Assembly: GCA_964630025.1 (NCBI GenBank) | Contig: CAZVRG010000001.1 | Coordinates: 1-55,361 of the forward strand | DNA length: 55,361 nucleotides | Source of the DNA: an uncultured Candidatus Saccharibacteria bacterium | GTDB taxonomy: Bacteria > Patescibacteriota > Andersenbacteria > UBA10190 > CAIZMI01 | Reading direction: 5' to 3' | Shown here: positions 1 to 55,361 of the stretch, in pieces | Numbering within the stretch: position 1 is the first letter of the stretch | Layout: each line of letters begins with the position of its first letter | Program-made: the position numbers and the translations under genes | Notes under the pieces: generated by a model | Database searches by the model: none | What the model saw: the letters and a program-made list of their open reading frames with translations, nothing else | Told to the model about the DNA's origin: nothing

Positions 1-1
1 G

Positions 2-1030
2 ACGCTTTCCGTTATTGCACGTGAGCGGCCATCGTGGAAAACCGCGGCGCTTGCGGGAAGCACATGGAGTCTTGGCTTCATGACAAAATCACCGGCGTTT
101 TTCTTTCTCCCTATCGTTCTTCTCCCCTTCTTACTCCGCCCACTCTCCCAATGGCGCATCACCGTCCGCGACCTCGGCGCATGGGTCATTGCAGCAATGG
201 GAACGGCAATCGCCATCTGGCCGCCGATGTGGTCTCATCCTCTTCTACGTCTCCGGGATGTCTGGAACGATATGTTTTCTCACGTGGAAATGCCGGAAGT
301 ATACGTGTGGCCGCAGCCACATTTCCCCCTGTTCATGACGCTCCTGTCATTTCTTGCGCTGAGCGGTGTCGCACTGTATATCGGCATTCGCGGCTGGTCG
401 CTTCTCCGAAGAAAAGATATTCTGCAATTTCTTTTGACTGATCTGTTCCTGTGTGGCGGACTCCTGTTCGGGATCTTGCTCCTTGCTGCCGGAGGTGACC
501 ACGCCCGGAAAAGTCTCCCCGCACTCGCGTTTCTCGCTCTTCCGGGAGCCCTCGGCTGGCTGCGTGCAACAGAACGCATACACATCGTTCCTTCAGTCGC
601 AGCGGGCGGGTTGCTTGTGCTTCACGGCGCACTTCTTGTTCCGTGGTTTCCGCACCTTCCCTCATTTCACAATCCGCTACTTGATACGGAAGGAAAACGT
701 TTGCTTGCTGACGTAGGAAATGGCACACGACCCGTGGCGGAGTACTTCAATGCCCGACCACCGGTTGTCTTCGCAACAAATCTTCCCGGTTTGATCCAGC
801 CATACCTTACAGAAGACCGACGCGGCAATGTGCGTCGTCTTCCAAAATCCGGAAATCTCGCGGAGCTCCCGGATGAGGTTGCGTATCTGGTGATCCCGGA
901 GAGTTTCCCCGCCCGCGTCCTCTTCGACCGCGGTGCCGTCGAAACACTTCGTCAACTGCAGCATCAGCAGCCCGAGGCGATTCTGCGTGTGCGGGATGTC
1001 CCGCTCTTCTCCATCGTACGCACCCGCTGA
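2..1030 (+). CDS. C-terminal part of a polytopic membrane protein (probable GT-C glycosyltransferase); the 5' end lies outside the window
   Basis: The frame is open from nt 2, with no stop before the ATG at 80, so the ORF is cut by the window edge. It has several hydrophobic helices (FFFLPIVLLPFLL, LFLCGGLLFGILLLAAGG, AAGGLLVLHGALLV) followed by a ~130 aa soluble tail. This is the same layout as the complete GT-C proteins downstream. Confidence 0.55.
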   Translation, partial: TLSVIARERPSWKTAALAGSTWSLGFMTKSPAFFFLPIVLLPFLLRPLSQWRITVRDLGAWVIAAMGTAIAIWPPMWSHPLLRLRDVWNDMFSHVEMPEVYVWPQPHFPLFMTLLSFLALSGVALYIGIRGWSLLRRKDILQFLLTDLFLCGGLLFGILLLAAGGDHARKSLPALAFLALPGALGWLRATERIHIVPSVAAGGLLVLHGALLVPWFPHLPSFHNPLLDTEGKRLLADVGNGTRPVAEYFNARPPVVFATNLPGLIQPYLTEDRRGNVRRLPKSGNLAELPDEVAYLVIPESFPARVLFDRGAVETLRQLQHQQPEAILRVRDVPLFSIVRTR

Positions 1031-1054
1031 CGCCCGGCGCGTTCTCTCCGCTTC

Positions 1055-2137
1055 CTACGTACTCCTCTTCGCGCTCACAGAAATGCGCGTCGCTTCCCGC
1101 ACAACCGTCTCGGGTGGGAGTACCGCATCAACAACATTACGATCGTTGTACTGCCGCCGGTAATACTCCCGGAATCGTTCGGAATTCTTCACCGGCTTCC
1201 ACCACGTTTCGTGCGTTCGATACCACGCAATCGTTTCCGCAAGTCCTGTGTCGAATGAAACCGTTGGTTTCCATCCAAGCAGTTCCGCTTTCGTACTATT
1301 GAGCGCGTACCGACGATCATGTCCTGCACGTTCCGGATGTGGTTCAATCCAGGATGCATCTTTTCCGAAATCACCAAGAATGCGATGCGTGAGCTCGCGG
1401 TTGGAAAGCTCGAATGTGCTGCCAAGGTTATAGACTTCGCCCGGCGTCCCTTTCTCGAGCACCGTCAAAATGCCGCGTGCATGATCATCAACGTACAGCC
1501 AATCACGTCGATCGGAACCATCGCCGTACAGCGGCACCTTCCTTCCCTCAAGCAGATGGGTGATGAAGAGCGGAATAATTTTCTCCGGATACTGATACGG
1601 GCCATACGTATTGGACCCGCGTGTGATGAGGGCAGGGAAGCCGTATGTCCGAAACGCGGCGCGCACCTGTAGATCGCCACCGGCTTTCGAGGCGCTGTAC
1701 GGGCTATTCGGCTGCAACGGGGACTCCTCTGTCCAGTGTCCTTCCTGAATACTTCCGTACACTTCGTCCGTGGATACCTGCAGGAAGCGCGCAATGCCAT
1801 GCGCGCGCGACTGCTCAATAAGCGTGTGGGCGCCCACAACGTCGGTGATGGCAAAACCGCGCCCACTCAAAATGGAACGATCTACATGACTCTCCGCCGC
1901 GAAATTGACGACCGCATCAATGGAAAAATGATCGAGCACCCATGCGACATGTTCCTCGTCAACAATGTCGCCGCGAACGAATTGATACCGACCGGCAATC
2001 TCCGCGAGGTTCTGCAAATTTCCCGCGTAGGACAACTTGTCGTAGACGACCAACGTCCACTCCGGGTGTTCGCGCGTCAGCAACCGCGCAAAAGCGGATC
2101 CGATAAACCCCGCACCACCGGTCACTAAGATATGCAT
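1055..2137 (-). CDS. rfbB: dTDP-glucose 4,6-dehydratase
   Basis: 360 aa. It has the Rossmann motif ILVTGGAGFIGS and the extended-SDR catalytic region STDEVYG ... PYSASKAGGD (YxxxK). The full length is colinear with the RmlB/RfbB family. Confidence 0.92.
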   Translation of the reverse strand: MHILVTGGAGFIGSAFARLLTREHPEWTLVVYDKLSYAGNLQNLAEIAGRYQFVRGDIVDEEHVAWVLDHFSIDAVVNFAAESHVDRSILSGRGFAITDVVGAHTLIEQSRAHGIARFLQVSTDEVYGSIQEGHWTEESPLQPNSPYSASKAGGDLQVRAAFRTYGFPALITRGSNTYGPYQYPEKIIPLFITHLLEGRKVPLYGDGSDRRDWLYVDDHARGILTVLEKGTPGEVYNLGSTFELSNRELTHRILGDFGKDASWIEPHPERAGHDRRYALNSTKAELLGWKPTVSFDTGLAETIAWYRTHETWWKPVKNSERFREYYRRQYNDRNVVDAVLPPETVVREATRISVSAKRST

Positions 2138-2323
2138 CGGTGATCAGTTCCTTCCTCGCACGACGCCGCAGCGGGCGCACCGCCAAGGTTGGTGCGGGGT
2201 GCATCCGGCTCCACCGGTAATCAGAATGTTCATACTCTTGGCTCAGTGTATGGAAGGAGCGTACCCTTTGTCGAGTGTAGCTCCGCTTGTCCTCCTTCCG
2301 CGTGTCCTCTATTGTAAGAGCCG

Positions 2324-3649
2324 ATGTCTGCGCTTCAGCGTCCTGTCTCTGTTGCGTGCCGCGGATGCGGCCACGCGCCCATGGAGTCACTGTTCGATCT
2401 CGGCAACGTGCCATCGGTGAATTCGTTTCCCACAACCGAGCAGATCCCGCACGAGCGACCAGCGCTGTTGGAAATGTGCGTATGTCCGCACTGCACTCTC
2501 GTGCAACTCTCGACAACAATTGCGAAAGAAGACCTGTTCACCGAATACCGTTATCTCTCGTCAGCGTCACAAACCCAAATCCGGTATCTGGGCGATCTGG
2601 CGGCGATGCTCGCGAAGCGATTCACGCTGCATGAGCACTCGCGGATTCTCGAGGTTGGTTCAAACGACGGAACGCTGCTTGCCGCGTTTCTCCCGTGGAC
2701 AAAACACATCCTCGGCATTGATCCGGCAAAAAATCTCGTGCCGGAAGCGTCCTCTCGTGGCGTTCCGATGGTTGCTGATTTTTTGACCGAAGAAACAGCA
2801 GAACAGATCACAAAGGAGCACGGCCACTTCGATATCATCCTCGGGTTGAACGTGTACGCGCATAACCCAGACATCGGCGCGCTGCTCCGCGCGACGCATA
2901 CCCTGCTATCTCCCGATGGCACGTTCATACTGGAGGCTGTCAATGCTTCGAAAACGATTCTTCGGGGTTCGTACGACACTGTCTATCACGAGCATGTCTT
3001 TTGCTATTCTCTGACCGCGTTGCACACACTCTATGCGCGCGCCGGGTTGACGGTGGTGGATGTGGAAGAAACGCCCATGCAGGGCGGAAGCCTCCGCGTG
3101 TATGCGCAGCGCACAGATCATCACCCGACAATTGCGCCCGCTGTTGCACAGATGCTCGACGATGAGCGCGCCGACGGCATCACCAATCTCGGAACATACC
3201 AACGCGTTGGAGAATCCGTGCGGCAGCACATCCACGCATTACGCGAAGGTGTCGAGGAATTACAGCGGCGCCATGGCCGCGTCTGGGCGCTCGGTGCTTC
3301 GGCGCGCGGCGTCGTCATTTTGAACGCCGGAAAACTGGACACGACGGTGATTGAATGTATTGTCGACGACACACCGCTGAAACAAGGTCGGCACGTCCCC
3401 GGCGTGCACATTCCCGTCGTTGGATGGGAGACACTGCGCGCGCTCCCTAAAAAACCAACGGCATTTCTCCTTACCGCATGGAATTACGAGCGGGAAGTGC
3501 TCGAAAAATTGCAGCGCCTCGGTGATGTTCATGAGGCGGAGATCATTGTGCCGTTCCCTGCGTTACGAACAGTGGCGCTGCAACGCGTTGTTGCCGAAGA
3601 GACCTATCCGATTCCCCTGCCCACCCAAAACGCGCGAGAAGTTCGCTGA
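2324..3649 (+). CDS. SAM-dependent C-methyltransferase, NDP-hexose C-methyltransferase type (paralog 1 of 3)
   Basis: 441 aa. It has an N-terminal Cys4 zinc ribbon (CRGCGH ... CPHCTLVQL), the SAM motif ILEVGSNDG, and a C-terminal Rossmann-like domain (ALGASARGVVILN, DDTPLKQGRHVPGVHIPV, LLTAWNYEREV). The domain order is that of TylCIII/NovU-type enzymes (Methyltransf_13 + Methyltransf_14). Confidence 0.8.
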   Translation: MSALQRPVSVACRGCGHAPMESLFDLGNVPSVNSFPTTEQIPHERPALLEMCVCPHCTLVQLSTTIAKEDLFTEYRYLSSASQTQIRYLGDLAAMLAKRFTLHEHSRILEVGSNDGTLLAAFLPWTKHILGIDPAKNLVPEASSRGVPMVADFLTEETAEQITKEHGHFDIILGLNVYAHNPDIGALLRATHTLLSPDGTFILEAVNASKTILRGSYDTVYHEHVFCYSLTALHTLYARAGLTVVDVEETPMQGGSLRVYAQRTDHHPTIAPAVAQMLDDERADGITNLGTYQRVGESVRQHIHALREGVEELQRRHGRVWALGASARGVVILNAGKLDTTVIECIVDDTPLKQGRHVPGVHIPVVGWETLRALPKKPTAFLLTAWNYEREVLEKLQRLGDVHEAEIIVPFPALRTVALQRVVAEETYPIPLPTQNAREVR

Positions 3650-3690
3650 TCTTCGATATCCTCGTATACAGAGGAAGTACGTAGCGAGGA

Positions 3691-5313
3691 TTATGTATTC
3701 CTCCACACAAGTGTGTGGATGCGCGTGATGTCGTAATCAACGACGGAATCGTAGCCGATCGGAAAGCGAATTTCCTCGGTTGTTGTGACGACGCCGCGTT
3801 TCTTGAGGACATCAAGAATGCGCACCATGCGCGGCTCACCGCGCTCGACAAGATAGCGAATATCTAACCGCTGCATGTTTGCAATGTGTGCGGCCGTCTG
3901 ATCGGCGAGCGTCTTTCCCCGCTCCACTTCCGACGCCTCGCCAAGCATGATCGCGCGCTGCGGCGGCGCGTACTGCTCGCCAATGATGCCGAGATACAGG
4001 ATGGCCATGAGATCGTGATTCAATGCAACGCGGCCTTCACGGTTCTGGAGCTCGCGGATCGCAAGGTGCAAGGAATATCCTGATCCCTCATTGTCGAATG
4101 CGCGGGTATGAATTGTTCCGGCAAGTGCAGGTGCTTCTTTTGTAAACATCCAGGCGAGGAAGGCGAGCACCGCTCCCGTTGCTACGGTGCGCAACACCTT
4201 TGGGCGGAATAGCCGGTGCGCAATGGTGAAGAGCGCGGATGCCCCCGCTGCAGCCATGAGATAGAACGCGGGAATGCCCGGCGCGACAAAACGACCGTAC
4301 ACCACCCACATGGAATACAGCGTTGAGAATACGAGGAACACTGCGACAAACGGCAGGACTGCCCGTCGTGCCGTCATTAGAAGCCACAGAAGACCAATGA
4401 GCGCGAGAATACTTATCCACCACGGCGCCGACTGCAGCGTACGGAGAATCGGTTTTTCACCGCCTTGCTCCAGCTGCCATCGCGGCTCCTCCCACGGGCG
4501 CATCCATCCAAGGCCGCCGGCAATCTTTTCCAGTTTCGCGGGAATATCCTCCAGCTTTCCTCCCACGGCGCCTTCCTTGCCGCTCCACTCCGTGAAATAC
4601 CCGCCGCCGATAGATCCGTGGACATACAACGCGTAGGGAACCCACGCGACATACAGCGCGATAACCGGAATGGCGGCAACGAAGACGTAACGCCACGACA
4701 GACGGAGAAATAGCAAACCGATAAAGACGGGCGCGAGCACCATGCTTTCAAAGCGCGTGAGCATAAGCAGACCAATCAGCCCCCCGGCAAGCAACGTGGA
4801 ACGCGGAGAAGGCCCGACCACCGTCACCGCGTACGTACAGGCAACAACAAGGAACAGAAAAAGACTGTCCGATAACGGACGTATGCCCGTTTCGTTCGAT
4901 ATCGGCACCAGCGTTTGAAGAAGCAGGAACAGTGCAAGGGGCAGCGGACGAATGCCAAAACGGCGACCAAGCAGATAGAGCAGCCCCGTTGTGCCGGCTC
5001 CCGCGATGATGCTGATGGCTTTCGCGGTGACGAGCGGATCAATGCCGAGGCCTTTCCATCCGACAAGAATCAGCAACGGGTAGAGCGGAAGCCGTTTCTC
5101 GCCCTGCGGAATACGCCCCTGGCTATAGGCCTGGGACATGAAGAGGAAGTTATATGTGTCTCCGGGCTCCGAAACATTTCTCTGCACCGCAATGTATGTG
5201 CGTTCTCCAAGCGCGAAAGAGACCAAGGCAAGAAGGATCAGCGCTTCAACCGCCCGCGGCTGTTTCACCCATGCGCGAAGCTGTTCTCGAATACGCTGCA
5301 ATCTCATGATCAT
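3691..5313 (-). CDS. GT-C fold membrane glycosyltransferase, ArnT/PMT-like
   Basis: 540 aa with more than 10 hydrophobic helices. It has a first-loop acidic/aromatic motif (EPGDTYNFLFMSQAY) and a ~150 aa soluble C-terminal domain. Its ATG lies 3 nt after the stop of the upstream carbamoyltransferase. Confidence 0.72.
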   Translation of the reverse strand: MIMRLQRIREQLRAWVKQPRAVEALILLALVSFALGERTYIAVQRNVSEPGDTYNFLFMSQAYSQGRIPQGEKRLPLYPLLILVGWKGLGIDPLVTAKAISIIAGAGTTGLLYLLGRRFGIRPLPLALFLLLQTLVPISNETGIRPLSDSLFLFLVVACTYAVTVVGPSPRSTLLAGGLIGLLMLTRFESMVLAPVFIGLLFLRLSWRYVFVAAIPVIALYVAWVPYALYVHGSIGGGYFTEWSGKEGAVGGKLEDIPAKLEKIAGGLGWMRPWEEPRWQLEQGGEKPILRTLQSAPWWISILALIGLLWLLMTARRAVLPFVAVFLVFSTLYSMWVVYGRFVAPGIPAFYLMAAAGASALFTIAHRLFRPKVLRTVATGAVLAFLAWMFTKEAPALAGTIHTRAFDNEGSGYSLHLAIRELQNREGRVALNHDLMAILYLGIIGEQYAPPQRAIMLGEASEVERGKTLADQTAAHIANMQRLDIRYLVERGEPRMVRILDVLKKRGVVTTTEEIRFPIGYDSVVDYDITRIHTLVWRNT

Positions 5314-5316
5314 TCT

Positions 5317-7029
5317 TTACGGCTTCATAACACGAAATTGCTCCATAACCAGCGTATCAATACCGCCGCGGAGGAATTCTTTGATGGCATCATCCGGCGT
5401 GCACACGATCGGTTCTTCATGCTTGTTGAAGCTCGTGTTAATGCACATGGGCAACCCTGTCAGTTCCTCGTGCCGCCGCAGGACCGCGTGAATACGAGGT
5501 TGCTGTTCCCGACGCACGACCTGCGGACGCGCGGTGCCGTCTTTATGCACAATGCCGGGCGCTTTTGTGCGACCTTCTTCCGTGACGTCAAAACAGATGG
5601 TCATATACCGTGCCGGATAGGCGCTTTTCGCAAACTGATGAAAGTATCTGGGTGCTGCTTCTTCCAGAATCATCGGCGCGAAAGGCATGAACTCGGTGCG
5701 TTCAAGGCGCTTGTTGAGCCAATCCATCATCGTGACATCCGTTGGCTCCGCGAGGATCGAGCGGTTCCCGAGCGCGCGCGGGCCAAACTCCATACGCCCT
5801 TGATAGACACCGACAACGCGCTTTGCCTGCAGTTCTCGGGCAATGAAATCCGCGGGATCCGGCAATGCGACAAGTTCGACATGCTGCGCTGCCGCCGCCT
5901 GCCGAATATCCTCGTTGCTGAATGCAGGACCGAAATACAGATGGGAAAGGCGGAACGGCCGCAGCGGACGGTGCCGGGCGGTTTCCAACAATGCGGCTCC
6001 CATCGCGAGTCCACCGTCGCCCATGTGCGGGAAAATGCTGACAGAGGTTACTTCCGGAAGCTCTGCGATCTTTTGGTTTACGCGGACATTCGCAAACGTG
6101 CCCCCGGCAAAGGCAATATGGGTGATGCCTGTGCGCGTGATCGCGGCCCGTACAACGGTGATGAACGCATCCTCGAGCACTTTCTGCGCCGCATACGCAA
6201 GCTCTTCCCGTGAGGCGCCCGGCAACACTTCCTGAATGCGTGCACGTTCGTGTTGCCAGATTCTTCGCTCTTTGTTATCGAACCGAAGGTGCGCCGCATG
6301 TCCGCCGTACAACGTGCGGAGTTTTTGGTACGCATCCGGACTGGGGCGATACGCGGCGAGTCCGGTAATTTTTCCCGCGTGGCGGACCGGCTTGAATCCG
6401 CACATGTGCGTGATCACATCCCAAAATCTCCCGGACGAATGGATAACGGACGACCACGCAATACGCGTGAGGCGCCCCTCTTTCCCCACAGAAACGGATC
6501 CGGTACGCCCATCCCCCGAACCATCCGCGGTTATGACAAGGACTGGATCGTTTCCCGACGTGAAATAGGCGCCGGCGGCATGACAGGTGTGATGATCGTA
6601 GAAGGTCATCGGCGCTGTAACGCCAGCGCCGCGTATGCGGCGCTCTACGTCTCCTCGATTTCGCTGCCACTTCCCTACCGTCCGGACAATTTCAGCAAAC
6701 GTCCAGGTGTCCGTGAGCGGCCCAAGAACATTCGTCAGCGGCTGCGCAATGCGCCGGAACATATTCATCTGTCTCGGGTCAAACGACACGGTCGTCCAGT
6801 CTTCAAACTTTGTGAGACCGGCTACCGCGACTGCCTGAATATCTGCCGGCGCTACGCCGGTTGTCGTAAACAGATTCTGCAGGCTGAGGTGCGGGAACCC
6901 CCAGTGAAACTTGGTGCGGGAGAAGCGTTCTTCGTTGGCGGCATAGATGATGTTGCCGTCTTCCAACAAGACGACGCCGGCATCGTGGCCGTCGTGGATG
7001 CCAAGGACACGGAACGGTTGCGTGGGCAT
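5317..7029 (-). CDS. carbamoyltransferase, NodU/CmcH family
   Basis: 570 aa. The N-terminus VLGIHDGHDAGVVLLEDGNIIYAANEERFSRTKF and the C-terminus NTSFNKHEEPIVCTPDDAIKEF are the hallmark ends of the NodU/CmcH/NovN O-carbamoyltransferase family. Confidence 0.9.
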   Translation of the reverse strand: MPTQPFRVLGIHDGHDAGVVLLEDGNIIYAANEERFSRTKFHWGFPHLSLQNLFTTTGVAPADIQAVAVAGLTKFEDWTTVSFDPRQMNMFRRIAQPLTNVLGPLTDTWTFAEIVRTVGKWQRNRGDVERRIRGAGVTAPMTFYDHHTCHAAGAYFTSGNDPVLVITADGSGDGRTGSVSVGKEGRLTRIAWSSVIHSSGRFWDVITHMCGFKPVRHAGKITGLAAYRPSPDAYQKLRTLYGGHAAHLRFDNKERRIWQHERARIQEVLPGASREELAYAAQKVLEDAFITVVRAAITRTGITHIAFAGGTFANVRVNQKIAELPEVTSVSIFPHMGDGGLAMGAALLETARHRPLRPFRLSHLYFGPAFSNEDIRQAAAAQHVELVALPDPADFIARELQAKRVVGVYQGRMEFGPRALGNRSILAEPTDVTMMDWLNKRLERTEFMPFAPMILEEAAPRYFHQFAKSAYPARYMTICFDVTEEGRTKAPGIVHKDGTARPQVVRREQQPRIHAVLRRHEELTGLPMCINTSFNKHEEPIVCTPDDAIKEFLRGGIDTLVMEQFRVMKP

Positions 7030-7041
7030 GGAAACGTCAGA

Positions 7042-7794
7042 TTACCACCGTGCCGGATCGGAAAACCGTTGCCTGACGAGTTCCCACATCCAGTGAAACC
7101 CATCGCGAAGGCGGACCTTTTTCCCCTCTTCACGCCCGCGCGGACGGTACGTGATCGGCACTTCATGGATATCCACGCCGAGACGAAACAATTTTGCGAG
7201 GAGTTCCCCGTCAACCACAAATCCGCGTGCGCGCAGCGGAATGCGTCGTAAGAGATCGCGACGAATCATTTTGTAGCAGGTGAACTGATCGGAAATGCGT
7301 CGCTGGTAGAGGAGGTAGGTCACTATCGTAACGAAGGGAACGACAGAGTAGTACAACGCATTGGAAACCGGATTATGAATTAAACGACGCGAACCGAACA
7401 CGACCGAGACACCGGGAAGACGAAACAACGCGAGCATTTGCTGGAAATCTTGCGGATCGTACTCGAGATCTGCGTCCTGAATAGCGACAAGATCACCCGC
7501 CGCTTCCTGAAATCCTCGCTGCAACGCGGCGCCTTTGCCCATGTTTGTTGGCTGGCGAAGAACACGCAATACGCCGGGGTACCGTATCGCCAGCGCTTCG
7601 GCCAACGCGGCACTTCGATCCGTCGACCCATCATCAACCACCAACACTTCTTTTGTTGTCGGGCCAAGATCAACCGCGAGGACACGTTCGATGATTGTCG
7701 CGATCGTGCGCTCTTCGTTGTAGCACGGAATAACAATCGAAAGTTTCACGAAGGCAGTGTATAGGAGACCGCGATCTTGAGCTAGAGTCTTCAT
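7042..7794 (-). CDS. family 2 glycosyltransferase (polyprenyl-phosphate sugar synthase-like)
   Basis: Motifs: LSIVIPCYNEE, VVDDGSTDRS, QDADLEYDP (DxD). The track ORF extends to 7827 but the first ATG is at 7794, and a GTG at 7749 is also possible. The start is uncertain by about 80 nt. Confidence 0.85.
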   Translation of the reverse strand: MKTLAQDRGLLYTAFVKLSIVIPCYNEERTIATIIERVLAVDLGPTTKEVLVVDDGSTDRSAALAEALAIRYPGVLRVLRQPTNMGKGAALQRGFQEAAGDLVAIQDADLEYDPQDFQQMLALFRLPGVSVVFGSRRLIHNPVSNALYYSVVPFVTIVTYLLYQRRISDQFTCYKMIRRDLLRRIPLRARGFVVDGELLAKLFRLGVDIHEVPITYRPRGREEGKKVRLRDGFHWMWELVRQRFSDPARW

Positions 7795-7851
7795 GCGAAA
7801 AGCGCGGAGTGGGTTTGCGCCGCACACCGCTCCACCGCTACGCTTCCACCC

Positions 7852-10248
7852 GTGCGCAAACGTCTGCTTCTTTCCGGAGGATGTGCGCTGTTTCTTGCGA
7901 CTGCCCTCGCGTTCATACCGTGGAGCGAGCGTGTGGTCTTTCTGCAGCCATCAGGAGATCCGAGCGACAATGAAGCCGTCAACGCCGAGCACGGGGCCGA
8001 ACAGCGTATCACCATTCCCGCAACACTCTCTCTTCGGGATGTCACCGTATTTCTCTGGCCGCCGGTGCCGGCAGGAGCTCTGGAAGCGCGTGTCCAGTCC
8101 CGAAACGGCACACGCAGTGCAACAGCATCTCTCGCACATACCAGCGCGGACGGCGTCCTTTCGTTTCGTTTCTCGCCTCTCCCCGTGCAAGAAGGCGAGC
8201 AGATTGTTGTCCGTCTCACAGTAAGAGACGCACAAGAGTCAATTGTGCTTCGCACTGCAACCGGCGTGACGGAAGACATGACCAGCGCCGTGCGGATTGG
8301 CAATGCAACGCGTGACCGCTCACTGGCGCTTTCGCTTGGCACACATCGTCCTCTTGGCACGCGCCTTCTTACCGTATTGCAGCCAACGGGTACAGCACTT
8401 CGCGCGATCGATGCGAACACGCTTGGTCTTGCGTTGCTCGGCGCAACGATCGGCGTTGGATTGTACATCGTGCTTCGTCAACCGCTTTCCTCGCAGCGCT
8501 TCTGGACCTTGTGTCTTGGCGCCGCGGCACTCTCCTTTCTTCTGCATCAGCCGTTTCTTCGCTCCTACCCGGCAACAAACGATGAGGGATCAATCCTTGC
8601 AGATGCAGTACACCTTTCGCCGGAGTTCTGGCCACTGCAAACCGGAGGCGCGAAAGGTCCACTAAGCCTGCTCGCACTCGCTCCTCTGGTGCGCGCTGTT
8701 GAACATCCTCTTCTTGCTGGACGGCAAGTTATCGCGTTGCTTACTGGAATTGAAGTCGTGCTCTTGGGCATTGCCGCGCGGAGATTGTGGAATGAACGCG
8801 CCGGCGTCGTGAGCGCGGTACTCTACGCCGTCACGCCGGCGGTGATTGCCCAAACGACGCAGGTGTTTCTGCAGCCCTTTGCGCTTCCTTTTGTGACGCT
8901 CGGGTGGATACTCCTGATGCCATCGCACGCGCCATCGAGCAGGCGTTATCTTCTCCGCATCGCGCTTGCGGGCTCCTGTTTCGCACTTGGATTTCTTGCA
9001 CGCCCGACCAGCCTTGCGTTCGCGCCTGCTGCATTCCTCGTGTTTCTTCTTCTTCCACGACAGCCTTGGTCACAGCGGCTGCGCGCCCTGCTACTCGCCG
9101 GTATCGGATTTCTTCTGGTGATCGCGATTGCGGGCGGTATCGCCGTTCCACTCCTCGGCGTGGAAAAAACCGTCGATCTCTTCGGATGGCAGGGATTCCT
9201 TGTCAGTCAGCAACGCGCGGATCAAGGACGTTCCACTCCAGGACTGCGGGCACTGATCGCCGTTCCGCGTTCTCTCACGGAACTGGATGCTGTTCTCCAA
9301 TATGCATGGCCATTGTTTGTTGGCGCATTGCCGGTTCTGCTGCTTGGCGGTGCTTTCATCCTGCAGAGCGTTGCAGCGGGTATCCGACTTCCGCTGCGCG
9401 CCGCCGTATTCCTGTACACCATCAGCGCGGCACTTGTTCTTGCTCTTGCGCTGCGCCTGCCGGCAATCTCCAGCCCATCCATACTGCATGGTGCGGTGCT
9501 TGGCGGCAGTCTTCTTGTCTTTTTCCTCGCGCTCGCGCACGCGATCAAACAACACAATAACTCGCCCCGCGCCCAAGCGCTTCGAGACCTTCTCCTGTTG
9601 TGCGGAACGTGGATCGTGCTTGTGGTTGGGTACGCGAATTATGGGCGCTTTCGTTTGCACTACCATGCGGAGTTTCTACCGCTCTACGTCATTGCGAGCG
9701 CATTTCTCATTGAAACCCTGTTCGTGCGCATTCCCGCCCACGGTCGCTCCTCCGCACGAGAAGTATGGAACATTGTTCCCGTCGCGCTTCTGGGCGCCGT
9801 GCTCGCGCTGTCATTTCCTACCACATATGCGCGGTATCACGCGGGAAATATTCCGCTCTCGGTTGCGGATGCGGTTGCCGCCGACCTTCGTGAACGCACG
9901 GCGCCAACGGAGGGCGTGTTCACCGCGCAGGTATTGTTTCCCGTGCTTGCGCACCGGCGCGTTCCCTACGGCATCGCGCATCCCGGGTGGTACCGGGAAG
10001 AAGCACTCGGTATGCTTCCACGCGGACTTCGCGCCCAGTATTATCCCGACCGCGACGCGTTGCGACGCGCAATCGAAACAACACCCATTCGGATCATTGT
10101 GATCGAGCGCCGAACGCGCGAAGTGTTCTTGGAGTTCGATCCGGAGCTGCGCAGACTCATTGACCAGCGGTACCGATTGGTGCGGACAGTTGATAATCCG
10201 CTTGTTGATGCGATTGAGATCTGGGAACGTCTCTCTTCAACCCCATGA
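7852..10248 (+). CDS. GT-C membrane glycosyltransferase, ArnT/PMT-like, with an N-terminal extracytoplasmic module and a C-terminal soluble domain (tandem paralog A)
   Basis: 798 aa with a GTG start. It has the signal-anchor MRKRLLLSGGCALFLATALAF, the first-loop motif NDEGSILADAVHL, and many TM helices. The C-terminal motifs HYHAEFLPLY and PIRIIVIERRTREVFLEFDPEL are shared with the next gene. Confidence 0.75.
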   Translation: MRKRLLLSGGCALFLATALAFIPWSERVVFLQPSGDPSDNEAVNAEHGAEQRITIPATLSLRDVTVFLWPPVPAGALEARVQSRNGTRSATASLAHTSADGVLSFRFSPLPVQEGEQIVVRLTVRDAQESIVLRTATGVTEDMTSAVRIGNATRDRSLALSLGTHRPLGTRLLTVLQPTGTALRAIDANTLGLALLGATIGVGLYIVLRQPLSSQRFWTLCLGAAALSFLLHQPFLRSYPATNDEGSILADAVHLSPEFWPLQTGGAKGPLSLLALAPLVRAVEHPLLAGRQVIALLTGIEVVLLGIAARRLWNERAGVVSAVLYAVTPAVIAQTTQVFLQPFALPFVTLGWILLMPSHAPSSRRYLLRIALAGSCFALGFLARPTSLAFAPAAFLVFLLLPRQPWSQRLRALLLAGIGFLLVIAIAGGIAVPLLGVEKTVDLFGWQGFLVSQQRADQGRSTPGLRALIAVPRSLTELDAVLQYAWPLFVGALPVLLLGGAFILQSVAAGIRLPLRAAVFLYTISAALVLALALRLPAISSPSILHGAVLGGSLLVFFLALAHAIKQHNNSPRAQALRDLLLLCGTWIVLVVGYANYGRFRLHYHAEFLPLYVIASAFLIETLFVRIPAHGRSSAREVWNIVPVALLGAVLALSFPTTYARYHAGNIPLSVADAVAADLRERTAPTEGVFTAQVLFPVLAHRRVPYGIAHPGWYREEALGMLPRGLRAQYYPDRDALRRAIETTPIRIIVIERRTREVFLEFDPELRRLIDQRYRLVRTVDNPLVDAIEIWERLSSTP

Positions 10249-12761
10249 ACACTCTGCACGAACCGCCTTCGTGGCGACCGTGGATCCCCGTGGTGGGAGG
10301 AATGGTGCTCCTGTGCGTCGCAGTTGTATACGTCTTGCTCCCAACATCGCGCGAGGTGTTGCGTACAACCGCCCCGCACACGCCCAGTGATGTCGAGCGT
10401 TTCGGGGGTGCGCGCAGCCTCGGCCAGAGTTTCATTGCGCCTGCAGACCGCCTCGCGGAAATCCGCCTGTTCCTGCAAACACCTGTGCCGCGGGACGCAT
10501 TTCCCATGCTCTTTCACCTTCGCCATGGCCGGTATGCAACAACAGATGTGCGTACCGTTACGGTGACTGCCAATGATATCGATATGGAGGGGGTCGTGCG
10601 CATCCGTTTCGCTCCCGTGCAGAAAAGCGGCGGACGCACGTACGTTTTTCTTCTCGACGCCGGTCGCGCTCCGTGGAAACGGCTCACAGCGTATCGCCAA
10701 ATTGACGGCACGATTTATGCCCAGGGACAGTTCTTTTCTGGCAACACCACGCAGGCGGGTATCGGGGATCTTGAGTTTGCCGCGATTGTCCGCGAACCGC
10801 GCATCCACGGCTTTTGGCACGCGCACCTCCGCCCCTTTCTTGATCAATTGCAAGGCCGTGTCCATACCCCTACAGAACAGCGGTATAGTGCAACGCCGCG
10901 GTTCTCCCGCGCGCTCGGGGTCGGGTGTCTCGCGATGATTGCGGTTCTGGCGTTGCTCTCTGTGCTCCGGCGCACGGGAACACCACGCATCTCGACAGTG
11001 CTCGCTCTGCTTGTTGTCGCGCACATGCTTCTTCATGCCCCGTTTTTGCTTCGCTACCCGGGCGTGAATGATGAGGGCTCCTACCTCATGGACATCCAGA
11101 ATATCCGTGCCGGCTATTGGCCATTTCGCGACACGCTCACCAAGGGGCCGCTATTCCTGGTGCTTCTTGCGCCGGTCGCACTCTTTTTTTCACACACGCT
11201 TCTTCCCGCGCGGATGATGGTCGCCGGCGTATCCGGCATCGAAGTGCTTCTTCTGTACATGCTGGGTCGGAGGTTTGGCGGACAGACTGTCGGGCTTCTT
11301 GCAGCCGCGCTGTGGGCGCTGTCCCCCGTCACCGTCGCACAAACGTCCCAGTTGTTTCTCCAGCCATTTTCGTTGCCGCTGGTGACACTCGCGTTGCTTC
11401 TCGCATTTCCGCATTCTGCATCTCCTGCTCCGCAGGGCACACAGCGCGCCCCGACGCATGCGCGGACTGCTCTCGGCGCGGGCATACTTCTTGCGCTGGC
11501 ATATCTCGTCCGGGCGTCATCCCTGGCCTTCGTCCCGCCAGTACTCCTCCTCGTAGTGACACAGCAGGATATGCGCGCCGGCATGCGCCGCGCACTCATG
11601 GTGCTTGCCGGCATGGCCGGAACATTCCTGCTTGTTGGCCTGCCAGCCCTCGCGCTTCTCGGATATGATCGCACCGCGGTGCTGTTTAACGTAGAGGCAT
11701 TTATCATCGGACACGCGCGAAGCGGGGGAGAAAGTGCAGCCGCAGCGTTTACCCTGCTTCCGCCATGGGAAATACTTGAACGCTTTAACGCGCATGGCGC
11801 GGTGCTCTTCCGTCTCGGCATGCCTCTCGTACTTTTGTGGCTGGCCGCGATTGCACGCACACTCACAACATTCCTTCGCCTGCCGGATAGGCTCAGCGTT
11901 ATTGGGTTTCTTGGTTTCAGTCTTCCGATTTTGCGTCTGGTGTACGCAGCAAACTTTACGCTCGCGGGGGAGCTCGCAAACTTTGGTCCCTCGTTCAAAG
12001 TACTCATGACCGTACTCACACTCCTTATCGTTGTTCTGTTGTGGTCATCTCCTTCACGCAGCCGTCTTTCTCGACGTCATGCTGGGAGGACACTCATCCT
12101 TCTGCTTGGAACATGGGTATCGCTTGCGGTGCTCTATATGTTCTTCGGGCGGTTCCGGCAGCAATACCATGCGGAGTTTCTCCCGCTCTACGTTACGGGA
12201 GGCGCGCTCTTTCTTGCAGAAACTCTCCCCATCATCAACGGGGACAGCATACGCGGACTGGTACAAACCTGGTGGCGATCTGGAACAGGCGTTCTCTGTG
12301 GGGTCGTTGTCGCGGCTGCGCTGTTCCTCTCATTTATTCCAAGTCGGGAACAGCCGCACACCGGCTCTATCCCACATCAGACTGCACGCGAGGTTGCAAC
12401 GATCCTCCGCGCGCACTCCGCACTGGGAGAAGAAATCCTCACGGCGCAAGGACTCTTCACATTCTATGCGGATCGTTTTCTGCCGTTCGGTGCTTCTCAC
12501 CCGGGATGGTACCTGGAAGAACGCGTCGGAACGGTGCCGACCGAACTTCGACGGCTCTTCCTCCCGGACAAAGAAGTGCTGCGACGCGCGATGCGCGAAA
12601 AACCGATCCGACTCGTGGCCATCGACCGTCGAACGCGCGAAGTCTATTTCAATTACGACCCCGAAATGCAGGCGCTCTTGAAATCCGAGTATCACCTTCT
12701 CGAGACCGTTCCGAGTCCGTACGAAGAGGATCCGGTGGAGATCTGGATCAAAAATGACTAA
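10245..12761 (+). CDS. GT-C membrane glycosyltransferase, ArnT/PMT-like (tandem paralog B)
   Basis: 838 aa. Its start overlaps the stop of the upstream gene (ATGA at 10245-10248). Motifs: NDEGSYLMDIQNI, QYHAEFLPLY, PIRLVAIDRRTREVYFNYDPEM. It is colinear with 7852..10248. Confidence 0.75.
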   Translation: MNTLHEPPSWRPWIPVVGGMVLLCVAVVYVLLPTSREVLRTTAPHTPSDVERFGGARSLGQSFIAPADRLAEIRLFLQTPVPRDAFPMLFHLRHGRYATTDVRTVTVTANDIDMEGVVRIRFAPVQKSGGRTYVFLLDAGRAPWKRLTAYRQIDGTIYAQGQFFSGNTTQAGIGDLEFAAIVREPRIHGFWHAHLRPFLDQLQGRVHTPTEQRYSATPRFSRALGVGCLAMIAVLALLSVLRRTGTPRISTVLALLVVAHMLLHAPFLLRYPGVNDEGSYLMDIQNIRAGYWPFRDTLTKGPLFLVLLAPVALFFSHTLLPARMMVAGVSGIEVLLLYMLGRRFGGQTVGLLAAALWALSPVTVAQTSQLFLQPFSLPLVTLALLLAFPHSASPAPQGTQRAPTHARTALGAGILLALAYLVRASSLAFVPPVLLLVVTQQDMRAGMRRALMVLAGMAGTFLLVGLPALALLGYDRTAVLFNVEAFIIGHARSGGESAAAAFTLLPPWEILERFNAHGAVLFRLGMPLVLLWLAAIARTLTTFLRLPDRLSVIGFLGFSLPILRLVYAANFTLAGELANFGPSFKVLMTVLTLLIVVLLWSSPSRSRLSRRHAGRTLILLLGTWVSLAVLYMFFGRFRQQYHAEFLPLYVTGGALFLAETLPIINGDSIRGLVQTWWRSGTGVLCGVVVAAALFLSFIPSREQPHTGSIPHQTAREVATILRAHSALGEEILTAQGLFTFYADRFLPFGASHPGWYLEERVGTVPTELRRLFLPDKEVLRRAMREKPIRLVAIDRRTREVYFNYDPEMQALLKSEYHLLETVPSPYEEDPVEIWIKND

Positions 12762-12809
12762 CGGACACTCGCGATTCCCACGCCAAGAATTTCCTGCAAT
12801 ACTGGCCCC

Positions 12810-13625
12810 ATGCCACTTGCAGAGCGCACGCTCGTCCTTATCCCGACATACAATGAGGCGGATAATATCGGGTTGATTCTCGACCAGATATTTTCTGTCG
12901 AGCCGCGGCTGTCCGTGCTCGTCATTGATGACACCTCTCCAGATGGGACCGCGGATGTCGTGAAGGAGCGTATGACCAAGCATCCGAATCTCTTTCTGCT
13001 TCTCCGCTCGACGAATCGAGGTTTTGCACATTCGTATCGCGACGGTTTTCGCACTGCTCTCCTGAACGATCGTTTCGAGGCAGTGGTGACGATGGACGCG
13101 GATTTTTCTCATGAACCGAAAGAACTTCCCACGCTTATTGGCCTTCTCGAAGCGGGCGCAGATGTCGCCGTTGGCTCTCGCCACGCACAAGGAGGACGGT
13201 TCCCTGGGATCGCGCTCTGGCGACGTATCTTGAGTCGATTCGCGAATCGGTACGTACGCTGGATCCTCGGCACGCCCTTTACCGACAGCACCGCCGGCTT
13301 CATTGCCATGCGCGCATCCGCGCTCCGGCGTGTTCCGGCAGCGCAGCTCCGATCCGGCGGATACGGCATTCTGTTTGAACTCAAGTATCGCCTCTTCCGA
13401 AGCGGCGCACGGATTGTTGAACACCCGGTCGCCTGGCCAAGGCGACATCAAGGCGATTCAAAAATGACCCTCGCAATTATGTGGGACTCGTTCCTGCTCC
13501 CCTGGAAAATCCGCTTGGGGATACTGCCGCCGGTGCGCGCAGAAGTTCCTGAAGCGTCGCTGGCTGTTGTTGGAAGTCAAGCACTTCGCGTCCGAGAACC
13601 GCAAACTCTGGAAGCGGAACGATAA
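12810..13625 (+). CDS. polyprenol-monophosphate sugar synthase (Dpm1/Ppm1-like GT2)
   Basis: Motifs: LVLIPTYNEADNI, VIDDTSPDGT, MDADFSHEP. It has a ~33 aa non-conserved tail relative to its paralog at 44653..45369. That tail overlaps the convergent gene. Confidence 0.85.
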   Translation: MPLAERTLVLIPTYNEADNIGLILDQIFSVEPRLSVLVIDDTSPDGTADVVKERMTKHPNLFLLLRSTNRGFAHSYRDGFRTALLNDRFEAVVTMDADFSHEPKELPTLIGLLEAGADVAVGSRHAQGGRFPGIALWRRILSRFANRYVRWILGTPFTDSTAGFIAMRASALRRVPAAQLRSGGYGILFELKYRLFRSGARIVEHPVAWPRRHQGDSKMTLAIMWDSFLLPWKIRLGILPPVRAEVPEASLAVVGSQALRVREPQTLEAER

Positions 13626-14862
13626 ACTTTCCGCCGCGCTCGAGAAAGGCACGCTCGCGCTTTACAAATTCTGAAAGAAAGTGCCATGGAAGCACAAGAA
13701 AATACGCGGGTTCCGCAGCCCGTGCATCTTCTTCAGACATAATGGGGATGAGCGTGCCCACGGTCTTTTTCCCCCACTTATCAGGATTCCGCTCCGCAGC
13801 TGCCCGAATCAACGATGTATCCAGATTGAAATACTGAAGAAGGGTATTTCCTTTTGTGGATGCACCATAGACATACACGGTGCTTCCTTTTGCCGTTTCC
13901 GCCTTTAGAAATTCCACAAGCCGCCGCTTGATCGTCTCGACGCGATCAGCAAATGCGTGATACGTCTCGACATCCAGCAGCGCCCATGCATGTTCGGCTT
14001 CTTCAAGCTCTCGCATACGGTCAGCAGCGCCGGGAAATGGCTGCACCGCTGCGTTTCGATGAGTGACATAGACGCGAAAGCTTCCGCCGTTGACATCGTT
14101 CAGCTCAACATCAATCACCCGAAGCCCGTGGCGGGAAAGAAGCGTGTTCAGTGAGCCGAGGGCGTAGTATTCGAGATGCTCATGGCAGATATTATCAAAG
14201 GCATTCTGCTTCAGCATGAGCGGAAGATAACTCATTTGGATCACCCAAACACCGCTCTGGGCAAGACAGCGCGCGGCATCGGCAACGAAGATGTTCGGGT
14301 CTTCCAGATCGTAGAACATGGCGATACTGGTGATGACGCTGGCTTTCGCTGTTCCGGCAATATCCGAAAATCGTTTGGCGCTGAAGAAATCGTTGATGAT
14401 GTCGATGGACTCTTCACGCGCATACGGCATGAGATTGATTGCTGGCTCAAATCCGATGCGGCGCAGCCCTGGCGCTCGATAGTGTCGCAATAACGTACTG
14501 TCATTGCTCCCGATATCAACAACGACATCTCCCGATGCGAGCGGTACGAGTTGCTCGACTTTGTCGGTAATGTCCGCGAGCGCACGCCGCATTGTTTCAT
14601 TGACGCCCGAGCGATACCAGTAATTCCGGTAGAGAACCCCCGCTTCCACCGTGTGGCGAAGCTGGAGGAGTCCGCATCCCCCGTTCCGTGGGTTGCACAG
14701 TACAAGATCGAGCGGCGCCTGCGCGCTTTTCGTCGGCGCGTCGACAAAATTCGATACGTGTTGCTCTCCGAGTGACAACACCGATGTGAGCATGGACGAC
14801 CCGCAGGAGCGGCACGTCGTACGTGTCTGCACGGAGAATCCGTCGGCGAGATGCTTGTTCAC
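13477..14862 (-). CDS. SAM-dependent C-methyltransferase, NDP-hexose C-methyltransferase type (paralog 2 of 3)
   Basis: 461 aa. Motifs: zinc ribbon CRSCGS ... CNPRNGGCGLLQL, YWYRSGVNETM, VVDIGSNDS, VYGASTKGNTLLQ, LVLPWHF. It has a ~37 aa C-terminal tail beyond the conserved GGKFIVPLPEF end. Confidence 0.8.
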   Translation of the reverse strand: MNKHLADGFSVQTRTTCRSCGSSMLTSVLSLGEQHVSNFVDAPTKSAQAPLDLVLCNPRNGGCGLLQLRHTVEAGVLYRNYWYRSGVNETMRRALADITDKVEQLVPLASGDVVVDIGSNDSTLLRHYRAPGLRRIGFEPAINLMPYAREESIDIINDFFSAKRFSDIAGTAKASVITSIAMFYDLEDPNIFVADAARCLAQSGVWVIQMSYLPLMLKQNAFDNICHEHLEYYALGSLNTLLSRHGLRVIDVELNDVNGGSFRVYVTHRNAAVQPFPGAADRMRELEEAEHAWALLDVETYHAFADRVETIKRRLVEFLKAETAKGSTVYVYGASTKGNTLLQYFNLDTSLIRAAAERNPDKWGKKTVGTLIPIMSEEDARAAEPAYFLVLPWHFLSEFVKRERAFLERGGKFIVPLPEFAVLGREVLDFQQQPATLQELLRAPAAVSPSGFSRGAGTSPT

Positions 14863-14920
14863 GTCAGCAGTGTAGCAGAGACTTGGCGGTGATCAACATT
14901 TCACAGTACGGTGCACAATC

Positions 14921-15682
14921 ATGGACACGCAGAAAGCACCCGCGACCCGCACGATGGTGCACTCACCAGAGCACACACGTGATGCGCGCATTCCTCTGCA
15001 AGAAGACGCAACGCGCGAGCGTGTCTGGGATAACATCTGGCGCCAGCGCGGTGTCATCATGAAACTTATCGCCGCCATTCGACACGGATTACATCAACTG
15101 CATCAGCAACTTCTTCTCGATATACTCCCGCCTGACGCGGATGTGTTGGAACTCGGGTGCGGAACCGCCTCGCTCACGTTGTCACTCGCACCGCGGTTCC
15201 ACCGCCTCGTCGGCCTCGATATTTCTGACGAGGCACTTCGTATCGCGGAGACCGCGCGTGCGCGATTGGGCATTCAAAATGCCGAGTTCGTTAAAGGCGA
15301 TTGTCGGTCTGCTCCGTTTACCGACGCGTTTGATCTTGTCTGGAGCGCAGGACTCATTGAACACTTTTTTGACGACGACTGGCGCATTGTGCAGGAACAT
15401 CTCCGAGCAGCAAAGCCTGGCGGCGTCGCGCTCATAAGCGTTCCGAGTACATATTCCCTCCATCATCTCCATTATCTTGTGACGCGCCCGACAATGCTCC
15501 GCCGCTTCTGGCCGTGGTCCGATGTGCGTCACTTCCAGAAATTTTATTCCCCACGCGAGCTCGTCGCCGTTGGCCGCCGCAGCGGCTATCCGTCTCGCGT
15601 GTTCTACCTCCCGCCTCGCATCATTGGATTCTTCCTCGGCATTCTCGTTCTTGAGATCCGAAAGGACAACAATACGTTCTAG
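14921..15682 (+). CDS. class I SAM-dependent methyltransferase
   Basis: Motif I is VLELGCGTASLT, followed by LVGLDISDEAL and DLVWSAGLIEHF. The protein is about 250 aa and the start could be an internal Met. Confidence 0.8.
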   Translation: MDTQKAPATRTMVHSPEHTRDARIPLQEDATRERVWDNIWRQRGVIMKLIAAIRHGLHQLHQQLLLDILPPDADVLELGCGTASLTLSLAPRFHRLVGLDISDEALRIAETARARLGIQNAEFVKGDCRSAPFTDAFDLVWSAGLIEHFFDDDWRIVQEHLRAAKPGGVALISVPSTYSLHHLHYLVTRPTMLRRFWPWSDVRHFQKFYSPRELVAVGRRSGYPSRVFYLPPRIIGFFLGILVLEIRKDNNTF

Positions 15683-17277
15683 CGACTGCGGAGTGCTCGG
15701 ACGTCGTAGAGTTCAATCCGCGGGCCTGCGCTTTTCCATGGTTGCGGTTCAATAAAGAACACACGAGCGCCACGGGAACGAACCTCGTCATAGAACGCGC
15801 GATACGATGCCGTCATCTCCGGATAGAGCCGCATCGAGGTGGACTCGTAATATCGATCAACAAGCCGTGAGTCGAGCACGATGTAGTCAACACCTTGGTT
15901 CAACCATTCCGCAAGCGGTTTCGCTCGATGATCGGCGATTCTCCGATCATCCCGTCCACCGATATTCGCGTATTCCTCACGGAGAAGGAGCACAGTGTGT
16001 CGCGTGCTGCGTGGATTCAGAAAGACAAGCGGCCCGTGTTGCAGCACGGTTGCTCCGGATGGAATATGTTCCTCCGCCCATGCGACTGCTGTCGGCAAGG
16101 TTGCTTCTCCGGCATACGCACGGTCAAATGCGCCGACATTCCAGAGCGCCCCGCCCACGCCAACAAGGGCGAGACCAATTGCGGTGCCTCGGGCAACGGC
16201 GCGTGCACGCGGAAGAAGTGCTGGGGCATACACCACGCCATACGCCGCCGCGAGTGCAAGAAGCGGCGTCAGTGGGAGAAAGCGCTTTACCGCGTGCATG
16301 CGCACATACGCAGCCATGACAATATAGAGGACGAACAGAACACCACCGAGAAGGACAACGGCGCGATAATCGCGACGCCACGCCGCAACGATAACACCAC
16401 CCACCGCAAGGAGAAAAACCGCCAACGGCATTTCCCACACGAAACCGGATACCGTAAATGACAATCCCCAATCAGGAGATTGTGTGAGCAGCGGCCAGAG
16501 CAGATCGGAACTTGTGTATCCCAGATCGCCACCCGCCGCACGAAGGGAAAGTCCGTGATAGATTGCTCGTGCTTCCTGCCGCTCGATAAGTTTCCATGGA
16601 TTTGTCAGCGCAAAGGTGAGCGGAATCATGAACAACCCGACAATAAACGCTGGACGCAGGAGCGTTCGCCACCAGTGCGACTGACGCAATGCCCACCCTG
16701 CGTGCGCAAAGACAAGAGCAATACCGACCATGATGCCGTAATACTGGCTTGCAGCCGCGAGGCCTGTCAGCACGCCGGTCGTGACATACCATCGTCGTGT
16801 TCCCTTCTCCCACAAAAGAAACGCCGCTGCGACAGTGGCAAGCATGAAGAATGCGGCAAGCGGATCAACGTGTGCGTAATGCGCGTACTTCACGGCGAGT
16901 GGAGAAACAGCCGCAAAGAGCCCTCCAAGAAGACCGAGCGCCCAACCGCCGATATGCCGACCGAGCCAGATGGTGAGTGCAACGGTGAGCACACCAATGA
17001 TGACTGTTGTGATGCGCGCGACGGTCGTTGGATCCCATGCATCCTTTGGAACGATCTGCCCAACCACCGAAAAGATGCCGCCGTGAAGGTAATAGCCAAG
17101 ATGGGGATACCGAGCGCCACTGGGTGCGAGTGGACGGTCCGTGTCTCGCACACGAAGACCCGCCGCCGGACCGACAAGCTTGTTCTCGTCTGTCGGCAGA
17201 TGATGCGTAACGCCAACAAGCCGCGTCAGCAACGCAAGCGCAAGGATGCCTCCTGCCACGATCGTCTGCCGGCGCAT
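15679..17277 (-). CDS. GT-C membrane glycosyltransferase, ArnT/PMT-like
   Basis: 532 aa. It has an N-terminal helix followed by the loop motif TDENKLVG, then more than 10 TM helices and a soluble C-terminal domain. Its start overlaps the stop of the upstream oxygenase ORF by 1 nt (TGATG). Confidence 0.72.
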   Translation of the reverse strand: MRRQTIVAGGILALALLTRLVGVTHHLPTDENKLVGPAAGLRVRDTDRPLAPSGARYPHLGYYLHGGIFSVVGQIVPKDAWDPTTVARITTVIIGVLTVALTIWLGRHIGGWALGLLGGLFAAVSPLAVKYAHYAHVDPLAAFFMLATVAAAFLLWEKGTRRWYVTTGVLTGLAAASQYYGIMVGIALVFAHAGWALRQSHWWRTLLRPAFIVGLFMIPLTFALTNPWKLIERQEARAIYHGLSLRAAGGDLGYTSSDLLWPLLTQSPDWGLSFTVSGFVWEMPLAVFLLAVGGVIVAAWRRDYRAVVLLGGVLFVLYIVMAAYVRMHAVKRFLPLTPLLALAAAYGVVYAPALLPRARAVARGTAIGLALVGVGGALWNVGAFDRAYAGEATLPTAVAWAEEHIPSGATVLQHGPLVFLNPRSTRHTVLLLREEYANIGGRDDRRIADHRAKPLAEWLNQGVDYIVLDSRLVDRYYESTSMRLYPEMTASYRAFYDEVRSRGARVFFIEPQPWKSAGPRIELYDVRALRSR

Positions 17278-17882
17278 CAGTCTTCGAACGTGAATTTCTT
17301 TAACGCATTGACATTCACTTCTTTCAGCCGGGAAAGCGGAAGTTTGGTGAATGTAAGCTCGTCATCAAAGACACGATCAGCAATGTTCGATGGGAGCCCG
17401 TAAAAATCCTTGAAACCGAGACGCAACATCTTGTGCCGGCGGAGTTTCAACGGAAGGTCTTCCTGCCATACCTGTTCATTCCACTTCGGAATCATAAATG
17501 ACAGGAGCGGTGCAAGAATACGTTTCCACCCCATAAGAAAGAAACGGTAGTTCATGGTGATACGACAATGATCATGTCGATCTTCCTCAATACGAATCGT
17601 TGTGAGTACTGGAACGCCAAAGAGTCCAACGTTCACTGCTTTGATGACATCCGGCGAGTGCTGAATCATCACGTTGAGACTGTGTGACTTCAGAAATGAG
17701 AACACCGGCAAGCGATAGGTCAACAGCAGGGCAGCCATAAAATCATTCTCATAGATAATCTTCGCGTCGGTATAATTGGAGTGCACAACAACAAGATGTT
17801 CATGATCCCAGTAATTCCATAAGACCGCCGCTCGACCGGCGTCGAGCTCTCGGGTATACGTTCTTTCAACGACGTGCGTCAT
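17277..17882 (-). CDS. non-heme iron catalytic domain of a Rieske-type oxygenase (VanA/PaO-like), encoded as a separate ORF
   Basis: 201 aa. WNYWDHEHLVVVH matches the mononuclear-iron motif D-x2-H-x4-H of Rieske oxygenase alpha subunits. The size fits the C-terminal catalytic domain of class IA oxygenases. It overlaps the Rieske ORF by 17 nt. Confidence 0.6.
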   Translation of the reverse strand: MTHVVERTYTRELDAGRAAVLWNYWDHEHLVVVHSNYTDAKIIYENDFMAALLLTYRLPVFSFLKSHSLNVMIQHSPDVIKAVNVGLFGVPVLTTIRIEEDRHDHCRITMNYRFFLMGWKRILAPLLSFMIPKWNEQVWQEDLPLKLRRHKMLRLGFKDFYGLPSNIADRVFDDELTFTKLPLSRLKEVNVNALKKFTFED

Positions 17883-18225
17883 CGGGAAGAGGAAGAATAA
17901 TCTGATGATCCTCGATCACAAATTGGTAGTGACGTAACTGTCGCCCCGCAAGCGAGAATGTTTGGCAGGCGCCACTCTTGATATCGAATTCCCATGCGTG
18001 CCAACGACAGCGAAAACATTTCGTCTGCCAATCCACGTCGAATGCACCACCCATGTGGAGACACACAGAAGAGGTCACAAGTATTTCTCCATTGAGAGAA
18101 AGCGCGGTGATTTCGTCACGGAACGCGTCGACCCACTTCGTGATCTTTTTCTGTTCTTGAAGTTCCGCAAGCGTGCAAAAAGGAATGCGCGTTGCGGCCG
18201 TTGTGTTGTCGCTGCCGCCCTCCAT
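17866..18225 (-). CDS. Rieske [2Fe-2S] domain protein
   Basis: 119 aa counted from the internal ATG at 18225. CLHMGG (CxH) is followed, 15 residues after the His, by CRWH (CxxH), which is the canonical Rieske ligand spacing. The longer track ORF up to 18531 overlaps the upstream GT2 and was rejected. Confidence 0.8.
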   Translation of the reverse strand: MEGGSDNTTAATRIPFCTLAELQEQKKITKWVDAFRDEITALSLNGEILVTSSVCLHMGGAFDVDWQTKCFRCRWHAWEFDIKSGACQTFSLAGRQLRHYQFVIEDHQIILPLPDDARR

Positions 18226-18230
18226 GGTAT

Positions 18231-19097
18231 TTACCCCCGACTTCTTACGATCAGGTCGGCAAGCAACCCCATAAGCCCAATTTGAATGCCGACAACAATC
18301 AAGAGGATGCTCGCATCGGAGATGTTCTGCTCGAAGAGCAACGTGCGCGCCAGATTCGCCATACCGAGGATCAGAAAGATCGCGCTTGGCACCATGAAGA
18401 ACCGTAGCGGGCGGAAATACGTGATGATGCGCACCACCAGTGTGAGAAAGTTTGGAAATTCCTGAAACAGCCCGCGGCCAAGCGTGATGGTGGATGTTCC
18501 CAGCCGTGGCGCATACGCAATCGGCACCCACCGGACCCCGAGCTTATTCGTGAGTGCGGCGAGCGTGATCGTCGTCGTGAATGAAAACCCGTCCGGCAAG
18601 AGATGGAAAAATTGTTCGACCAACCCGCGGCGCATAAGACGCATGCCCGAATTCAAATCCGGAATCCGCCGACCGACAAGAAAGGCCGCAAGCGTTCCGA
18701 CAATCGCCTTGCCGGGACGGCGAAGAAGAGGAAAGGCCGCGGCCTTTCCAGAGCGCACCCCAACAACCATTTCAACACCTTCCGTGAGGTGATCGAGAAG
18801 ACGTGGAACATCCTCTGTCGGATATGTTCCGTCAGCATCAATGATGCCAAGGATATCCCCTTTCGCCGTACGCACGCCCGTCTTCAACGCTGCACCATAC
18901 CCGCGATTTTCTGCATGATGCACCACCGCGATCTCGGTATGGCGACGGAGAATCTCCGGCGTCGCATCGGTGGAACCATCATTTACGACGACGATTTCCG
19001 ACGGCATCGAAAGCTGGCCGCGCATGCGGAGAAGGCCCGCGAGGGTCTTTTCAATACCCGCGGCCTCGTTATAGACCGGCACGATCATACTCAGCAT
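18231..19097 (-). CDS. GT2 polyprenyl-phosphate glycosyltransferase with C-terminal TM helices (GtrB/ArnC/CsbB-like)
   Basis: Motifs: SMIVPVYNEAAGI, VVNDGSTDAT, IDADGTYP. Two C-terminal hydrophobic helices (FFMVPSAIFLILG, ILLIVVGIQIGLMGLLADLIV) are typical of GtrB/ArnC-type enzymes. Confidence 0.85.
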   Translation of the reverse strand: MLSMIVPVYNEAAGIEKTLAGLLRMRGQLSMPSEIVVVNDGSTDATPEILRRHTEIAVVHHAENRGYGAALKTGVRTAKGDILGIIDADGTYPTEDVPRLLDHLTEGVEMVVGVRSGKAAAFPLLRRPGKAIVGTLAAFLVGRRIPDLNSGMRLMRRGLVEQFFHLLPDGFSFTTTITLAALTNKLGVRWVPIAYAPRLGTSTITLGRGLFQEFPNFLTLVVRIITYFRPLRFFMVPSAIFLILGMANLARTLLFEQNISDASILLIVVGIQIGLMGLLADLIVRSRG

Positions 19098-19225
19098 TGG
19101 GCCTCACGATACACAGAGAATCATGCGAGGACAACCATGCGCGGGTATGCGCGAATCGTTGAGCAGACTACGCCCCGTCAGAAACTTCTTCGAAACGTTT
19201 CTCGCGGGGTATACTAGTATCGGAT

Positions 19226-20110
19226 ATGGAGGAACACACAACCGAACACACGCAGCATTCCTCTTCCGCGGGAGAGGGAACACACCGTCGCCTGCGTACA
19301 CGAGACCTCATTATTGGTATGTTGGTGAGCGCGCTGGCGTTTTCCGTCCTGATCTTGGTGGTGGGGCTGCGCAGCGGGAAGCAAAAGGCGGTCTCCCCGG
19401 AGGCATTTGTTCCAGCGGTCGTACAACTCCATTGTTTCTTTCAAAGTGCGGAAGAATACGTGCAGGGCGGCAGCGGCATCTCTTTTGCGAACGGCACCAT
19501 TCAAACAAACGCGCATGTCGTGCGCATGCCGAGCGAATCCGACCCCGTCGGTGAGCGTGCGCGGGGATGTATGGTGTACTTCCCCACCGCGACCGGAAAG
19601 TTTTACGAACGGGCATACTGGGCGGGAAAGATTGACACGTATGATGACACCACTGCCATCATTGACGGGCAGGAAATCTCGAGTCTTGATTTTGCCATCC
19701 TGACCATTACCGAACCGGTGACAACGGAGGACAATCAAACCTTCCTGTTGCCAAAGCCGCACCCGGAAGGATTCTTTCCCGACATTGAAGCGATCAGCGC
19801 ACGAACATGTCCGAACGACCGTTCACCAGTAGAATTGGGAGAGCCGATCTTTATCCTTGGATACCCGAGCATTGGCGGCCCGGATATGACGATCACCGAA
19901 GGCATCGTGAGCGGCTTCGAAGGAGAGTTGAACCAGTTCGTAAAGACATCCGCAAAAATCGAGGAAGGGAACTCGGGCGGCATTGCCGTTTCTGCACGCG
20001 ACGGATGCTCCATCGGTATTCCGTCCCTGTCCGTCTCCGGAGAATTCGAAAGTATCCCGCGCATCCTGACGCACGAGACGATTTACACATACCTCGAGCA
20101 CCTTCAATAG
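19226..20110 (+). CDS. membrane-anchored trypsin-like (S1/HtrA-type) serine protease without a PDZ domain
   Basis: It has an N-terminal TM anchor (LIIGMLVSALAFSVLILVVGL). Catalytic triad contexts are TNAHVV (His), DFAILTI (Asp) and GNSGGIAV (Ser). Confidence 0.8.
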   Translation: MEEHTTEHTQHSSSAGEGTHRRLRTRDLIIGMLVSALAFSVLILVVGLRSGKQKAVSPEAFVPAVVQLHCFFQSAEEYVQGGSGISFANGTIQTNAHVVRMPSESDPVGERARGCMVYFPTATGKFYERAYWAGKIDTYDDTTAIIDGQEISSLDFAILTITEPVTTEDNQTFLLPKPHPEGFFPDIEAISARTCPNDRSPVELGEPIFILGYPSIGGPDMTITEGIVSGFEGELNQFVKTSAKIEEGNSGGIAVSARDGCSIGIPSLSVSGEFESIPRILTHETIYTYLEHLQ

Positions 20111-20246
20111 TGCATCGTTCCCGATCGCTCCCATACGGGTGACTGTGCGTCGTGGTCGGAAGATCTTCCTCTTCTCATGAAGAAGGGGGGTGCTCCGATC
20201 GAGGAGGTGCGATGCCGCATGCGCAGTGGCACGATATACTGACATC

Positions 20247-22661
20247 ATGTCCGGATTGTTTTTTCGTTTTCCACGGACGACGCTGCTCCTTTTGAGCGCG
20301 TGTATGAGCGTTGGTGTGTTCTTCATCACACCGCGCCTGCATCTTGTGGACGCGAGCAACAGTCCAGGAAAGGACACGACCATACCGGTATGGAGTGGCC
20401 TCACGGCACATCAGACATTTCGTTCGACACGCACTAGCCTCGTCGCTCTTCGGGTAGATACTGATCCGACTGCCCTGCCGGATACGCGTATCGAATTTCG
20501 GATTCGGCGCGCGCACGGCACGGATGATCTTCAGTTTTTCCAAGGGCCTGTTCACCAATTCCAGTCACCTGACAAACAGGCGCTTATCTTCACCTTCCCT
20601 CCGCTCAACACTGTCCGCAATGAAACACTTCTATTTTCTTTGAGCGCTCCAGAGGCGGCAAAAGCGTACGCGCTTCCCGTCCGCTTTGAAATTGCAGGGG
20701 GTCTGTACGCTGCCGGCGAACGATTTGAAAATGGACGCGTGCGCCCCGGCGATCTTGGTTTTACCGCGTGGGTACGCGCAGGACGTATCGAGTCGTGGAA
20801 ACTGCGCCTCCGTGAAGGAACAAGCGGGCTGTGGGTCGCGGGCGCCATCGTTTTGATAGTGATCGGTTTGCTCCTCATTGATTTCCTGCCCGCATGGAGA
20901 CATCTGCCGTCGCGCACGACACCGTGGACACGCATTGCGCTTCTCGCGAGCGTTGCGATCGCAGTACTCTATACGCTTCCGGTCTACGCGCGACTGGGCT
21001 ATTGGGGCACGGACGAGGGTGACTGGCCCGAGCTTGTAAGCCATCTGTCCGCCGCACGACAAACGTTGGCGTTCGGAGAATTTCCCGGTTGGAATCCGTA
21101 CATGTGCGGTGGAACTCCCGGTTTCGCAAATCCGCAAACATACTTTCTCTCGCCAACGCTTCTTGCATCCATGATCGCCGGAGAGGTGGTTGGCCCGAAG
21201 CTGGTCGTTCCACTTGTTCTTGCCAGTGGACTCTTCGGATTCTTTCTTCTCGCGCGCGCACTCCATCTCCGCGGTATCGCCGCTCTTCTTCCCGGCATGG
21301 TGTTTCTCTTGAGCGGTTTCACCACCACCCATCTGGCAAATGGACAATTTCTTTGGCTCACGCTTGCCTGGGTTCCCTGGGTGATGGTGGGCTACCTGCG
21401 AAGCCTCGATGGTTCGCGATGGTGGACGCTCCTTGCCGCCGGTTCTCTTACACTGATCTTCGTAGAAGGCCGCGTCTATCTCGTTGCGTATGTGGTGCTT
21501 GCCTTGTGCATGCTCGCCGTATTTCTTTCTCTTCAGCAGCGCCGGACGCGCCCGCTCCAACAGCTTGTGCTTGTGGGCGCTCTGTTCATTGCACTCGGTG
21601 CCTGGAAGCTGTTGCCAACGCTCACATTCCTTGCGGATCGAGAGCTTGCGCTTTCCAATACAGACGGTATCCCGCTGAGCGGTCTTGATGAGGCATTTCT
21701 CCGACGTGATGTCACGCCTTCTGGCACTGATGTGTTTGGTACCGTGCATCTTCCCCGCCACGAATACGCCGCGTACATCGGCATCCTGCCGCTCTTCCTC
21801 GCCGCGCTCAGCATGCTCCGAAACACGCGAAGACGCGCGCTCCCGCTTCTTGGCATGGGAGGAGTATTCCTCTTCCTCGCAACACAATCGGCCAGTGCGT
21901 CGGTGCTCGAATATATGCCGATTCTGCGCGAGCTCCGAAATCCCTCACGAATGCTGAGTATGGTGGTATTCTCCATCGCCCTGTTGTCCGGACTTGGACT
22001 GCAGACGCTTCTGCGGCACGTTGAAGCGCGGCGTTCCTCCTGGCTGTGGTATACGGTCGCGCTCGGCTGTTTTGTCATAATCCTTGCCGACCTTGTCCTC
22101 ATCGGGTGGTCGAACTTCGCGCATCTCTTCCCGCGTGCCCCACAACCGCACACCTTTATCGACACGGGATTCTTTCAGACGAAGGCACCAGATGTTCAAG
22201 CCGCAAACGGATACCCTGCGGTTGCGGCAGGAAAAGGCGCTCGGGATTTTTGTCCGGCCGTGCTGCGCGCGTATCGTCCTGTCCATGCCGTGCGCGTCCG
22301 CGAGGACTCCAATTACCGAGGCGAAGTCTATGCCGAGAACGGCGCGTCTGTTCGCCTTCTTCAGCAGACGCCAAATAGCGTTCGCGTCGCGGTGGATACA
22401 GATGCCCCCGACACCATCGTTGTGAATCAGCAGTTCGACCGCGGATGGTCTGCGCGGCCATTTCCTGTTGAGAACCACGGGACACTTCTCGCCGCTCCTG
22501 TGCCTGTCGGACGCCACGTTGTCGTCTTCCGGTATCGGCCGCCGGGAATCATGTTGGGAAGTCTTGTCAGCGTCGCAACGGTTGTGGGGCTGGCGGCGGT
22601 ATGGATGCGCACGCGCTTCGCGCACGGTTCACACACCAGGCGCTCATCTGAAACGTCCTAA
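20247..22661 (+). CDS. YfhO-like GT-C membrane glycosyltransferase with an N-terminal extracytoplasmic module
   Basis: About 804 aa from the ATG at 20247 (the track ORF starts at 20190). It has the first-loop motif FPGWNPYMCGGTPGFANPQ and many TM helices. The C-terminal beta-rich domain ends in a TM anchor (VVVFRYRPPG ... VATVVGLAAVW), as in YfhO proteins. Confidence 0.7.
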   Translation: MSGLFFRFPRTTLLLLSACMSVGVFFITPRLHLVDASNSPGKDTTIPVWSGLTAHQTFRSTRTSLVALRVDTDPTALPDTRIEFRIRRAHGTDDLQFFQGPVHQFQSPDKQALIFTFPPLNTVRNETLLFSLSAPEAAKAYALPVRFEIAGGLYAAGERFENGRVRPGDLGFTAWVRAGRIESWKLRLREGTSGLWVAGAIVLIVIGLLLIDFLPAWRHLPSRTTPWTRIALLASVAIAVLYTLPVYARLGYWGTDEGDWPELVSHLSAARQTLAFGEFPGWNPYMCGGTPGFANPQTYFLSPTLLASMIAGEVVGPKLVVPLVLASGLFGFFLLARALHLRGIAALLPGMVFLLSGFTTTHLANGQFLWLTLAWVPWVMVGYLRSLDGSRWWTLLAAGSLTLIFVEGRVYLVAYVVLALCMLAVFLSLQQRRTRPLQQLVLVGALFIALGAWKLLPTLTFLADRELALSNTDGIPLSGLDEAFLRRDVTPSGTDVFGTVHLPRHEYAAYIGILPLFLAALSMLRNTRRRALPLLGMGGVFLFLATQSASASVLEYMPILRELRNPSRMLSMVVFSIALLSGLGLQTLLRHVEARRSSWLWYTVALGCFVIILADLVLIGWSNFAHLFPRAPQPHTFIDTGFFQTKAPDVQAANGYPAVAAGKGARDFCPAVLRAYRPVHAVRVREDSNYRGEVYAENGASVRLLQQTPNSVRVAVDTDAPDTIVVNQQFDRGWSARPFPVENHGTLLAAPVPVGRHVVVFRYRPPGIMLGSLVSVATVVGLAAVWMRTRFAHGSHTRRSSETS

Positions 22662-22757
22662 GAGGACGCAACGACTATGTCACCTCATATCCCACTGCGA
22701 ACGATTGGACGCCCTGTCCATTCATGCTAGGGTGAGGAGTGCTTTTTTCCTGACATC

Positions 22758-24569
22758 ATGATCGAGGCAAAACGGATCTACGCCGAAAAGGCGCTGCAAA
22801 GTCTTCCGCGACTCTTGAGTCTTCTCGACCGCAATTCATTCTCCCCGACGTACGGTTGCTTTCACCGCGACTATTGGCTGTATAAGACGTCAGATTTCCC
22901 GGATGCCGTTCGCCAATTTGGCGTTCATGCATTGGCGCTCGTCTACGCAAACAATTTCCCGAATAATCCATACCGCGGTAACCATCGGATGCGCGAGTGG
23001 ACAATCGCCGCGCTTGATTTCTGGGCCAAGATCCAGCATGCGGATGGATCCTTCGACGAGTTTTATCCGTTTGAGCGCGGCTGGGTTGGGCCAACAGCCT
23101 TTACGACGTACACAAGCAGTGAAGCGTTGCGTCTGCTTGGCGACGAGGTCCCGCCGGAAGTTTCTGCCCGCGTGAAAAACGCGATTCGCCGTGCGGCGCA
23201 GTTCATCGCGGCGGGAGAAACCGAGGAGGACCATCTCGCAAATCACCATGCGATGGCATTTCTTTCTGTTTCCACGGCCGCCGACATTCTCGACGACGCG
23301 GAGTTGCGGCGTGCCGCGCAAAAACTTCTTGCTGGATTTCTCCGGTATCACGTTTCGGAGGAAGGATGGTGCTTGGAGTACGACGGCGCCGATCCGGGAT
23401 ACCTTTCCGCCACCGTATCGTTTCTCGGAAAGGTCTATGCGCGTCATCCGTCCCAGGACCTCCGTGCGATTCTCGAAAAGGCCGCCGAGTTTTGCAGCTA
23501 CTTTGTGTACCCCGACGGCTCGTATGCCGGCGTTCTGGGAAGTCGCAACACTCTACACTTCTATCCGCATGGGTTTGAACTGCTCGCGCCGGAGATTCCA
23601 CTGGCGGGAAGCATTGCCGACCGCATGGCATCCGCGCTCGCGGAAGGAAAACTTGTCCCGCCGGAAATCATGTCCGATCGGTATGTCCACTATCGCGTAC
23701 CGGAATTCCTTCTCGCGTCACTCGACGCGCGTCCGCGACCGCAGCATCCTCCCCTTCTTCCATATCAACGTTCCGCATTCGTCAAAGTATTCCCCAAGGC
23801 AGGCATTGCTGCTGCGGTGCATGGTCCGGCGTATACAGTCGCAAACCTCGCAAAAGGCGGAGTCGTGCGCAGCGTTCATGCTGCAAGCGGAAAATCGCTT
23901 CTGACGGATAGCGGATGGGTGGGCGAATTAGATGACGGACGGTTTGTGACCTCGCAATGGATCGATCCGACCTACCATATGCGCCTTTCAAACGATCAGG
24001 TCGTCCCCGCGAAAGCGGGGACCAGTACGGAACAGGTCCCCGATGACGCTCGGGGACAACACGGCGGTGTTGATTCCCGCATGCGCGAGAATGACATGAA
24101 AAAGGCAATACCCGCTCGCTGGTCCGTTTCCGGCGAATTGCATGTCATTCCGTCTGCCAAACTCTTTACATTAACGACCAATCTGGCATTTCGCTCCGCG
24201 CTGCGCGCGCTGGGATGGTTCCCGCCGGCCGCGCACTGGCTGAAGGGAAAGATTCGCAAAACGCTCATTCTCGGACGACGACCGATCCCCTGCGCCTTCA
24301 CACGCGTTCTTGAGCTTCGTGACGATGCGCTCGTGGTAACCGATACGCTGGAGAATGCGGGAAACCTCCGTTTCCGCCGTGTCACGCTTGGCGGCGACAT
24401 ACCGCTGCGCTATGTTCCGCAAAGCAGATTCTTTCAGCCCCACGAACTCGTGACCAGCAGTCAGCTGCTTTCGCCATCTGACCTCGACCGCCTGAATCGC
24501 GGCGAGACGCTTCAGCAGGAACGAACCATATTGCTGACAGCACCGCTACCTGAAGCGACTAAAAAGTGA
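22758..24569 (+). CDS. hypothetical soluble protein with a helical-repeat N-terminal half (possible alpha/alpha toroid) and a beta-rich C-terminal half
   Basis: 603 aa with no TM helix. It sits in the operon between a YfhO-like gene and a GT2 gene. I recognised no motif. It carries an internal hairpin-repeat insertion (see the repeat at 23995..24105). Confidence 0.6.
   Translation: MIEAKRIYAEKALQSLPRLLSLLDRNSFSPTYGCFHRDYWLYKTSDFPDAVRQFGVHALALVYANNFPNNPYRGNHRMREWTIAALDFWAKIQHADGSFDEFYPFERGWVGPTAFTTYTSSEALRLLGDEVPPEVSARVKNAIRRAAQFIAAGETEEDHLANHHAMAFLSVSTAADILDDAELRRAAQKLLAGFLRYHVSEEGWCLEYDGADPGYLSATVSFLGKVYARHPSQDLRAILEKAAEFCSYFVYPDGSYAGVLGSRNTLHFYPHGFELLAPEIPLAGSIADRMASALAEGKLVPPEIMSDRYVHYRVPEFLLASLDARPRPQHPPLLPYQRSAFVKVFPKAGIAAAVHGPAYTVANLAKGGVVRSVHAASGKSLLTDSGWVGELDDGRFVTSQWIDPTYHMRLSNDQVVPAKAGTSTEQVPDDARGQHGGVDSRMRENDMKKAIPARWSVSGELHVIPSAKLFTLTTNLAFRSALRALGWFPPAAHWLKGKIRKTLILGRRPIPCAFTRVLELRDDALVVTDTLENAGNLRFRRVTLGGDIPLRYVPQSRFFQPHELVTSSQLLSPSDLDRLNRGETLQQERTILLTAPLPEATKK
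23995..24105. repeat. cluster of three short hairpins (palindromic repeat element) lying in-frame inside the CDS 22758..24569
   Basis: Hairpin 1: GTCCCCGC-GAAA-GCGGGGAC at 24003-24022. Hairpin 2: GTCCCCGA-TGACGC-TCGGGGAC at 24036-24057. Hairpin 3: ATTCCCGC-ATGC-GCGAGAAT at 24073-24092. The first hairpin is 19/20 identical to the one at 50651-50670. The element boundaries are approximate. Confidence 0.55.
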
Positions 24570-24589
24570 GATATACTCCGGATACGTTT

Positions 24590-25342
24590 ATGGGATATCG
24601 ACCGAAAACAGTCGCAATCTTTATTGCGTATAACGCCGAAAAAACTCTCGAAGAGTTCTGGCACGCGTTCCCGAAAGAGCTCTTCGATGAAATAATCCTC
24701 GTTGACGACGCATCACACGATCAGACGTTTGCACTTGCGCAACAGCTCGGCATTCAGTCCTATCGCAATCAGGTGAACCGAGGATACGGAGGAAACTTGA
24801 AACGCGCGTTGGAGATCGCGCTGCAGAATGGCGCAGACATCATCGTCGACATACATCCGGACGGAGAATACAAAACCTCCGCCATCGTGCCCGCCCTCCG
24901 GGCAATAGAACAGGGATCGGAATTCGTTTTAGGGAATAGATTCTCTGATGTTCGCGCTCCCCTACGGAATGGGATGTACGTCTGGAAACTCTTCCCCATT
25001 CTCCTGCTCGGCGTTCTCTGCAAAACGGTTCTGCGCCTTCCTCTGAATGATTACCATCAAGGTTTCCGTGTGTATACGAAAACCCTGCTGCAGAAGGTGA
25101 ACTACAAAGCGAACGCGAATGATTATCGCTTTAGCTTCCAGCTGTTGGCGCAGGCGGCATTTCATCACATCAAGGTCCAACAAGTGCCTGTCGAAGTGCG
25201 ATACGCGGGCCACAAGCGAGGCGCAAGCCTGAAAAACAGTATTCTGTACGTTTTCCAAACCCTCGAAGTGCTGTGGGCGTTTCTCCTTGCGCGGCTTGGT
25301 TTTCCGAGCAACGTCTTCCAGAAGCCAGAAGGGCTATCATAG
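24590..25342 (+). CDS. family 2 glycosyltransferase
   Basis: Motifs: VAIFIAYNAEKTL, ILVDDASHDQT, VDIHPDGEY. The first ATG is at 24590. The track start at 24566 is a GTG overlapping the upstream stop. Confidence 0.8.
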   Translation: MGYRPKTVAIFIAYNAEKTLEEFWHAFPKELFDEIILVDDASHDQTFALAQQLGIQSYRNQVNRGYGGNLKRALEIALQNGADIIVDIHPDGEYKTSAIVPALRAIEQGSEFVLGNRFSDVRAPLRNGMYVWKLFPILLLGVLCKTVLRLPLNDYHQGFRVYTKTLLQKVNYKANANDYRFSFQLLAQAAFHHIKVQQVPVEVRYAGHKRGASLKNSILYVFQTLEVLWAFLLARLGFPSNVFQKPEGLS

Positions 25343-25346
25343 ATGT

Positions 25347-26576
25347 ATGCCGCGATATCTGTATAAAAAGCACTGCCGTATCTGCGGAGGCGCACGGATG
25401 ATCCAAGTGCTGGATGTGGGAACAATGCCGCCGGCAAATTCGTTTTTGAAGAAAGAGGAACGCTCAAAGCGGGAAGCGTCGTTTCCATTGCGCGTGTCAT
25501 TCTGTCCGTCCTGCACGCTTCTTCAGCTTCGAGATCGTGTCGATCCGCAATACTTGTTTCGACACTACGCGTATATGACGTCGGCATCGAAACCGCTTGT
25601 GGACTATTTCACGGAGTACGGGGCGGAGCTGTCTCGGCGATTTGTTACTTCCGAAAACGACTTGGTTGTGGAGATTGGCGGGAACGACGGACCGCTCCTC
25701 TTGGCATTACAAAACACCTGCCGCGTGCTCAACATTGAGCCGGCAAGAAATATTGCGCAAATTTCTCACACAAAGGGCATCCCAACCATCAGCGAGTTCT
25801 TCTCCGAAGCGTTAGCGAAGAAAATCGTATCCGAGCACGGAACCGCAACCGTCCTCACGGGCAGCAATGTCTTTGCGCACATTGATGATATGCAAGACGT
25901 CTTTCGCGGCGCAAAACATCTCATTGGGCGCACGGGCGTGTTCGCGATGGAAGTGCACTGGGTGGGAAATCTGATCTACGAGGGCGGATTCGACCAAATT
26001 TATCATGAGCATCTCTGCTACTATTCGCTCCGCGCGCTCCAATTTTTCGCTCGACGGTTTGGGCTCAAGGTGTTCCATGCGGAAATTACCCGCATGCATG
26101 GCGCAACGCTCCGGGTGTTCCTCGCCGCATCCCGCCCGGTGCAGCCTTCCGTTCTCATGCTGCTCGCGCAGGAACGCGTCCTCGGCCTCGAGAAACTGTC
26201 GACATACAGGAAATTCGCCGCGCGGGTTCGGAAGAATCAAAAAGATCTCCGCGCGTTGCTCCTGCGCCTGAAACGTCAGGGAAAAACGATTGCCGGATAC
26301 GGCGCCCCGGCAAAAGGCAACACGTTGCTGAATTCCTGCCACATCGACAGCTCAATCATTGACTACATTGTCGACACGACCATCTTCAAGCAGGGACTGT
26401 ACACACCCGGCGGGCACATTCCCGTGTATCCACCGGAGTATTTCGCGCAGCACCCGCCGGCGTACACGCTCTTGCTCGCGTGGAACTACGCCGACGCCGT
26501 CCTGAAGAAAGAAGAACACTATCGGAAGAACGGCGGGAAGTTTATCATCCCCGTACCGGAGGTTGTGATTGTGTGA
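25347..26576 (+). CDS. SAM-dependent C-methyltransferase, NDP-hexose C-methyltransferase type (paralog 3 of 3)
   Basis: Motifs: zinc ribbon CRICGG ... CPSCTLLQL, VVEIGGNDG, GYGAPAKGNTLLN, VDTTIFKQGLYTPGGHIPV, LLLAWNYADAV, GGKFIIPVPE. The ATG at 25347 lies 5 nt after the upstream stop. Confidence 0.8.
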   Translation: MPRYLYKKHCRICGGARMIQVLDVGTMPPANSFLKKEERSKREASFPLRVSFCPSCTLLQLRDRVDPQYLFRHYAYMTSASKPLVDYFTEYGAELSRRFVTSENDLVVEIGGNDGPLLLALQNTCRVLNIEPARNIAQISHTKGIPTISEFFSEALAKKIVSEHGTATVLTGSNVFAHIDDMQDVFRGAKHLIGRTGVFAMEVHWVGNLIYEGGFDQIYHEHLCYYSLRALQFFARRFGLKVFHAEITRMHGATLRVFLAASRPVQPSVLMLLAQERVLGLEKLSTYRKFAARVRKNQKDLRALLLRLKRQGKTIAGYGAPAKGNTLLNSCHIDSSIIDYIVDTTIFKQGLYTPGGHIPVYPPEYFAQHPPAYTLLLAWNYADAVLKKEEHYRKNGGKFIIPVPEVVIV

Positions 26577-26597
26577 GCCACTGATTCCCAAGCACTG

Positions 26598-29480
26598 ATG
26601 CTGACGACACGCCCGCTGCGACGAGAGGCCGCAGAAGTTCCTTCAGAGTCCCGTCGTACTCCTGATACGCGCCGCGCCCTGTTCTTCCTCGCTCTGTGTA
26701 TTGCGGCCGTATTCTTCCCCACGTGGCTTTCCGGCCATCTGTTTTCGCATTTTGACCTCGAGTCGGTAACAATCCCGCTGGAGGATCTTTTCCGGCGGTA
26801 CCAGCTCCAAAGGGAAATCCCGTTATGGGTTCCGGAAATCCAAGCGGGGTATCCTCTCCTCGCCAACGGAGTCGCATCATTTTTCTATCCTCCGCATGTC
26901 TTCCTGCGGGAGTTCCTTCCCGGCGTATGGGTCGCGAATCTCTCTCTGGCGCTGCACCTGTTTCTTGCCGCCGCGGGCATGTGGCTTCTCCTCCGCGCGG
27001 AAGGTCTTCCGTCTATCGCTGCTCTGAGCGGGGCGGTGTTTTTTGCAATAGCGGGATTTTCCATCGGAAGAATCGGTCTCGCCCACCAGATATTCCCGAT
27101 CGCCTGGATCCCGCTCATATGCTTCTTTCTCCGCCGCTGGTGGTCTACGCGTAGCGCAATCTTTCTGCTCTCGCTCACGATAGCGGGAGGCCTGCTTATT
27201 CTTTCCGGCCATGCGCAGTCTGTGCTGTATAGCGCCGGCGCGGTCGTGTTCTACGCGCTCATGCTTGCCGCACACTCCGTGCGCGATCTTCGCAGCGGCC
27301 TCGTACGACTCCTTCCCCTCTTCGCGGTGTTGATGGCCATTGTCCTTCTGACGGCTTTTCACGTGCTCCCCATGCGAGAACTGGCGAGCCAGACAACACG
27401 GGGAGCGCCCCTTACCAAAGAAGAACTCACCGACGTCAGCTATCCTCCAAAGCATCTCCTTACATGGGTATTCCCGTACACCTTTGGTCATGGAAAGGAG
27501 TACATAGGCGGCAAAAATGAATTCGAGCTTGCGTCGTTCTTTGGGGTGACCGGAACGCTTCTGGGACTGATGGGGATGACCTACCGGCGTACGTATCGCT
27601 CGCTTCTCGGAATCGCCGCTCTTATATTACTGGTCACCGGCAGCGTTCTCGCGCTCGGTGCGTATTCTCCGTTGTATCGTTTCCTCGTCGAGCATGAATG
27701 GATTCGGAAAATCGCCAACCCCGCGCGCTTCTTTTTCGCTGTGCATCTCGGATGGTCAATGCTTATCGCATTGACGGTCACGGAACTGTCCAACGCTCCG
27801 TGGCGCAGACACCGCGTTCGCTTCGGGATTGCAGCGATCGGTCTTTTCGCTCTCTTGCTGTGGGCCATCAGTGATCTTCCGCCGGCGGTGCGCGCGGACG
27901 TCCAACACCGGCTCACGCATTCCATACAACAGCCGCTCGGTCCTCTCGCATTTTTCATACTGTTTTCGTCCGTTTTTGTTGTCGGCGGACTGTCGAGACA
28001 CACGCCGCGTATGCTCGCGCGCGCTGTCGTTGTGCTCCTTGCTGTCGAGCTTGCATACGTTGGCGCTTCCTGGAACCCTACGCTTCCCGCACGACTCGCG
28101 TTGACGCCGCCACAGGTTCTTTCCGCGCTCTCAACGCTCCCGCCAACAACGTCCTCTTCCCGCATTCTTAGTCACGACAAATTGTTTACCGGCCCCCGAC
28201 CGGATTACGGGCTGAGCGTCGGACCGGAGCTGACACGCGACCAGGTACTCCGTCAGGAGCTTGTCAGCGCACGGGAGGTCATCACCGGCGTGGAGGTATT
28301 CCTCACCTGGAACGGCGGCGCTGCGCGCCTTGGAGAACTCTTCCTGACGATTCATGATGGTACCCAGCCCGCTCGCATCGCGAAGGCTGATACCACGATG
28401 ATCAGCAGCCACGAAGGGATGTGGGTCTCATTTCCAATCGAGCCGCTGACGGTCCTCACCGGTCAGCGCATCGTTGTGACGCTCGCGTCTTCGCTCCCGC
28501 GCACCGCGCGTCCGCTTCACAGTTATATGTACGCGAACCATGAACGCGATGATGCGCGGCCCGGCGGGTCGCTGGCCGTTTGCCGACAGGATCGGTGCCA
28601 CCCGCTTGAGATACGTGATTCTGTGGCGGGACCGGATCTTGCCATGCGCATGCGATATCAAACGTTTCCAGTGTCTCGCACGCGCGAGTTGCTCCTCCCC
28701 ATGTTTGCGGAGAGCTTTGGCATGGAAAGTGTGCGCGGACACCTGCCGTTCGAATTGGTGCGCGTTGCCGCGTACCTGCGGGAGCTTGGCGAGAAAAACG
28801 AGGGGGTGAAGCCGGAAAATAACCGCTTCTTACAAAACCATCGCGATATGCTGGATCGCTTCGGAATCGGTTTTCTTCTCGCCGCCTACGAAGATGCGGA
28901 CATGTTGTTCGGCTTCACGGATGCGACGGAAGCGTTGGCGTTCCCTGTTGAGGAGCGCACAGGACGACTCTATCGGAACACCCGCGCCTACCCCCGTGTC
29001 CACCTTGCCACTCGCGTCTTCCCGGCATCCGGCGAACTCGGAACGAATGTGCAGACCCTTCGGAGAGGTGTACTGGGCCGAACAGAAGTGCTTGCGGAGG
29101 GTGTGCCCTTCGACACCCCGAAAGATTTTGACCCGCGCGCCCGACTGGCGGTACGCACGCTTGCTCCGCGTGAGCTCCGGCTCCGCGTCGAGTCTCCGAG
29201 CGAGGCGTTTCTTGTTGTGCGGGATGTCCTCTTTCCCGGATGGAATGCGTTTGTGGACGGAGTTCCCACACCAATCTACCCAACTGACGTCGTGTTCCGC
29301 GGGGTGACGCTACCTCCGGGCGGGCATGAGGTCGTTCTGACATACCAGCCGCAGCCATGGAAAACAGGCGCACGCGTCAGCGTTCTCACAGCAAGCGGCA
29401 TCGCGGCGGTAAGCGGCGCAGCGATCATCCAGTCGCGGAGACGGCGGCAAAAGGACATCCCTCGCCTAGAAATGCGGTAG
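26598..29480 (+). CDS. YfhO-like GT-C membrane glycosyltransferase (960 aa)
   Basis: It has the first-loop motif IPLWVPEIQAGYPLLANG and many TM helices. The C-terminal motif FPGWNAFVDGVPTPIYPTDVVFRGVTLPPGGHEVVLTYQP plus a terminal TM anchor is typical of the YfhO family. Confidence 0.72.
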   Translation: MLTTRPLRREAAEVPSESRRTPDTRRALFFLALCIAAVFFPTWLSGHLFSHFDLESVTIPLEDLFRRYQLQREIPLWVPEIQAGYPLLANGVASFFYPPHVFLREFLPGVWVANLSLALHLFLAAAGMWLLLRAEGLPSIAALSGAVFFAIAGFSIGRIGLAHQIFPIAWIPLICFFLRRWWSTRSAIFLLSLTIAGGLLILSGHAQSVLYSAGAVVFYALMLAAHSVRDLRSGLVRLLPLFAVLMAIVLLTAFHVLPMRELASQTTRGAPLTKEELTDVSYPPKHLLTWVFPYTFGHGKEYIGGKNEFELASFFGVTGTLLGLMGMTYRRTYRSLLGIAALILLVTGSVLALGAYSPLYRFLVEHEWIRKIANPARFFFAVHLGWSMLIALTVTELSNAPWRRHRVRFGIAAIGLFALLLWAISDLPPAVRADVQHRLTHSIQQPLGPLAFFILFSSVFVVGGLSRHTPRMLARAVVVLLAVELAYVGASWNPTLPARLALTPPQVLSALSTLPPTTSSSRILSHDKLFTGPRPDYGLSVGPELTRDQVLRQELVSAREVITGVEVFLTWNGGAARLGELFLTIHDGTQPARIAKADTTMISSHEGMWVSFPIEPLTVLTGQRIVVTLASSLPRTARPLHSYMYANHERDDARPGGSLAVCRQDRCHPLEIRDSVAGPDLAMRMRYQTFPVSRTRELLLPMFAESFGMESVRGHLPFELVRVAAYLRELGEKNEGVKPENNRFLQNHRDMLDRFGIGFLLAAYEDADMLFGFTDATEALAFPVEERTGRLYRNTRAYPRVHLATRVFPASGELGTNVQTLRRGVLGRTEVLAEGVPFDTPKDFDPRARLAVRTLAPRELRLRVESPSEAFLVVRDVLFPGWNAFVDGVPTPIYPTDVVFRGVTLPPGGHEVVLTYQPQPWKTGARVSVLTASGIAAVSGAAIIQSRRRRQKDIPRLEMR

Positions 29481-29482
29481 CA

Positions 29483-31837
29483 ATGGACTTCCCGACGCTT
29501 GACGCTCGCCTTCGACGTTTGCTCTCCGTCTGTGTTGTCGTGGGCGGCCTTCTTGCAGCGCTTTTCGTTCTTTTCGCGCCGTCGCTTCCACGGTGGGGAG
29601 AGCGCCATACGCCCCATCTACAGCCGCGGCCACTAATCCTTTCGTCGGGTCGTACGGTGGCACAAACTGTCCGGTGGGAAGGCACGCCGCTTGATACCGT
29701 CGTCTTCTGGCTCGACACCGCCACGCCGCGACCCAACGAGGGCGCACTGCACCTGACCATCGAAACCGACAACGGCGTGACGGAACATACGCTCGCGTTT
29801 GCGGACATCCCGCCAAGCGGCACTGCCGTCTTTTCCCTCCCGGAACCCCTGCGGGTACGCCAAGGCACGTACGGAACGCTCCGTCTGCGCGCGCCGGATA
29901 TCGAACGGGTCGCACTCGCTTGGCAGATTGACTCAACGAGGTATGCGGCGGGAGAACTCACACGACCGAACGGTGTTACACAGGGCGATCTTGCGTTCCA
30001 ATTACGGTATCAACGTCCCGCACTCGGCGACATGCCCCGCCAGGCCGCTGCCGTGGTCATGTTGGCAGTGGCGGGAATATTCGTCGGCGTTCTCCTTCGC
30101 CGCCCGTCATCTGTGCTGTTCGGCAGTACGGGAGTGTCACGACGCGATGTCTGGATCATCGGCGCGATCGCATTGGCGGTGTTCGGGTGGTATGCGGTGC
30201 ATCTTCTCCGCCCCGGCATATGGGTCGGGCCCACGGACTTCTCGAAAGATGCGGCGTATCTCGCCACGGCGGCATCCGCGGTACAAAACGGCGCGTGGCC
30301 TGTCTGGTCGCACCTGACGTGCGGCGGCATGGCCGCGCTTGGAAATCCGGAAGGAAATACCATCAGTCTCGGGACACTCTTCGCAACACTCCTACCGCCG
30401 GATCGCGCGCTTCTGCTCCTACTTGCTGGAGAGGCGATGCTGTCCGCAGTCGGCACATTTCTTCTCGCACGCGCGCTCGGCGTTTCTCTGATTGGGAGCG
30501 TGATAGCGACATTGATTGCAAGTCTGTCCGGGGCATTCGCATATCGCATTACCGAAGGATTCACACAAGTGGGTGGTGCGGTCGCGTTCGCGCCGTGGGT
30601 GCTCCTTGGCGTCGTGCAGGCGCTCAAGACGCGTTCCGTGTGGTGGGTGCTGCTCTCCGGAACCGCGCTCGCTGCGGTATTTTTGCGCGGCGACGTACAC
30701 GTGATCGTTGGGCTCGTCATGCTGGTTGCACTCTGGCTTCTTCTCTCGTGTGTTCAGACGCGGTCCCGATGGCCGCTTATTATTCTTGCGGGCATCGGCG
30801 CAGTCGCATTCCTGTGGGGATCAATAAAGCTCCTTCCCTACCTTGAACAGCCCGCGCTCATTGGGGGAGAACTCCATCCCTACGTCACCCCGCTCGCCCA
30901 ATTCGGACTTCTCGACGATGCGTTGCTGCGCGTGCATGATCACTCATTCACTGTCAGGCCACTCCACGGCCAATACCCGGAACGGTGGGGAAATTTCGGC
31001 GCATATGTCGGCATCCTTCCAATTGTCCTCGCGGGAATCGGCATCTTCACGCGACGCCGTCATCGCGTTCTCCTGTTGCTTCTTACGATCGCCGCATTCG
31101 CTCTCAGTGAGGGCGCGCTGTTCGAATATGTGCTGCGCCACAATGATCTCGCCAGCGTTCTTCTGCGTGTGCCATCGCGCCTCTTGAGCCTCTTCGTGAT
31201 GTTTCTTGGCATTTTTGCAGGTATCGGATTCGATCGTATGCGCCGGGATTTTCCTCGTGTGTCAGGACGTTTTCTGGGCGCACTCGTGCTTGCCGTTCTT
31301 CTTTTTGATCTTGGACTGGCGACACGCGGCATCTTTACGAGAAGTACGGAATGGAGCACCGCGCCGCTGCCGGCAGTAATGGAAGCGCCCGTATTGATCC
31401 CGCATGCGAATATTTCTCCAAATGACGAGCGACATCCCACCACGATGCTCCGAGCGGGATTTTCCCTGCCGCGCATGTGTGGTGACCAAAATAATCCGCC
31501 GGCGTTTATCCGCGACCTGCGCGAACCTCGCCCGCTCGCAAGCATTCCTTCGCGCATCGCGCCAAATCGCGTTGTGCTGGCGATGCCCGCCGGACCGTCG
31601 GACCAAACGGTATACGAGCGCTTCACAACGTCGTGGACACCACCGGAACATGTGATGCTGCTCGAATCGCCGGAAGGCGCACTCCATGTGGTGGACCGAT
31701 CTGCTGATCAGGGAGAACGCACGCTTCGCGTGGTAAGTCCCACTGCGCGCGCGCAGCAGATCTTGTTTGTTCTCCTTCTTGCAACACTCGGTGTTCTTGC
31801 TCTAGCGTTCGTCTATCCTCGACTCCGACACCGATGA
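29483..31837 (+). CDS. YfhO-like GT-C membrane glycosyltransferase with an N-terminal extracytoplasmic module
   Basis: The ATG at 29483 lies 2 nt after the upstream stop. The 126 nt upstream extension in the track overlaps the previous gene. It has an anchor helix (LLSVCVVVGGLLAALFVLFA), the first-loop motif WPVWSHLTCGGMAALGNPE, many TM helices and a terminal anchor. Confidence 0.65.
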   Translation: MDFPTLDARLRRLLSVCVVVGGLLAALFVLFAPSLPRWGERHTPHLQPRPLILSSGRTVAQTVRWEGTPLDTVVFWLDTATPRPNEGALHLTIETDNGVTEHTLAFADIPPSGTAVFSLPEPLRVRQGTYGTLRLRAPDIERVALAWQIDSTRYAAGELTRPNGVTQGDLAFQLRYQRPALGDMPRQAAAVVMLAVAGIFVGVLLRRPSSVLFGSTGVSRRDVWIIGAIALAVFGWYAVHLLRPGIWVGPTDFSKDAAYLATAASAVQNGAWPVWSHLTCGGMAALGNPEGNTISLGTLFATLLPPDRALLLLLAGEAMLSAVGTFLLARALGVSLIGSVIATLIASLSGAFAYRITEGFTQVGGAVAFAPWVLLGVVQALKTRSVWWVLLSGTALAAVFLRGDVHVIVGLVMLVALWLLLSCVQTRSRWPLIILAGIGAVAFLWGSIKLLPYLEQPALIGGELHPYVTPLAQFGLLDDALLRVHDHSFTVRPLHGQYPERWGNFGAYVGILPIVLAGIGIFTRRRHRVLLLLLTIAAFALSEGALFEYVLRHNDLASVLLRVPSRLLSLFVMFLGIFAGIGFDRMRRDFPRVSGRFLGALVLAVLLFDLGLATRGIFTRSTEWSTAPLPAVMEAPVLIPHANISPNDERHPTTMLRAGFSLPRMCGDQNNPPAFIRDLREPRPLASIPSRIAPNRVVLAMPAGPSDQTVYERFTTSWTPPEHVMLLESPEGALHVVDRSADQGERTLRVVSPTARAQQILFVLLLATLGVLALAFVYPRLRHR

Positions 31838-31862
31838 TCATGATTCACCACATCATTCGCAT

Positions 31863-32864
31863 ATGAACTCGGAAACGCCCCCTTTCAACAATTCGTCGTC
31901 TTCTTCAGGAACACGCTCCGCAACGATCGCGCGTTTGAGCGGCTGGGCAGAGCGCCGCGGACAGCTGAAGGGCATCGCCCTTATCGCCATCACGCTCGTC
32001 GTATTCTGGATTCTTTTCCGCCGTATTGATGTGGGGGTAGTGTTGGAAACACTCTCGGTTGTTCCTGCCTGGGCTTGGTTTGTCTCTCTCCTGTTCACGT
32101 TGTCGTTCCCCATCCTCTCGGCACTGCGCTGGCACTACACGCTACGCATGATCGGCCATCATATTCCATTCATGCGTTGTCTAAAAATCATTCTGGGGAC
32201 GTCACCCATCAGTGCGATTTCTCCATCGAAAGCCGGAGATTTTCTTCGCGCGGTAAGCCTCCGTGGAGAAGTCAGTGTTCTCGAAGTCGGAGGAACGGTG
32301 CTCGCGGAGCGTGCGCTGGATGTCCTCGTGCTCGCCGGACTCGCGTTCCTCGGCGGTGTGCTGATCGGACATACGCTCATTACCCGTTTCGCGGCAGCGA
32401 TTATTGCCATTGGGGTTGTCGGCCTACTGGTGCTTCCTCTCCTCGTTGCGTCTATCCCGAAACCCGCGGTACGTGAAAAACTCGAACGGCTCATTCGCGT
32501 TCTGCGCATGCTTCGCCAACAGCCCGGCATCGCGCTGGCCGTCGTATTCTTCACCATCTTGAATTGGCTGGCATCCATCATACAAACGCATGTTCTTCTT
32601 CTCGCGGTAGGAGCGCATCCGCCCTTTTGGCTTACGGTCGCAACGCTGCCGATCGCCATTTTCGTCGGTCTTCTTCCCGTCACGCTGGGCGGCATGGGAA
32701 CACGGGACGCGGCGCTCGTGACACTGCTGAGTTCAGCGGCAACCGCGCCACAGGCTCTCGCCGTCGGCTTGCTCTATTCGTTCTTCGGCTACTGGCTCCT
32801 CGCGATTCTCGGCCTCCCGTTTATGAGCAGCGCACTTTTCAGAAATCATAGCCAACGTTCTTAA
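31863..32864 (+). CDS. flippase-like membrane protein (lysylphosphatidylglycerol-synthase TM-region / UPF0104 family)
   Basis: 333 aa with about 8 TM helices. The motif region is ILSALRWHYTLRMIG ... ISPSKAGDFLRA ... LLPVTLGGMGTRDAA. This family commonly accompanies GT2 enzymes. Confidence 0.65.
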   Translation: MNSETPPFNNSSSSSGTRSATIARLSGWAERRGQLKGIALIAITLVVFWILFRRIDVGVVLETLSVVPAWAWFVSLLFTLSFPILSALRWHYTLRMIGHHIPFMRCLKIILGTSPISAISPSKAGDFLRAVSLRGEVSVLEVGGTVLAERALDVLVLAGLAFLGGVLIGHTLITRFAAAIIAIGVVGLLVLPLLVASIPKPAVREKLERLIRVLRMLRQQPGIALAVVFFTILNWLASIIQTHVLLLAVGAHPPFWLTVATLPIAIFVGLLPVTLGGMGTRDAALVTLLSSAATAPQALAVGLLYSFFGYWLLAILGLPFMSSALFRNHSQRS

Positions 32865-32914
32865 GCGATCTGGACCGTTGGGCCGCACCCTACTCGAAGG
32901 CTCTTCGGCTTGTA

Positions 32915-33103
32915 CTACGCTTCTTCTTTATCCGCGCTTTCTACCTGGTCTTTTAACTTCTTTATTTCTTCTCTGTTCTCGCTGAGTTTTTTTATCTCCT
33001 CTCTTACTAGTTTTTCCGACACACTCAACGGCTCACCCACCTGAGGGGGTTTAATGTGCCTGTCGTCTCTCTTTTCCAGCTGCGCTGAGGAGATTTTATA
33101 CAT
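32915..33103 (-). CDS. small charged coiled-coil protein (hypothetical)
   Basis: 62 aa and K/E-rich (REEIKKLSENREEIKKLKDQVE). Its start is 4 nt downstream of the protease stop. It shares the low-GC composition of that gene. Confidence 0.4.
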   Translation of the reverse strand: MYKISSAQLEKRDDRHIKPPQVGEPLSVSEKLVREEIKKLSENREEIKKLKDQVESADKEEA

Positions 33104-33107
33104 GAAA

Positions 33108-34028
33108 TCAAATAAATTTAATCAACTTCCCCCGGTCCGGGCCAATGTGCTGCTTAAACTCTTTCCAGAGATCGTCCCAATAGTCTAGTTTCTCGGCATC
33201 ATCAACTATAAAGTACCAGTCGTCCCGCAATTCATCTCTCCTTATCGCAAACGCGTGGTCTGGGTAGAGCCAGACAAAGCGTCTGATTATGATTTCCGAA
33301 ACTCTCCGACGAAGCCTTTCTTTGGATATGTATCGCAACATGTACTTATTTAGGAACTCCGTTCCATAAGTCTCTGCAATTGCCAGGAGTCTTTTTGCTT
33401 GATTATAAATTTTGACGTCCTCCTGACAGAGCATGGGTGAGATCAATTTCGAGATAGATTCACTTGCTACCATCAAACTTCTTTGGATCGGTAATCCGAA
33501 GTCCGCGTGTATTTCGTTGGCTAGGGCCTTTTGTCTCTCAATCGCAATGTCGATCATCCCGTCAATTGACTTCACTATATCTAGAGCGGATATCCTAGCT
33601 GTTTCATCGCCTGGATGTGTCATAGGTTTATCAAGAGGACCTACTTCAGAGATGGGACCCATAATTAATTTGTTTGCGCCGAAGCACATCAATGTTCCCG
33701 AACTCTTGGCTTCTTGGGGAATCGCTATTGTTATTTCTTCGTACTTCGTTCTTAAGATATCCATGATTTTCACGGCGGAGTAGATATTGCCACCACTTGT
33801 ATCGAGCAGTATTAGGAGTTTCTTTAGCGAGTTTTTCATTTCGCGCAGAAGCTCGTAAACAGTTATCTCGTCTTCTGGTTGTATACTCTGTAAGAAGATT
33901 CCGTCTTTATCCTTTGGGTAGAGCATTAAAAGCACATCGCTTTCTTTAAGCAACTTCTGGATAGGGAGTACTTTTTCCTCTGGTTGAACCGGAGTTGTAT
34001 CTGATTTTTTCTCCTGTATCTCTTCCAT
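33108..34028 (-). CDS. Clp-fold serine protease, SDH (serine dehydrogenase proteinase) family-like, with a helical C-terminal domain
   Basis: 306 aa. LLILLDTSGGNIYSAVKIMDILR ... IPQEAKSSGTLMCFGANKLIMGPISEVGPLDKP follows the ClpP/SppA/SDH pattern (TxGG ... A-x-S-x-G-T ... LGP-D-P). G+C is 42 per 100 nt (33301-33400) against 55-59 in the flanks. Confidence 0.65.
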   Translation of the reverse strand: MEEIQEKKSDTTPVQPEEKVLPIQKLLKESDVLLMLYPKDKDGIFLQSIQPEDEITVYELLREMKNSLKKLLILLDTSGGNIYSAVKIMDILRTKYEEITIAIPQEAKSSGTLMCFGANKLIMGPISEVGPLDKPMTHPGDETARISALDIVKSIDGMIDIAIERQKALANEIHADFGLPIQRSLMVASESISKLISPMLCQEDVKIYNQAKRLLAIAETYGTEFLNKYMLRYISKERLRRRVSEIIIRRFVWLYPDHAFAIRRDELRDDWYFIVDDAEKLDYWDDLWKEFKQHIGPDRGKLIKFI

Positions 34029-34034
34029 ATGACT

Positions 34035-34071
34035 TTCCTTTTGAAGTATACGCTTCCCATGCAGAACTCAA
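34035..34071 (-). promoter_or_regulatory. possible sigma70-like promoter and Shine-Dalgarno site in front of the protease gene
   Basis: On the minus strand: TTGAGT (34071-34066), a 15 nt spacer, then TATACT (34050-34045), then AAGGAA (34040-35) 6 nt before the ATG at 34028. The spacer is shorter than optimal and the call rests on the sequence pattern only. Confidence 0.3.
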
Positions 34072-34122
34072 ATGAGAGCGTCAATAGGCTCGGGGCACTT
34101 GCCGAAAATAGTCGCCGTAGTT

Positions 34123-34980
34123 TTACTTCTCGAAGCGTGCAAACTTCACGCTGCGGAAACTGACGCGACGGAATCCTGTGTTCTCGGCGATCCGACGCAT
34201 CGCCGTTTCGCTGTAAATGCTCACGTGCGCTTCGGGTTCCCGGAGGTAGAACCACGATCCCCCGTCGTTCTGATAATCGGGATCTTCCAAGCGCCGCGTT
34301 TGCACAAGAAGCACGCCGCCGGGCCGCAGCAGATCGGAAAGTGCCTGAAAGGTCTCGATGACATTCGTGATGTGCTCATGCGTTTCGATGGAAAAAATGC
34401 CGTCAAACGTTCCGGCGGGGAGCCCCGACTCGAGAAGCGGGATACGGAGAATATGCGGGCTTTCCGTGGGACTGAATGGGTCCAGACCAATCGCATCAAA
34501 ACCTTCTTTTCGAAGTTCCGATACGATTGTTCCGTGCCCGCATCCGAAGTCCATCAGGCGATGAAACTGCCGCCGCGCTCTCGCGTGCGACCACTGGCGA
34601 TACAAGAAAATCTTGCTCAATGCTTCATGTGCCTGGCGAGACCCCCACGCGATCGGCGACGACATGAGCTCGAGCATTTCCCACCCCTTCGCGCGCATAT
34701 CGACAGGATCACCTTCGGGCCACCGGTGTTCCCGAATTTCCTCATTGACAGAGGTGTGTAATGTCGGAGAATGCGCATGATCTTCCCAATAAAAATTCTG
34801 AAGAAAGTCGCATGCACCGCAATGCCAATAGATAATCCCCTGATTTTTGTGCCGCGGGGTCACCGGACCCGCACAGATTTTACAGTGTCGCGTCGTGTCT
34901 CTTTGTGCTGCACTCGCGTCAGAGACGACAGCGTGTTCCCGAACAAAGGACGGTTCGTGCATCGGACGAGTATACTGCAT
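34123..34980 (-). CDS. class I SAM-dependent methyltransferase with an N-terminal zinc ribbon
   Basis: Motifs: CKICAG ... HCGACDF (Cys4), LMDFGCGHGT (motif I), FDGIFSIETHEHI, LRPGGVLLV. The ATG is at 34980, and an upstream GTG at 35004 is also possible. Confidence 0.75.
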   Translation of the reverse strand: MQYTRPMHEPSFVREHAVVSDASAAQRDTTRHCKICAGPVTPRHKNQGIIYWHCGACDFLQNFYWEDHAHSPTLHTSVNEEIREHRWPEGDPVDMRAKGWEMLELMSSPIAWGSRQAHEALSKIFLYRQWSHARARRQFHRLMDFGCGHGTIVSELRKEGFDAIGLDPFSPTESPHILRIPLLESGLPAGTFDGIFSIETHEHITNVIETFQALSDLLRPGGVLLVQTRRLEDPDYQNDGGSWFYLREPEAHVSIYSETAMRRIAENTGFRRVSFRSVKFARFEK

Positions 34981-35059
34981 CGTTCGGACGTTGTCTTGGG
35001 GCACCGTACCAAGACCTCGCCGCGCGGAACCCCAATCGCACTTGTGCTAGCGTAGGGAT

Positions 35060-37348
35060 ATGGAGAAGAACATGCGCATTCGGTTCTCCATCGCCGTTGG
35101 CGTCGCATGTCTTGGCGTGCTGTTCATTCCCACCGACGCCGTTCGCGAGTCCAACGGACCAAAAGAGGAAGCGCAGTATATCCGCCGTCTGTACGAGGAT
35201 CATACAGTCGGACAAACGCTCGACAGCATGCATCCCGTGCATGCCATGCACATTCTCGTTCGCAGCGAGCAACCACAGGAGTCAACAATCATCGCCACAG
35301 ACGAAACGGAACGCGAGCGGGGACGCGTAACGACGCCCGTGACTCCGCAGGACACGTGGATCCGCTTCGATTTTTCTCCACCCCTGTCGCCGGGGAAACA
35401 GGCAATCACATTTCGCACGCTTCCGGACGTTCCGAAGGAACGTTCAGTCCTCCTGCGGTACCAGAGTGATTCCCGATTTTATGCACACGGATACATGATC
35501 GTTGATGGAGAGCCCTCCTACGGCGATCTTGCGTTTCGCGCGATTGAGCGCCTCCCGTTCTGGCGGAATGTGCTCCTGTGGGGGAACATCACGCCGGACA
35601 GCGCCATACGCGGGGGAAAGCGTATCAGCGCCGGTCTTGTCGTCGGCGGCGTACTGATGATCGCCGCGCGGACGATACGGACGACGCGGAGACCCCGGCT
35701 CGCGATCACACTCTTTCTTCTCCTGATCGCGGCTGCTGCGATCATCATCCGTCTTCCCGTTGCGTGGACGATTGAAGGCGTCTACGGGGGAGATGCCTTC
35801 AATTACCTTTCCAAGACGAATGCGCTTCTGCAGGGAGAGGATTTCTTCGCCGCCGACCCGCGAAAAGGGCCGCTCTACTCCCTCTTGCTGATCCTTGGGA
35901 TGTTCACCAGCGATCCGCTTGCCTGGTCGCGGCTTGTCGGCATTGGAGCGGCGGCCGGCGCCATTGCCCTTCTGCCATTGGTTGCGCGTCGCTTCTCACT
36001 CTCCTGGGAGATGGCGCTCGGTGCCGCCGGCCTCTTGGCAGTGAACCAGGACTTCATCTGGGAATCACCCAACGGCCTCGCCAATACGCTTTTTGCCGTC
36101 CTTATTGTGGCCGCAACCCTCGCGTATCTGAACGCCAACGACCGACGCTGGCAGTGGGCGCTCGCCGTGCTGCTTGGCATGACCTTTCTCACGCGGTATG
36201 AGGGGGGATTGCTGTCGGCGGTGTATCTGCCGGCATTGTGGATCCGCGAGCGGCTATCCTGGAAACGGGCGATACTGCTCGGCGCGACCACGGTCGCCAT
36301 CATGGCAATTCCGCAGCTCTCACTCCTTTGGTCGGGAACTCCGGGCATCCGCACGGCTACCGACGTACTCAACGACGGGGGATTATCTCTCGCCCACTCC
36401 GTTCGGGACTACCAAAATAATGCGAACCGTTTCCGTGAGTTTTCCGCGGCGGTATGGATATTCCCAGGAGAGAAGAGTCTCGTTGTACCCGTCATCGTGG
36501 GTGGTCTTCTGATTGGCGGCGTCCTGACGGGAATGCGGCGGCGTCTGATGGACGCACATGTGCTCCTCGGGCCGGCGCTCGCGGTGCTCTCGCTTGTCGT
36601 GTTGTGCATCCTCGTTCTTGGGAAATCTTCACGTCTGCGTGAGTATCTTTCGGCAGTGCCGTGGCTGCTGATTGGCATTGGCATCACTCCCTGGGTCGCC
36701 ACCAGAGTTATCGATGCGCTTGCTGTCTGGGGAGTAGTCGTGAGTCAGATCGCGATCGTCACGCTCATCCTGCCAAAACCCCGCTATTACCTTCACCTCA
36801 TTCCACTCCTTGCGCTCGGCATGGCGTTCGGGGTTCAGCACCTTGCGCAATGGAGAAACAGCTGGTATCCCCGTGCCGTTGCCGCACTGACGATCGGGAT
36901 ACTGACCAGTGTCTTCTACGTGGACGGACAGAAGACACTTGAAGGGCGCATCGAGAAGTACAACAAGCAGGCCCAGCATGTGTATGTCATGATGCAGGCG
37001 GTCAAAGATCTTCGCCGCCAGTCTCAACCCGCAGGATTCCGCACACCAGACGAACCGCCTATTGTCGTGTACCTCCCCACGGGACGTCGTTTCTTCTTCA
37101 CGGATACGGAGGAGAGTGGCGTTGGCGAACGCGAACTGCAATGGATACAAGAGAACAACGTGTGGTATGTCGTGGAGCGCAACGAAGGAAACGTCTGGCA
37201 GAGTGTTCGGGAGCACCCGGATCTCTTTGAGCACCCGCGCATCTTCGTGAGTACGTTTGGGAACGCGCGCGTTTCTGTCTACGGCGTTCATCGCGATCGC
37301 GTGCAGGCATTTTTCACCGCACGAGAAGAGCCGTCCGGGGCATTGTAG
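35060..37348 (+). CDS. GT-C membrane glycosyltransferase, ArnT/PMT-like, with an N-terminal extracytoplasmic module
   Basis: 762 aa. It has an anchor helix (IAVGVACLGVLFIP), the first-loop motif GDAFNYLSKTNALLQGEDFF, many TM helices and a soluble C-terminal domain. Confidence 0.72.
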   Translation: MEKNMRIRFSIAVGVACLGVLFIPTDAVRESNGPKEEAQYIRRLYEDHTVGQTLDSMHPVHAMHILVRSEQPQESTIIATDETERERGRVTTPVTPQDTWIRFDFSPPLSPGKQAITFRTLPDVPKERSVLLRYQSDSRFYAHGYMIVDGEPSYGDLAFRAIERLPFWRNVLLWGNITPDSAIRGGKRISAGLVVGGVLMIAARTIRTTRRPRLAITLFLLLIAAAAIIIRLPVAWTIEGVYGGDAFNYLSKTNALLQGEDFFAADPRKGPLYSLLLILGMFTSDPLAWSRLVGIGAAAGAIALLPLVARRFSLSWEMALGAAGLLAVNQDFIWESPNGLANTLFAVLIVAATLAYLNANDRRWQWALAVLLGMTFLTRYEGGLLSAVYLPALWIRERLSWKRAILLGATTVAIMAIPQLSLLWSGTPGIRTATDVLNDGGLSLAHSVRDYQNNANRFREFSAAVWIFPGEKSLVVPVIVGGLLIGGVLTGMRRRLMDAHVLLGPALAVLSLVVLCILVLGKSSRLREYLSAVPWLLIGIGITPWVATRVIDALAVWGVVVSQIAIVTLILPKPRYYLHLIPLLALGMAFGVQHLAQWRNSWYPRAVAALTIGILTSVFYVDGQKTLEGRIEKYNKQAQHVYVMMQAVKDLRRQSQPAGFRTPDEPPIVVYLPTGRRFFFTDTEESGVGERELQWIQENNVWYVVERNEGNVWQSVREHPDLFEHPRIFVSTFGNARVSVYGVHRDRVQAFFTAREEPSGAL

Positions 37349-37497
37349 ATTCCCGTTGTCGGTGTACCCTTTCCCCTTGCGGATAATGGGAATTCTCCGT
37401 ATGATTCTGCGCGTGTCCGAGCGCACTGTCCGGCAACAGACTTTCGTTCCGCAACGAGTGGACGTCTGCGAGCGCTGCGTATTCGCGCACTGATTTC

Positions 37498-40074
37498 ATG
37501 ACTCCGGTGCGTTGGTTCGCAGGGGGCATCGCGCTGCTTCTTGGCGGTGTGATTCTTCACACGGTGATTGTTGTGGATGATATTCCTGATATCACGCACG
37601 AGGTTGCAACGTACGTCACAGAAAATTCTATCGCGCTCTGGGGACCCCACACCGTCGGGCAGACAATTCTCCCACCATCACCGAATATCAGCGGCATTTC
37701 GCTTTCTCTTCGCCGTTTGCCTGGAACGCGGCTCTCCGGGCAGATCACTCTCCATCTGCGCGAATCGGCGGATGCAGCGGAGGACCTGCGTACCGTCCGA
37801 CTCCCGGCAACATTTGTTCAGGGAGACCCATTTACTGACTTTCTGTTCCCGCCGCTCCCCACGCAAAACCGCGAACAGTTGTATTTCTTTGTTGAATATG
37901 CGCAGGGCACAGAAGAAGCACCGCTCGCGCTCCGCGCCGAACAGCGATATGGGACCCCACAGGAAGCAAGCATTGTTGATTACCAAAGAGGAACGCTCAC
38001 ACGTGACCATCAGGCAGTGCCCGGCGATCTCGCGTTCCGACTGCTCAAACGCGCACGCCGCCCCCTCGGACTTCAAGGAGTGGCGGCCGCCATACTTGGC
38101 GGTGCTGCATTGATGACTGGTGGCATCGCGTCATTCGCCGTGCGGCGTGGACGGATGCGCGCGTCGTTGGTACTTCCTATGACCTTCGGTATCATCGGCG
38201 CCGGACTTCCGCTGGTGTTCACCCTTCCATTCTTCATCCATCCCTCGTTCCTCGGTATCGGGGATTGGGACATGAACACGACGCTGCATGCGGCAGCAGA
38301 ACGCGCAATCATTCGCGAGCAATCATTTCCGTCGTGGAACCCGTATCTCTGCGGCGGCACGCCGCTTGCTGCATTCCCGGAAGCCCCTGTCTTCTCACCG
38401 TTTTTCTCTACCGTGCTTCTGGGCGGCGCGGTGCAAGGATTTAAAGTGAACATTCTTTTACACGGCAGTGTGGCGTTTCTTGGCATGCTGGTGTGGCTGC
38501 GAAAAGGATGGAAGGTCTCATGGCCTGCCGCGTTCCTCGGTGCTGCCGTCTTTGCTTTTTCTCCGTACATCGGGTTGCATCTTGCTGCCGGTCATTCACG
38601 TAAGGTTGCCGCAGCGTGGATTCCATGGATCTTGTTTTTCTTCCAGCGCGCAATGGAGGAAAAAATTTCTAAGTACCAAGCTCCAAGTACCAAACAATTT
38701 CCAAAGTCCAAATCCCCAATGCGAACGTTTGGAGCTTGGATTCTGGAGCTTGGAGCTTCGCGAGGGCTGCGCTGGACTGCCCCTGCAGGCGCTTTCTTGT
38801 CATTGATGTTTCTCGATGGCAGTGTGTACCTGTCGGTTTACACTGCAACATTCGTCGCACTCGTCGGCGCGTTCGCCAGCGTGCTCGAGCGACGCTGGCG
38901 CCCTATCGTTGCGGGGATTCTTGTTCTTCTTTTGGGCGGTACTCTTGCCGGCGTGCACCTTGTTCCCGCTGTCCTTTCACAAACAACATTAAAAACGGAG
39001 TTGAGAAACGAAACATCGCCGTTGCCGGTCAGCGCGCTGTGGTCCGTCTTTCTTGATCCCGATCAGCGCGATGATGCGCAGAAATTCGACGCGCAAACAC
39101 AGCCATGGTTTGAGTATGGAGCGTATGTCGGTATCGGACCGTTGCTTCTGGCATTCGTCGGGCTTCTGGTGAAAAGAAAAACAGTGGTTCCATGGGTTGG
39201 TGCTGGTCTTTTTTTCTTACTCGTCCCACTTTCAGGATACCTGCAACGATGGAGTGAACTGATTCCTCTGTTTGGCGATTTGCGAAACCCACAGCGCATG
39301 CTGGGCATGATGACCATTGTCATCGGCATTCTTGCCGCAATTGGATTTGAGCGATTGACACAGTGGCTCCAGGGATCTTCGCAAACTGTGCCCCCGGAGC
39401 ACACGGCGTCGTATCGCGCTATTCGTGCCTCTCTTGGCGTGCTCGCCGCGATCCTGATCGGCCACATGATATTCATGAATACCGATACGCTTGCCAATAC
39501 ATTCATTGTTCCGCCGCCACCGGCACGGGAAGCGCCGTTCCAGCAGGGATGGGCACGGAGTCGTCACATCGGAGAGAAAGACTCGTTCGCGTTCACCATG
39601 GAAAACACGGTGCAGAACCGAGGCTCCATGAACCGGTGCTCGGTGGCCAGTGTGCGCACCACGGAGGCGTTGCGCATCCCCCTCTCGAAACCGGGAGAAG
39701 AAGTTGCGGCAAACTTTCAGGATGCCGCGTACCTCGGCGAGGCATTTTTCCTCGAGGGCGAGGGATCCGCAACGGTTGACGTACACACAACAAACCGTGT
39801 TCGGGTCCGATATGAAACACGCACCCCGGCAATACTTGCCATTAATGAGAACATGCATCACGGGTGGAGTGTGGTTCATGACGCCGACGGCGCGTCTTCT
39901 TCGCGCCCCGCGGACGGAACGAGCGGCCTCGTGACAACATCTCTCTCGCCCGGCTCCGGCGTAGTGACCTTTTCGTACGCAACGCCGGGACTTGGTGCGG
40001 GCATCCTGGTCACAACGCTGGGGATCATTGCATCGCTATCCCTGTGGTACCTGGCGGCACGGAAATCACCATGA
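37498..40074 (+). CDS. YfhO-like GT-C membrane glycosyltransferase with an N-terminal extracytoplasmic module
   Basis: 858 aa. It has the first-loop motif FPSWNPYLCGGTPLAAFPE, many TM helices, a C-terminal beta domain and a terminal anchor (ILVTTLGIIASLSLWYL). It carries a 96 nt in-frame repeat insertion. Confidence 0.7.
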   Translation: MTPVRWFAGGIALLLGGVILHTVIVVDDIPDITHEVATYVTENSIALWGPHTVGQTILPPSPNISGISLSLRRLPGTRLSGQITLHLRESADAAEDLRTVRLPATFVQGDPFTDFLFPPLPTQNREQLYFFVEYAQGTEEAPLALRAEQRYGTPQEASIVDYQRGTLTRDHQAVPGDLAFRLLKRARRPLGLQGVAAAILGGAALMTGGIASFAVRRGRMRASLVLPMTFGIIGAGLPLVFTLPFFIHPSFLGIGDWDMNTTLHAAAERAIIREQSFPSWNPYLCGGTPLAAFPEAPVFSPFFSTVLLGGAVQGFKVNILLHGSVAFLGMLVWLRKGWKVSWPAAFLGAAVFAFSPYIGLHLAAGHSRKVAAAWIPWILFFFQRAMEEKISKYQAPSTKQFPKSKSPMRTFGAWILELGASRGLRWTAPAGAFLSLMFLDGSVYLSVYTATFVALVGAFASVLERRWRPIVAGILVLLLGGTLAGVHLVPAVLSQTTLKTELRNETSPLPVSALWSVFLDPDQRDDAQKFDAQTQPWFEYGAYVGIGPLLLAFVGLLVKRKTVVPWVGAGLFFLLVPLSGYLQRWSELIPLFGDLRNPQRMLGMMTIVIGILAAIGFERLTQWLQGSSQTVPPEHTASYRAIRASLGVLAAILIGHMIFMNTDTLANTFIVPPPPAREAPFQQGWARSRHIGEKDSFAFTMENTVQNRGSMNRCSVASVRTTEALRIPLSKPGEEVAANFQDAAYLGEAFFLEGEGSATVDVHTTNRVRVRYETRTPAILAINENMHHGWSVVHDADGASSSRPADGTSGLVTTSLSPGSGVVTFSYATPGLGAGILVTTLGIIASLSLWYLAARKSP
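38662..38757. repeat. CCAAA/TTTGG-rich imperfect palindromic element inserted in-frame in 37498..40074
   Basis: AAGCTCCAAG (38678-87) pairs perfectly with CTTGGAGCTT (38749-58). CCAAAC (38690-95) pairs with GTTTGG (38727-32). The 13-mer GTTTGGAGCTTGG is shared with the element at 46331..46465. The element encodes 32 aa that are absent from all four paralogs at this loop. Confidence 0.65.
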
Positions 40075-41690
40075 CCGACCAGCAACCAACACTCGCGCAC
40101 GCAGCGCGATCAGGAACGGCTATTGGCATCGCCCAGGTGTTCAGCTATGCGGCAAGTTTTGCACTGAGCCTTGCGATCGCCGCGACATTCGGCGCGGGAC
40201 GAACAACCGACGCGTACTTTATGGCAACATCTACCGCTGAGCTCCTTGCGAAAATCCTTCTTGGCGGCGCAGTGACCTCTGTTCTGCTTCCGTACTTCGT
40301 TGCATATCTTGCGAAGGGAAACCCCGCGCGCGCATGGGCGCTGTTTTCTTCCCTCTTCTCGCTTGCCGTTGTGGCGTTTCTTGTCTTCGGCACCACGCTG
40401 CAAGTATTTGCGAACGGGCTCGTCGCCTTCATCGCCCCGGGGTTTTCAGAGGAAACGCGTCTTCTGACCATTGTCCTGCTGCGTCTGGTCTTTCCGGCAT
40501 ACCTGTTGTCGTTCTTGGCGGATCTCGCCATGGTGCCTCTGCACGCGCAGGGACGCTTCGGCCTGCCGGCACTGTCGCGACTCGTTGTCCCCGTCATAAC
40601 GCTTCTTGCGTTTCTCGCCTTCGCGGGACGCATCGGCATCAGCGTTCTCGCAATCGGCACACTCATCGGCACCGCTGTGCAGTTGGTTCTTCTGCTCTTG
40701 GCGCTCTCGCGCGTCGGATACACTCCCACCACCCGTCTGTGGAATCCCGACCTGAAGCGCATTCTTTTTCTGACGCTTCCGTTCATTCTCTCCATTCTCG
40801 CTGCGCAGGGAGCGGGCATTGTGTATCGCATCTTTGTCTCCATGGAGCCGGAAGGATCATTGGCGAGTTTGAAATTCAGCGAGCGGATTTTTTTCATCGC
40901 CAATACCCTGTTCCTGGGGACCATTGTGCAGGTTTCCTTTCCTGCCTTTGCCCGCGCTGCTTCCACGTCGCTCGCGGAGGCGCAGGAACGATTGCGCACG
41001 GCATTTCGTCTCGTGACCCTCGCCGGTATTCCTCTGACCGTCGGTTTGATCCTTCTCCGCACCCCGCTCATTCGCGTGCTCTATGAGCGCGGCGCCTTTA
41101 CCCCCGAAGATACGGCCGCAACCGCCCTACTCGTCCCGTTCTTTGTTCTCGGACTGCTCGGGAACGGGTGGAGTTCTCTCCTCGGCCACTTTGTGCTTGC
41201 ATTTCAGGAAACACGAACGGCCGTCGGAGTGTCGGTTGCCCTCCAAGCAATTGCGGCGGGATTATTCGCCCTGCTCGTCCCATCACTGGGGATCGTCGGC
41301 CTTGCCCTGGTCTCCGGCGTAGGACCGCTGGTGTTGACGACACTGTATCTGTGGGCGTTTCGCGCGCGCATGCCGTCACTGCGCGTTCTCTTTTTCAATG
41401 CGTATACGGGTCGTCTGGCACTTGCAGGCGGCATATGCGCGCTGTTGGTCACCGGTGTTCTCTGGTTCGCGCGGACGGTTCCACCAAGTACGAGCACAGA
41501 TCTCGGTACGTTGCTGATTGCGGGCATCGGCGGCGGGGGCGCGTATCTCCTGACGGCATGGTTGCTTGGCGTTCCCGAAACAGGTATGGTACTTCGTCTT
41601 CTCCGACAGGAATGCACCCGCATGACCAACACTGTTCGCACCAATCTTTCTCTGCTGGGAAACGGTATGATGCGAAGACGCCTCCCATGA
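40071..41690 (+). CDS. murJ: MurJ/MviN-family (MOP superfamily) lipid-linked glycan flippase
   Basis: About 539 aa from the ATG at 40071, which makes an ATGA overlap with the upstream stop. The N-terminal pattern FGAGRTTDAYFMATSTAELLAKILLGGAVTSVLLPYF matches the MurJ signature FGAG-x2-TDAF ... P. It has about 14 TM helices. Confidence 0.75.
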   Translation: MTDQQPTLAHAARSGTAIGIAQVFSYAASFALSLAIAATFGAGRTTDAYFMATSTAELLAKILLGGAVTSVLLPYFVAYLAKGNPARAWALFSSLFSLAVVAFLVFGTTLQVFANGLVAFIAPGFSEETRLLTIVLLRLVFPAYLLSFLADLAMVPLHAQGRFGLPALSRLVVPVITLLAFLAFAGRIGISVLAIGTLIGTAVQLVLLLLALSRVGYTPTTRLWNPDLKRILFLTLPFILSILAAQGAGIVYRIFVSMEPEGSLASLKFSERIFFIANTLFLGTIVQVSFPAFARAASTSLAEAQERLRTAFRLVTLAGIPLTVGLILLRTPLIRVLYERGAFTPEDTAATALLVPFFVLGLLGNGWSSLLGHFVLAFQETRTAVGVSVALQAIAAGLFALLVPSLGIVGLALVSGVGPLVLTTLYLWAFRARMPSLRVLFFNAYTGRLALAGGICALLVTGVLWFARTVPPSTSTDLGTLLIAGIGGGGAYLLTAWLLGVPETGMVLRLLRQECTRMTNTVRTNLSLLGNGMMRRRLP

Positions 41691-43000
41691 GATTTGCGTG
41701 TGTCGAATATACGACAAAGACCGGGGCGATGTGGCGTCATACGCCCGAGCGGCCAAATTATCTTGCGGATCCGGAAAAAGAAATCGATCCGACAAGCTTT
41801 GGCTGCTACACCTCGGCGTTCGAAGGGGTGCATGTGCCGCTCTCCGGATTGATTTACGAATCGTTGACGAAACCGCCGTCAGCATTTCGGCGATTGCGCC
41901 AAGACCTGACGCGCACGCGCACCGGTGCGTTCGCGTCATACGATCTGTCGCTCCTCGCATCGCTGGATGTTCTCCTGGTTATTTACCAGATGAGTAACGA
42001 CGACGAGTTGGTCAGATTTGTGCAGCGCGTCCGCAAGGAATTTCCGGATCTCATTCTTGTGAGTTCGTCTTCGCCTCCCTTCGGTCGCTTGCGAGAGCAT
42101 TGGAAAGATCATCCGGATGCCATTACTCGATACCAAGCATTCATCAACGCAACGCACATGAACATGAATGTCTGTCGGGCGACTGTCCCGTATTACACAC
42201 ACCTCGTAGAGACGCCGTCTCTCTACCTTCCGCAACCGTATCCGGTGGAGTATGCAATATCTCGGGTGGGAACCGCTTCGGAGCTGGCACCCCCAACGCT
42301 CCTTCGGATGTCGCGTTGGGGCCCCCGCCGCTCTCCTCCGATGCTCCCCCCTCCCGCTAGAGGTGTCGCTCGGCCCGGGCCCGATTACCCGCGGCCTCGC
42401 GACCGTGAAACGATTTCATCATCTCGACCAATAATCTACGTTTCGGGCGATACCGTCCGACCGGATATTCTCGCCGGACATCTTGTCGCGCGAGAATTGC
42501 AGAAACGACATCCGGACATGCTCATTCGCATCACAAAAACACCAGAGTTCTCTCTCAACACCGCACTCTTGGAGGGTGCCGGGTATGAGGTCGTGCCCTT
42601 CCGACCGTGGGCAGAGCAGCTTGTTGAACTTGCGACTGTTCGTCTTGTACTCAACACCGATATGTGGTGGACACGCGGTCGCGTGCAGGTGGATTGTGCC
42701 GCCGCCGGCGTTCCGTGCGTTGGCACAACCAGTGATGGGCAAACAGAGCTCTGGCCGGAACTCACCGCACCACACAGCACGGACATTGCCGCCCTGCTCG
42801 CTCTTTCAGAACGCGCATTGACCGATGAGGCATTTCGCGCGTCCGCCATCCGCACAGCGCAACGACGCCTCGCCCACTATGCCTACGAGCCAACCGTGGA
42901 GCGCTTCACGCGTGCCGTGGACTCTGTCCGCACTGGACAACGCGCCGATTGGCACGACCCTATCTGGGAGCACGATGCTCTCACACTCCCAACACCATGA
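41687..43000 (+). CDS. putative GT-B fold glycosyltransferase with a Pro/Arg-rich internal insertion
   Basis: 437 aa from the ATG at 41687 (ATGA overlap with the murJ stop). The 173-codon upstream extension in the track overlaps murJ. The C-terminal region RGRVQVDCAAAGVPCVGTTSDGQTELWPEL resembles the donor-binding loop of GT1/GT4 enzymes. Confidence 0.45.
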   Translation: MRFACVEYTTKTGAMWRHTPERPNYLADPEKEIDPTSFGCYTSAFEGVHVPLSGLIYESLTKPPSAFRRLRQDLTRTRTGAFASYDLSLLASLDVLLVIYQMSNDDELVRFVQRVRKEFPDLILVSSSSPPFGRLREHWKDHPDAITRYQAFINATHMNMNVCRATVPYYTHLVETPSLYLPQPYPVEYAISRVGTASELAPPTLLRMSRWGPRRSPPMLPPPARGVARPGPDYPRPRDRETISSSRPIIYVSGDTVRPDILAGHLVARELQKRHPDMLIRITKTPEFSLNTALLEGAGYEVVPFRPWAEQLVELATVRLVLNTDMWWTRGRVQVDCAAAGVPCVGTTSDGQTELWPELTAPHSTDIAALLALSERALTDEAFRASAIRTAQRRLAHYAYEPTVERFTRAVDSVRTGQRADWHDPIWEHDALTLPTP

Positions 43001-43569
43001 GCGTGAAGAATGTCCGCATCTGGATACTGCGCCGTCTGCGAACCGCCGAGACACGTTCCGAGGCAGCTGCATTCGTCATTCTTGGAATGACGTGTATCGC
43101 GTTGTTTGCGTACGCCGCAGGCTACGCGAGACGGGAGTACCGAGATGGCCTGCGACGACAGTACGTGCGCGAAATGAAATCCGAGCTCGAGCGTTCATTC
43201 AACACGGTAAACGGCTTCCCCCTTCATCCGTCGGGAGATCTTGGGTGGTGCGGATCAACAGAGGACCCGGAGGACTGGTTTTTCACTGCCTTCCTGAAAC
43301 GCGAGCGGCGCTGGAGCAGTGCTCTGTACACGCCGGCGCAACAAAACGGAATTTTTCGGTATTGCCCAACTGCGGTCGGAGGAAAAACAACAACGGGCAG
43401 ACCGCTCGCCGCGGGGTTTTTTCTGGAGGCCGCGCTGGAAAATCGTGATCCGGACACGGGCGGATTCAACACGGAGTACAACATGTTTGAACGCACGCTA
43501 ACGGAAAGCGGACACACCGTCTTCCGCGTTTGCGGGGGAACAGAAGCGCAGTGCGGAACAGAGCGATAG
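42997..43569 (+). CDS. hypothetical membrane-anchored protein with four Cys in its exported domain
   Basis: 190 aa from the ATG at 42997 (ATGA overlap). It has one TM helix (AAAFVILGMTCIALFAYAAGY) and then a ~130 aa domain with Cys at WCGS, RYCP, RVCGG and AQCG. I recognised no family. Confidence 0.5.
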   Translation: MSVKNVRIWILRRLRTAETRSEAAAFVILGMTCIALFAYAAGYARREYRDGLRRQYVREMKSELERSFNTVNGFPLHPSGDLGWCGSTEDPEDWFFTAFLKRERRWSSALYTPAQQNGIFRYCPTAVGGKTTTGRPLAAGFFLEAALENRDPDTGGFNTEYNMFERTLTESGHTVFRVCGGTEAQCGTER

Positions 43570-43585
43570 AGCGCGATACTCCTCT

Positions 43586-44653
43586 ATGCAGCCGCAACGC
43601 GTATTGCTGAAACACGTGGGAAATATGGGAGACCATCTATTTCTCGTGGGCGCGTTGCTGGAAGGCATTGCCCGCACGTGGCCCGATGCGGAGGTAACAC
43701 TGGTGACCGCGTGGGGATACAAAGATCAACACGGACGATGGGGAAAAAGAAACCAGGACGGCTACTGCATCGCGCTTATGAAAGAGAACCCCCACGTGGA
43801 TCAGCTTGTGCACTGGAGCGATCATGACTGCGCACTGGATGGCAGCATATGCGTGGAAGATGGAAAAGTATTTCCGACATGGAATCGCGCACACTTTCAT
43901 CGCGTCGCACCGGACTATGATGTTGTGGCGGAGCTCGAATTCGGTCTCGTCACGGAAGAAAATCCGCTGGAGCGCATCGCAGCAGCAGTGGGCCTTTCGC
44001 ATCTGCAGATCGGACCATATCCGTTCTATGGTTCCCCGCGGGATTTCGAGATCGGAGAGGAGATCGCAAGCCACTTCCCGCGACCGCGCGTAGTGTTTCT
44101 TGAGGGACTGAATAGCACAACAATGCGTGGGTGGGATCCAGGGAAAGTACCCGTTCTGACACGTCGTTTTGTGGATGCCGGCATCACGCCGATCTGGTGG
44201 GGGGCAGCACACGCACCTATGGTGCATGGACGACGCGCACAGTTGCGGGAGAACATTGCCTTCCTGAAACACTGCGATATCGCCATTGGCGTCCTGGGCG
44301 CTCCGATGCATTTCGCAACTGCCGTGGGTACGCAAACGATTTGCCTCTACGGGGCGCAATCATACGCGCGTGCCGCGCCGGGATTTTTTGTGAATCCGAG
44401 CATTGCGGATCGCACGCGCCACCACCTGACAATTTTCGGCCCGACGTGTGATGAACCCTGTTTACTGAAACGAGAACTCCCGTGCAAAAATCTTCACGGA
44501 GAGGCGCGCATGACGACCGGATTCCGCAGTTGGCAATCGCCTGGACGCCAGGATGACAAATCCTGCCTTGCGACGATTGATGTTGAAACGGTCTTCGCAA
44601 CCGCACGCGATGCGCTTGTGCGCAGAGAGATATGGCCACACACGGCGGAGTGA
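43586..44653 (+). CDS. glycosyltransferase family 9 (heptosyltransferase-like)
   Basis: The N-terminus is RVLLKHVGNMGDHLFLVGALLEGIARTWPDAEVTLV. The C-terminus is LRENIAFLKHCDIAIGVLGAPMHFATAVGTQTICLYG. Both match the GT9 pattern (GD ... P ... DSGPMHLAAA ... LFG). Confidence 0.68.
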   Translation: MQPQRVLLKHVGNMGDHLFLVGALLEGIARTWPDAEVTLVTAWGYKDQHGRWGKRNQDGYCIALMKENPHVDQLVHWSDHDCALDGSICVEDGKVFPTWNRAHFHRVAPDYDVVAELEFGLVTEENPLERIAAAVGLSHLQIGPYPFYGSPRDFEIGEEIASHFPRPRVVFLEGLNSTTMRGWDPGKVPVLTRRFVDAGITPIWWGAAHAPMVHGRRAQLRENIAFLKHCDIAIGVLGAPMHFATAVGTQTICLYGAQSYARAAPGFFVNPSIADRTRHHLTIFGPTCDEPCLLKRELPCKNLHGEARMTTGFRSWQSPGRQDDKSCLATIDVETVFATARDALVRREIWPHTAE

Positions 44654-45369
44654 TGCGCAGCGTGGTCGTCATTCCCACCTATAACGAGCGGGAAAATATG
44701 CTCCCGCTTCTTGACGCATTGGAAAAACACTGCGCCCCCTCTGTCTCCTTCCTTGTGGTGGACGATTCGTCTCCGGATGGAACAGGACAACTCGTTCGCG
44801 AGCGTGCGGCACGCGACCCGCGTGTCCATCTTCTTCTCCGTACAAAAAAAGAGGGTCTTGGTCCGGCATATACTGCGGGATTCGCGCATGTGCTGAGCGG
44901 CGCGTTGGGAACTGTGCCCGACGTGCTCGTGCACATGGATGCCGACTTTTCTCACCCCCCAGAAGACGTTCCTCGTCTTCTTGCCGCACTTGACCATGCG
45001 GATCTCGTTGTGGGATCTCGCTATTGCCCGGGCGGATCCGTCGAGAATTGGGAACAGCGACGGCGGTTCTTGAGTCGTGCAGCCAACATCTATGCCCGCC
45101 TCTTCACGCGCGCCCCCATTTCCGACCTTACCGCCGGCTTTTGTGCCTGGCGCACTGACATGCTCCGACGTGTTGATTCCGCGACAATTCGCGCGGACGG
45201 ATATGGCTATCTCATTGCCATGAAAGTGCGCGCCGCGCGCGTCGGTGCCCGCATGGCGGAAATACCGATTGTGTTCCGCGATCGACGTGGTGGGGTTTCC
45301 AAGATCAGTTCTTCCGTCATCAGCGAAGCGGCGTTTCTTGTCCTCCGACTCGCGCTGCGTCAGTGGTAA
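44653..45369 (+). CDS. polyprenol-monophosphate sugar synthase (Dpm1/Ppm1-like GT2)
   Basis: Motifs: VVVIPTYNERENM, VVDDSSPDGT, MDADFSHPPED. The start overlaps the GT9 stop (TGATG). It is a paralog of 12810..13625. Confidence 0.85.
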   Translation: MRSVVVIPTYNERENMLPLLDALEKHCAPSVSFLVVDDSSPDGTGQLVRERAARDPRVHLLLRTKKEGLGPAYTAGFAHVLSGALGTVPDVLVHMDADFSHPPEDVPRLLAALDHADLVVGSRYCPGGSVENWEQRRRFLSRAANIYARLFTRAPISDLTAGFCAWRTDMLRRVDSATIRADGYGYLIAMKVRAARVGARMAEIPIVFRDRRGGVSKISSSVISEAAFLVLRLALRQW

Positions 45370-45385
45370 CGTGTGAGTACCCTGG

Positions 45386-47863
45386 ATGAAGCGTGTGTGG
45401 ACAATGGGCATTCTGGTCGGCTTCGCGGTTGCTCTTATTGCTCCGTACACACTCTTCGCGTTTCTGCTGACGGGAGATGTGCGCGACACATACCTCCCCA
45501 TTGAAGATTTCTATCGCGGTGAGCTCCGCGCAGAGCGTCTTCCGGCGTGGGATCCGAATATTGCGATGGGATTTCCCGTGCTCGCTTCCGCCCAGACAGG
45601 ATTTTGGCAATTCCCGCTTCTTCTCCTTCGCCCGTGGACGTCCCCGGAGCAGGGATATGCGATTGCGTATCTTTTTCACGCAATCCTCCTTGCGCTTGGC
45701 ACCTATGTTTATGCGCGTTCGCTCTCGCTGTCACGAACCGGCGCCCTTCTTACCGCGCTCGGATTCACCGGAAGCGGATTTATGGCTGGTCACCTCGTCC
45801 ACGGAAATATTTTCTTCAGCGTTGCGTGGATGCCCTACGCGCTTCTCTGCGCAGATCGCCTCGCTGCCTCGCTGCGCCTTCGCCCATTTCTCCTGCTTAG
45901 TTGCATCCTGGCCCTCGCCACATTCCCGGGACATTTCCATGTCGCGGGCATGATGGTCGTGCTCGTGCTCACGCGGCTTTTCACGCAACTGCGCGCGCGC
46001 TACACCGCCGTTCCATTCACGCATACGATGTGGACATTCGGCCTCTTCGCCGCACCGCTTCTCGTCGTATGGGTGGCGTTGACCGCCGCACAGTTGTTTC
46101 CGACGCTTGAACTCATCCGCGAGTCCACGCGCGGCATGGGCGAGGGATTTGATATTGGCCGGGCAAATCAGCACTCCTTTCCACCCTGGCAGCTCATGAC
46201 GTTTGTGATTCCGGCGTTTTTTGGTTTTCCGGATCTCTCGGAGTATTGGGGGACACGGCCACAAATTGAAATGACGGCATGGATCGGAACGATCCCACTG
46301 CTCCTCGCGCTGATCGGAGCAACGGGAAAGCTCCAATCCTCAAATTCCAAATTCCAAACAAGTTCCAAAGACCAACATCTAAAGATGGGTCGGTCCGCAT
46401 TTTGGATGTTGAGAATGTTGAACGTAAAAATTGTTTGGAGCTTGGTGCTTGGATTTTGGAATTTTTGGACGGTCGTCGCCGTCCTGAGTTTTCTCCTCGC
46501 TCTCGGCCGGTGGTCACCGTTCCGCCTTATTGGCATCGAACCGACATTGGGCATCTTTTCCTCGCCTGCGCGGTACCTGTTGTTTATGCAATTCGCGCTC
46601 GCGCTTCTCGCGGGAAGAGGACTCGACCGCGTCGCAGTCCTGCCGCACGCCGCGCAGTGGGTTGGACGCTTGGGCATCGGCGCGGCGCTGGCCGTCACGT
46701 CCGGTTCCGCGCTCGTGAAGCTGGCGCCGGATCTCCTCCGCCGCCTCGGCGCTCTCGCCGTGGACCGCTTCATCCTCGGCGCAGCGGGCCACGTACTCTC
46801 GCGGGAGTCCTACCTGCAAAAAATCGACTATCTCCTGGAACGCGTCTCGACGTGGGGTGTGAACCTCGGAAATCCCCTGGTGCTGTTGTCTGTCGTTCTC
46901 CTCGCCGCCGGCGGCCTTGCCCTCCAGAGTCGCCGAAGTGCTATCATCCATGATAGCAGCCTCGCGAGAAAAAGTGTTCTGATCTCCGGACTCGTCATTG
47001 CAACCGCGTTCGAACTCATCGTGCTCGCCTGGCAGGTACACCCTAGGGTCCCGTGGACAGAACTATCGAAAACTTCTCCGGTTGTGCAGGTGCTGCGCGA
47101 ACGTCCATGGGGTCGCCTCTACGCCGCCCACCCGCAGGGAGATACCGGGCTCTATGTGGCGAATCCCACCACCGCGAACCGCAACGAGCATGAACACCTT
47201 CTCCGCGATCTCCCGGTCGCCAACATCTTTACCCGTGCCGGTATACCAAGTATCGAGTGGACAGCGGCGCTCGATCTCGCCCGCGCGTCGGAACTGCTCT
47301 CGCGCCTCCGTGACGCGGAGGGCCGTCCTATCAATGAGAATCTCCTGGATCGGTTCAGCGTTCGATACGTTACCGGCAGCACCAACACGCCGGATCTGTT
47401 TCTACCGCCCCCGGCACGCGAACTCTTCACTATGCAGAGTGGAGAGAACGCGACGATCCGCGTCTGGGAACGACCAACAGCGCGACCGCGCGTTGAGGTG
47501 CTTTCAGCATTGCCCAAAGAAATCACGGAGCCGCTTCCCTCCTCCGCCGGGACAGCAGTAATCGTGATGGAAACGCCGCACCGCCTTTCTATCGGCGTCA
47601 GAAACGACACGCAACAGGAAACCGCGCTTGTCGTGCGCGATACGTGGTACCCCGGCTGGGATGCGACGCTTGATCAGACGCCGGTGCCGCTCGTGCGTGC
47701 GGAAAGTATTTTTCGCGGCGTGATGGTGCCGCCAGGCACGCACCTCGTCAGGATGACATATCATCCGCGGGCGCTCCAAAGCGGTATGATCGTCTCGGGG
47801 ATTGCATTCTCCGGCGTGGCGTTTCTTCTTCTCCTTCCCCTCCTGAAGCGACGCTCTGTATAA
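45386..47863 (+). CDS. YfhO-like GT-C membrane glycosyltransferase
   Basis: 825 aa. It has the first-loop motif LPAWDPNIAMGFPVLASAQTGFW and many TM helices. The C-terminus is YPGWDATLDQTPVPLVRAESIFRGVMVPPGTHLVRMTYHP plus a terminal anchor. It carries a 135 nt in-frame repeat insertion. Confidence 0.75.
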   Translation: MKRVWTMGILVGFAVALIAPYTLFAFLLTGDVRDTYLPIEDFYRGELRAERLPAWDPNIAMGFPVLASAQTGFWQFPLLLLRPWTSPEQGYAIAYLFHAILLALGTYVYARSLSLSRTGALLTALGFTGSGFMAGHLVHGNIFFSVAWMPYALLCADRLAASLRLRPFLLLSCILALATFPGHFHVAGMMVVLVLTRLFTQLRARYTAVPFTHTMWTFGLFAAPLLVVWVALTAAQLFPTLELIRESTRGMGEGFDIGRANQHSFPPWQLMTFVIPAFFGFPDLSEYWGTRPQIEMTAWIGTIPLLLALIGATGKLQSSNSKFQTSSKDQHLKMGRSAFWMLRMLNVKIVWSLVLGFWNFWTVVAVLSFLLALGRWSPFRLIGIEPTLGIFSSPARYLLFMQFALALLAGRGLDRVAVLPHAAQWVGRLGIGAALAVTSGSALVKLAPDLLRRLGALAVDRFILGAAGHVLSRESYLQKIDYLLERVSTWGVNLGNPLVLLSVVLLAAGGLALQSRRSAIIHDSSLARKSVLISGLVIATAFELIVLAWQVHPRVPWTELSKTSPVVQVLRERPWGRLYAAHPQGDTGLYVANPTTANRNEHEHLLRDLPVANIFTRAGIPSIEWTAALDLARASELLSRLRDAEGRPINENLLDRFSVRYVTGSTNTPDLFLPPPARELFTMQSGENATIRVWERPTARPRVEVLSALPKEITEPLPSSAGTAVIVMETPHRLSIGVRNDTQQETALVVRDTWYPGWDATLDQTPVPLVRAESIFRGVMVPPGTHLVRMTYHPRALQSGMIVSGIAFSGVAFLLLLPLLKRRSV
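46331..46465. repeat. CCAAA/TTTGG-rich nested imperfect palindromic element inserted in-frame in 45386..47863
   Basis: TCCAAACAA (46353-61) pairs with TTGTTTGGA (46431-39). The inner pair is CAACATC / GATGTTG. It shares GTTTGGAGCTTGG with the element at 38662..38757. It encodes 45 aa (LQSSNSKFQ ... LVLGFWNF) where paralogs have a short R/K-rich loop of about 8 aa. Confidence 0.65.
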
Positions 47864-48009
47864 GAAAGGAGCCAAGCAACCATGCCTGGCTTCAAAGGGT
47901 TACTGAAGGTACACCACGATTGTGCGGGAAAACTTTTAAGAAAGAACACAACGGTGCGCGCGGACAATGCACTGTTGCCAAAGAGTCACGTCCTCACTAC
48001 GCTACGTAT

Positions 48010-48441
48010 ATGGAAACACATCGCGCGCATACGCGTACTACCAACGTCGACGAAGCGATCACGACTCCGGAAGTTGTTGCAGACGATCCGCGCGGAGTGA
48101 TCGAGAAACTTGCGGAAGGGAATTTCCAAAGCGTGCTGCGCATCACCTCAAAAGCCGGTACGGTGCGCGCAAACCACTACCATAAACAGGATTCGCACAC
48201 GTGCTATCTCGTGAAGGGAAAAATCGAGTACGTGACGCGTGACGCCTTGAATGAGACTGCGCCGCTGGAACGCGTGATGATTGAACCCGGACACGTGTTT
48301 TACACGCCGCCCATGCTTGCGCACGCCATGGTTTTCGTAGAGGATTCCGAATTTTATTGCTTCACGACAAGCTCGCGCCACACCCAGGCAGAGTATGAGG
48401 ATGATATCGTTCGTGTGACGCTTGTTGCGCCAACCGCGTAA
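48010..48441 (+). CDS. cupin-fold protein, sugar-nucleotide epimerase/isomerase-like
   Basis: The cupin core is GTVRANHYHKQDSHTCYLVKGKIEY ... IEPGHVFYTPPMLAHAM. It lies directly upstream of an extended SDR. The start is uncertain: ATG at 48010, or GTG at 47920 as in the track. Confidence 0.55.
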   Translation: METHRAHTRTTNVDEAITTPEVVADDPRGVIEKLAEGNFQSVLRITSKAGTVRANHYHKQDSHTCYLVKGKIEYVTRDALNETAPLERVMIEPGHVFYTPPMLAHAMVFVEDSEFYCFTTSSRHTQAEYEDDIVRVTLVAPTA

Positions 48442-48466
48442 TCTCCGCTTGCCACCTCTGACGACA

Positions 48467-49594
48467 ATGCGCTCTGTACATATTATCGAGGAAGATACCA
48501 AGACCATCGCAACCGCTATTGCTCCGGAAGCACAGGAGCTCGCGGGCAAGACGATCCTCATCAGCGGCGGTGCGGGATTTCTTGGCCGGTATTTTCTGGG
48601 TGTCTTCCGGCATCTCAACCAACACGTGCTAGAAAAACCGTGCCGCGTGATCTCTGTTGACAACTACATTACCGGAGAGCGCGATGGCGTCTTCGGGGTG
48701 AATGAGGATCCGCAGGTGTTATCGCTGTGGGCAGATGTGACCGCACCGCTTCCCGTGCGCGAGCCGATCCACTATATCATTCACGCGGCCGGTCTTGCCT
48801 CCCCGGTCTATTACCAAAAGTACCCGCTGGAAACGATTGAGAGCGCGGTGATGGGCGCGAAGAATCTTCTTGAACTCGGAAAGCGAAACGACCTGAAAGG
48901 GTTTCTTCTCTTCAGCTCGAGCGAAATTTATGGAGACCCCGATCCGCGTGCCGTTCCCACACCGGAGACATATTGCGGAAATGTTTCCAGCACCGGACCC
49001 CGTGCCTGCTATGACGAATCAAAACGCCTCGCCGAAACGCTCTCGATCATCTACCACCAGCAATTCGGTGTCCCCATAAAGATTGTTCGGCCATTTAACG
49101 TCTACGGCCCGGGTATGAAACCCGACGACCGCCGCGTCATGCCCATGTTCGCGCTGCGGACACTTCGCGGCGAGACGTTGCCCGTCCATGGCGACGGTCA
49201 TCAAACACGAACGTTCTGTTATATCACGGACGCTATCACCGGATTCCTGAAAGTACTGCTGCTCGGAACGCCCGGCGAGGCATATAACATTGGCAATGAT
49301 GATCAGGAAATCACCATGGGTGCATTGGGGCGATTATTTGTCGACCTTGGGAAAACGGATGCGCGCGTGGAAACGATTCCCTATCCAGACACCTACCCCG
49401 CCGGCGAACCACAGCGCCGATGTCCCGATCTGGCAAAAGCGCGCACGCACCTCGGGTATCAGGCGGGAGTAAGTCTTCGTGAGGGCACACTTCGTTTTCT
49501 TGAATGGGCAAAAGAACAGCCAAAGTACGTCGACATTCCCGCACACGTACACGCTTCGGTGGAGGCAGTTTCGGCACTCCGCCAGGCTCGATGA
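48467..49594 (+). CDS. NAD-dependent epimerase/dehydratase, UDP-glucuronate decarboxylase (UXS/ArnA C-terminal)-like
   Basis: Motifs: ILISGGAGFLG, SSSEIYGDP, and CYDESKRLAETL (the YxxxK context typical of UXS-type decarboxylases). ATG at 48467. Confidence 0.75.
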   Translation: MRSVHIIEEDTKTIATAIAPEAQELAGKTILISGGAGFLGRYFLGVFRHLNQHVLEKPCRVISVDNYITGERDGVFGVNEDPQVLSLWADVTAPLPVREPIHYIIHAAGLASPVYYQKYPLETIESAVMGAKNLLELGKRNDLKGFLLFSSSEIYGDPDPRAVPTPETYCGNVSSTGPRACYDESKRLAETLSIIYHQQFGVPIKIVRPFNVYGPGMKPDDRRVMPMFALRTLRGETLPVHGDGHQTRTFCYITDAITGFLKVLLLGTPGEAYNIGNDDQEITMGALGRLFVDLGKTDARVETIPYPDTYPAGEPQRRCPDLAKARTHLGYQAGVSLREGTLRFLEWAKEQPKYVDIPAHVHASVEAVSALRQAR

Positions 49595-50520
49595 CAACGC
49601 TTGCACTCATCGGCCGTGGCCGCTGGGGCACGAACATACAACGGACACTCGCGCAGCTCCCCGGCTGCAGCGTTTCGTATGTTGAAACGCGTGACTGGAA
49701 GCGACTTCTGCAATTGCGGGATCTCGATGGCGTACTGATCGCCACGCCAGGATCTACCCATGCGGATATCGCACTTCCGTTCATCGAACGTGGGATGTCC
49801 ACGTTCATCGAAAAGCCGTTGACGACGAATCTGCGTGATGCCCTTCGCCTTGAGAACGCCGCGAAGAAATCCGGTGCGCGCGTCTTTGTCGGTCACGTGC
49901 ATCTCTACAACCCGGCATACAAAAAGGCGAAGACCCTCGCGCGCCGTGCCGGAGCACTGCGCTTCCTGTTCGCTGAAGGAATGAATAACGGACCATACCG
50001 TGACGACATGTCGGCATTGTGGGATTGGGCGTCACACGATCTCGCAATGACGCTTGATCTCTTGGGTGTCCTTCCCCGTACCGTCCGGGCAACAGGCATC
50101 AGCGTACTCCGACCCCGAACGAAGCTCTACGATGTCGCAACGCTGCATCTGGAGTTCCCGGGCGGCGTCCACTTTTTCGGCCAGTACAGTTGGATGGCGC
50201 CAGAGAAGCGCAAACGTTTCGTGGTGCAGGGAAGTCGCCATACGGTGATCTATGACGACGTGGCGGAAAGAAAAGTAACGCTGCTCAAACATCTCGGACC
50301 AACGGTTCGCGGACACACAATCGAACGTCATGCGCCCATCGTTGCATATCCGTCATACCGACCGACATCACCGCTCACGGAAGAACTGCGCGCGTTTGTG
50401 CAGTACATCCGTACCGGTAAACGCCCGTCATCGGATCTTGCACAAGGTGTACAGGTCGTCCGCATCCTTGATGCCGCGGAGCGTTCCATCGCGCGCCGCG
50501 GCAGCGCTGTCTCTTTGTAA
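49591..50520 (+). CDS. Gfo/Idh/MocA-family NAD(P)-dependent oxidoreductase
   Basis: The ATG at 49591 makes an ATGA overlap with the upstream stop. The N-terminal Rossmann segment is LALIGRGRWG, followed by VLIATPGSTHADIALPFIERGMSTFIEKPL (the EKP motif). Confidence 0.8.
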   Translation: MTTLALIGRGRWGTNIQRTLAQLPGCSVSYVETRDWKRLLQLRDLDGVLIATPGSTHADIALPFIERGMSTFIEKPLTTNLRDALRLENAAKKSGARVFVGHVHLYNPAYKKAKTLARRAGALRFLFAEGMNNGPYRDDMSALWDWASHDLAMTLDLLGVLPRTVRATGISVLRPRTKLYDVATLHLEFPGGVHFFGQYSWMAPEKRKRFVVQGSRHTVIYDDVAERKVTLLKHLGPTVRGHTIERHAPIVAYPSYRPTSPLTEELRAFVQYIRTGKRPSSDLAQGVQVVRILDAAERSIARRGSAVSL

Positions 50521-50544
50521 TACGCAGATCCTTCGCGGAAAGTT

Positions 50545-50714
50545 AGAGCGCATCCCATATATCGTCATTGCGAGCGAAGCGAAGCAATCTCCTCGTGCGC
50601 CATGCGAGGATTGCTTCGCCCGCCCGGCGAAGCCTTGGCGAAGTCGGGTCGTCCCCGCGAAGGCGGGGACCTCCTCGCAATGACGAGGCGGCAGAAGTGT
50701 ATGGGATGTGCTCT
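50545..50714. repeat. 170 nt nested palindromic (REP/MITE-like) element between convergent genes
   Basis: Terminal inverted repeats are AGAGCGCATCCCATA (50545-59) and TATGGGATGTGCTCT (50700-14), matching 14/15. Inner arms are TCGTCATTGCGAG (50562-74) and CTCGCAATGACGA (50674-86), a perfect match. Internal hairpins are GAAGCAATCTCCTCG...CGAGGATTGCTTC and GTCCCCGC-GAAG-GCGGGGAC (50651-70). Confidence 0.75.
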
Positions 50715-50763
50715 AGTAACTACGCACTTGACGGAAAGGAGTTACGTCCGGCGCCTATGCAGG

Positions 50764-51501
50764 TTAGAGCCTGTGTCTCCAGTGCTGTCCCCCGTCCAGA
50801 CGAATGTTATCCGCAAGGAAATCCGTTTCCAGCGCCAAACGTACAAGACGTGCCGCTTGCTGCGGATCGCCGGTGGAGCGCGTTGGCGTGTTCTGGACAA
50901 TTTCCTGTTTCTCCTTCGCGGGAAAATCTTTCGGTTCCAAAATCATGCCGGGATGAATATTCACCACACGAATCGTGCCAGCAAACGTCGTCTGCAACGC
51001 CATCAGGTAGTGACGCAGCGCCGCCTTCCCTGCAAGGTAGAGATCATGCTGCGCGTACGGATGATCCACTGCCCAATCGATGAATGACACAATGGGCGCA
51101 CCCTGCGCTTTCCGCCGCTGTGCTTCCTCCGCGAACATGCGGGAAAGGAGAATACTTCCAATCGACACGGAGAATGCCTTCAACACATGCGACACGGCGA
51201 TCTTCGGCGGATCCGGTTCAAAGACTGAAGCCATGTTCACGAGCCCATCAATACCACCGAAATCCTTCCCCACTGTGCGCACAAGCGCGGTAATACTTCC
51301 CTCATCCGTCAGATCCAGCTCGTACGCGCCGGTGCGGATCCCGTGCAGTTCCGCAAGATGATCGACGGCTTGAGCAATCTCCTCGCGATGTTTCTTGTAG
51401 GTCATCACGACCTGCGCGCCTGCAGCACCCACCGTATCGGCAACCACTTGTCCAATGCGCCGCCCGCCGGTGATGAGAATGGTTTTCCCGCGAAGATCCA
51501 T
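50764..51501 (-). CDS. classical short-chain dehydrogenase/reductase (SDR)
   Basis: 245 aa. It has TILITGGRRIGQ (TGxxxxG), NMASV, and YAQHDLYLAGKAAL (YxxxK). Confidence 0.82.
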   Translation of the reverse strand: MDLRGKTILITGGRRIGQVVADTVGAAGAQVVMTYKKHREEIAQAVDHLAELHGIRTGAYELDLTDEGSITALVRTVGKDFGGIDGLVNMASVFEPDPPKIAVSHVLKAFSVSIGSILLSRMFAEEAQRRKAQGAPIVSFIDWAVDHPYAQHDLYLAGKAALRHYLMALQTTFAGTIRVVNIHPGMILEPKDFPAKEKQEIVQNTPTRSTGDPQQAARLVRLALETDFLADNIRLDGGQHWRHRL

Positions 51502-51581
51502 GGAGTCTTCAGAATAGCGGATAGGCGCGCAAAGAAAAAGGCGTTGAGCATCATGCCCAACGCCGCGCGCAGTTCACGTCC

Positions 51582-52199
51582 TCACCCCAAAGTCGGTGAT
51601 GGCGTGATTGTATCTCCCTGGATCTCGTTCGCGTCTTCTTTTTCTTTTTGCAGAATCCACCAGGACGGATCCGCGAAGGCGCGGCGGAATTGTCTGCGAA
51701 GTTTCGGCATACTTTCGCCACGATAGATGATGCGTGGGACAATCATCTCATGGGCAAGCGCGCCAAACTCCCGTGACCCCTCTCCGTCTCCGATAACGAC
51801 GAGGCCGGATTCCGCACAGAGACAGAGAAGTTCCTCTGCAGAGGCGGGGCGGCTTGGACGGAATCCAAAGTGGGAGCGTCTCGCCTCGTACTGCAAGTAA
51901 TACAGACCGTTCTGAACGATACGGATCCCCGAGATTCTGATCTGCCACAGAATCTCACGATGCGCTTCGTCGTCGAGACTCGGAGAAACAACGAGAACGA
52001 TTCCAGGGAACTCTTCCTTTAGGCTCGCGAGCGCTGTGCCGATTCGTAACAGGAGAGAGAGCCTGTTCCCATGTGGTTCACAGGCGTAGTACACGACACG
52101 CGCTCTTGCCGAGACCCCAAGCTTCACTCGCGCCATTGCTGCATGTTCAAGGAGAAGCTCTTCCTCCACGGTGCACCTCTTTTTCCTCCTCATACTCAT
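51582..52199 (-). CDS. hypothetical protein
   Basis: 205 aa and soluble, with balanced composition. It lies upstream of the SDR on the same strand. I recognised no motif. Confidence 0.45.
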   Translation of the reverse strand: MSMRRKKRCTVEEELLLEHAAMARVKLGVSARARVVYYACEPHGNRLSLLLRIGTALASLKEEFPGIVLVVSPSLDDEAHREILWQIRISGIRIVQNGLYYLQYEARRSHFGFRPSRPASAEELLCLCAESGLVVIGDGEGSREFGALAHEMIVPRIIYRGESMPKLRRQFRRAFADPSWWILQKEKEDANEIQGDTITPSPTLG

Positions 52200-52317
52200 G
52201 TGTCCAAGGAACAGCGCTGTGCACGAAGCACAGAGTCGCTGAGGACTGGCGCTATGCTAGCCAACATTGGCTGTATTGTCAAAGACCCCGAACGCATGAA
52301 AAGATACGAGAGAACAC

Positions 52318-53514
52318 ATGCGGACCATCGCGATATCCGTCCCCTCCGGCGCGCATCATCGCTCATTTCTCATGCCAATGCGGGATGTCGTTCTCGCAAG
52401 CACCGATTGGAAATTTCTTATACTCACCCCCGGCGCGCCATGGTCGGACACGGTATTCCCCGCCGCAGACTACCCGCGGGACCGCTTCGCGTTCGCGGAG
52501 AACCGTGTTGCCGAATCGTTGCTGCAAGAAACAAGGCCCGCTCTGCTTCTGACGACAACCGCCGGACTCGACCCGCTCGACGCCCCACTATTGGATGCTG
52601 CGAAAACTTTGGGTATGCGCACTGCTACCTTCATCGAAAGTTGGGATAACGTCTGGAAAATGGATCGCGTCGCGCGCGGTCTCGGCAAGCCGGGGCAACG
52701 TATTGTCTTGGCCGATCATTTCCTGGTGTGGAACGACATCATGAAAACCCATCTTCACCGGGCGTTTCCGACGATCTCTCTGGACCAGATCGCGGTGACC
52801 GGCGCCCCACGTTTGGATTTCTTTGGTCCACGATTTGCGAGCAAGCGTCCAAACCGCGAGCAGACGCTTTCCGCATTCGGTCTCAATCCCTCCGGTCGCG
52901 TTCTGCATCTCGCCACAACCGAACTGTACGACCATGGCCATGTTGCCAAGGCAATCGCCGAGGGAAAGCAGCGCGAGGAACTTCCCTCTGATCTACAGTT
53001 GTATGCATCAGCACATCCCGGAGGAAAGATGGAACGTCATACGCCGTGGGCAGAGGCATACGGATTCGTGCTTCGTTTTTCGCCCGGCCGGCACGAGCAG
53101 GCTCCGCATCCGGACTTCCGCTACAACCCGAGTCTGCAGGATATGCTTCTCCTTGCGAGCCTTTTCAAGGAAACAGATGTCATGGTGAATTTGTCCTCGA
53201 CCGTCGCGTTGGAATCTTGCTTTGCCGATCGCCCAACCATCTGCGCGTTCTTCGGGAAGCCGTGGGATTGGTTGACGTGGTATCGCAGCATGGTCGTGCG
53301 GGATTTCAAAGAACATTACGCCGACATGCTCCGCGGCGGCGGCATCGCCGTGGCGCGGAATCCGCGGCAGCTTGTGCAGATGACTCGGGAATATCTGGAG
53401 ACGCCGACAAAAGACCGCGAAGGACGTCGCCGCTCGGCGGAAATCATCGCGACGACTGTCGCAGGCGATGCCTCGGAACGAGCGCTGAAAGCACTGAAGA
53501 CGTTTCTGCAATAG
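52318..53514 (+). CDS. putative GT-B fold transferase, CDP-glycerol glycerophosphotransferase (TagB/TagF)-like or capsule-type
   Basis: 398 aa. Segments FIESWDNVWK, ASAHPGG and TDVMVNLSSTVALESCFADRPTI resemble the TagF-family pattern (HP ... ITDYSS-x-FD-x3-KP). This is a weak assignment made by eye. Confidence 0.4.
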   Translation: MRTIAISVPSGAHHRSFLMPMRDVVLASTDWKFLILTPGAPWSDTVFPAADYPRDRFAFAENRVAESLLQETRPALLLTTTAGLDPLDAPLLDAAKTLGMRTATFIESWDNVWKMDRVARGLGKPGQRIVLADHFLVWNDIMKTHLHRAFPTISLDQIAVTGAPRLDFFGPRFASKRPNREQTLSAFGLNPSGRVLHLATTELYDHGHVAKAIAEGKQREELPSDLQLYASAHPGGKMERHTPWAEAYGFVLRFSPGRHEQAPHPDFRYNPSLQDMLLLASLFKETDVMVNLSSTVALESCFADRPTICAFFGKPWDWLTWYRSMVVRDFKEHYADMLRGGGIAVARNPRQLVQMTREYLETPTKDREGRRRSAEIIATTVAGDASERALKALKTFLQ

Positions 53515-53516
53515 AA

Positions 53517-53543
53517 GTGCGGTTCCAGTACCTGGAACCGCAC
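53517..53543. terminator. perfect 12 bp hairpin between convergent genes (possible bidirectional terminator)
   Basis: GTGCGGTTCCAG-TAC-CTGGAACCGCAC starts 3 nt after the stop of 52318..53514 and ends 4 nt before the stop of 53547..54023. There is no clear U-tract on either side. Confidence 0.45.
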
Positions 53544-53546
53544 GGG

Positions 53547-54023
53547 CTAGAACGGAAATGGCAGAAGATCATTTGCGGACAGTTTCCCTGCACGCACATC
53601 ACGAATGATGGTGGCGACGCTTACCTTACGGCAATGCGCCAGCGTGGCTACCCACCGAAGAACAGGCACATGCACCGCGGGATCGGTCATGATGTTGCGG
53701 ACAGCGCGAGCGGTTTCCCAGACTCTCTTTTGATCTTCGGGTGCAAGCGCTCTCACCATCGGCCCGATCAACGCGATCAACTTTTGCGTATCCTTGCGCA
53801 GGGATTGAACTGTTGCTTCAATGCAACGAAGACATGCGGTCGTGCCGGGGAACAGCGTGTGGCGCACGTCATGCAGAACGCAATACACGCCTTCCGTGAC
53901 TGCGCAGGTGTGGCAAGTCATCACGTCACGGGATCCATCCGGAAATGGGACAAGATACACGGGATCAGGATCGCACTTGCAAAACTCGCACTCCATGAGA
54001 CTGCCCTCGCTTGGAAAGTACAA
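53547..54023 (-). CDS. hypothetical Cys-rich (probable zinc-ribbon) protein
   Basis: 158 aa. The N-terminal third has CEFCKC, CHTC, a lone C in YCVLH, and CLRC. The C-terminal half is helical. It lies downstream of the NeuB fusion gene on the same strand. The start could be the second Met at 53996. Confidence 0.5.
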   Translation of the reverse strand: MYFPSEGSLMECEFCKCDPDPVYLVPFPDGSRDVMTCHTCAVTEGVYCVLHDVRHTLFPGTTACLRCIEATVQSLRKDTQKLIALIGPMVRALAPEDQKRVWETARAVRNIMTDPAVHVPVLRWVATLAHCRKVSVATIIRDVRAGKLSANDLLPFPF

Positions 54024-54103
54024 ACGGGCTTCGGACTTGCATCGTAGGGGAGAGAGACGCTTCGGTCAAGCATCGTGAAATGGAAATGAACGTGCGCGTC
54101 CGG

Positions 54104-55361
54104 TTAGACGCGCGCGCGTTCCCGAACGCCTTCCACGTACGCTGCCAGCCGCTCTAATGCAATACGAAATCCTTTTCCGCCGTCAAGATGCCCCTGCCAG
54201 ATTTCCGGGGTGACGGTGCTGTCGTACTCACGAAATACGTCGAGTACGCCCTTCCAATCCACATCGCCCTCTCCGATCTGCAGCCCTTCCTCGCCGATAC
54301 CGGAACCGTCGGAAAGATGCAGATGCCGCACATACGGCTGGAGTGTCTGGCAGAAATCAACGAGCTTCGTCCCGTGGGCATTACATCCGAGTTGGGCATG
54401 TGATGTGTCGAGACACATCTTCATCCGATGCTCTTCAAGAAACGCTTTGATCTCGTCGGCATCCACGAAAATATTCTGCACCCATTCCCCACCGAAGAAC
54501 CACGGCCGCGGAGGAAGATTTTCCACCAACAACTCCATGCCGGATGCGTCGAGCTGCACGAGTGAATCCGCCAAGAGCGCCAACAGCTCTTTGGGGTTCT
54601 TATGCGGGCTCAAACTGTATCCGCCGGGATGAATAACGAGTTTTGGGATTCCGGAGAAGTGCGGCGCGAGTTCTCGGACTTTTTCAATCGTGCGCTTCAC
54701 ACTCGCGATGGAGCGCTGGCGCGCATCCGGATCGGTGGCCGCAAGATCCACGAGCGCGCGATGCCGATATTCCGGCGCGTGCACAATCAGCTCTTGACGA
54801 TATTGACCGGCCGGTATGGGTTCCTCCAAGTCTTTATCGGTGAGATGAAATTCGATCGCAGGCGGATCCCACGTGAGAAACATGGGAAAATCAGAAAACC
54901 GCGATACGGGGGCCCAACGAATCGGGAATGTGCGCACGTCAAATGCGGGTATCGATGCTGCAAAAGAGAGATCCGTCTCGTTAAAATGTTCGCCAATGGC
55001 GTAGTCGCGCTGCGCAACCGTGCCGATCAGTTCATGCATGCGCTGCGGAGAAAGGCCTTTTGCCGGGCTGCGCGCCGCGAGATGATCGCGCGCGATTGTT
55101 TCTCCCTTCTTAATAGGCAGTGCGGCAACGATACTTTTTGCGAGTGTCTCGCGGTTCATGATTTCGACACGGCTGATACGCCGTTTTCCTGTCCCAAGCG
55201 AAAGCTCAATCTGCCGAATCCCCTGCACCATCTGCGCGAACTCGTCGGGCAGCAAACTGGCCTTGTGATCCGGCCCTTCCTGATCGCGATCAAGCGTGAT
55301 ATGTCGTTCAATCATCGTCGCCCCGCGGCCAACAGCAGCAAGCGTAATGGCAATCCCACGT
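54104..55361 (-). CDS. NeuB-type sialic-acid (nonulosonate) synthase C-terminal part plus SAF domain, fused to a xylose-isomerase-like TIM-barrel domain; the 5' end lies outside the window
   Basis: The frame stays open upstream of the track ATG to the window end (...RGIAITLAAVGRGATMIERHITLDRDQEGPDHKASL, which is the NeuB core motif). A SAF-like segment follows (AKSIVAALPIKKGETIARDHL). Then comes a ~285 aa domain with VHAPEY, LVIHPGG, LLVENL, LDTSHAQL and HLHLSDG, typical of sugar-phosphate isomerase/epimerase TIM barrels. Confidence 0.75.
   Translation of the reverse strand, partial: RGIAITLAAVGRGATMIERHITLDRDQEGPDHKASLLPDEFAQMVQGIRQIELSLGTGKRRISRVEIMNRETLAKSIVAALPIKKGETIARDHLAARSPAKGLSPQRMHELIGTVAQRDYAIGEHFNETDLSFAASIPAFDVRTFPIRWAPVSRFSDFPMFLTWDPPAIEFHLTDKDLEEPIPAGQYRQELIVHAPEYRHRALVDLAATDPDARQRSIASVKRTIEKVRELAPHFSGIPKLVIHPGGYSLSPHKNPKELLALLADSLVQLDASGMELLVENLPPRPWFFGGEWVQNIFVDADEIKAFLEEHRMKMCLDTSHAQLGCNAHGTKLVDFCQTLQPYVRHLHLSDGSGIGEEGLQIGEGDVDWKGVLDVFREYDSTVTPEIWQGHLDGGKGFRIALERLAAYVEGVRERARV

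Follow-up and report, generated by a model that had tools for sequence, protein, structure and literature searches.

Protein O-glycosylation has its models in Ppm1/Pmt of actinobacteria and in PgfS/PgfM1/PgfM2 of streptococci. The broader multi-component transmembrane glycosylation scheme has been reviewed (PMC8035078). Here we analyze a window of DNA, the whole of a 55,361-bp contig from a tiny-celled member of the Parcubacteria (Patescibacteria/CPR), and judge it reasonably likely to be a cell-envelope glycosylation island in which this known scheme runs many times in parallel.

Our results support the presence in the window of eleven GT-C-fold enzymes from two families, six of them PMT_2/ArnT-like and five distantly YfhO-like. 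An earlier note had proposed eleven large polytopic proteins here; ORFs for all of them were found at or beside the expected positions, and all ten of the first-loop motifs it quoted lie in the proteins named. The ORFs are all intact apart from g01, inside which the contig starts. There are 8-13 hydrophobic segments in each of the 10 complete GT-C ORFs, and 4 in the g01 fragment. The Pfam results below are to be read against curated cut-offs of 26.1 bits for PF13231 (PMT_2) and 28.5 bits for PF09586 (YfhO).

2..1030, + strand: g01, PMT_2-type GT-C truncated at the edge of the contig, leaving its C-terminal 342 aa (PF13231 17.4 bits, E = 5.5e-3, below cut-off).
3691..5313, - strand: g04, ArnT/PMT-like GT-C (no Pfam match; fold match by model).
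7852..10248, + strand: g07, PMT_2 GT-C with N-terminal TM and β-sandwich (PF13231 33.3 bits, above cut-off).
10245..12761, + strand: g08, PMT_2-like GT-C with N-terminal TM and β-sandwich (PF13231 24.2 bits, below cut-off).
15679..17277, - strand: g12, PMT_2 GT-C (PF13231 40.3 bits, above cut-off).
35060..37348, + strand: g25, g04-like GT-C with N-terminal TM and β-sandwich (no Pfam match; BLASTP to g04, 7e-9).
20190..22661, + strand: g16, YfhO-like GT-C with N-terminal TM and β-sandwich (YfhO 27.7 bits, E = 1.2e-6; invariant Asp).
26598..29480, + strand: g20, YfhO-like GT-C of 960 aa whose C-terminal outer domain is large (YfhO E = 7e-5).
29483..31837, + strand: g21, YfhO-like GT-C with N-terminal TM and β-sandwich (no Pfam match; AF2 pLDDT 91.5).
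37498..40074, + strand: g26, YfhO-like GT-C with N-terminal TM and β-sandwich (YfhO 26.7 bits, E = 2.4e-6).
45386..47863, + strand: g32, YfhO-like GT-C (YfhO 25.5 bits, E = 5.5e-6; invariant Asp).

The assignment to GT-C rests on Pfam matches, on AlphaFold models searched with Foldseek for two proteins without a Pfam match, on links among paralogs and on a conserved Asp. In the Pfam profile check suggested earlier, two proteins exceed the PMT_2 cut-off, and the others fall below cut-off or, like g04, g21 and g25, have no match at all. The g04 model is of moderate confidence (pLDDT 68.7) and its significant Foldseek matches are exclusively GT-C enzymes (PglB at 2e-4, then AglB, Pmt4 and ALG3); its residue D52 is invariant in 11 orthologs, one of which (P0001) has a PF13231 match. 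The g21 model likewise matches GT-C structures–EmbA/B at 5e-6, and also STT3, PglB, ArnT, AftD and AftA–and D252 is near-invariant among 40 homologs. For g21, 29483 is the better start coordinate. With g25 tied to g04 by BLASTP and its GDAFNY (residue 244) aligning at the motif Asp, and with g08 33% identical to g07 across its full length, the five complete proteins that the earlier note called ArnT/PMT-like are supported as such; the motif is NDEGSIL at residue 243 in g07 and TDENKL at residue 29 in g12. The truncated g01 is supported as the eleventh GT-C by its full-length orthologs in loci L082 and L083 (512 and 518 aa, 70% and 60% identical), which have PMT_2 matches and a DE motif after TM1.

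The YfhO-like assignment also stands as a set of family links, since BLASTP connects all five proteins to each other and four of them match PF09586 (E = 1e-6 to 7e-5, 21.8-27.7 bits), just below the curated threshold, which none of the five reaches. In g20, BLAST links and an invariant Asp accompany a match to PTPS_related (E = 6e-4). The motifs quoted for this group (FPGWNP...) are not acidic; the Asp that is invariant in the group is found some 20-25 residues upstream of them. Lack of the first-loop acidic residue would have spoken against GT-C identity; an Asp after the first core helix is conserved across all the GT-C families.

GT-C ORFs make up 24.2 kb of the 47.9 kb (50.6%) of bases 1-47,863. 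For a rough baseline we used 67 glycan loci from many phyla (mean 18.5 kb), in which the GT-C profiles of the window match a mean of 0.54 ORFs (maximum 3) and large polytopic ORFs average 1.25 (maximum 4). The same comparison gives 10-11 in the window and 5 per ~20 kb in two related CPR loci, which bears out the claimed excess over ordinary loci. Paralogs inside the island are only 25-33% identical to one another, which points to old, specialized enzymes and not recent copies.

Interleaved with the GT-Cs are five GT2 enzymes:

7042..7827, - strand: g06, polyprenyl-P-sugar-synthase-like (PF00535 119.6 bits; 5MLZ 2.5e-22, then ArnC and GtrB).
12810..13625, + strand: g09, polyprenyl-P-sugar-synthase-like (PF00535 82.3 bits; 5MLZ 4.4e-24).
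18231..19097, - strand: g14, polyprenyl-P-sugar-synthase-like (PF00535 113.8 bits; 5MLZ, ArnC, GtrB; AglJ 111 bits).
24566..25342, + strand: g18, PpgS-like (PF00535 55.2 bits; PpgS 70.9 bits; 5MLZ 1.3e-6).
44632..45369, + strand: g31, polyprenyl-P-sugar-synthase-like (PF00535 96.1 bits; 5MLZ 2.1e-32 over residues 8-239).

As had been proposed, these are of the Dpm1/GtrB/ArnC type: PF00535 is strong in all, and the closest solved relative of each is the Dol-P-Man synthase of P. furiosus (5MLZ), followed by ArnC (four of five) and GtrB (two of five). They are 22-43% identical to each other, and every one has one or more GT-Cs in its operon, with gaps of -4 to +48 nt. Functional coupling of GT2 and GT-C is further supported by a natural fusion of a GT2 to a g21-type GT-C in a relative (P0022). 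By hydropathy g14 has two C-terminal hydrophobic segments and the other four GT2s have none, so their membrane association is assumed.

The earlier note's expectation of heavily tailored sugars agrees with the following genes, some of which would yield rare branched sugars:

1055..2137, - strand: g02, dTDP-glucose 4,6-dehydratase (TIGR01181 407.8 bits, above the NCBIfam equivalog cut-off of 365.1).
2324..3649, + strand: g03, NDP-hexose C-methyltransferase, paralog 1 (Methyltransf_13/14/23; 36% identical to g19).
13477..14862, - strand: g10, NDP-hexose C-methyltransferase, paralog 2 (Methyltransf_14 159 bits).
25287..26576, + strand: g19, sugar 3-C-methyltransferase, paralog 3 (MtmC 4RV9 4.9e-95 over full length; also KijD1, TcaB9).
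5317..7029, - strand: g05, carbamoyltransferase between GT2 g06 and GT-C g04 (Carbam_trans_N/C, 104 and 203 bits).
14921..15682, + strand: g11, SAM methyltransferase (Methyltransf_25/11).
34123..35004, - strand: g24, SAM methyltransferase (Methyltransf_23 92.9 bits).
47920..51501: more genes for the tailoring of NDP-sugars, which Pfam matches as cupin/isomerase-like, epimerase/reductase, GFO-type oxidoreductase and SDR.

The three 3-C-methyltransferases are of the MtmC/TcaB9 type, and the order GT2-carbamoyltransferase-GT-C is kept in L082 and L001. Neither a nucleotidyltransferase gene nor a polyprenyl-phosphate synthesis gene is present in the window.

The remaining genes include candidate flippases and primer enzymes:

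31863..32864, + strand: g22, flippase-like membrane protein of the MprF flippase-domain family (PF03706 129 bits; TIGR00374 78.2 bits against a cut-off of 43.2).
40044..41690, + strand: g27, MurJ-family (MOP) flippase (PF03023 202 bits; TIGR01695 206 bits against a cut-off of 235.6).
41687..43569, + strand: g28 (437 aa, probable GT-B, weak Glyco_trans_1_2) and g29 (~190 aa, one TM).
43586..44653, + strand: g30, GT9-like glycosyltransferase (PF01075 26.3 bits against a cut-off of 22).
17277..18225, - strand: g13 (201 aa) and a 119-aa Rieske [2Fe-2S] protein (37.5 bits), between GT2 g14 and GT-C g12.
19226..20110, + strand: g15, membrane-anchored trypsin-like serine protease (Trypsin_2 52.8 bits; one N-terminal TM).
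22758..24569, + strand: g17, 603-aa soluble protein inside a GT-C operon, with a weak polysaccharide-lyase-like signal.

Both flippase-type proteins that had been noted thus have family matches, but the window has no GtrA-type flippase and g27, whose position is kept in L089 and L091, may be the cell's housekeeping lipid II flippase. Together with a probable GT-B, a small membrane protein, a GT9 and a GT2, this MurJ-family protein forms a block that is conserved; g28 and g29 are also called as genes in L089 and L091, and Glyco_trans_1_2 matches g28 weakly (E = 0.033), as it does the ortholog of g28 (E = 0.0035). The better start coordinate for g28 is about 41687. A Pfam scan places a TagF-like gene in the locus too, and together with the block it could both synthesize a lipid-linked primer and export it on site, which somewhat weakens the earlier suggestion that the acceptor is built elsewhere. 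In g17 and two orthologs Pec_lyase matches the same region every time (E = 0.02, 0.009 and 0.0009), and the orthologs have a precomputed Ulvan_lyase_N match.

Six GT-Cs from both families (g07, g08, g16, g21, g25 and g26) share an un-named, membrane-anchored N-terminal β-sandwich. In the g21 model it follows a TM helix and has lectin-like and jelly-roll Foldseek matches; an HMM of the domain hits g07 (6e-7), g08 (3e-8), g16 (1.6e-8), g25 (7e-13) and g26 (1e-5). It occurs in 1491 clusters among 1.84 billion representatives, mostly at the N-terminus of 600-900-aa proteins; scans of 10 such proteins gave PMT_2 in two (one above cut-off) and DUF6541 in one. Stand-alone copies lie in polysaccharide clusters with Bac_transf and GT4 genes, each directly following a protein of 10 TMs in which TM1 is followed by a DE motif. 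What is new is a domain common to GT-Cs of two families that elsewhere stands alone in polysaccharide loci, and we propose that in the six GT-Cs it holds a common acceptor.

From the enzyme families present, unusual dTDP-6-deoxyhexoses would be made in the cytoplasm by the 4,6-dehydratase, the three 3-C-methyltransferases, enzymes of keto-isomerase, epimerase and reductase types, methyltransferases and the carbamoyltransferase. The five divergent GT2s would put single sugars on polyprenyl phosphate at the inner membrane face, and the lipid-linked sugars would be flipped, with g22 (MprF-type) and g27 (MurJ-family) as candidates. The eleven GT-Cs, given their fold and a first outer loop with a conserved Asp, are predicted to move these sugars to an extracytoplasmic acceptor, each presumably with its own donor, linkage or site. 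That acceptor would be held by the six β-sandwiches, and its primer may come from the conserved MurJ/GT-B/GT9/TagF-like genes of the island. We favor a membrane- or wall-linked glycopolymer as the acceptor, as suggested by the context of the domain and by the weak lyase-like and GT-B/TagF-like matches.

The GT-Cs might go beyond decoration and polymerize most of the glycan from polyprenyl-P-monosaccharides, which we regard as rather unlikely. Eleven GT-Cs for five GT2 donor synthases would suit such assembly, as the Emb/Aft enzymes share one donor, and the EmbA/B, AftD and AftA matches of g21, the carbohydrate-binding-like β-sandwich modules on GT-Cs and the PpgS-like g18 point the same way. 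However, the order of Foldseek matches among GT-C structures reflects fold at low TM-scores (0.2-0.4), no Pfam scan of ORFs in the window returned a decaprenyl-phospho-arabinose-type donor-synthesis family, and processivity is unreadable from sequence.

It is unlikely that the GT-Cs instead modify surface proteins, such as pilins, S-layer proteins or adhesins, in regions rich in Ser/Thr. Protein O-glycosylation would fit the PMT-like DE motif after TM1 (g07, g08, g12 and g01 orthologs), the PMT and PMT_2 matches and the protease gene g15 within one operon, but the shared β-sandwich stands alone in polysaccharide clusters, the window encodes no protein that is a candidate substrate, and the faint C-terminal similarity to PgfM1/M2 (E = 0.006-0.017) is not significant. 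Pilin glycosylation in Saccharibacteria is a prediction (PMC11623550), and PMT_2/YfhO enzymes act on teichoic acids or polysaccharides at least as often as on proteins (PMC8035078).

We consider it improbable that this is an ordinary Wzx/Wzy O-antigen or capsule locus whose initiating transferase, polymerase and ligase lie beyond the contig ends, with the GT-Cs as accessory side-branch enzymes. Because the contig begins within a GT-C gene, the locus must extend further, and a phosphoglycosyltransferase and Wzy may lie just outside it in this genome; a MOP-superfamily flippase is present, and a Polysacc_synt (Wzx-like) gene lies near g21 homologs in more distant relatives. Against this, GT-Cs take up half of the DNA, far above the baseline. 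The reported lack of initiating, polymerase/ligase and OST genes was reproduced: Bac_transf/WecA, Wzy/WaaL and STT3 matched none of the ORFs scanned with Pfam, the WWDxG motif does not occur in the window, and phosphoglycosyltransferase, Wzy and ligase are missing both from these 55 kb and from ~90 kb of flanks in L082, L083, L086 and L091.

The island is conserved, with gain and loss of modules, in related Parcubacteria: the comparison suggested in the earlier note found it syntenic in independent assemblies from other samples, at 50-77% identity in the syntenic relatives, with orthologs 50-85% identical overall and retaining the catalytic Asp. The g13/Rieske order is kept in L086 and L091, g15 occurs in L086 but not in L091, and g20 occurs in neither. 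A chimeric or mis-binned contig, or widespread loss of GT-C function, is very improbable given this reproduced gene order, the intact ORFs and a nearest species-representative locus that is also from Parcubacteria, on a 136-kb contig, even though the NCBI MAG holds the region as 3-7-kb contigs and the taxonomic label derives from binning.

Polymerization by the GT-Cs would liken the island to mycobacterial arabinan and mannan assembly. In the parallel glycosylation that we prefer, with GT2s whose relatives include Dol-P-Man synthase, ArnC, GtrB and PpgS, the island probably serves to build or decorate an elaborate glycan of the cell surface through a mechanism that is known, on a scale that is unusual.

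All eleven of the large membrane-protein ORFs claimed by the earlier note exist, and its quoted motifs lie at the positions it gave. Its reading of these proteins as GT-C glycosyltransferases is borne out by Pfam matches, Foldseek searches, links between paralogs and an aligned Asp residue. With the genes of the contig numbered g01 to g41 in order, six are PMT_2/ArnT-like (g01, g04, g07, g08, g12 and g25) and five are YfhO-like (g16, g20, g21, g26 and g32). The ten complete ORFs have 8–13 hydrophobic segments each, and g01, which is truncated by the contig end, has 4. Within the first set, g07 (33.3 bits) and g12 (40.3 bits) exceed the curated cut-off of PMT_2 (PF13231; 26.1 bits), g08 (24.2 bits) and g01 (17.4 bits) fall below it, and g04 and g25 gave no PMT_2 match in a Pfam scan. 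A structural model of g04 built from 11 orthologs (pLDDT 68.7) had significant Foldseek matches in the PDB exclusively to GT-C enzymes (PglB, AglB, Pmt4 and ALG3), and g25 is linked to g04 by BLASTP (7e-9). The g01 fragment is the C-terminal two-thirds of a ~515-residue PMT_2 protein whose full-length orthologs in relatives have a DE motif after TM1. In the second set, four proteins match YfhO (PF09586; curated cut-off 28.5 bits) at 27.7, 26.7, 25.5 and 21.8 bits, all below the cut-off, with E-values (1e-6 to 7e-5) that indicate distant relatives and not curated members. The fifth, g21, gave no YfhO match in the Pfam scan; its model, from 40 homologs, is confident (pLDDT 91.5) and structurally matches EmbA/B, STT3, PglB, ArnT, AftD, AftA and ALG12 by Foldseek. 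All five YfhO-like proteins are mutually linked by BLASTP.

All five YfhO-like paralogs have the Asp directly behind the first core helix, and it is near-invariant among the 40 g21 homologs; in the PMT_2-like set and the g01 orthologs the D of the DE/GD motif lines up, and g04 orthologs keep it without exception. The FPGWNP-type motifs, which the earlier note had placed in the first loop of the YfhO-like proteins, proved to be conserved and non-acidic, and the Asp lies 20–25 residues upstream of them. Searches with NCBIfam returned insignificant or far-sub-threshold matches for the ten complete GT-Cs, single-sequence PDB searches with g12 and g16 gave nothing useful, and hhalign of a shallow g04 alignment against g12 was uninformative. 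We considered g04 as an oligosaccharyltransferase (OST) and rejected it, because the OST motif WWDxG is absent from every window protein and the Pfam STT3 profile matches none of the window GT-Cs. The likeness of the predicted g04 and g21 structures to PglB, AglB and STT3 is at the level of the GT-C fold.

We mapped ~40 genes from ORFs and profile searches, and nearly all of them are sugar-related. GT-C ORFs make up 24.2 kb, or 50.6% of bases 1–47,863, and each GT2 gene shares a same-strand run with one or more GT-C genes, at gaps of -4 to +48 nt:

g06-g05-g04: GT2, carbamoyltransferase, PMT_2-like GT-C
g07-g08-g09: two PMT_2-like GT-Cs, GT2
g14-Rieske-g13-g12: GT2, Rieske protein, 201-aa protein, PMT_2-like GT-C
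g15-g16-g17-g18-g19-g20-g21-g22: protease, YfhO-like GT-C, 603-aa protein, GT2, C-methyltransferase, two YfhO-like GT-Cs, flippase-type protein
g25-g26-g27-g28-g29-g30-g31-g32: PMT_2-like GT-C, YfhO-like GT-C, flippase-type protein, probable GT-B, g29, GT9, GT2, YfhO-like GT-C

The window is an entire NCBI contig of 55,361 bp. Its proteins are identical to proteins of a fragmented MAG, GCA_007375805.1 ('Parcubacteria group bacterium Gr01-1014_106', Patescibacteria/Parcubacteria group), and the stretch is present also in an ENA assembly. GC content is ~57% across the window, one low-GC island excepted. Scans of the window for tRNAs and Rfam families found nothing, and neither IS elements nor long repeats turned up in a repeat scan. 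A 28-nt hairpin-forming sequence (TCAGGTCGTCCCCGCGAAAGCGGGGACC) is present in two copies with 93% identity, at 23996–24023 inside the g17 ORF and at 50644–50671 between g35 and g37; with two copies only, it is not an array. Towards the contig end, a weakly TagF-like gene (52318–53514; Glyphos_transf, E 3.5e-4), which might point to a glycerol-phosphate-type polymer, adjoins a 158-aa Cys-rich ORF of no family (53547–54023, minus strand). At the contig end, g41 (54104–55315, minus strand) has an unusual architecture: it unites a SAF domain, a TIM barrel of the xylose-isomerase-like kind (AP_endonuc_2) and, of a NeuB domain, no more than the last ~45 residues. Among the odd genes of the window PADLOC found no defence system, its sole match being the protease domain of g15.

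To gauge the density of GT-C genes we took as a rough baseline 67 glycan loci (mean length 18.5 kb) that had been retrieved from many phyla by way of carbamoyltransferase homologs. These loci contain a mean of 0.54 (maximum 3) ORFs matched by the window's GT-C profiles, a count that under-represents other GT-C families since the profiles were trained on the window; a fairer upper bound, the number of ORFs that reach 450 aa and 8 TM segments, has a mean of 1.25 (maximum 4). The corresponding figure is 10–11 for the window and, for two relatives within CPR, 5 per ~20 kb.

All five GT2 proteins (g06, g09, g14, g18 and g31) match PF00535, and for each the closest match among solved structures, across the entire catalytic domain, is the Dol-P-Man synthase of P. 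furiosus (5MLZ; E 2e-32 to 1e-6). The next solved relatives are ArnC for four of them and GtrB for two, while g18 matches 5MLZ only. Their top NCBIfam models (AglJ, Dol-P-hexose transferase, PpgS, ArnC and PgfS) all score below equivalog cut-offs. These PDB and NCBIfam matches agree with the proposal that the five are probably polyprenyl-phosphate-sugar synthases. They are 22–43% identical to each other, and g14 alone has C-terminal hydrophobic segments. In a relative, one protein of 1055 aa (P0022; 51% identical to g21) is a fusion of the two partners, a GT2 domain (PF00535) and a GT-C of the g21 type. Of the two flippase-type proteins of the earlier note, g22 is TIGR00374/PF03706 flippase-like and g27 is a MurJ-family MOP protein (Pfam MurJ, 202 bits against a cut-off of 27.4); at 206 bits g27 falls below the 235.55-bit cut-off of the MurJ lipid II flippase equivalog (TIGR01695). 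No small four-TM GtrA-like ORF was found in the window.

Several genes point to heavily tailored sugars, as the earlier note had proposed, and the dehydratase, C-methyltransferase and carbamoyltransferase family assignments support that prediction. The dTDP-glucose 4,6-dehydratase g02 scores 407.8 bits with TIGR01181, above the equivalog cut-off of 365.1. Three paralogs (g03, g10 and g19) are C-methyltransferases of the TcaB9/MtmC type, all with Methyltransf_13 and Methyltransf_14 domains; g19, the one compared with solved structures, matches MtmC (4RV9) over its full length (4.9e-95, residues 29–428). The carbamoyltransferase gene g05 sits between GT2 gene g06 and GT-C gene g04. By Pfam, the other tailoring genes encode further methyltransferases, a cupin, an epimerase/reductase, a GFO oxidoreductase and an SDR.

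Orthologous islands are present in independent assemblies (L082, whose g04 ortholog is 77% identical, L083, L086 and L091), and the nearest locus in a species-representative genome, likewise from Parcubacteria, lies on a 136-kb contig. Orthologs are 50–85% identical whereas paralogs inside the island are 25–33% identical, so the paralogs are old; they are presumably specialised. Three core blocks are conserved: CMT-MT-GT-C-g13-Rieske-GT2 (CMT, C-methyltransferase; MT, methyltransferase), GT-C-g17-GT-C-(GT2)-flippase-like, and GT-C-MurJ-g28-g29-GT9-GT2. The first includes an operon at 17277–19097 (minus strand) with the order GT2 g14, a 119-aa Rieske [2Fe-2S] protein, g13 (201 aa, no family) and GT-C g12, which is the same in L086 and L091; the Rieske protein might oxidise a sugar or lipid intermediate. 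Other modules vary. The segment g18 (GT2)-g19 (C-methyltransferase)-g20 (960-aa YfhO-like protein), at 24566–29480, is missing from L086 and L091, which instead have a GT2 gene between their g21 and g22 orthologs; g15, g23 and a PHP gene vary too. In the NCBI MAG g20 is broken up over several short contigs, a pattern compatible with strain-level variation there. The low-GC island (32850–34100; 41–48% GC against ~57%) contains two features:

33108–34028, minus strand: g23, ClpP/SDH-type serine-protease-like gene (PF01972, 27.7 bits, below cut-off)
32915–33103, minus strand: 62-aa ORF with a repeated EEIKKL motif

This island is missing at that position in L086 and L091, and an exact-sequence look-up found g23 on the window contig only and not in the fragmented MAG. 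It had no PADLOC match, and is probably a recent insertion. In contigs of three more distant relatives (L084, L085 and L092; 38–39% identity to g21), genes for a g21-like and a YfhO-like GT-C come before those for two or three large TPR proteins and a PMT_2 gene. Ahead of the GT-Cs lies a sugar-nucleotide block of the rml type that includes a Polysacc_synt (Wzx-like) gene.

Six of the GT-Cs share a domain at the N-terminus. The g21 model starts with a TM helix, after which come a β-sandwich (residues 35–178), with Foldseek matches to lectin-like and jelly-roll domains, and then the core of the GT-C. An HMM was made for this N-terminal segment from homologs of g21, and it recognises the N-terminal part of g25 (7e-13), g16, g08, g07 and g26, so that the domain spans both GT-C families. 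Conservation in the domain falls on an invariant Q (consensus Q-T-F), on Y..G and on G-D-L-A-F. Pfam searches with isolated N- and C-terminal domains found no family; a faint hint of DUF4082 is backed by one multi-copy relative. Against 1.84 billion representative sequences the profile found the β-sandwich in 1491 clusters, mostly at residues ~25–190 of 600–900-aa proteins, and otherwise as stand-alone proteins of 135–280 aa, as C-terminal copies or in multi-copy proteins. In an Anaerolineae MAG and a JGI metagenome, the stand-alone form (239–246 aa, layout TM-domain-TM) is encoded directly after, and overlapping the end of, a gene for a 435–444-aa protein with 10 TM segments:

L087, 4670–6720: stand-alone β-sandwich gene and 10-TM neighbor
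L088, 4668–6741: stand-alone β-sandwich gene and 10-TM neighbor

These pairs lie in polysaccharide clusters with Bac_transf and GT4 genes. The 10-TM neighbors have HDEEFH or GDELGH after TM1 and belong to no Pfam family; as hhalign of the g04 alignment against the 444-aa neighbor gave no informative result, it is the 10 TM segments and the DE motif that speak for a GT-C. Judged by these features, each pair may be a split GT-C with an acceptor-binding subunit. One idea put forward for small GT-Cs is that they may depend on a separate partner for acceptor binding (PMC8035078), and the β-sandwich fits it, as here the partner would be fused to the enzyme. Whether joined to GT-Cs from both families or encoded next to small GT-C-like proteins, the domain bears on how small GT-Cs recognise their acceptor, a question left open in that paper.

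The protein g17 (22758–24569) is a soluble 603-aa protein with no family match above threshold. It and two orthologs have weak Pec_lyase matches at the same residues, and the orthologs have a precomputed Ulvan_lyase_N match. Homologs of g17 with ~30% identity adjoin carbamoyltransferase genes in glycan loci of Deltaproteobacteria, Phycisphaeraceae and others (L034, L041, L046 and L048). PDB searches found no relative of g17 and no significant relative of g28, the probable GT-B.

The reading that best accounts for these data is the known multi-component scheme of transmembrane glycosylation, run in parallel. Tailored dTDP-deoxysugars would be loaded onto polyprenyl phosphate by the five GT2s, the products would be flipped by g22 and/or g27, the candidate flippases, and the eleven GT-Cs would transfer the sugars outside the membrane. 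We favor a glycopolymer as the acceptor, given the genomic context of the β-sandwich, the weak and consistent lyase-like signal in g17 and its orthologs, and the conserved cytoplasmic glycosyltransferase genes; it is possibly primed by the products of the conserved MurJ, GT-B-like, GT9 and TagF-like genes. Two alternatives are live. One is protein O-glycosylation. The other is full polymerisation outside the membrane in the manner of Emb proteins; EmbA/B are the best structural matches of g21. An ordinary Wzx/Wzy locus is unlikely, as window ORFs of at least 150 aa have no Pfam match to an initiating phosphoglycosyltransferase (WecA/WbaP), Wzy or WaaL and the available flanks of L082, L083, L086 and L091 contain no such transferase, Wzy or ligase, and it keeps some small probability because the contig begins inside a gene. 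The earlier note, too, had seen no initiating transferase, Wzy/WaaL or OST, and our Pfam scans and WWDxG search of the window gave the same result. One could also picture a CPR episymbiont assembling a complex heteroglycan largely outside its membrane, with eleven GT-Cs drawing on five polyprenyl-phosphate-linked branched and carbamoylated deoxysugars, an un-named β-sandwich (joined to the GT-C or, in other phyla, a subunit of its own) holding the growing glycan, and module-by-module variation making this glycan a variable surface identity for host attachment or phage evasion; we regard this joint picture as rather improbable.

CPR bacteria (Patescibacteria) are ultrasmall and mostly episymbiotic, and to our knowledge their surface chemistry is essentially unknown. 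With half of 48 kb given to GT-C genes, such a cell seems to invest heavily in an elaborate outer glycan, and the island supplies concrete genes with which CPR surface glycosylation can be tested. The presence of three 3-C-methyltransferases and a carbamoyltransferase among surface-glycan genes suggests sugars that elsewhere are mainly found in antibiotics. Glycosylation in Saccharibacteria was recently called 'unexplored' (PMC11623550), and earlier CPR genome papers noted only multiple 'dolichol-phosphate mannosyltransferase' genes (PMC4736985, PMC6031116). Our search of the literature on GT-C or YfhO proteins in CPR found no earlier description of GT-C islands. The glycosylation scheme itself is already known (PMC8035078); new in degree or kind are the scale of the GT-C set in a lineage whose genomes are reduced, the distance of the enzymes from curated families, the toolkit for branched and carbamoylated sugars in a surface-glycan setting, and the β-sandwich module common to GT-Cs.

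Among known systems, the Gram-positive multi-component ones (CsbB/GtcA/YfhO, GtlA/GtlB, GacI-L and CsdAB/CD/EF; PMC8035078) resemble the island in the route from a GT-A/GT2 enzyme through a flipped polyprenyl-phosphate sugar to a PMT_2/YfhO-type GT-C with an outer-loop Asp, which modifies a wall polymer, and in the adjacency of GT2 and GT-C genes. They differ in that known genomes have 1–3 scattered pairs (PMC8035078), whereas five GT2s and eleven GT-Cs share one island here. The island also lacks GtrA, four of its five GT2s have no membrane anchor, its sugars are probably C-methylated and carbamoylated deoxyhexoses and not Glc, Gal or GlcNAc, and six of its GT-Cs have the extra shared N-terminal β-sandwich. 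The streptococcal Pgf locus (PgfS, PgfM1, PgfE and PgfM2) likewise combines a GT2 with two YfhO-like GT-Cs, and the island GT2s match the PgfS model weakly; by contrast, matches to PgfM1/M2 are non-significant and no adhesin substrate gene lies near the island. ArnC/ArnT modification of lipid A and Ppm1/Pmt O-mannosylation share the pairing of a GT2 synthase with a GT-C and, in PMT_2-like members, the DE/D motif after TM1. The likeness to ArnT is at fold level, in the predicted g21 structure alone. That to PMT is weak, with g07 scoring 22.5 bits against the 22.7-bit cut-off of Pfam PMT and the Pmt4 matches being at fold level, and both systems differ from the island in paralog number and extra domains.

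The mycobacterial arabinogalactan/LAM set (EmbA/B/C, AftA-D, and PpgS with Rv3779) is similar in its many GT-C paralogs, few polyprenyl-phosphate-sugar donors and carbohydrate-binding modules, and g18 is PpgS-like. At sequence level the island GT-Cs do not belong to the Emb or Aft families. Pfam scans of the window ORFs returned no families for arabinose-donor synthesis, and, unlike the mycobacterial set, the island belongs to a CPR bacterium, presumably with a very small genome. Deoxysugar tailoring in antibiotic biosynthesis (MtmC/TcaB9/KijD1) offers the same grouping of a dehydratase, C-methyltransferases, other methyltransferases and a carbamoyltransferase, for which the NovN-type carbamoyltransferase of noviose is a parallel; natural-product clusters use GT1 enzymes, whereas the island joins this tailoring to GT2/GT-C glycosylation of the cell surface.

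Follow-up and report, generated by a model that had tools for sequence, protein, structure and literature searches.

The window, a 55-kb contig of 55,361 nucleotides that was analysed over its whole length, belongs to a CPR bacterium from groundwater with a tiny genome; CPR bacteria are known for small genomes. The contig is a glycan-synthesis island that encodes ten GT-C-like polytopic proteins together with four GT2 enzymes, an LPG_synthase_TM flippase-like protein, MurJ and sugar-nucleotide enzymes. GT-C enzymes act outside the membrane, where they add sugars to cell-wall polymers, lipids and surface proteins; to our knowledge, their acceptor choice is poorly understood beyond a few model enzymes. 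Homologous segments of about 140 aa were found in the translations of seven ORFs, all on the + strand: A (7852-10248), B (10245-12761), C (20190-22661), D (26598-29480), E (longest form 29357-31837, with the likely true start at ATG 29483), F (35060-37348) and G (37498-40074). The HMM envelopes placed the module at 7939..8358 (aa 30-169 of A), 10362..10805 (aa 40-187 of B), 20352..20789 (aa 55-200 of the YfhO-like C, the sequence used for modelling), 28197..28673 (aa 534-692 of the YfhO-like D), 29600..30025 (aa 82-223 of the YfhO-like E), 35147..35563 (aa 30-168 of F) and 37597..38064 (aa 34-189 of the YfhO-like G). An earlier note on this DNA had claimed seven homologous segments, with limits that agreed with the envelopes to within about 30 nt except for the start of copy D, which was 42 nt off, and every motif string that it quoted was found in the seven translations.

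Pairwise BLAST among the copies gave only modest E-values (1e-5 to 1e-2), as would be expected if unrelated N-terminal regions of membrane proteins happened to share short hydrophobic motifs. But leave-one-out profiles gave the omitted copy 35-56 bits (D only 13), with 1,000 shuffles reaching at most 10.6 bits, and module-only hhalign comparisons had E-values from 2e-9 to 6e-21. A profile built solely from non-window sequences (outside-only; 145 positions) scored 114 bits for B, 110 for G, 86 for E, 84 for F, 80.5 for C, 34.9 for D and 27.5 for A, and the two weakest copies still had E-values of 1.7e-10 (D) and 1.9e-8 (A), far above the best non-module ORF among 527 six-frame ORFs (E = 0.79). 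These profiles, the database clusters and the confident AlphaFold2 fold described below refuted a chance resemblance, to which we give practically no weight. The seven segments are therefore copies of one domain family. The profile search of the six-frame translation of the window found exactly seven copies and no eighth one.

The copies were not equally well preserved. Copy A was the most divergent, with a degenerate C-terminal third, and could be aligned only over positions 6-112 of the 145 in the outside-only profile, while copy D carried a Cys-containing insertion of about 20 aa ahead of the last strand. So the claim that all seven segments end in a shared GDLAF-type block needed correction in two places: RSLALSL of A was unsupported as a GDLAF counterpart, and PDLAMRM of D, which follows the insertion, was aligned only by profiles that included D itself. 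At the DNA level, codon-aligned identity between copies was 34-43%, low as had been reported, and the only matches were of 14-26 nt over the GDLAF codons.

Cassettes and host cores

The proteins that carry the module have polytopic cores of different types. A is a PMT_2-type GT-C protein by its Pfam PMT_2 score (33.3 bits, cut-off 26.1); B reached 24.2 bits but was 37% identical to A over 627 aa, which makes it PMT_2-like. The core of F had no Pfam match, and core-only hhalign related it to the A/B type with a probability of 95.4% (E = 1.8e-8). Pfam or profile homology, together with the acidic motif that each has in the first outer loop of its core (NDEGS in A and B, GGDAFNY in F), assigned these three proteins to the PMT_2/ArnT-like GT-C class. 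The Pfam YfhO scores were 27.7 for C, 26.7 for G and 21.8 for D with a threshold of 28.5, and E had no match; precomputed annotation lists PF09586 for G. C, D, E and G were interlinked by BLAST with one another and with a further YfhO-like protein, H (the E core matched C at E = 1e-21 and G at E = 2e-12). The earlier note had described two core families, ArnT/PMT-like and YfhO-like; both types are present, but the window contains three lineages (A/B, F and YfhO-like).

Three polytopic proteins of the window carry no module. The ORF at 3691..5313 on the - strand encodes a paralogue of F (540 aa, at least nine hydrophobic helices; BLAST to F 30% over 191 aa, E = 5e-9), and that at 15679..17277 on the - strand encodes a PMT_2 GT-C protein (532 aa, PMT_2 40.3 bits), a database relative of which (P0107) has the module at its C-terminus. 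H (45386..47863, + strand, 825 aa) is the closest paralogue of D.

Hydropathy analysis confirmed that six modules follow a single N-terminal helix and that the module of D lies in a C-terminal ectodomain, a large region bounded by hydrophobic helices at aa 472-490 and aa 927-945. The added unit was found to be larger than the domain alone, namely a TM1-module-TM2 hairpin ahead of the core's own first helix. Based on hydropathy and motif positions, the cassette of A spans 7864..8475 (TM1 7864-7920, TM2 8419-8475) and is followed by core helix 1 at 8503-8559 and the acidic loop NDEGS at 8578-8592. The cassette of B spans 10284..10967 (TM1 10284-10340, TM2 10911-10967; NDEGS loop 11067-11081), that of C 20283..20864 (TM1 20283-20339, TM2 about 20808-20864; TDEGDW loop 21009-21026), that of E 29519..30097 (TM1 29519-29575, TM2 30041-30097), that of F 35078..35677 (TM1 35078-35134, TM2 35621-35677; GGDAFNY loop 35786-35806) and that of G 37501..38121 (TM1 37501-37557, TM2 38065-38121; GDWDMN loop 38260-38277), all on the + strand. 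Alignment of C with the cassette-less D and H was offset by 224-246 aa, with their TM1 on the third helix of C, and F was offset by about 195 aa from the cassette-less protein at 3691-5313(-), whose TM1 corresponds to the third helix of F. Because the cassette-less paralogues align with these offsets, both flanking helices are extra.

The N-terminal tails of the cassette proteins were positively charged, and in 62 of 73 of them TM2 and TM3 were joined by a short loop with many K/R residues (0.23 per residue vs 0.10 in the module). An acidic DE/DxD-type loop followed the third helix in the window cassette proteins. The module between TM1 and TM2 is predicted from these features to lie on the extracytoplasmic side.

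Distribution and exchange between cores

A word-prefiltered protein search gave no match for the seven-copy profile and only ten small proteins for a 56-sequence profile, and evidently misses most members, so an exhaustive search of cluster representatives was relied on instead. This search of a library of 1.8 billion sequences found the module in about 1,200 clusters (50% identity), and for 106 of these E was 1e-10 or lower. In the best 150 clusters, 131 matches were near full length and above 40 bits, and 84 clusters were polytopic proteins, including PMT_2, PMT, YfhO, DUF6541 and PTPS_related types. Some database matches were spurious partial ones, such as that to P0011, a PKD-repeat protein.

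The module occurred in five architectures. The N-terminal TM1-module-TM2 cassette was present on at least five unrelated polytopic cores, and other proteins had the module as a C-terminal domain, as tandem arrays in large surface-type proteins with few or no TM helices, or (one match) fused to a soluble, TM-less GT4/WsaF protein. The fifth form was a stand-alone TM-module-TM gene, in the order GT87, module, PMT/PMT_2, which was found in three diverged loci where the flanking genes overlapped it or lay within 15 nt. In total, at least ten core lineages carried the module in the databases. The polytopic hosts among the best clusters and the GT87-module-PMT/PMT_2 loci indicated that the module co-occurs with GT-C cores elsewhere as well. 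Because of the tandem arrays and the fusion to a TM-less GT-B enzyme, the domain is not confined to GT-C proteins or to the cell exterior, and for the same reason it may have a general binding or scaffold role.

Comparison with orthologues pointed to selection for the module. All 16 orthologues of G kept it, and its mean column identity was 0.47, that of the TM core 0.49, which means that the module of these proteins is conserved as well as the TM core. For each window paralogue there was a separate orthologue of the same architecture (45-52% identity); the orthologue of B (P0005) was 51% identical overall and 57% identical within the module. Two loci of other CPR genomes (L004 and L005) contained B-, D- and E-type copies, and their D-type proteins had the module at the same position as in D.

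Core-only and module-only hhalign comparisons gave discordant similarities, and modules with 45-53% identity were found in proteins whose cores are unrelated, and at opposite termini. This disagreement between modules and cores shows that the domain has been shuffled from core to core. On account of these two findings we rejected descent of the cassette proteins from one ancestor by vertical inheritance alone, a reading that had been considered because full-length hhalign aligned these proteins collinearly from TM2 through TM3 into the catalytic loop. The proposal of the earlier note that the domain is mobile was borne out by these observations and by the stand-alone gene form.

Predicted fold and relation to described families

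AlphaFold2 modelled copy C with the 56-sequence alignment as an all-beta jelly roll of 11 strands (pLDDT 92.9, pTM 0.87), in line with the beta-sandwich predicted beforehand; this model replaced a mediocre one made from seven sequences (pLDDT 68.5). Foldseek searches with the model returned the phage phi812 baseplate (TMq, the TM-score normalised to the query, 0.64-0.67), mycobacteriophage Douge gp20 (TMq 0.62), the lectin-like domain of Cwp84 (TMq 0.53-0.56), CBM6 (TMq 0.48) and CBM35 (TMq 0.44), the last two with E = 3e-3 to 3e-2. Neighbours in BFVD were a PBCV-1 DUF5901 protein (TMq 0.72) and mycobacteriophage minor tail proteins (about 0.6). These matches were generic, with a best E of 2e-4 in the PDB (TMq <=0.67) and of 2e-6 in BFVD, and by this model the nearest folds are jelly-roll binding modules. 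CBM6/CBM35, lectin-like and phage tail or baseplate receptor-binding modules have the same general jelly-roll fold as the model (TMq 0.44-0.75), and they likewise serve as accessory domains of carbohydrate-active or surface-binding proteins, but they have no sequence relationship to the window module.

The module could not be assigned to a named domain, as had been stated from the letters alone. No Pfam family reached threshold with the window copies or with 56 family members, NCBIfam gave nothing relevant, and PDB sequence searches with both module profiles returned noise only. DUF4082 (PF13313) and DUF6212 (PF19717) were the only Pfam families matched by more than one member at E <= 10, and we consider it possible, though somewhat doubtful, that the module is a divergent member of one of them missed by current models. 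The weak matches were collinear, reproducible and located on the central strands of the module. DUF4082 also has a length (143) near the module's approximately 145; copy A aligned to it with aa 75-127 on profile positions 42-95 of 143 (12.3 bits), and other members aligned at positions 36-97, the best being P0095 (25.2 bits). For DUF6212, 5 of the 56 members matched profile positions 103-220 of 395 with a best E of 7.3e-6, and three members checked singly scored 11.9-17.1 bits. However, every score returned was below threshold (gathering thresholds 28.4 bits for DUF4082, which neither window copies nor family members reached, and 26.4 for DUF6212), and the best DUF6212 match is known by its E-value alone. 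Most copies are undetected by either model: no window copy matched DUF6212, and even at E = 10 neither family was matched by the six window copies other than A or by about 48 of the 56 members. Both DUFs are functionally uncharacterised, and the literature on DUF4082, DUF6212 and CPR glycosylation yielded no description of the module, so that such an assignment would leave the functional picture as it is. A new domain model is justified, with which thousands of "hypothetical proteins" would be better annotated.

Possible roles of the module

The closest known architecture is the N-CBM/PDN of mycobacterial EmbA/B/C (GT53). In EmbB, a standard GT-C core is preceded by two extra TM helices that enclose a jelly-roll N-CBM, and the loop that follows the third helix of Emb contains the catalytic acidic motif (PMC7341804, PMC7305291). 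The window cassettes are predicted to have the same outer jelly roll between two helices additional to the GT-C set, and an acidic motif after the third helix is common to both. The design of EmbB was described in 2020 as absent from other solved glycosyltransferase structures (PMC7341804), and the cassettes would extend it to many other GT-C-like cores. The searches revealed no homology to the N-terminal domain of Emb: there was no Pfam or PDB-sequence match and no Emb chain among the best 50 Foldseek matches. The host cores also differ (PMT_2-like, YfhO-like, DUF6541-like and others for the module, GT53 for Emb), and the module, unlike the Emb N-CBM, is also found C-terminally, stand-alone and in tandem; moreover, the window organism is a CPR bacterium. 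GT-C enzymes have further accessory ectodomains, such as the MIR beta-trefoil of PMT, the CBMs of AftD and the beta-rich C-terminal domain of GT136, which are proposed to handle the acceptor. Like the module, they are extracytoplasmic, non-catalytic and placed on a GT-C core, but they differ in fold or insertion point (MIR in a luminal loop, AftD CBMs C-terminal), and a portable TM-domain-TM hairpin is found in none of them, Emb being the exception.

On balance, we lean towards reading the module as an ancient, unannotated extracytoplasmic jelly-roll family that is an accessory module of lipid-carrier-dependent GT-C enzymes, probably for binding or positioning the acceptor. The extra helix would run from inside to outside, the domain of about 140 aa would lie outside, and the second extra helix would lead back in. 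Placed before the normal first helix, such a hairpin would leave the core topology unchanged and tether the domain beside the first extracytoplasmic loop with its catalytic acidic motif; in D, the same domain would lie inside the C-terminal ectodomain, and elsewhere the same unit would be made as a small membrane protein of its own, from a gene that lies between GT-C genes. By analogy with Emb and the AftD CBMs, the domain may bind or position an acceptor glycan or polymer, or a growing end, near the active site, and each paralogue of the island may thereby get its own acceptor preference. The earlier note had suggested a ruler module as well, but no observation favoured a ruler in particular. 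Ligand binding and an effect on specificity are inferred from this analogy. The Emb precedent itself points in two directions: the acceptor path of EmbB was proposed to run via the C-terminal CBM, and the part played by the N-CBM is perhaps chiefly structural (PMC7341804).

A structural or assembly role, in which the domain binds no substrate and stabilises extracytoplasmic loops or serves oligomerisation or partner docking of the GT-C enzymes, appears unlikely to us, although several observations fit it. Conservation is highest largely at hydrophobic strand positions, for instance in FxFxP and at L and F in GDLAF, and a stand-alone form is what one would expect of a docking subunit. A structural role has also been suggested in EmbB, where the N-terminal periplasmic domain packs against the C-terminal one and the N-CBM completes a beta-sheet shared with the C-terminal CBM. 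But polar or loop residues are invariant or nearly so as well (the Q of GQTF, YxxG and GD; Q21, Y119, G122 and D134 in C-module numbering), and the tandem arrays and the soluble GT4/WsaF fusion have no GT-C ectodomain to stabilise. We give slightly less credence still to recognition of a protein or surface (an S-layer protein, pilin, Ser/Thr-rich region or host-cell surface) instead of a glycan polymer. It would agree with the PMT-type cores of A, B and F relatives, whose superfamily includes protein O-mannosyltransferases, with phage baseplate or tail proteins and a clostridial S-layer-associated domain as the best structural neighbours, with the multi-copy versions in long surface-type proteins and with a CPR host, since CPR bacteria are commonly episymbionts. 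However, the YfhO-type enzymes characterised to date modify teichoic acids, the window context is dominated by sugar-modifying enzymes, and the GT4/WsaF fusion points to glycan chains.

Within the acceptor-binding reading, a more far-reaching proposal, which we regard as improbable at present, is that the TM-module-TM hairpin is a portable acceptor-recognition cartridge that can be placed before or behind many unrelated cores or act in trans, as in the GT87, module, PMT operons, so that swapping it would re-target the enzymes. If true, it would be a modular specificity system by which CPR and other bacteria diversify their envelopes. As a conserved ectodomain that folds confidently in prediction, the module offers a concrete handle on acceptor choice in GT-C enzymes.

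Copy A is without the conserved C-terminal motif, and this counts against the acceptor-positioning reading. The presence of ten GT-C-like enzymes on one 55-kb CPR contig points to a complex, uncharacterised envelope glycan.

Seven module copies and their cassettes

The module, a beta-sandwich domain of about 140 aa with the blocks GQxF, FxFxPL and GDLAF, represents a real and widespread domain family without prior annotation, used in an Emb-like arrangement. Seven plus-strand ORFs of the window carry it: A (7852-10248) and B (10245-12761) with PMT_2-like cores, F (35060-37348) with a related GT-C core, and C (20190-22661), D (26598-29480), E (29357-31837, longest ORF) and G (37498-40074) with YfhO-like cores. 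All motif strings quoted in the earlier note were found in the translations, and the segments gave a collinear MAFFT alignment (n = 7). When leave-one-out profiles were built from the seven copies, the omitted copy scored 35-56 bits (D only 13), and the best of 1,000 shuffled sequences reached 10.6 bits. A profile built only from family sequences outside the window gave 114 bits for B, 110 for G, 86 for E, 84 for F, 80.5 for C, 34.9 for D and 27.5 for A, while no other six-frame ORF of the window was better than E = 0.79, so the window contains exactly seven modules. The terminal block is weaker in two copies: copy A aligned to profile positions 6-112 only, so RSLALSL is unsupported as the counterpart of GDLAF, and in D some 20 inserted residues precede the last block. 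Codon-aligned DNA identity among the copies was 34-43%, so the domains are paralogues that separated long ago and did not arise by recent duplication, in line with the low identity noted before.

The hydrophobic-helix layout of A, B, C, E, F and G agreed with the proposed module behind an N-terminal helix; the order was N-terminal hydrophobic helix, module, second helix, short K/R-rich loop, third helix and a loop in which an acidic motif occurs (NDEGS, TDEGDW, GDWDMN or GGDAFNY). Among the database and window proteins with this cassette layout, the TM2-TM3 loop was at most 30 aa in 62 of 73, and K+R density per residue was 0.23 in the loop versus 0.10 in the module; this shortness and charge fit a predicted cytoplasmic loop and an extracytoplasmic module. 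Alignment of cassette-less paralogues was offset by 195-246 aa, their first helix matching helix three in C and F, so the added unit is a TM1-module-TM2 hairpin ahead of a core that is complete without it. The C-terminal placement in protein D stood: its module is flanked by the hydrophobic helices at aa 472-490 and aa 927-945, the latter being the last of the protein, and an extracytoplasmic location was inferred for it from the model of the YfhO family.

Fold, named domains and distribution

The AlphaFold2 model from the seven sequences was mediocre (pLDDT 68.5), and that from 56 family sequences was a confident all-beta model with 11 strands (pLDDT 92.9, pTM 0.87), so the suspected beta-sandwich was right. 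Foldseek returned only generic jelly rolls and identified no specific structural family; TM-scores normalised to the query were 0.72 for a PBCV-1 DUF5901 protein, 0.64-0.67 for phage phi812 baseplate proteins, 0.62 for mycobacteriophage Douge gp20, about 0.6 for mycobacteriophage minor tail proteins, 0.53-0.56 for the Cwp84 lectin-like domain, 0.53 for the PHR domain, 0.48 for CBM6 and 0.44 for CBM35. Pfam, NCBIfam and PDB sequences gave no match at threshold, and the view that no named domain could be assigned was upheld. Two weak matches recurred, a collinear one to DUF4082 (profile positions about 36-97 of 143; best 25.2 bits, cut-off 28.4) and one to DUF6212 (positions 103-220 of 395; 5 of 56 members, best E = 7e-6). 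Sensitive profile-profile tools might conceivably place the family in one of these superfamilies, though we would sooner expect they do not; such a placement would supply no function, and we found no characterisation of either in the literature.

Exhaustive profile search over 1.84 billion representatives gave 1,200 clusters with E <= 1e-3, of which 106 had E <= 1e-10. Among the best 150 of the 1,200, 66 (+5) were polytopic with the N-terminal cassette, 13 were polytopic with the module after at least three helices, 35 were shorter than 320 aa (20 of them TM-module-TM), and 31 had other layouts with at most five TM helices (20 with 2-5 copies). After module masking, proteins of at least 450 aa formed at least ten BLAST-unlinked core groups (eleven multi-member clusters and 18 singletons), including YfhO-like, PMT_2/PMT, DUF6541-like and unassigned families. 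Each window paralogue had its own orthologue of identical architecture (45-52% sequence identity), and B-, D- and E-type copies lay together in one locus of a Parcubacteria MAG and in one of a Saccharibacteria MAG, both further CPR genomes. Mean column identity among G orthologues was 0.47 in the module versus 0.49 in the TM core, so the module is conserved as much as the core. P0011 was rejected as a PKD-repeat false positive.

Shuffling and function

Profile comparisons of cores and of modules were discordant: between the A/B type and the YfhO-like type, cores gave E = 0.0019 (probability 14%) and modules E = 6e-21; between the A/B and F types, the values were 1.8e-8 and 2e-9. In 32 of 104 cases the closest module was carried by a protein whose core is unrelated, and modules up to 50-53% identical were N-terminal on DUF6541-like proteins and C-terminal on PMT-type and Pfam-less proteins. 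Domain shuffling is therefore well supported, as the mobile behaviour suspected earlier would predict.

Stand-alone TM-module-TM genes of about 200-218 aa occurred in three diverged loci (L001/L002 8001-8657, L013 1920-2501, L014 1243-1845) in the order GT87, module, PMT/PMT_2. They directly followed the GT87 gene, with flanking genes overlapping or within 15 nt, and lay within arrays of at least five consecutive GT-C genes of about 540 aa (PMT_2, PTPS_related and unassigned members), more of which came after. This conserved order and the fusions provide Rosetta-stone-type evidence that the module works with lipid-carrier-dependent glycosyltransferases. The closest known architecture is the EmbB N-terminal CBM, which Zhang et al. 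(PMC7305291) describe as a jelly roll located between TMH1 and TMH2, the DDX motif being part of PL2. The window proteins repeat this design on different cores and the module has no detectable homology to the Emb domain; by analogy they would work like the Emb N-CBM cassette, but they are not members of the Emb family.

We lean slightly towards an accessory domain that would bind or position the acceptor. P0041 (1015 aa), in which we predicted no TM helices, carries the module at its C-terminus (aa 773-909) with GT4 and WsaF-like rhamnosyltransferase domains; the module there is presumably cytoplasmic, which argues for recognition of something glycan-related, untied to a GT-C ectodomain. A purely structural or docking role seems unlikely, and recognition of proteins or surfaces is slightly less probable still. 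Several module stretches, with up to four full-envelope copies, were present in P0007, P0040, P0084 and P0097 (1183-2447 aa, 0-2 predicted TM helices), which suggests that surface or adhesin-type proteins also use the module.

Other genes of the contig

The window is a whole contig of a CPR MAG and a glycan-synthesis island, almost wholly devoted to this task. Ten of its proteins are polytopic and GT-C-like; seven of these carry the module, and three lack it (3691-5313(-), 15679-17277(-) and 45386-47863(+)). Also encoded are four GT2 enzymes, three sugar C-methyltransferase-like proteins (2324-3649, 13477-14862(-) and 25287-26576), a carbamoyltransferase (5317-7029(-)), sugar-nucleotide dehydratases and epimerases, an LPG_synthase_TM flippase-like gene (31863-32864) and MurJ (40044-41690). 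CPR bacteria are known for small genomes, and for one of them such a commitment of genes seems large.

The 4-nt overlap of ORFs A and B (10245-10248) points to translational coupling. The longest E ORF starts at 29357 and shares 124 nt with D, which stops at 29480; the true start is probably the in-frame ATG 29483, 3 nt past the D stop, which yields an N-tail of the normal kind, short and with positive charge (MDFPTLDARLRR). Neither Pfam nor NCBIfam matched two ORFs (22758-24569 and 41168-43000), each of about 600 aa and with 0-1 hydrophobic helices; the latter has about 520 nt in common with the MurJ ORF, read in a different frame, so its start or reality is uncertain. A Rieske [2Fe-2S] protein (17866-18531(-)), a trypsin-like peptidase (19226-20110(+)) and a ClpP/NfeD-like serine protease (33108-34028(-)) lie among the glycosyltransferase genes. 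An unusual fusion at 54104-55315(-) joins a NeuB C-terminal part and SAF domain to a xylose-isomerase-like TIM barrel (AP_endonuc_2), which suggests synthesis of a nonulosonic-acid-type sugar.

Follow-up and report, generated by a model that had tools for sequence, protein, structure and literature searches.

A horizontally acquired two-gene cassette encoding a predicted SDH-type serine protease of the Clp fold with its small helical partner in a Parcubacteria-like bacterium

The window analysed here, the whole stretch of 55,361 nt, carries at positions 32915-34028 a low-GC islet. It is very probably a horizontally transferred accessory cassette which consists of two genes, is self-contained and encodes a Clp-fold serine protease of the SDH type. 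An earlier sequence-only reading had described two open reading frames on the minus strand, and they were found as stated: the protease gene at 34028-33108 (306 aa) and the gene for the small partner at 33103-32915 (62 aa), separated by 4 nt (TTTC). The interpretation given there, a horizontally acquired pair of a Clp-fold SDH-type protease and a small helical partner, is backed by an empty insertion site in relatives, by independently confirmed junctions, by the conservation of the pair as a unit in unrelated contexts and by a conserved Ser-Asp-His set. The accompanying proposal of a CTCGAAG motif shared by both borders did not hold, and that of a promoter belonging to the cassette is unconvincing. 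The best explanation of the whole, to which we assign a probability of about 0.6, is an acquired cassette of an SDH-type protease and a helical partner serving as a conflict-type accessory module.

The islet is the strongest compositional outlier of the contig. Its G+C content of 0.429 is the contig's minimum and lies 5 SD under the mean (0.571, SD 0.027, in 1114-nt windows over the whole contig), and its tetranucleotide distance of 0.505 is the contig's maximum (median 0.24), so that both the sliding-window and the tetranucleotide analysis place it at the extreme. GC3 values of the two cassette genes were 0.48 and 0.52, those of 19 host genes 0.57-0.68. The composition break is abrupt and falls on gene boundaries. 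The G+C counts given in the sequence-only reading, 42 in 33301-33400 against 55 in 32401-32500 and 59 in 34201-34300, were exact on recount in all three 100-nt intervals. A second patch of low G+C content was located at 17277-17882. Since a product of equal length holds the same position in one of the insert-free relatives (L088, see below), this patch is probably a host gene rather than another islet.

The insert is confined to an intergenic spacer and both host genes around it are intact. The left flank, which defines the insertion site, is a gene for a flippase-like membrane protein of the LPG_synthase_TM family (31863-32864, plus strand; Pfam PF03706, 129 bits), followed by a left junction spacer of 50 nt (32865-32914). 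The right flank encodes a class I SAM-dependent methyltransferase (34123-35004, minus strand; Pfam PF13489, 92.9 bits) and lies upstream of the cassette on the same strand, the two being separated by the 94-nt upstream region of the protease gene (34029-34122, minus strand). The closest named relative of the flank is a Parcubacteria group bacterium. The host is a Parcubacteria-like (Patescibacteria/CPR) bacterium, and the insertion site is within a glycan-synthesis locus.

In the two closest relatives the site is empty. Their flippase-like and methyltransferase genes, with 78-79% and 79-82% identity to the orthologues in the window, are 21 nt (L088) and 15 nt (L089) apart, and the DNA alignment to these insert-free relatives stops at position 32843 and restarts at 34122. 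The idea that related genomes might carry the same two genes at this position with host-like composition, which would speak against acquisition, is thus not borne out. Other relatives possessed different cargo at the orthologous site: a pair encoding products of 254 aa and 75 aa (L090 and L091) or a low-GC open reading frame of 211 aa (L116). In this lineage, foreign genes have thus settled repeatedly in the spacer of 15-21 nt between the two convergent host genes.

An abrupt composition break at gene boundaries could also arise if a low-GC fragment of another organism had been joined in by the assembler, but the chance of this is practically negligible. A Logan assembly of SRR8863434 and the ENA assembly ERZ27284378 each span one junction; over the 1.5-1.8 kb aligned, they are 100% and 99.95% identical to the window. 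One of the sequences (L086) equals window positions 32141-33661 at 100% identity and crosses the left junction with its spacer; the other (L087) equals 33683-35520 with 1 mismatch in 1838 nt and crosses the right junction. Two independent assemblies therefore reproduce the junctions without any sign of a chimera, and a clean intergenic insert between two intact host genes likewise argues against misassembly.

The closest sampled homologue of the window's copy shows only 73% identity, and the GC3 of this copy (0.48) is higher than that of every other copy (0.21-0.375). Hence the transfer was not recent, or the donor has not been sampled. A link between the cassette and the adjacent methyltransferase was also considered, as a Methyltransf_23 gene is found near the pair in another locus (L001). 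It was rejected because the two methyltransferases have no detectable similarity and the one in the window is orthologous to that of the insert-free relatives.

The protease motifs DTSGG, AKSSGTLMCFGANKLIMGP and GPLDKP, which had led to the assignment of a ClpP/SppA/SDH-like core, are all present. In the AF2 model (mean pLDDT 90) the protein comprises a disordered N-terminus (residues 1-16), a Clp/SppA-like alpha/beta core (approximately residues 20-147), a four-helix insertion and a C-terminal segment with a histidine. The helical domain expected after the core was recovered at residues 148-254 and sits between Asp133 and His258. Together with Ser109 these two residues are a candidate catalytic set in the order typical of SDH proteases, the codons being located at 33704-33702 (Ser109), 33632-33630 (Asp133) and 33257-33255 (His258); an oxyanion-type Gly79-Gly80 is encoded at 33794-33789. 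The sequence-only reading had made its proposal dependent on intact catalytic residues in a proper alignment. In an alignment of 61 diverse representatives, reaching down to 20-30% identity, all three were invariant, as were G79, G130, P131 and S147, while H138, K108 and D257 were not invariant. The context of the putative nucleophile is G-x-A-x-S-[AS]-[GA]-T. In the alignment with 1510-N, the top PDB match in the sequence-profile comparison, Ser109 falls on the catalytic Ser97. A hydrophobic segment is absent from the protease (maximum Kyte-Doolittle value of 1.12 over 19 residues), which is accordingly predicted to be soluble, and neither cassette protein has a signal peptide or membrane segment.

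Assignment of the protease to a family depends on its relatives. The protein reached 27.7 bits on Pfam PF01972 (SDH_protease), aligned over residues 56-136 only and stayed below the gathering threshold of 31.3 bits. Ten members of the wider family, found with the profile of the window protein, scored 34-65 bits and thus exceeded this cut-off, and relatives from a Burkholderia phage and from Methylovorus reached 37.7 and 33.7 bits. Because the window protein is below the threshold and the wider-family members are above it, membership in PF01972 is transitive, not direct. The score on the equivalog model NF047768 was 40.5 bits (cut-off 250) over residues 47-151. The best PHROG matches, PHROG 21683 (E = 1e-26) and PHROG 11747 (E = 1e-23), are both of unknown function. 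A Foldseek search of the PDB returned SppA, ClpP and 1510-N with a probability of 1.00 and TM scores of 0.25-0.39 on the query. Full-length matches in BFVD annotated as serine dehydrogenase proteinase gave TM scores of 0.48-0.62 over 257-321 columns. The comparison with the SDH, ClpP and SppA families suggested by the sequence-only reading therefore yields a Clp-type core whose best full-length fold matches are annotated SDH proteinases, and the product is predicted, from sequence and model, to be a soluble serine protease which belongs, within the ClpP/SppA fold, to the SDH branch. In the literature we found no experimental function for the PF01972, DUF114 or SDH proteinase family and nothing relevant on anti-phage roles of ClpP-like or SppA proteases.

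With the SDH proteinases (PF01972, formerly DUF114; NF047768) the protease shares the Clp/crotonase-type core, the Ser/Asp/His order and a helical domain after the core. It differs from them in falling below both model cut-offs, with no more than residues 56-136 aligning to the Pfam model, and in its obligate small helical partner, which is clade-specific. Within the SDH protease family the cassette represents a new variant that comes with a partner. SppA (S49) and ClpP (S14) have the same overall core fold and are among the top PDB matches, but the low TM scores reflect a helical domain which they do not match. Moreover, ClpP has the order Ser-His-Asp instead of Ser-Asp-His, and H138, at the ClpP-equivalent position, is not invariant in the wider family; SppA uses Ser-Lys. 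Formal tests for these families failed as well: PF00574 gave 17.7 bits (cut-off 20.2) and PRK00277 12.6 (249) for ClpP, and for SppA/SohB TIGR00706 gave 16.2 bits (155) and SohB 12.2 (259). The hydrophobic segment of a membrane-associated protein is missing as well. 1510-N (PH1510) is an ATP-independent serine protease of the Clp fold, and stomatin, encoded by the adjacent gene (PH1511), is its substrate. Here too a Clp-fold protease is encoded beside its partner. However, 1510-N has a Ser-Lys dyad and a membrane anchor, the protease of the window reached only 23.5 bits on the model of the NfeD N-terminal protease domain (PF25145, cut-off 40), and its partner is a soluble helix of 62 aa, not an SPFH protein.

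The partner consists of a poorly ordered, variable N-terminus and one long amphipathic helix (residues 28-61). An AF2 single-sequence model gave mean pLDDT values of 84-98 in 10-residue blocks for residues 21-60. The charged helical nature attributed to this small open reading frame was thus confirmed: its calculated pI is 5.85, with 14 K+R and 15 D+E. In the clade the motif P-x-S-x-[ST]-E-K-L-V-R-E-E-I-K-K-L-x-E-N-x-E-E-I-K-K-L-K is conserved. A word-indexed homologue search with the partner returned only the query itself, and there was no significant match in Pfam, NCBIfam or PHROG; these collections gave no indication of a DNA-binding domain, a toxin fold or membership in a toxin-antitoxin family. 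In each of the 13 other distinct loci of the clade the protease gene is followed directly by a homologue of the partner gene, and a locally built partner HMM matched those open reading frames only, among 14,540 in all compared loci.

The search for the pair in other genomes, as the earlier reading had advised, showed that it recurs as a unit in these 13 other distinct loci. The clade of protease plus partner was found only in genomes of the CPR/Patescibacteria type. In the GTDB representatives, which comprise one genome per species, 12 close loci with 55-72% identity are scattered sporadically over several CPR-type lineages. The two genes are spaced by -11 (overlapping) to +15 nt in the 12 other loci measured (4 nt in the window), and they are the only genes which the loci have in common. 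In 12 of 13 loci measured, the window included, the G+C content of the pair is below that of its surroundings, and in other genomes it sits within low-GC islands of 3-5 kb. The dN value is about 0.2 and synonymous sites are saturated; both genes are intact in 14 distinct loci and evolve under strong purifying selection. They are strictly co-inherited and move jointly from one genomic context to another, unrelated one.

The neighbours are diverse. Genes for an MvaI/BcnI endonuclease (L009) and a C5-methylase (L006) end 7-9 nt upstream of the pair, which in L009 is otherwise alone, and an Eco57I-type methylase gene abuts it in L013. L008 and L014 encode large serine recombinases together with a Rep or HTH protein, L097 has a tyrosine integrase, DUF4238 and NYN near the pair, and L096 has Fic. 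Any one neighbour family occurred in at most 2 of the 13 loci, and about 5 of the 13 had housekeeping or hypothetical neighbours only. On the question whether the pair lies in defence islands or prophages the result is mixed: restriction-modification genes or recombinases often adjoin it elsewhere, but neither protein matched any model of PADLOC-DB 2.0 at E values up to 1, and no close homologue was present on 2.9 million IMG/VR viral contigs. The SDH protease family as a whole comprised 660 representative clusters at E ≤ 1e-30, and hundreds of SDH-branch clusters occur in bacteria and archaea as well as in temperate phages and giant viruses. No extra Pfam domains were found in the longer members. 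Distant relatives occupy accessory positions of temperate elements, namely beside XRE/ImmA immunity genes in a Klebsiella phage, adjoining the integrase of a P2-like Burkholderia phage, and between Zot and an integrase in an inovirus-like replicon.

What might such a pair do? An accessory conflict module is favoured because restriction-modification genes, recombinases, Fic and NYN adjoin the pair in other genomes. The cassette was very probably inserted by horizontal transfer into the intergenic spacer of 15-21 nt in the glycan-synthesis locus. We suppose that the protease would be the effector of the module and that the partner would regulate it or serve as its cognate substrate, whether as an antitoxin-like inhibitor or as a bait controlling the protease by being bound or cleaved. 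The module could serve in phage defence or exclusion, or it could stabilise the element which carries it. Taken separately, a conflict-type function, whether defence or addiction, has in our judgement slightly less than an even chance, and the role of the partner as an inhibitor or bait is more tentative still. The cassette resembles two-gene toxin-antitoxin and abortive-infection modules and protease-containing defence systems (such as IetAS or CalpL-CalpT-CalpS) in being a compact coupled pair, co-inherited, sporadic and horizontally mobile. It frequently neighbours restriction-modification genes or is carried by integrative elements, and a protease is a plausible effector. In the cassette, however, the small gene is downstream and not upstream of the large one, and an ATPase or sensor component is lacking. 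As in type II toxin-antitoxin systems there is tight linkage and co-inheritance, but a recognisable antitoxin and a known toxin fold are missing. The defence genes ldgA and ddgA are restricted to Patescibacteria (PMC12366544). It is doubtful, though worth considering, that the pair, unless it corresponds to ldgA or ddgA, represents a previously undescribed two-component conflict system specific to Patescibacteria, with the protease restrained or armed by its partner and acting as an effector similar to those of abortive-infection or toxin-antitoxin systems.

The pair might instead have no part in conflict and consist of an accessory protease and its dedicated adaptor or substrate, acquired for a benefit to the envelope or glycan and acting in secretion, envelope processing or quality control as a soluble analogue of SppA or NfeD-stomatin. 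The best matches among solved structures, SppA and the stomatin-specific 1510-N, agree with this, and so does the position of the window copy in a glycan/envelope locus, 94 nt past the host methyltransferase gene on the same strand. Furthermore, in a Saccharibacteria locus the protease gene follows secA by 3 nt with secDF near, and a SEC-C-motif protein is encoded upstream of the pair in L097. We nevertheless consider an envelope role unlikely, as neither protein carries an export signal or membrane segment and the partner is not of the SPFH/stomatin type. The sporadic distribution of the pair, its absence from the orthologous site in the closest relatives, the different neighbours in every locus and the unrelated cargo at the same site in sister lineages also argue against it.

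Two further explanations connect the pair with mobile elements. In one of them the protease would serve the element by degrading immunity or repressor proteins of the host (anti-defence or superinfection control), and the window would hold a minimal remnant of a larger integrative element. In line with this, integrative elements that encode serine or tyrosine recombinases and a rolling-circle Rep carry the pair, which in other genomes lies within 3-5-kb low-GC islands, and the distant relatives are found beside immunity and integrase genes of temperate phages and in the inovirus-like replicon. We regard it as quite improbable: no element backbone exists in the window or in L009, where only the restriction gene accompanies the pair, the viral contigs of IMG/VR lack a close homologue, and defence islands of the host would explain the directly adjoining restriction-modification genes at least as well. 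The other explanation is a decayed remnant of phage head morphogenesis, that is, a prohead protease with a coiled-coil scaffold. In phage lambda, gpC is a Clp-fold prohead protease and Nu3 a small, helical, charged scaffold encoded at or after the 3' end of its gene. The cassette resembles this arrangement, small helical K/E-rich proteins being scaffold-like, and there were weak matches to head-maturation protease models (PHROG 2976, E = 8.5e-4; NF045542, 26.2 bits versus a cut-off of 120). But no portal, capsid or terminase family occurred near the pair, either among the top 25 of 136 families formed by 131 neighbour open reading frames or in the annotated contexts, and the pair is conserved as a stand-alone unit, intact and under purifying selection. 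Its best PHROG matches are families of unknown function and not head proteases, and one distant relative resides in an inovirus-like replicon, while inoviruses have no head. Together with the lack of viral-contig homologues this makes the phage remnant, which the sequence-only reading had listed as an option, highly improbable. The preferred interpretation is thus the acquired conflict-type accessory module.

Genomes of CPR/Patescibacteria are small. Few recognised defence systems have been reported from them, and their gene exchange takes place mostly within the phylum (PMC12366544, PMC12455944). The present case is a cleanly documented acquisition at a single site: this site is empty in some relatives, occupied by other cargo in others, and the junctions are confirmed. 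It also shows that an intergenic spacer within a glycan locus of parcubacteria is a hotspot which captures foreign genes repeatedly. The protease-partner pair of 1.2 kb is a concrete and easily synthesised candidate for functional work and opens a way into the study of SDH-type Clp-fold proteases. If the conflict-system reading were true, it would provide a first biological role for a large, functionally blank protease family and would enlarge the very small number of immune or addiction modules known from CPR bacteria.

The CTCGAAG motif had been thought to occur at both borders, its right copy near 34117. This copy is in fact located at 34129-34135, within host coding sequence: it lies inside the last codons of the methyltransferase gene (F-E-K-stop), which are also kept in relatives without the insert. 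The contig has 9 copies of CTCGAAG where about 7 would be expected, and 6.2% of random window pairs reach a border match of 9 out of 10 positions. Being host coding sequence with a match at chance level, it was rejected as an att site or target-site duplication. The cassette in the window is thus without significant flanking repeats, and the open reading frames of the islet do not include a recombinase. A convincing promoter of its own is lacking too.

The first approximately 25 nt of the left spacer (32865-32914) are GC-rich and host-like, and the remainder runs into the 3' end of the cassette. A terminator scan of this spacer made no call; it contains only a weak 5-bp hairpin (CGAAG-AGC-CTTCG, minus strand) lacking a T-run. 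Upstream of the protease gene the proposed promoter-like pair consists of TTGAGT (34071-34066) and TATACT (34050-34045) with a spacer of 15 nt, which fails the criterion of 16-18 nt used in the promoter scan. The promoter-like pair was not called and the number of calls in the region equalled chance, so that an autonomous sigma-70 promoter is unsupported; transcription may instead enter the cassette from the methyltransferase gene, which ends 94 nt upstream of it and has the same orientation. By contrast, the strong ribosome-binding site claimed for the protease gene was confirmed (AAGGA at 34040-34036, 7 nt ahead of the ATG), and such a site was absent from the three host genes named in that claim and from most others checked. 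The partner gene lacks a ribosome-binding site at the canonical distance, and its translation is probably coupled to that of the protease gene.

The window is a glycan and envelope locus, with many YfhO/GT-C-like membrane proteins of 760-960 aa alongside GT2 and GT9 glycosyltransferases, C-methyltransferases, sugar dehydratases and one carbamoyltransferase; it contains no tRNA and no Rfam match. Two minus-strand genes interrupt it, one for an SDH-type Clp-fold protease of 306 aa (34028-33108) and, after a gap of 4 nt, one for a partner of 62 aa (33103-32915). The sequence-only reading had placed both open reading frames at these positions, and its counts of 42, 55 and 59 G+C in three 100-nt windows agreed exactly with our recount. 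Sliding windows of 300 nt showed a G+C content of 0.55-0.63 outside and 0.41-0.44 within approximately 32950-34150. The 1114-nt span of the two genes is the contig minimum (0.429, against a mean of 0.571 and a standard deviation of 0.027 for windows of the same size) and also has the largest tetranucleotide distance of the contig (0.505; median 0.24). GC3 is 0.48 in the protease gene and 0.52 in the partner gene, compared with 0.57-0.68 in 19 host genes. The claim of a strong ribosome-binding site held as well: AAGGA (34040-34036, minus strand) lies 7 nt before the ATG of the acquired protease gene, while most host genes checked lack a recognisable Shine-Dalgarno sequence.

The low-GC islet is real and has sharp borders. 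A contig from the Logan assembly of SRR8863434 (L086) is identical to window positions 32141-33661 and spans the left junction, and a contig from ENA ERZ27284378 (L087) matches 33683-35520 with one mismatch and spans the right one. Since these independent contigs each reproduce one junction, the islet is not an assembly artefact, and there is next to no chance that it is a chimera. Proteins identical to the 62-aa partner and to the methyltransferase are each found on short contigs of other assemblies.

The islet lies between a flippase-like gene of the LPG_synthase_TM family (31863-32864, plus strand) and a convergent gene for a SAM-dependent methyltransferase (34123-35004, minus strand). Relatives of the flippase-like protein share 71-79% identity with it. 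As the only named one comes from a 'Parcubacteria group bacterium', the host itself is a CPR/Patescibacteria bacterium, with an unusually high G+C content. Its closest relatives are L088 and L089, whose flank proteins share 78-79% and 79-82% identity with those of the window. In these two, the flippase-like gene and the convergent Methyltransf_23 gene are separated by only 21 nt (11012-11032) and 15 nt (11009-11023), respectively. The nucleotide alignment with the window breaks off at 32843 and restarts at 34122-34124. Both relatives thus show an empty site and lack the pair at this position. The insert comprises at least 1114 nt and at most 1258 nt (32865-34122). The cassette was thus acquired, as the sequence-only reading had proposed: its composition is deviant, the site is empty in the closest relatives and the junctions are reproduced.

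Other genes occupy the same spacer elsewhere. A third relative (L090/L091), from samples that also contain this organism, carries a different pair of 254 aa and 75 aa (10955-12353 in L090), which is unrelated to the SDH pair and has no Pfam or PHROG match. In a fourth relative, L116, a lone open reading frame for a C-terminally membrane-anchored protein of 211 aa (567-1215) has a G+C content of 0.44 between flanks of 0.58-0.60. Because the spacer is empty in L088 and L089 and holds other cargo in L090, L091 and L116, it is a recurrent landing site, a hotspot for foreign genes in this parcubacterial lineage. Neither a recombinase nor significant repeats flank the insert of the window, which may plausibly have arrived by recombination in its conserved flanks. 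A CTCGAAG motif thought to be shared by both borders did not withstand scrutiny. The contig has 9 copies where about 7 are expected, and the right border copy is at 34129-34135 rather than 34117, within the last codons of the methyltransferase gene (F-E-K-stop), which the insert-free relatives keep. At its best it can be extended to a direct repeat that agrees at 9 of 10 positions, and 6.2% of random window pairs at equal spacing do as well. Nor did the proposed TTGAGT/TATACT promoter fare better: its two elements are 15 nt apart and the promoter scan did not call it; the hits of that scan in the islet region equal the shuffled expectation. Since the scan of the region gave no convincing promoter or terminator for the cassette, its expression may rely on transcripts that read through from the co-oriented methyltransferase gene, which lies 94 nt upstream.

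The protease remains below the threshold of PF01972 (SDH_protease; 27.7 bits, cut-off 31.3). It was rejected as a member of the NCBIfam equivalog NF047768 (40.5 against 250 bits), as an NfeD protein (NfeD1b_N, 23.5 against 40) and as ClpP (CLP_protease, 17.7 against 20.2; the ClpP-like His138 varies). SppA was also rejected; the SppA-like lysine is not invariant. In an AlphaFold model based on 88 homologues (mean pLDDT 90, pTM 0.83), residues 1-16 are disordered, an alpha/beta core extends to about residue 147, four long helices follow (148-254), and a small alpha/beta unit forms the C-terminus. In a Foldseek search of the PDB, the core alone matched SppA, ClpP and the stomatin-specific protease 1510-N. 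Among viral models the top matches were giant-virus proteins annotated 'serine dehydrogenase proteinase' (257-321 columns, TM up to 0.5-0.6), which span the entire architecture. In a profile search of PDB sequences Ser109 fell in the column of the catalytic Ser97 of 1510-N, where the S97A mutant chain has alanine. An exhaustive profile search gave 7371, 4203 and 660 representative clusters at E <= 1e-3, 1e-10 and 1e-30, mostly of about 300 aa and aligned over core and helical domain. In a 61-member alignment reaching down to 20-30% identity, G79, S109, G130, P131, D133, S147 and H258 are invariant; Ser109, Asp133 and His258 follow the SDH order Ser-Asp-His, and neither the ClpP-like Asp257 nor His138 is invariant. 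All ten longer family members examined exceed the PF01972 threshold (34-65 bits) and contain no additional Pfam domain. The invariant triad, the fold matches and, by transitivity, these longer members assign the protease to the SDH branch of the Clp fold, within which it is divergent. In agreement with the first suggestion of an SDH-type serine protease, residues and fold indicate an intact enzyme. Lacking any hydrophobic segment, it is predicted to be soluble. Compared with five other copies its gene shows a dN of about 0.2 with saturated synonymous sites, implying strong purifying selection.

About 100 close homologues (50-73% identity) were found, the named ones from Patescibacteria-type MAGs. 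Among GTDB representatives, one genome per species, there were 12 close loci (55-72%), labelled among others Parcubacteria, Paceibacterota, Nomurabacteria, Saccharibacteria, Berkelbacteria and Peribacteria, with a few other or unspecific bin labels. Judged from these sequences the distribution is sporadic and similarity does not follow taxonomy. The partner, conserved as a protein of a single helix, is never separated from the protease. An open reading frame of 60-77 aa directly follows the protease gene in all 13 other distinct clade loci (the 12 from the genome scan and L095); the two genes overlap by up to 11 nt or lie up to 15 nt apart. All these partners share the motif P-x-S-x-[ST]-E-K-L-V-R-E-E-[IV]-x-K-L-x-E-N-x-E-E-I-K-K-L-K-E-Q. 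When 14,540 open reading frames of at least 30 aa from every fetched locus were searched with a partner HMM, only clade partners matched; the loci of distant relatives gave no match even at E <= 10. An all-against-all comparison of open reading frames from 12 loci, obtained by genome scan and lookup, and from the window region left protease and partner as the sole genes common to independent loci. The partner of the window is near neutral (14 basic, 15 acidic residues), and its single-sequence model is one long helix (28-61; block-mean pLDDT 84-98 for residues 21-60) with a less ordered N-terminus. Of 13 loci measured, the window included, 12 have a pair that is lower in G+C than the DNA around it. 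Several genomes have it within a low-GC island of 3-5 kb; in L009 and the window the dip is limited to about 1.5 kb. No other copy has as high a GC3 as that of the window (0.48; others 0.21-0.375), which suggests partial amelioration or a donor of intermediate G+C content.

Annotated contexts and Pfam and PADLOC scans of 131 open reading frames within 5 kb at 13 loci revealed no neighbour family recurring in more than two loci. Neighbours of mobile-element or defence type occur at about 8 of the 13 loci. No close clade member was found on IMG/VR viral contigs. In three independent CPR genomes the pair adjoins restriction-modification genes of three different families: an MvaI/BcnI endonuclease gene ending 7 nt before the protease gene (L009, 9085-9879), a 263-aa open reading frame of no assigned family with a C5-methylase, ending 9 nt before it (L006, 7953-9934), and a convergent Eco57I-type methylase gene (L013, 11140-12702). 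Further neighbours are a rolling-circle Rep and a large serine recombinase (L008), a large serine recombinase and HTH_36 (L014), a tyrosine integrase with DUF4238 and NYN (L097), Fic, at a locus where the protease gene starts 3 nt past secA (L096), and a weak HEPN match (L007). The other loci have housekeeping or hypothetical neighbours. Distant relatives (25-30% identity over core and helical domain) occupy accessory positions of temperate elements. In Klebsiella phage ST13-OXA48phi12.4 (L092, 4718-5915) an SDH-like protease annotated 'SppA protein' adjoins XRE/ImmA immunity genes; a 71-aa open reading frame without Pfam or PHROG match precedes it and overlaps its start, the reverse of the CPR gene order. 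In a P2-like Burkholderia phage the relative adjoins the integrase at the genome end, and in the 9.8-kb 'plasmid' pMsip02 of Methylovorus glucosotrophus (L094, NC_012972.1) it lies between Zot and integrase. With Zot, DUF2523, a small major capsid protein and an integrase, pMsip02 looks like an inovirus-type replicon.

The best-studied ATP-independent relatives with a Clp fold act on a protein whose coding sequence adjoins the protease gene or lies inside it: stomatin, which is cleaved by 1510-N; Nu3, the target of lambda gpC; and the C-terminus of SppA, which processes itself (compare the title of PDB entry 4kwb). The pair is also distributed as conflict modules typically are, sporadic and mobile, next to restriction-modification genes and on integrative elements. 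Its most likely reading, to which we give a tentative probability of about 0.4-0.45, is therefore that the protease would be an effector gated by the helical partner, as inhibitor or as bait and substrate, in defence, exclusion or element maintenance. The pair might instead be a processing protease with its own adaptor and no part in conflict, which we consider unlikely, and a protease serving the element itself in anti-defence or regulation is more doubtful still. A remnant of a phage head module, in line with the phage origin first suggested, is very improbable, since the best PHROG matches of the protease are two families of unknown function (E 7e-26 and 6e-23) and not head proteases. PADLOC models did not match the cassette.

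A literature search retrieved no paper on this pair and none assigning a function to PF01972-type proteases. Functional selections reported in 2025 yielded two defence genes said to occur almost solely in Patescibacteria, ldgA and ddgA of the 'Dallas' system (PMC12366544); the cassette seems unlikely to be either. Patescibacteria are reported to exchange genes mostly with members of their own phylum (PMC12455944), which fits the clade distribution of the pair. The cassette represents a clade-specific, partnered subfamily of the SDH proteases, and its insertion here is well documented.

The partner protein (32915-33103) is on record from a Logan assembly only, the protease and both flank proteins being NCBI-sourced, and the deposited record probably has no annotation for its gene. 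Elsewhere on the contig there are at least seven paralogous membrane proteins of 760-960 aa (e.g. at 20190, 26598, 29357, 37498 and 45386), with faint YfhO or no Pfam matches, and three C-methyltransferase paralogues (2324, 13477 and 25287). A second, milder low-GC patch (0.46-0.50; 17277-17882, and 17866-18531) contains a 201-aa open reading frame beside a Rieske-like one and a GT2 gene; since L088 has a product of equal length beside Rieske and GT2 genes, the 17277-17882 frame is probably a host gene and not a second islet. The syntenic stretches of L088 and L089 lack a gene of host-like G+C content for a multi-pass membrane protein of 762 aa without Pfam match (35060-37348); the alignment skips from window position 34983 to 37489, so the glycan locus varies by whole-gene insertion and deletion, the islet aside.
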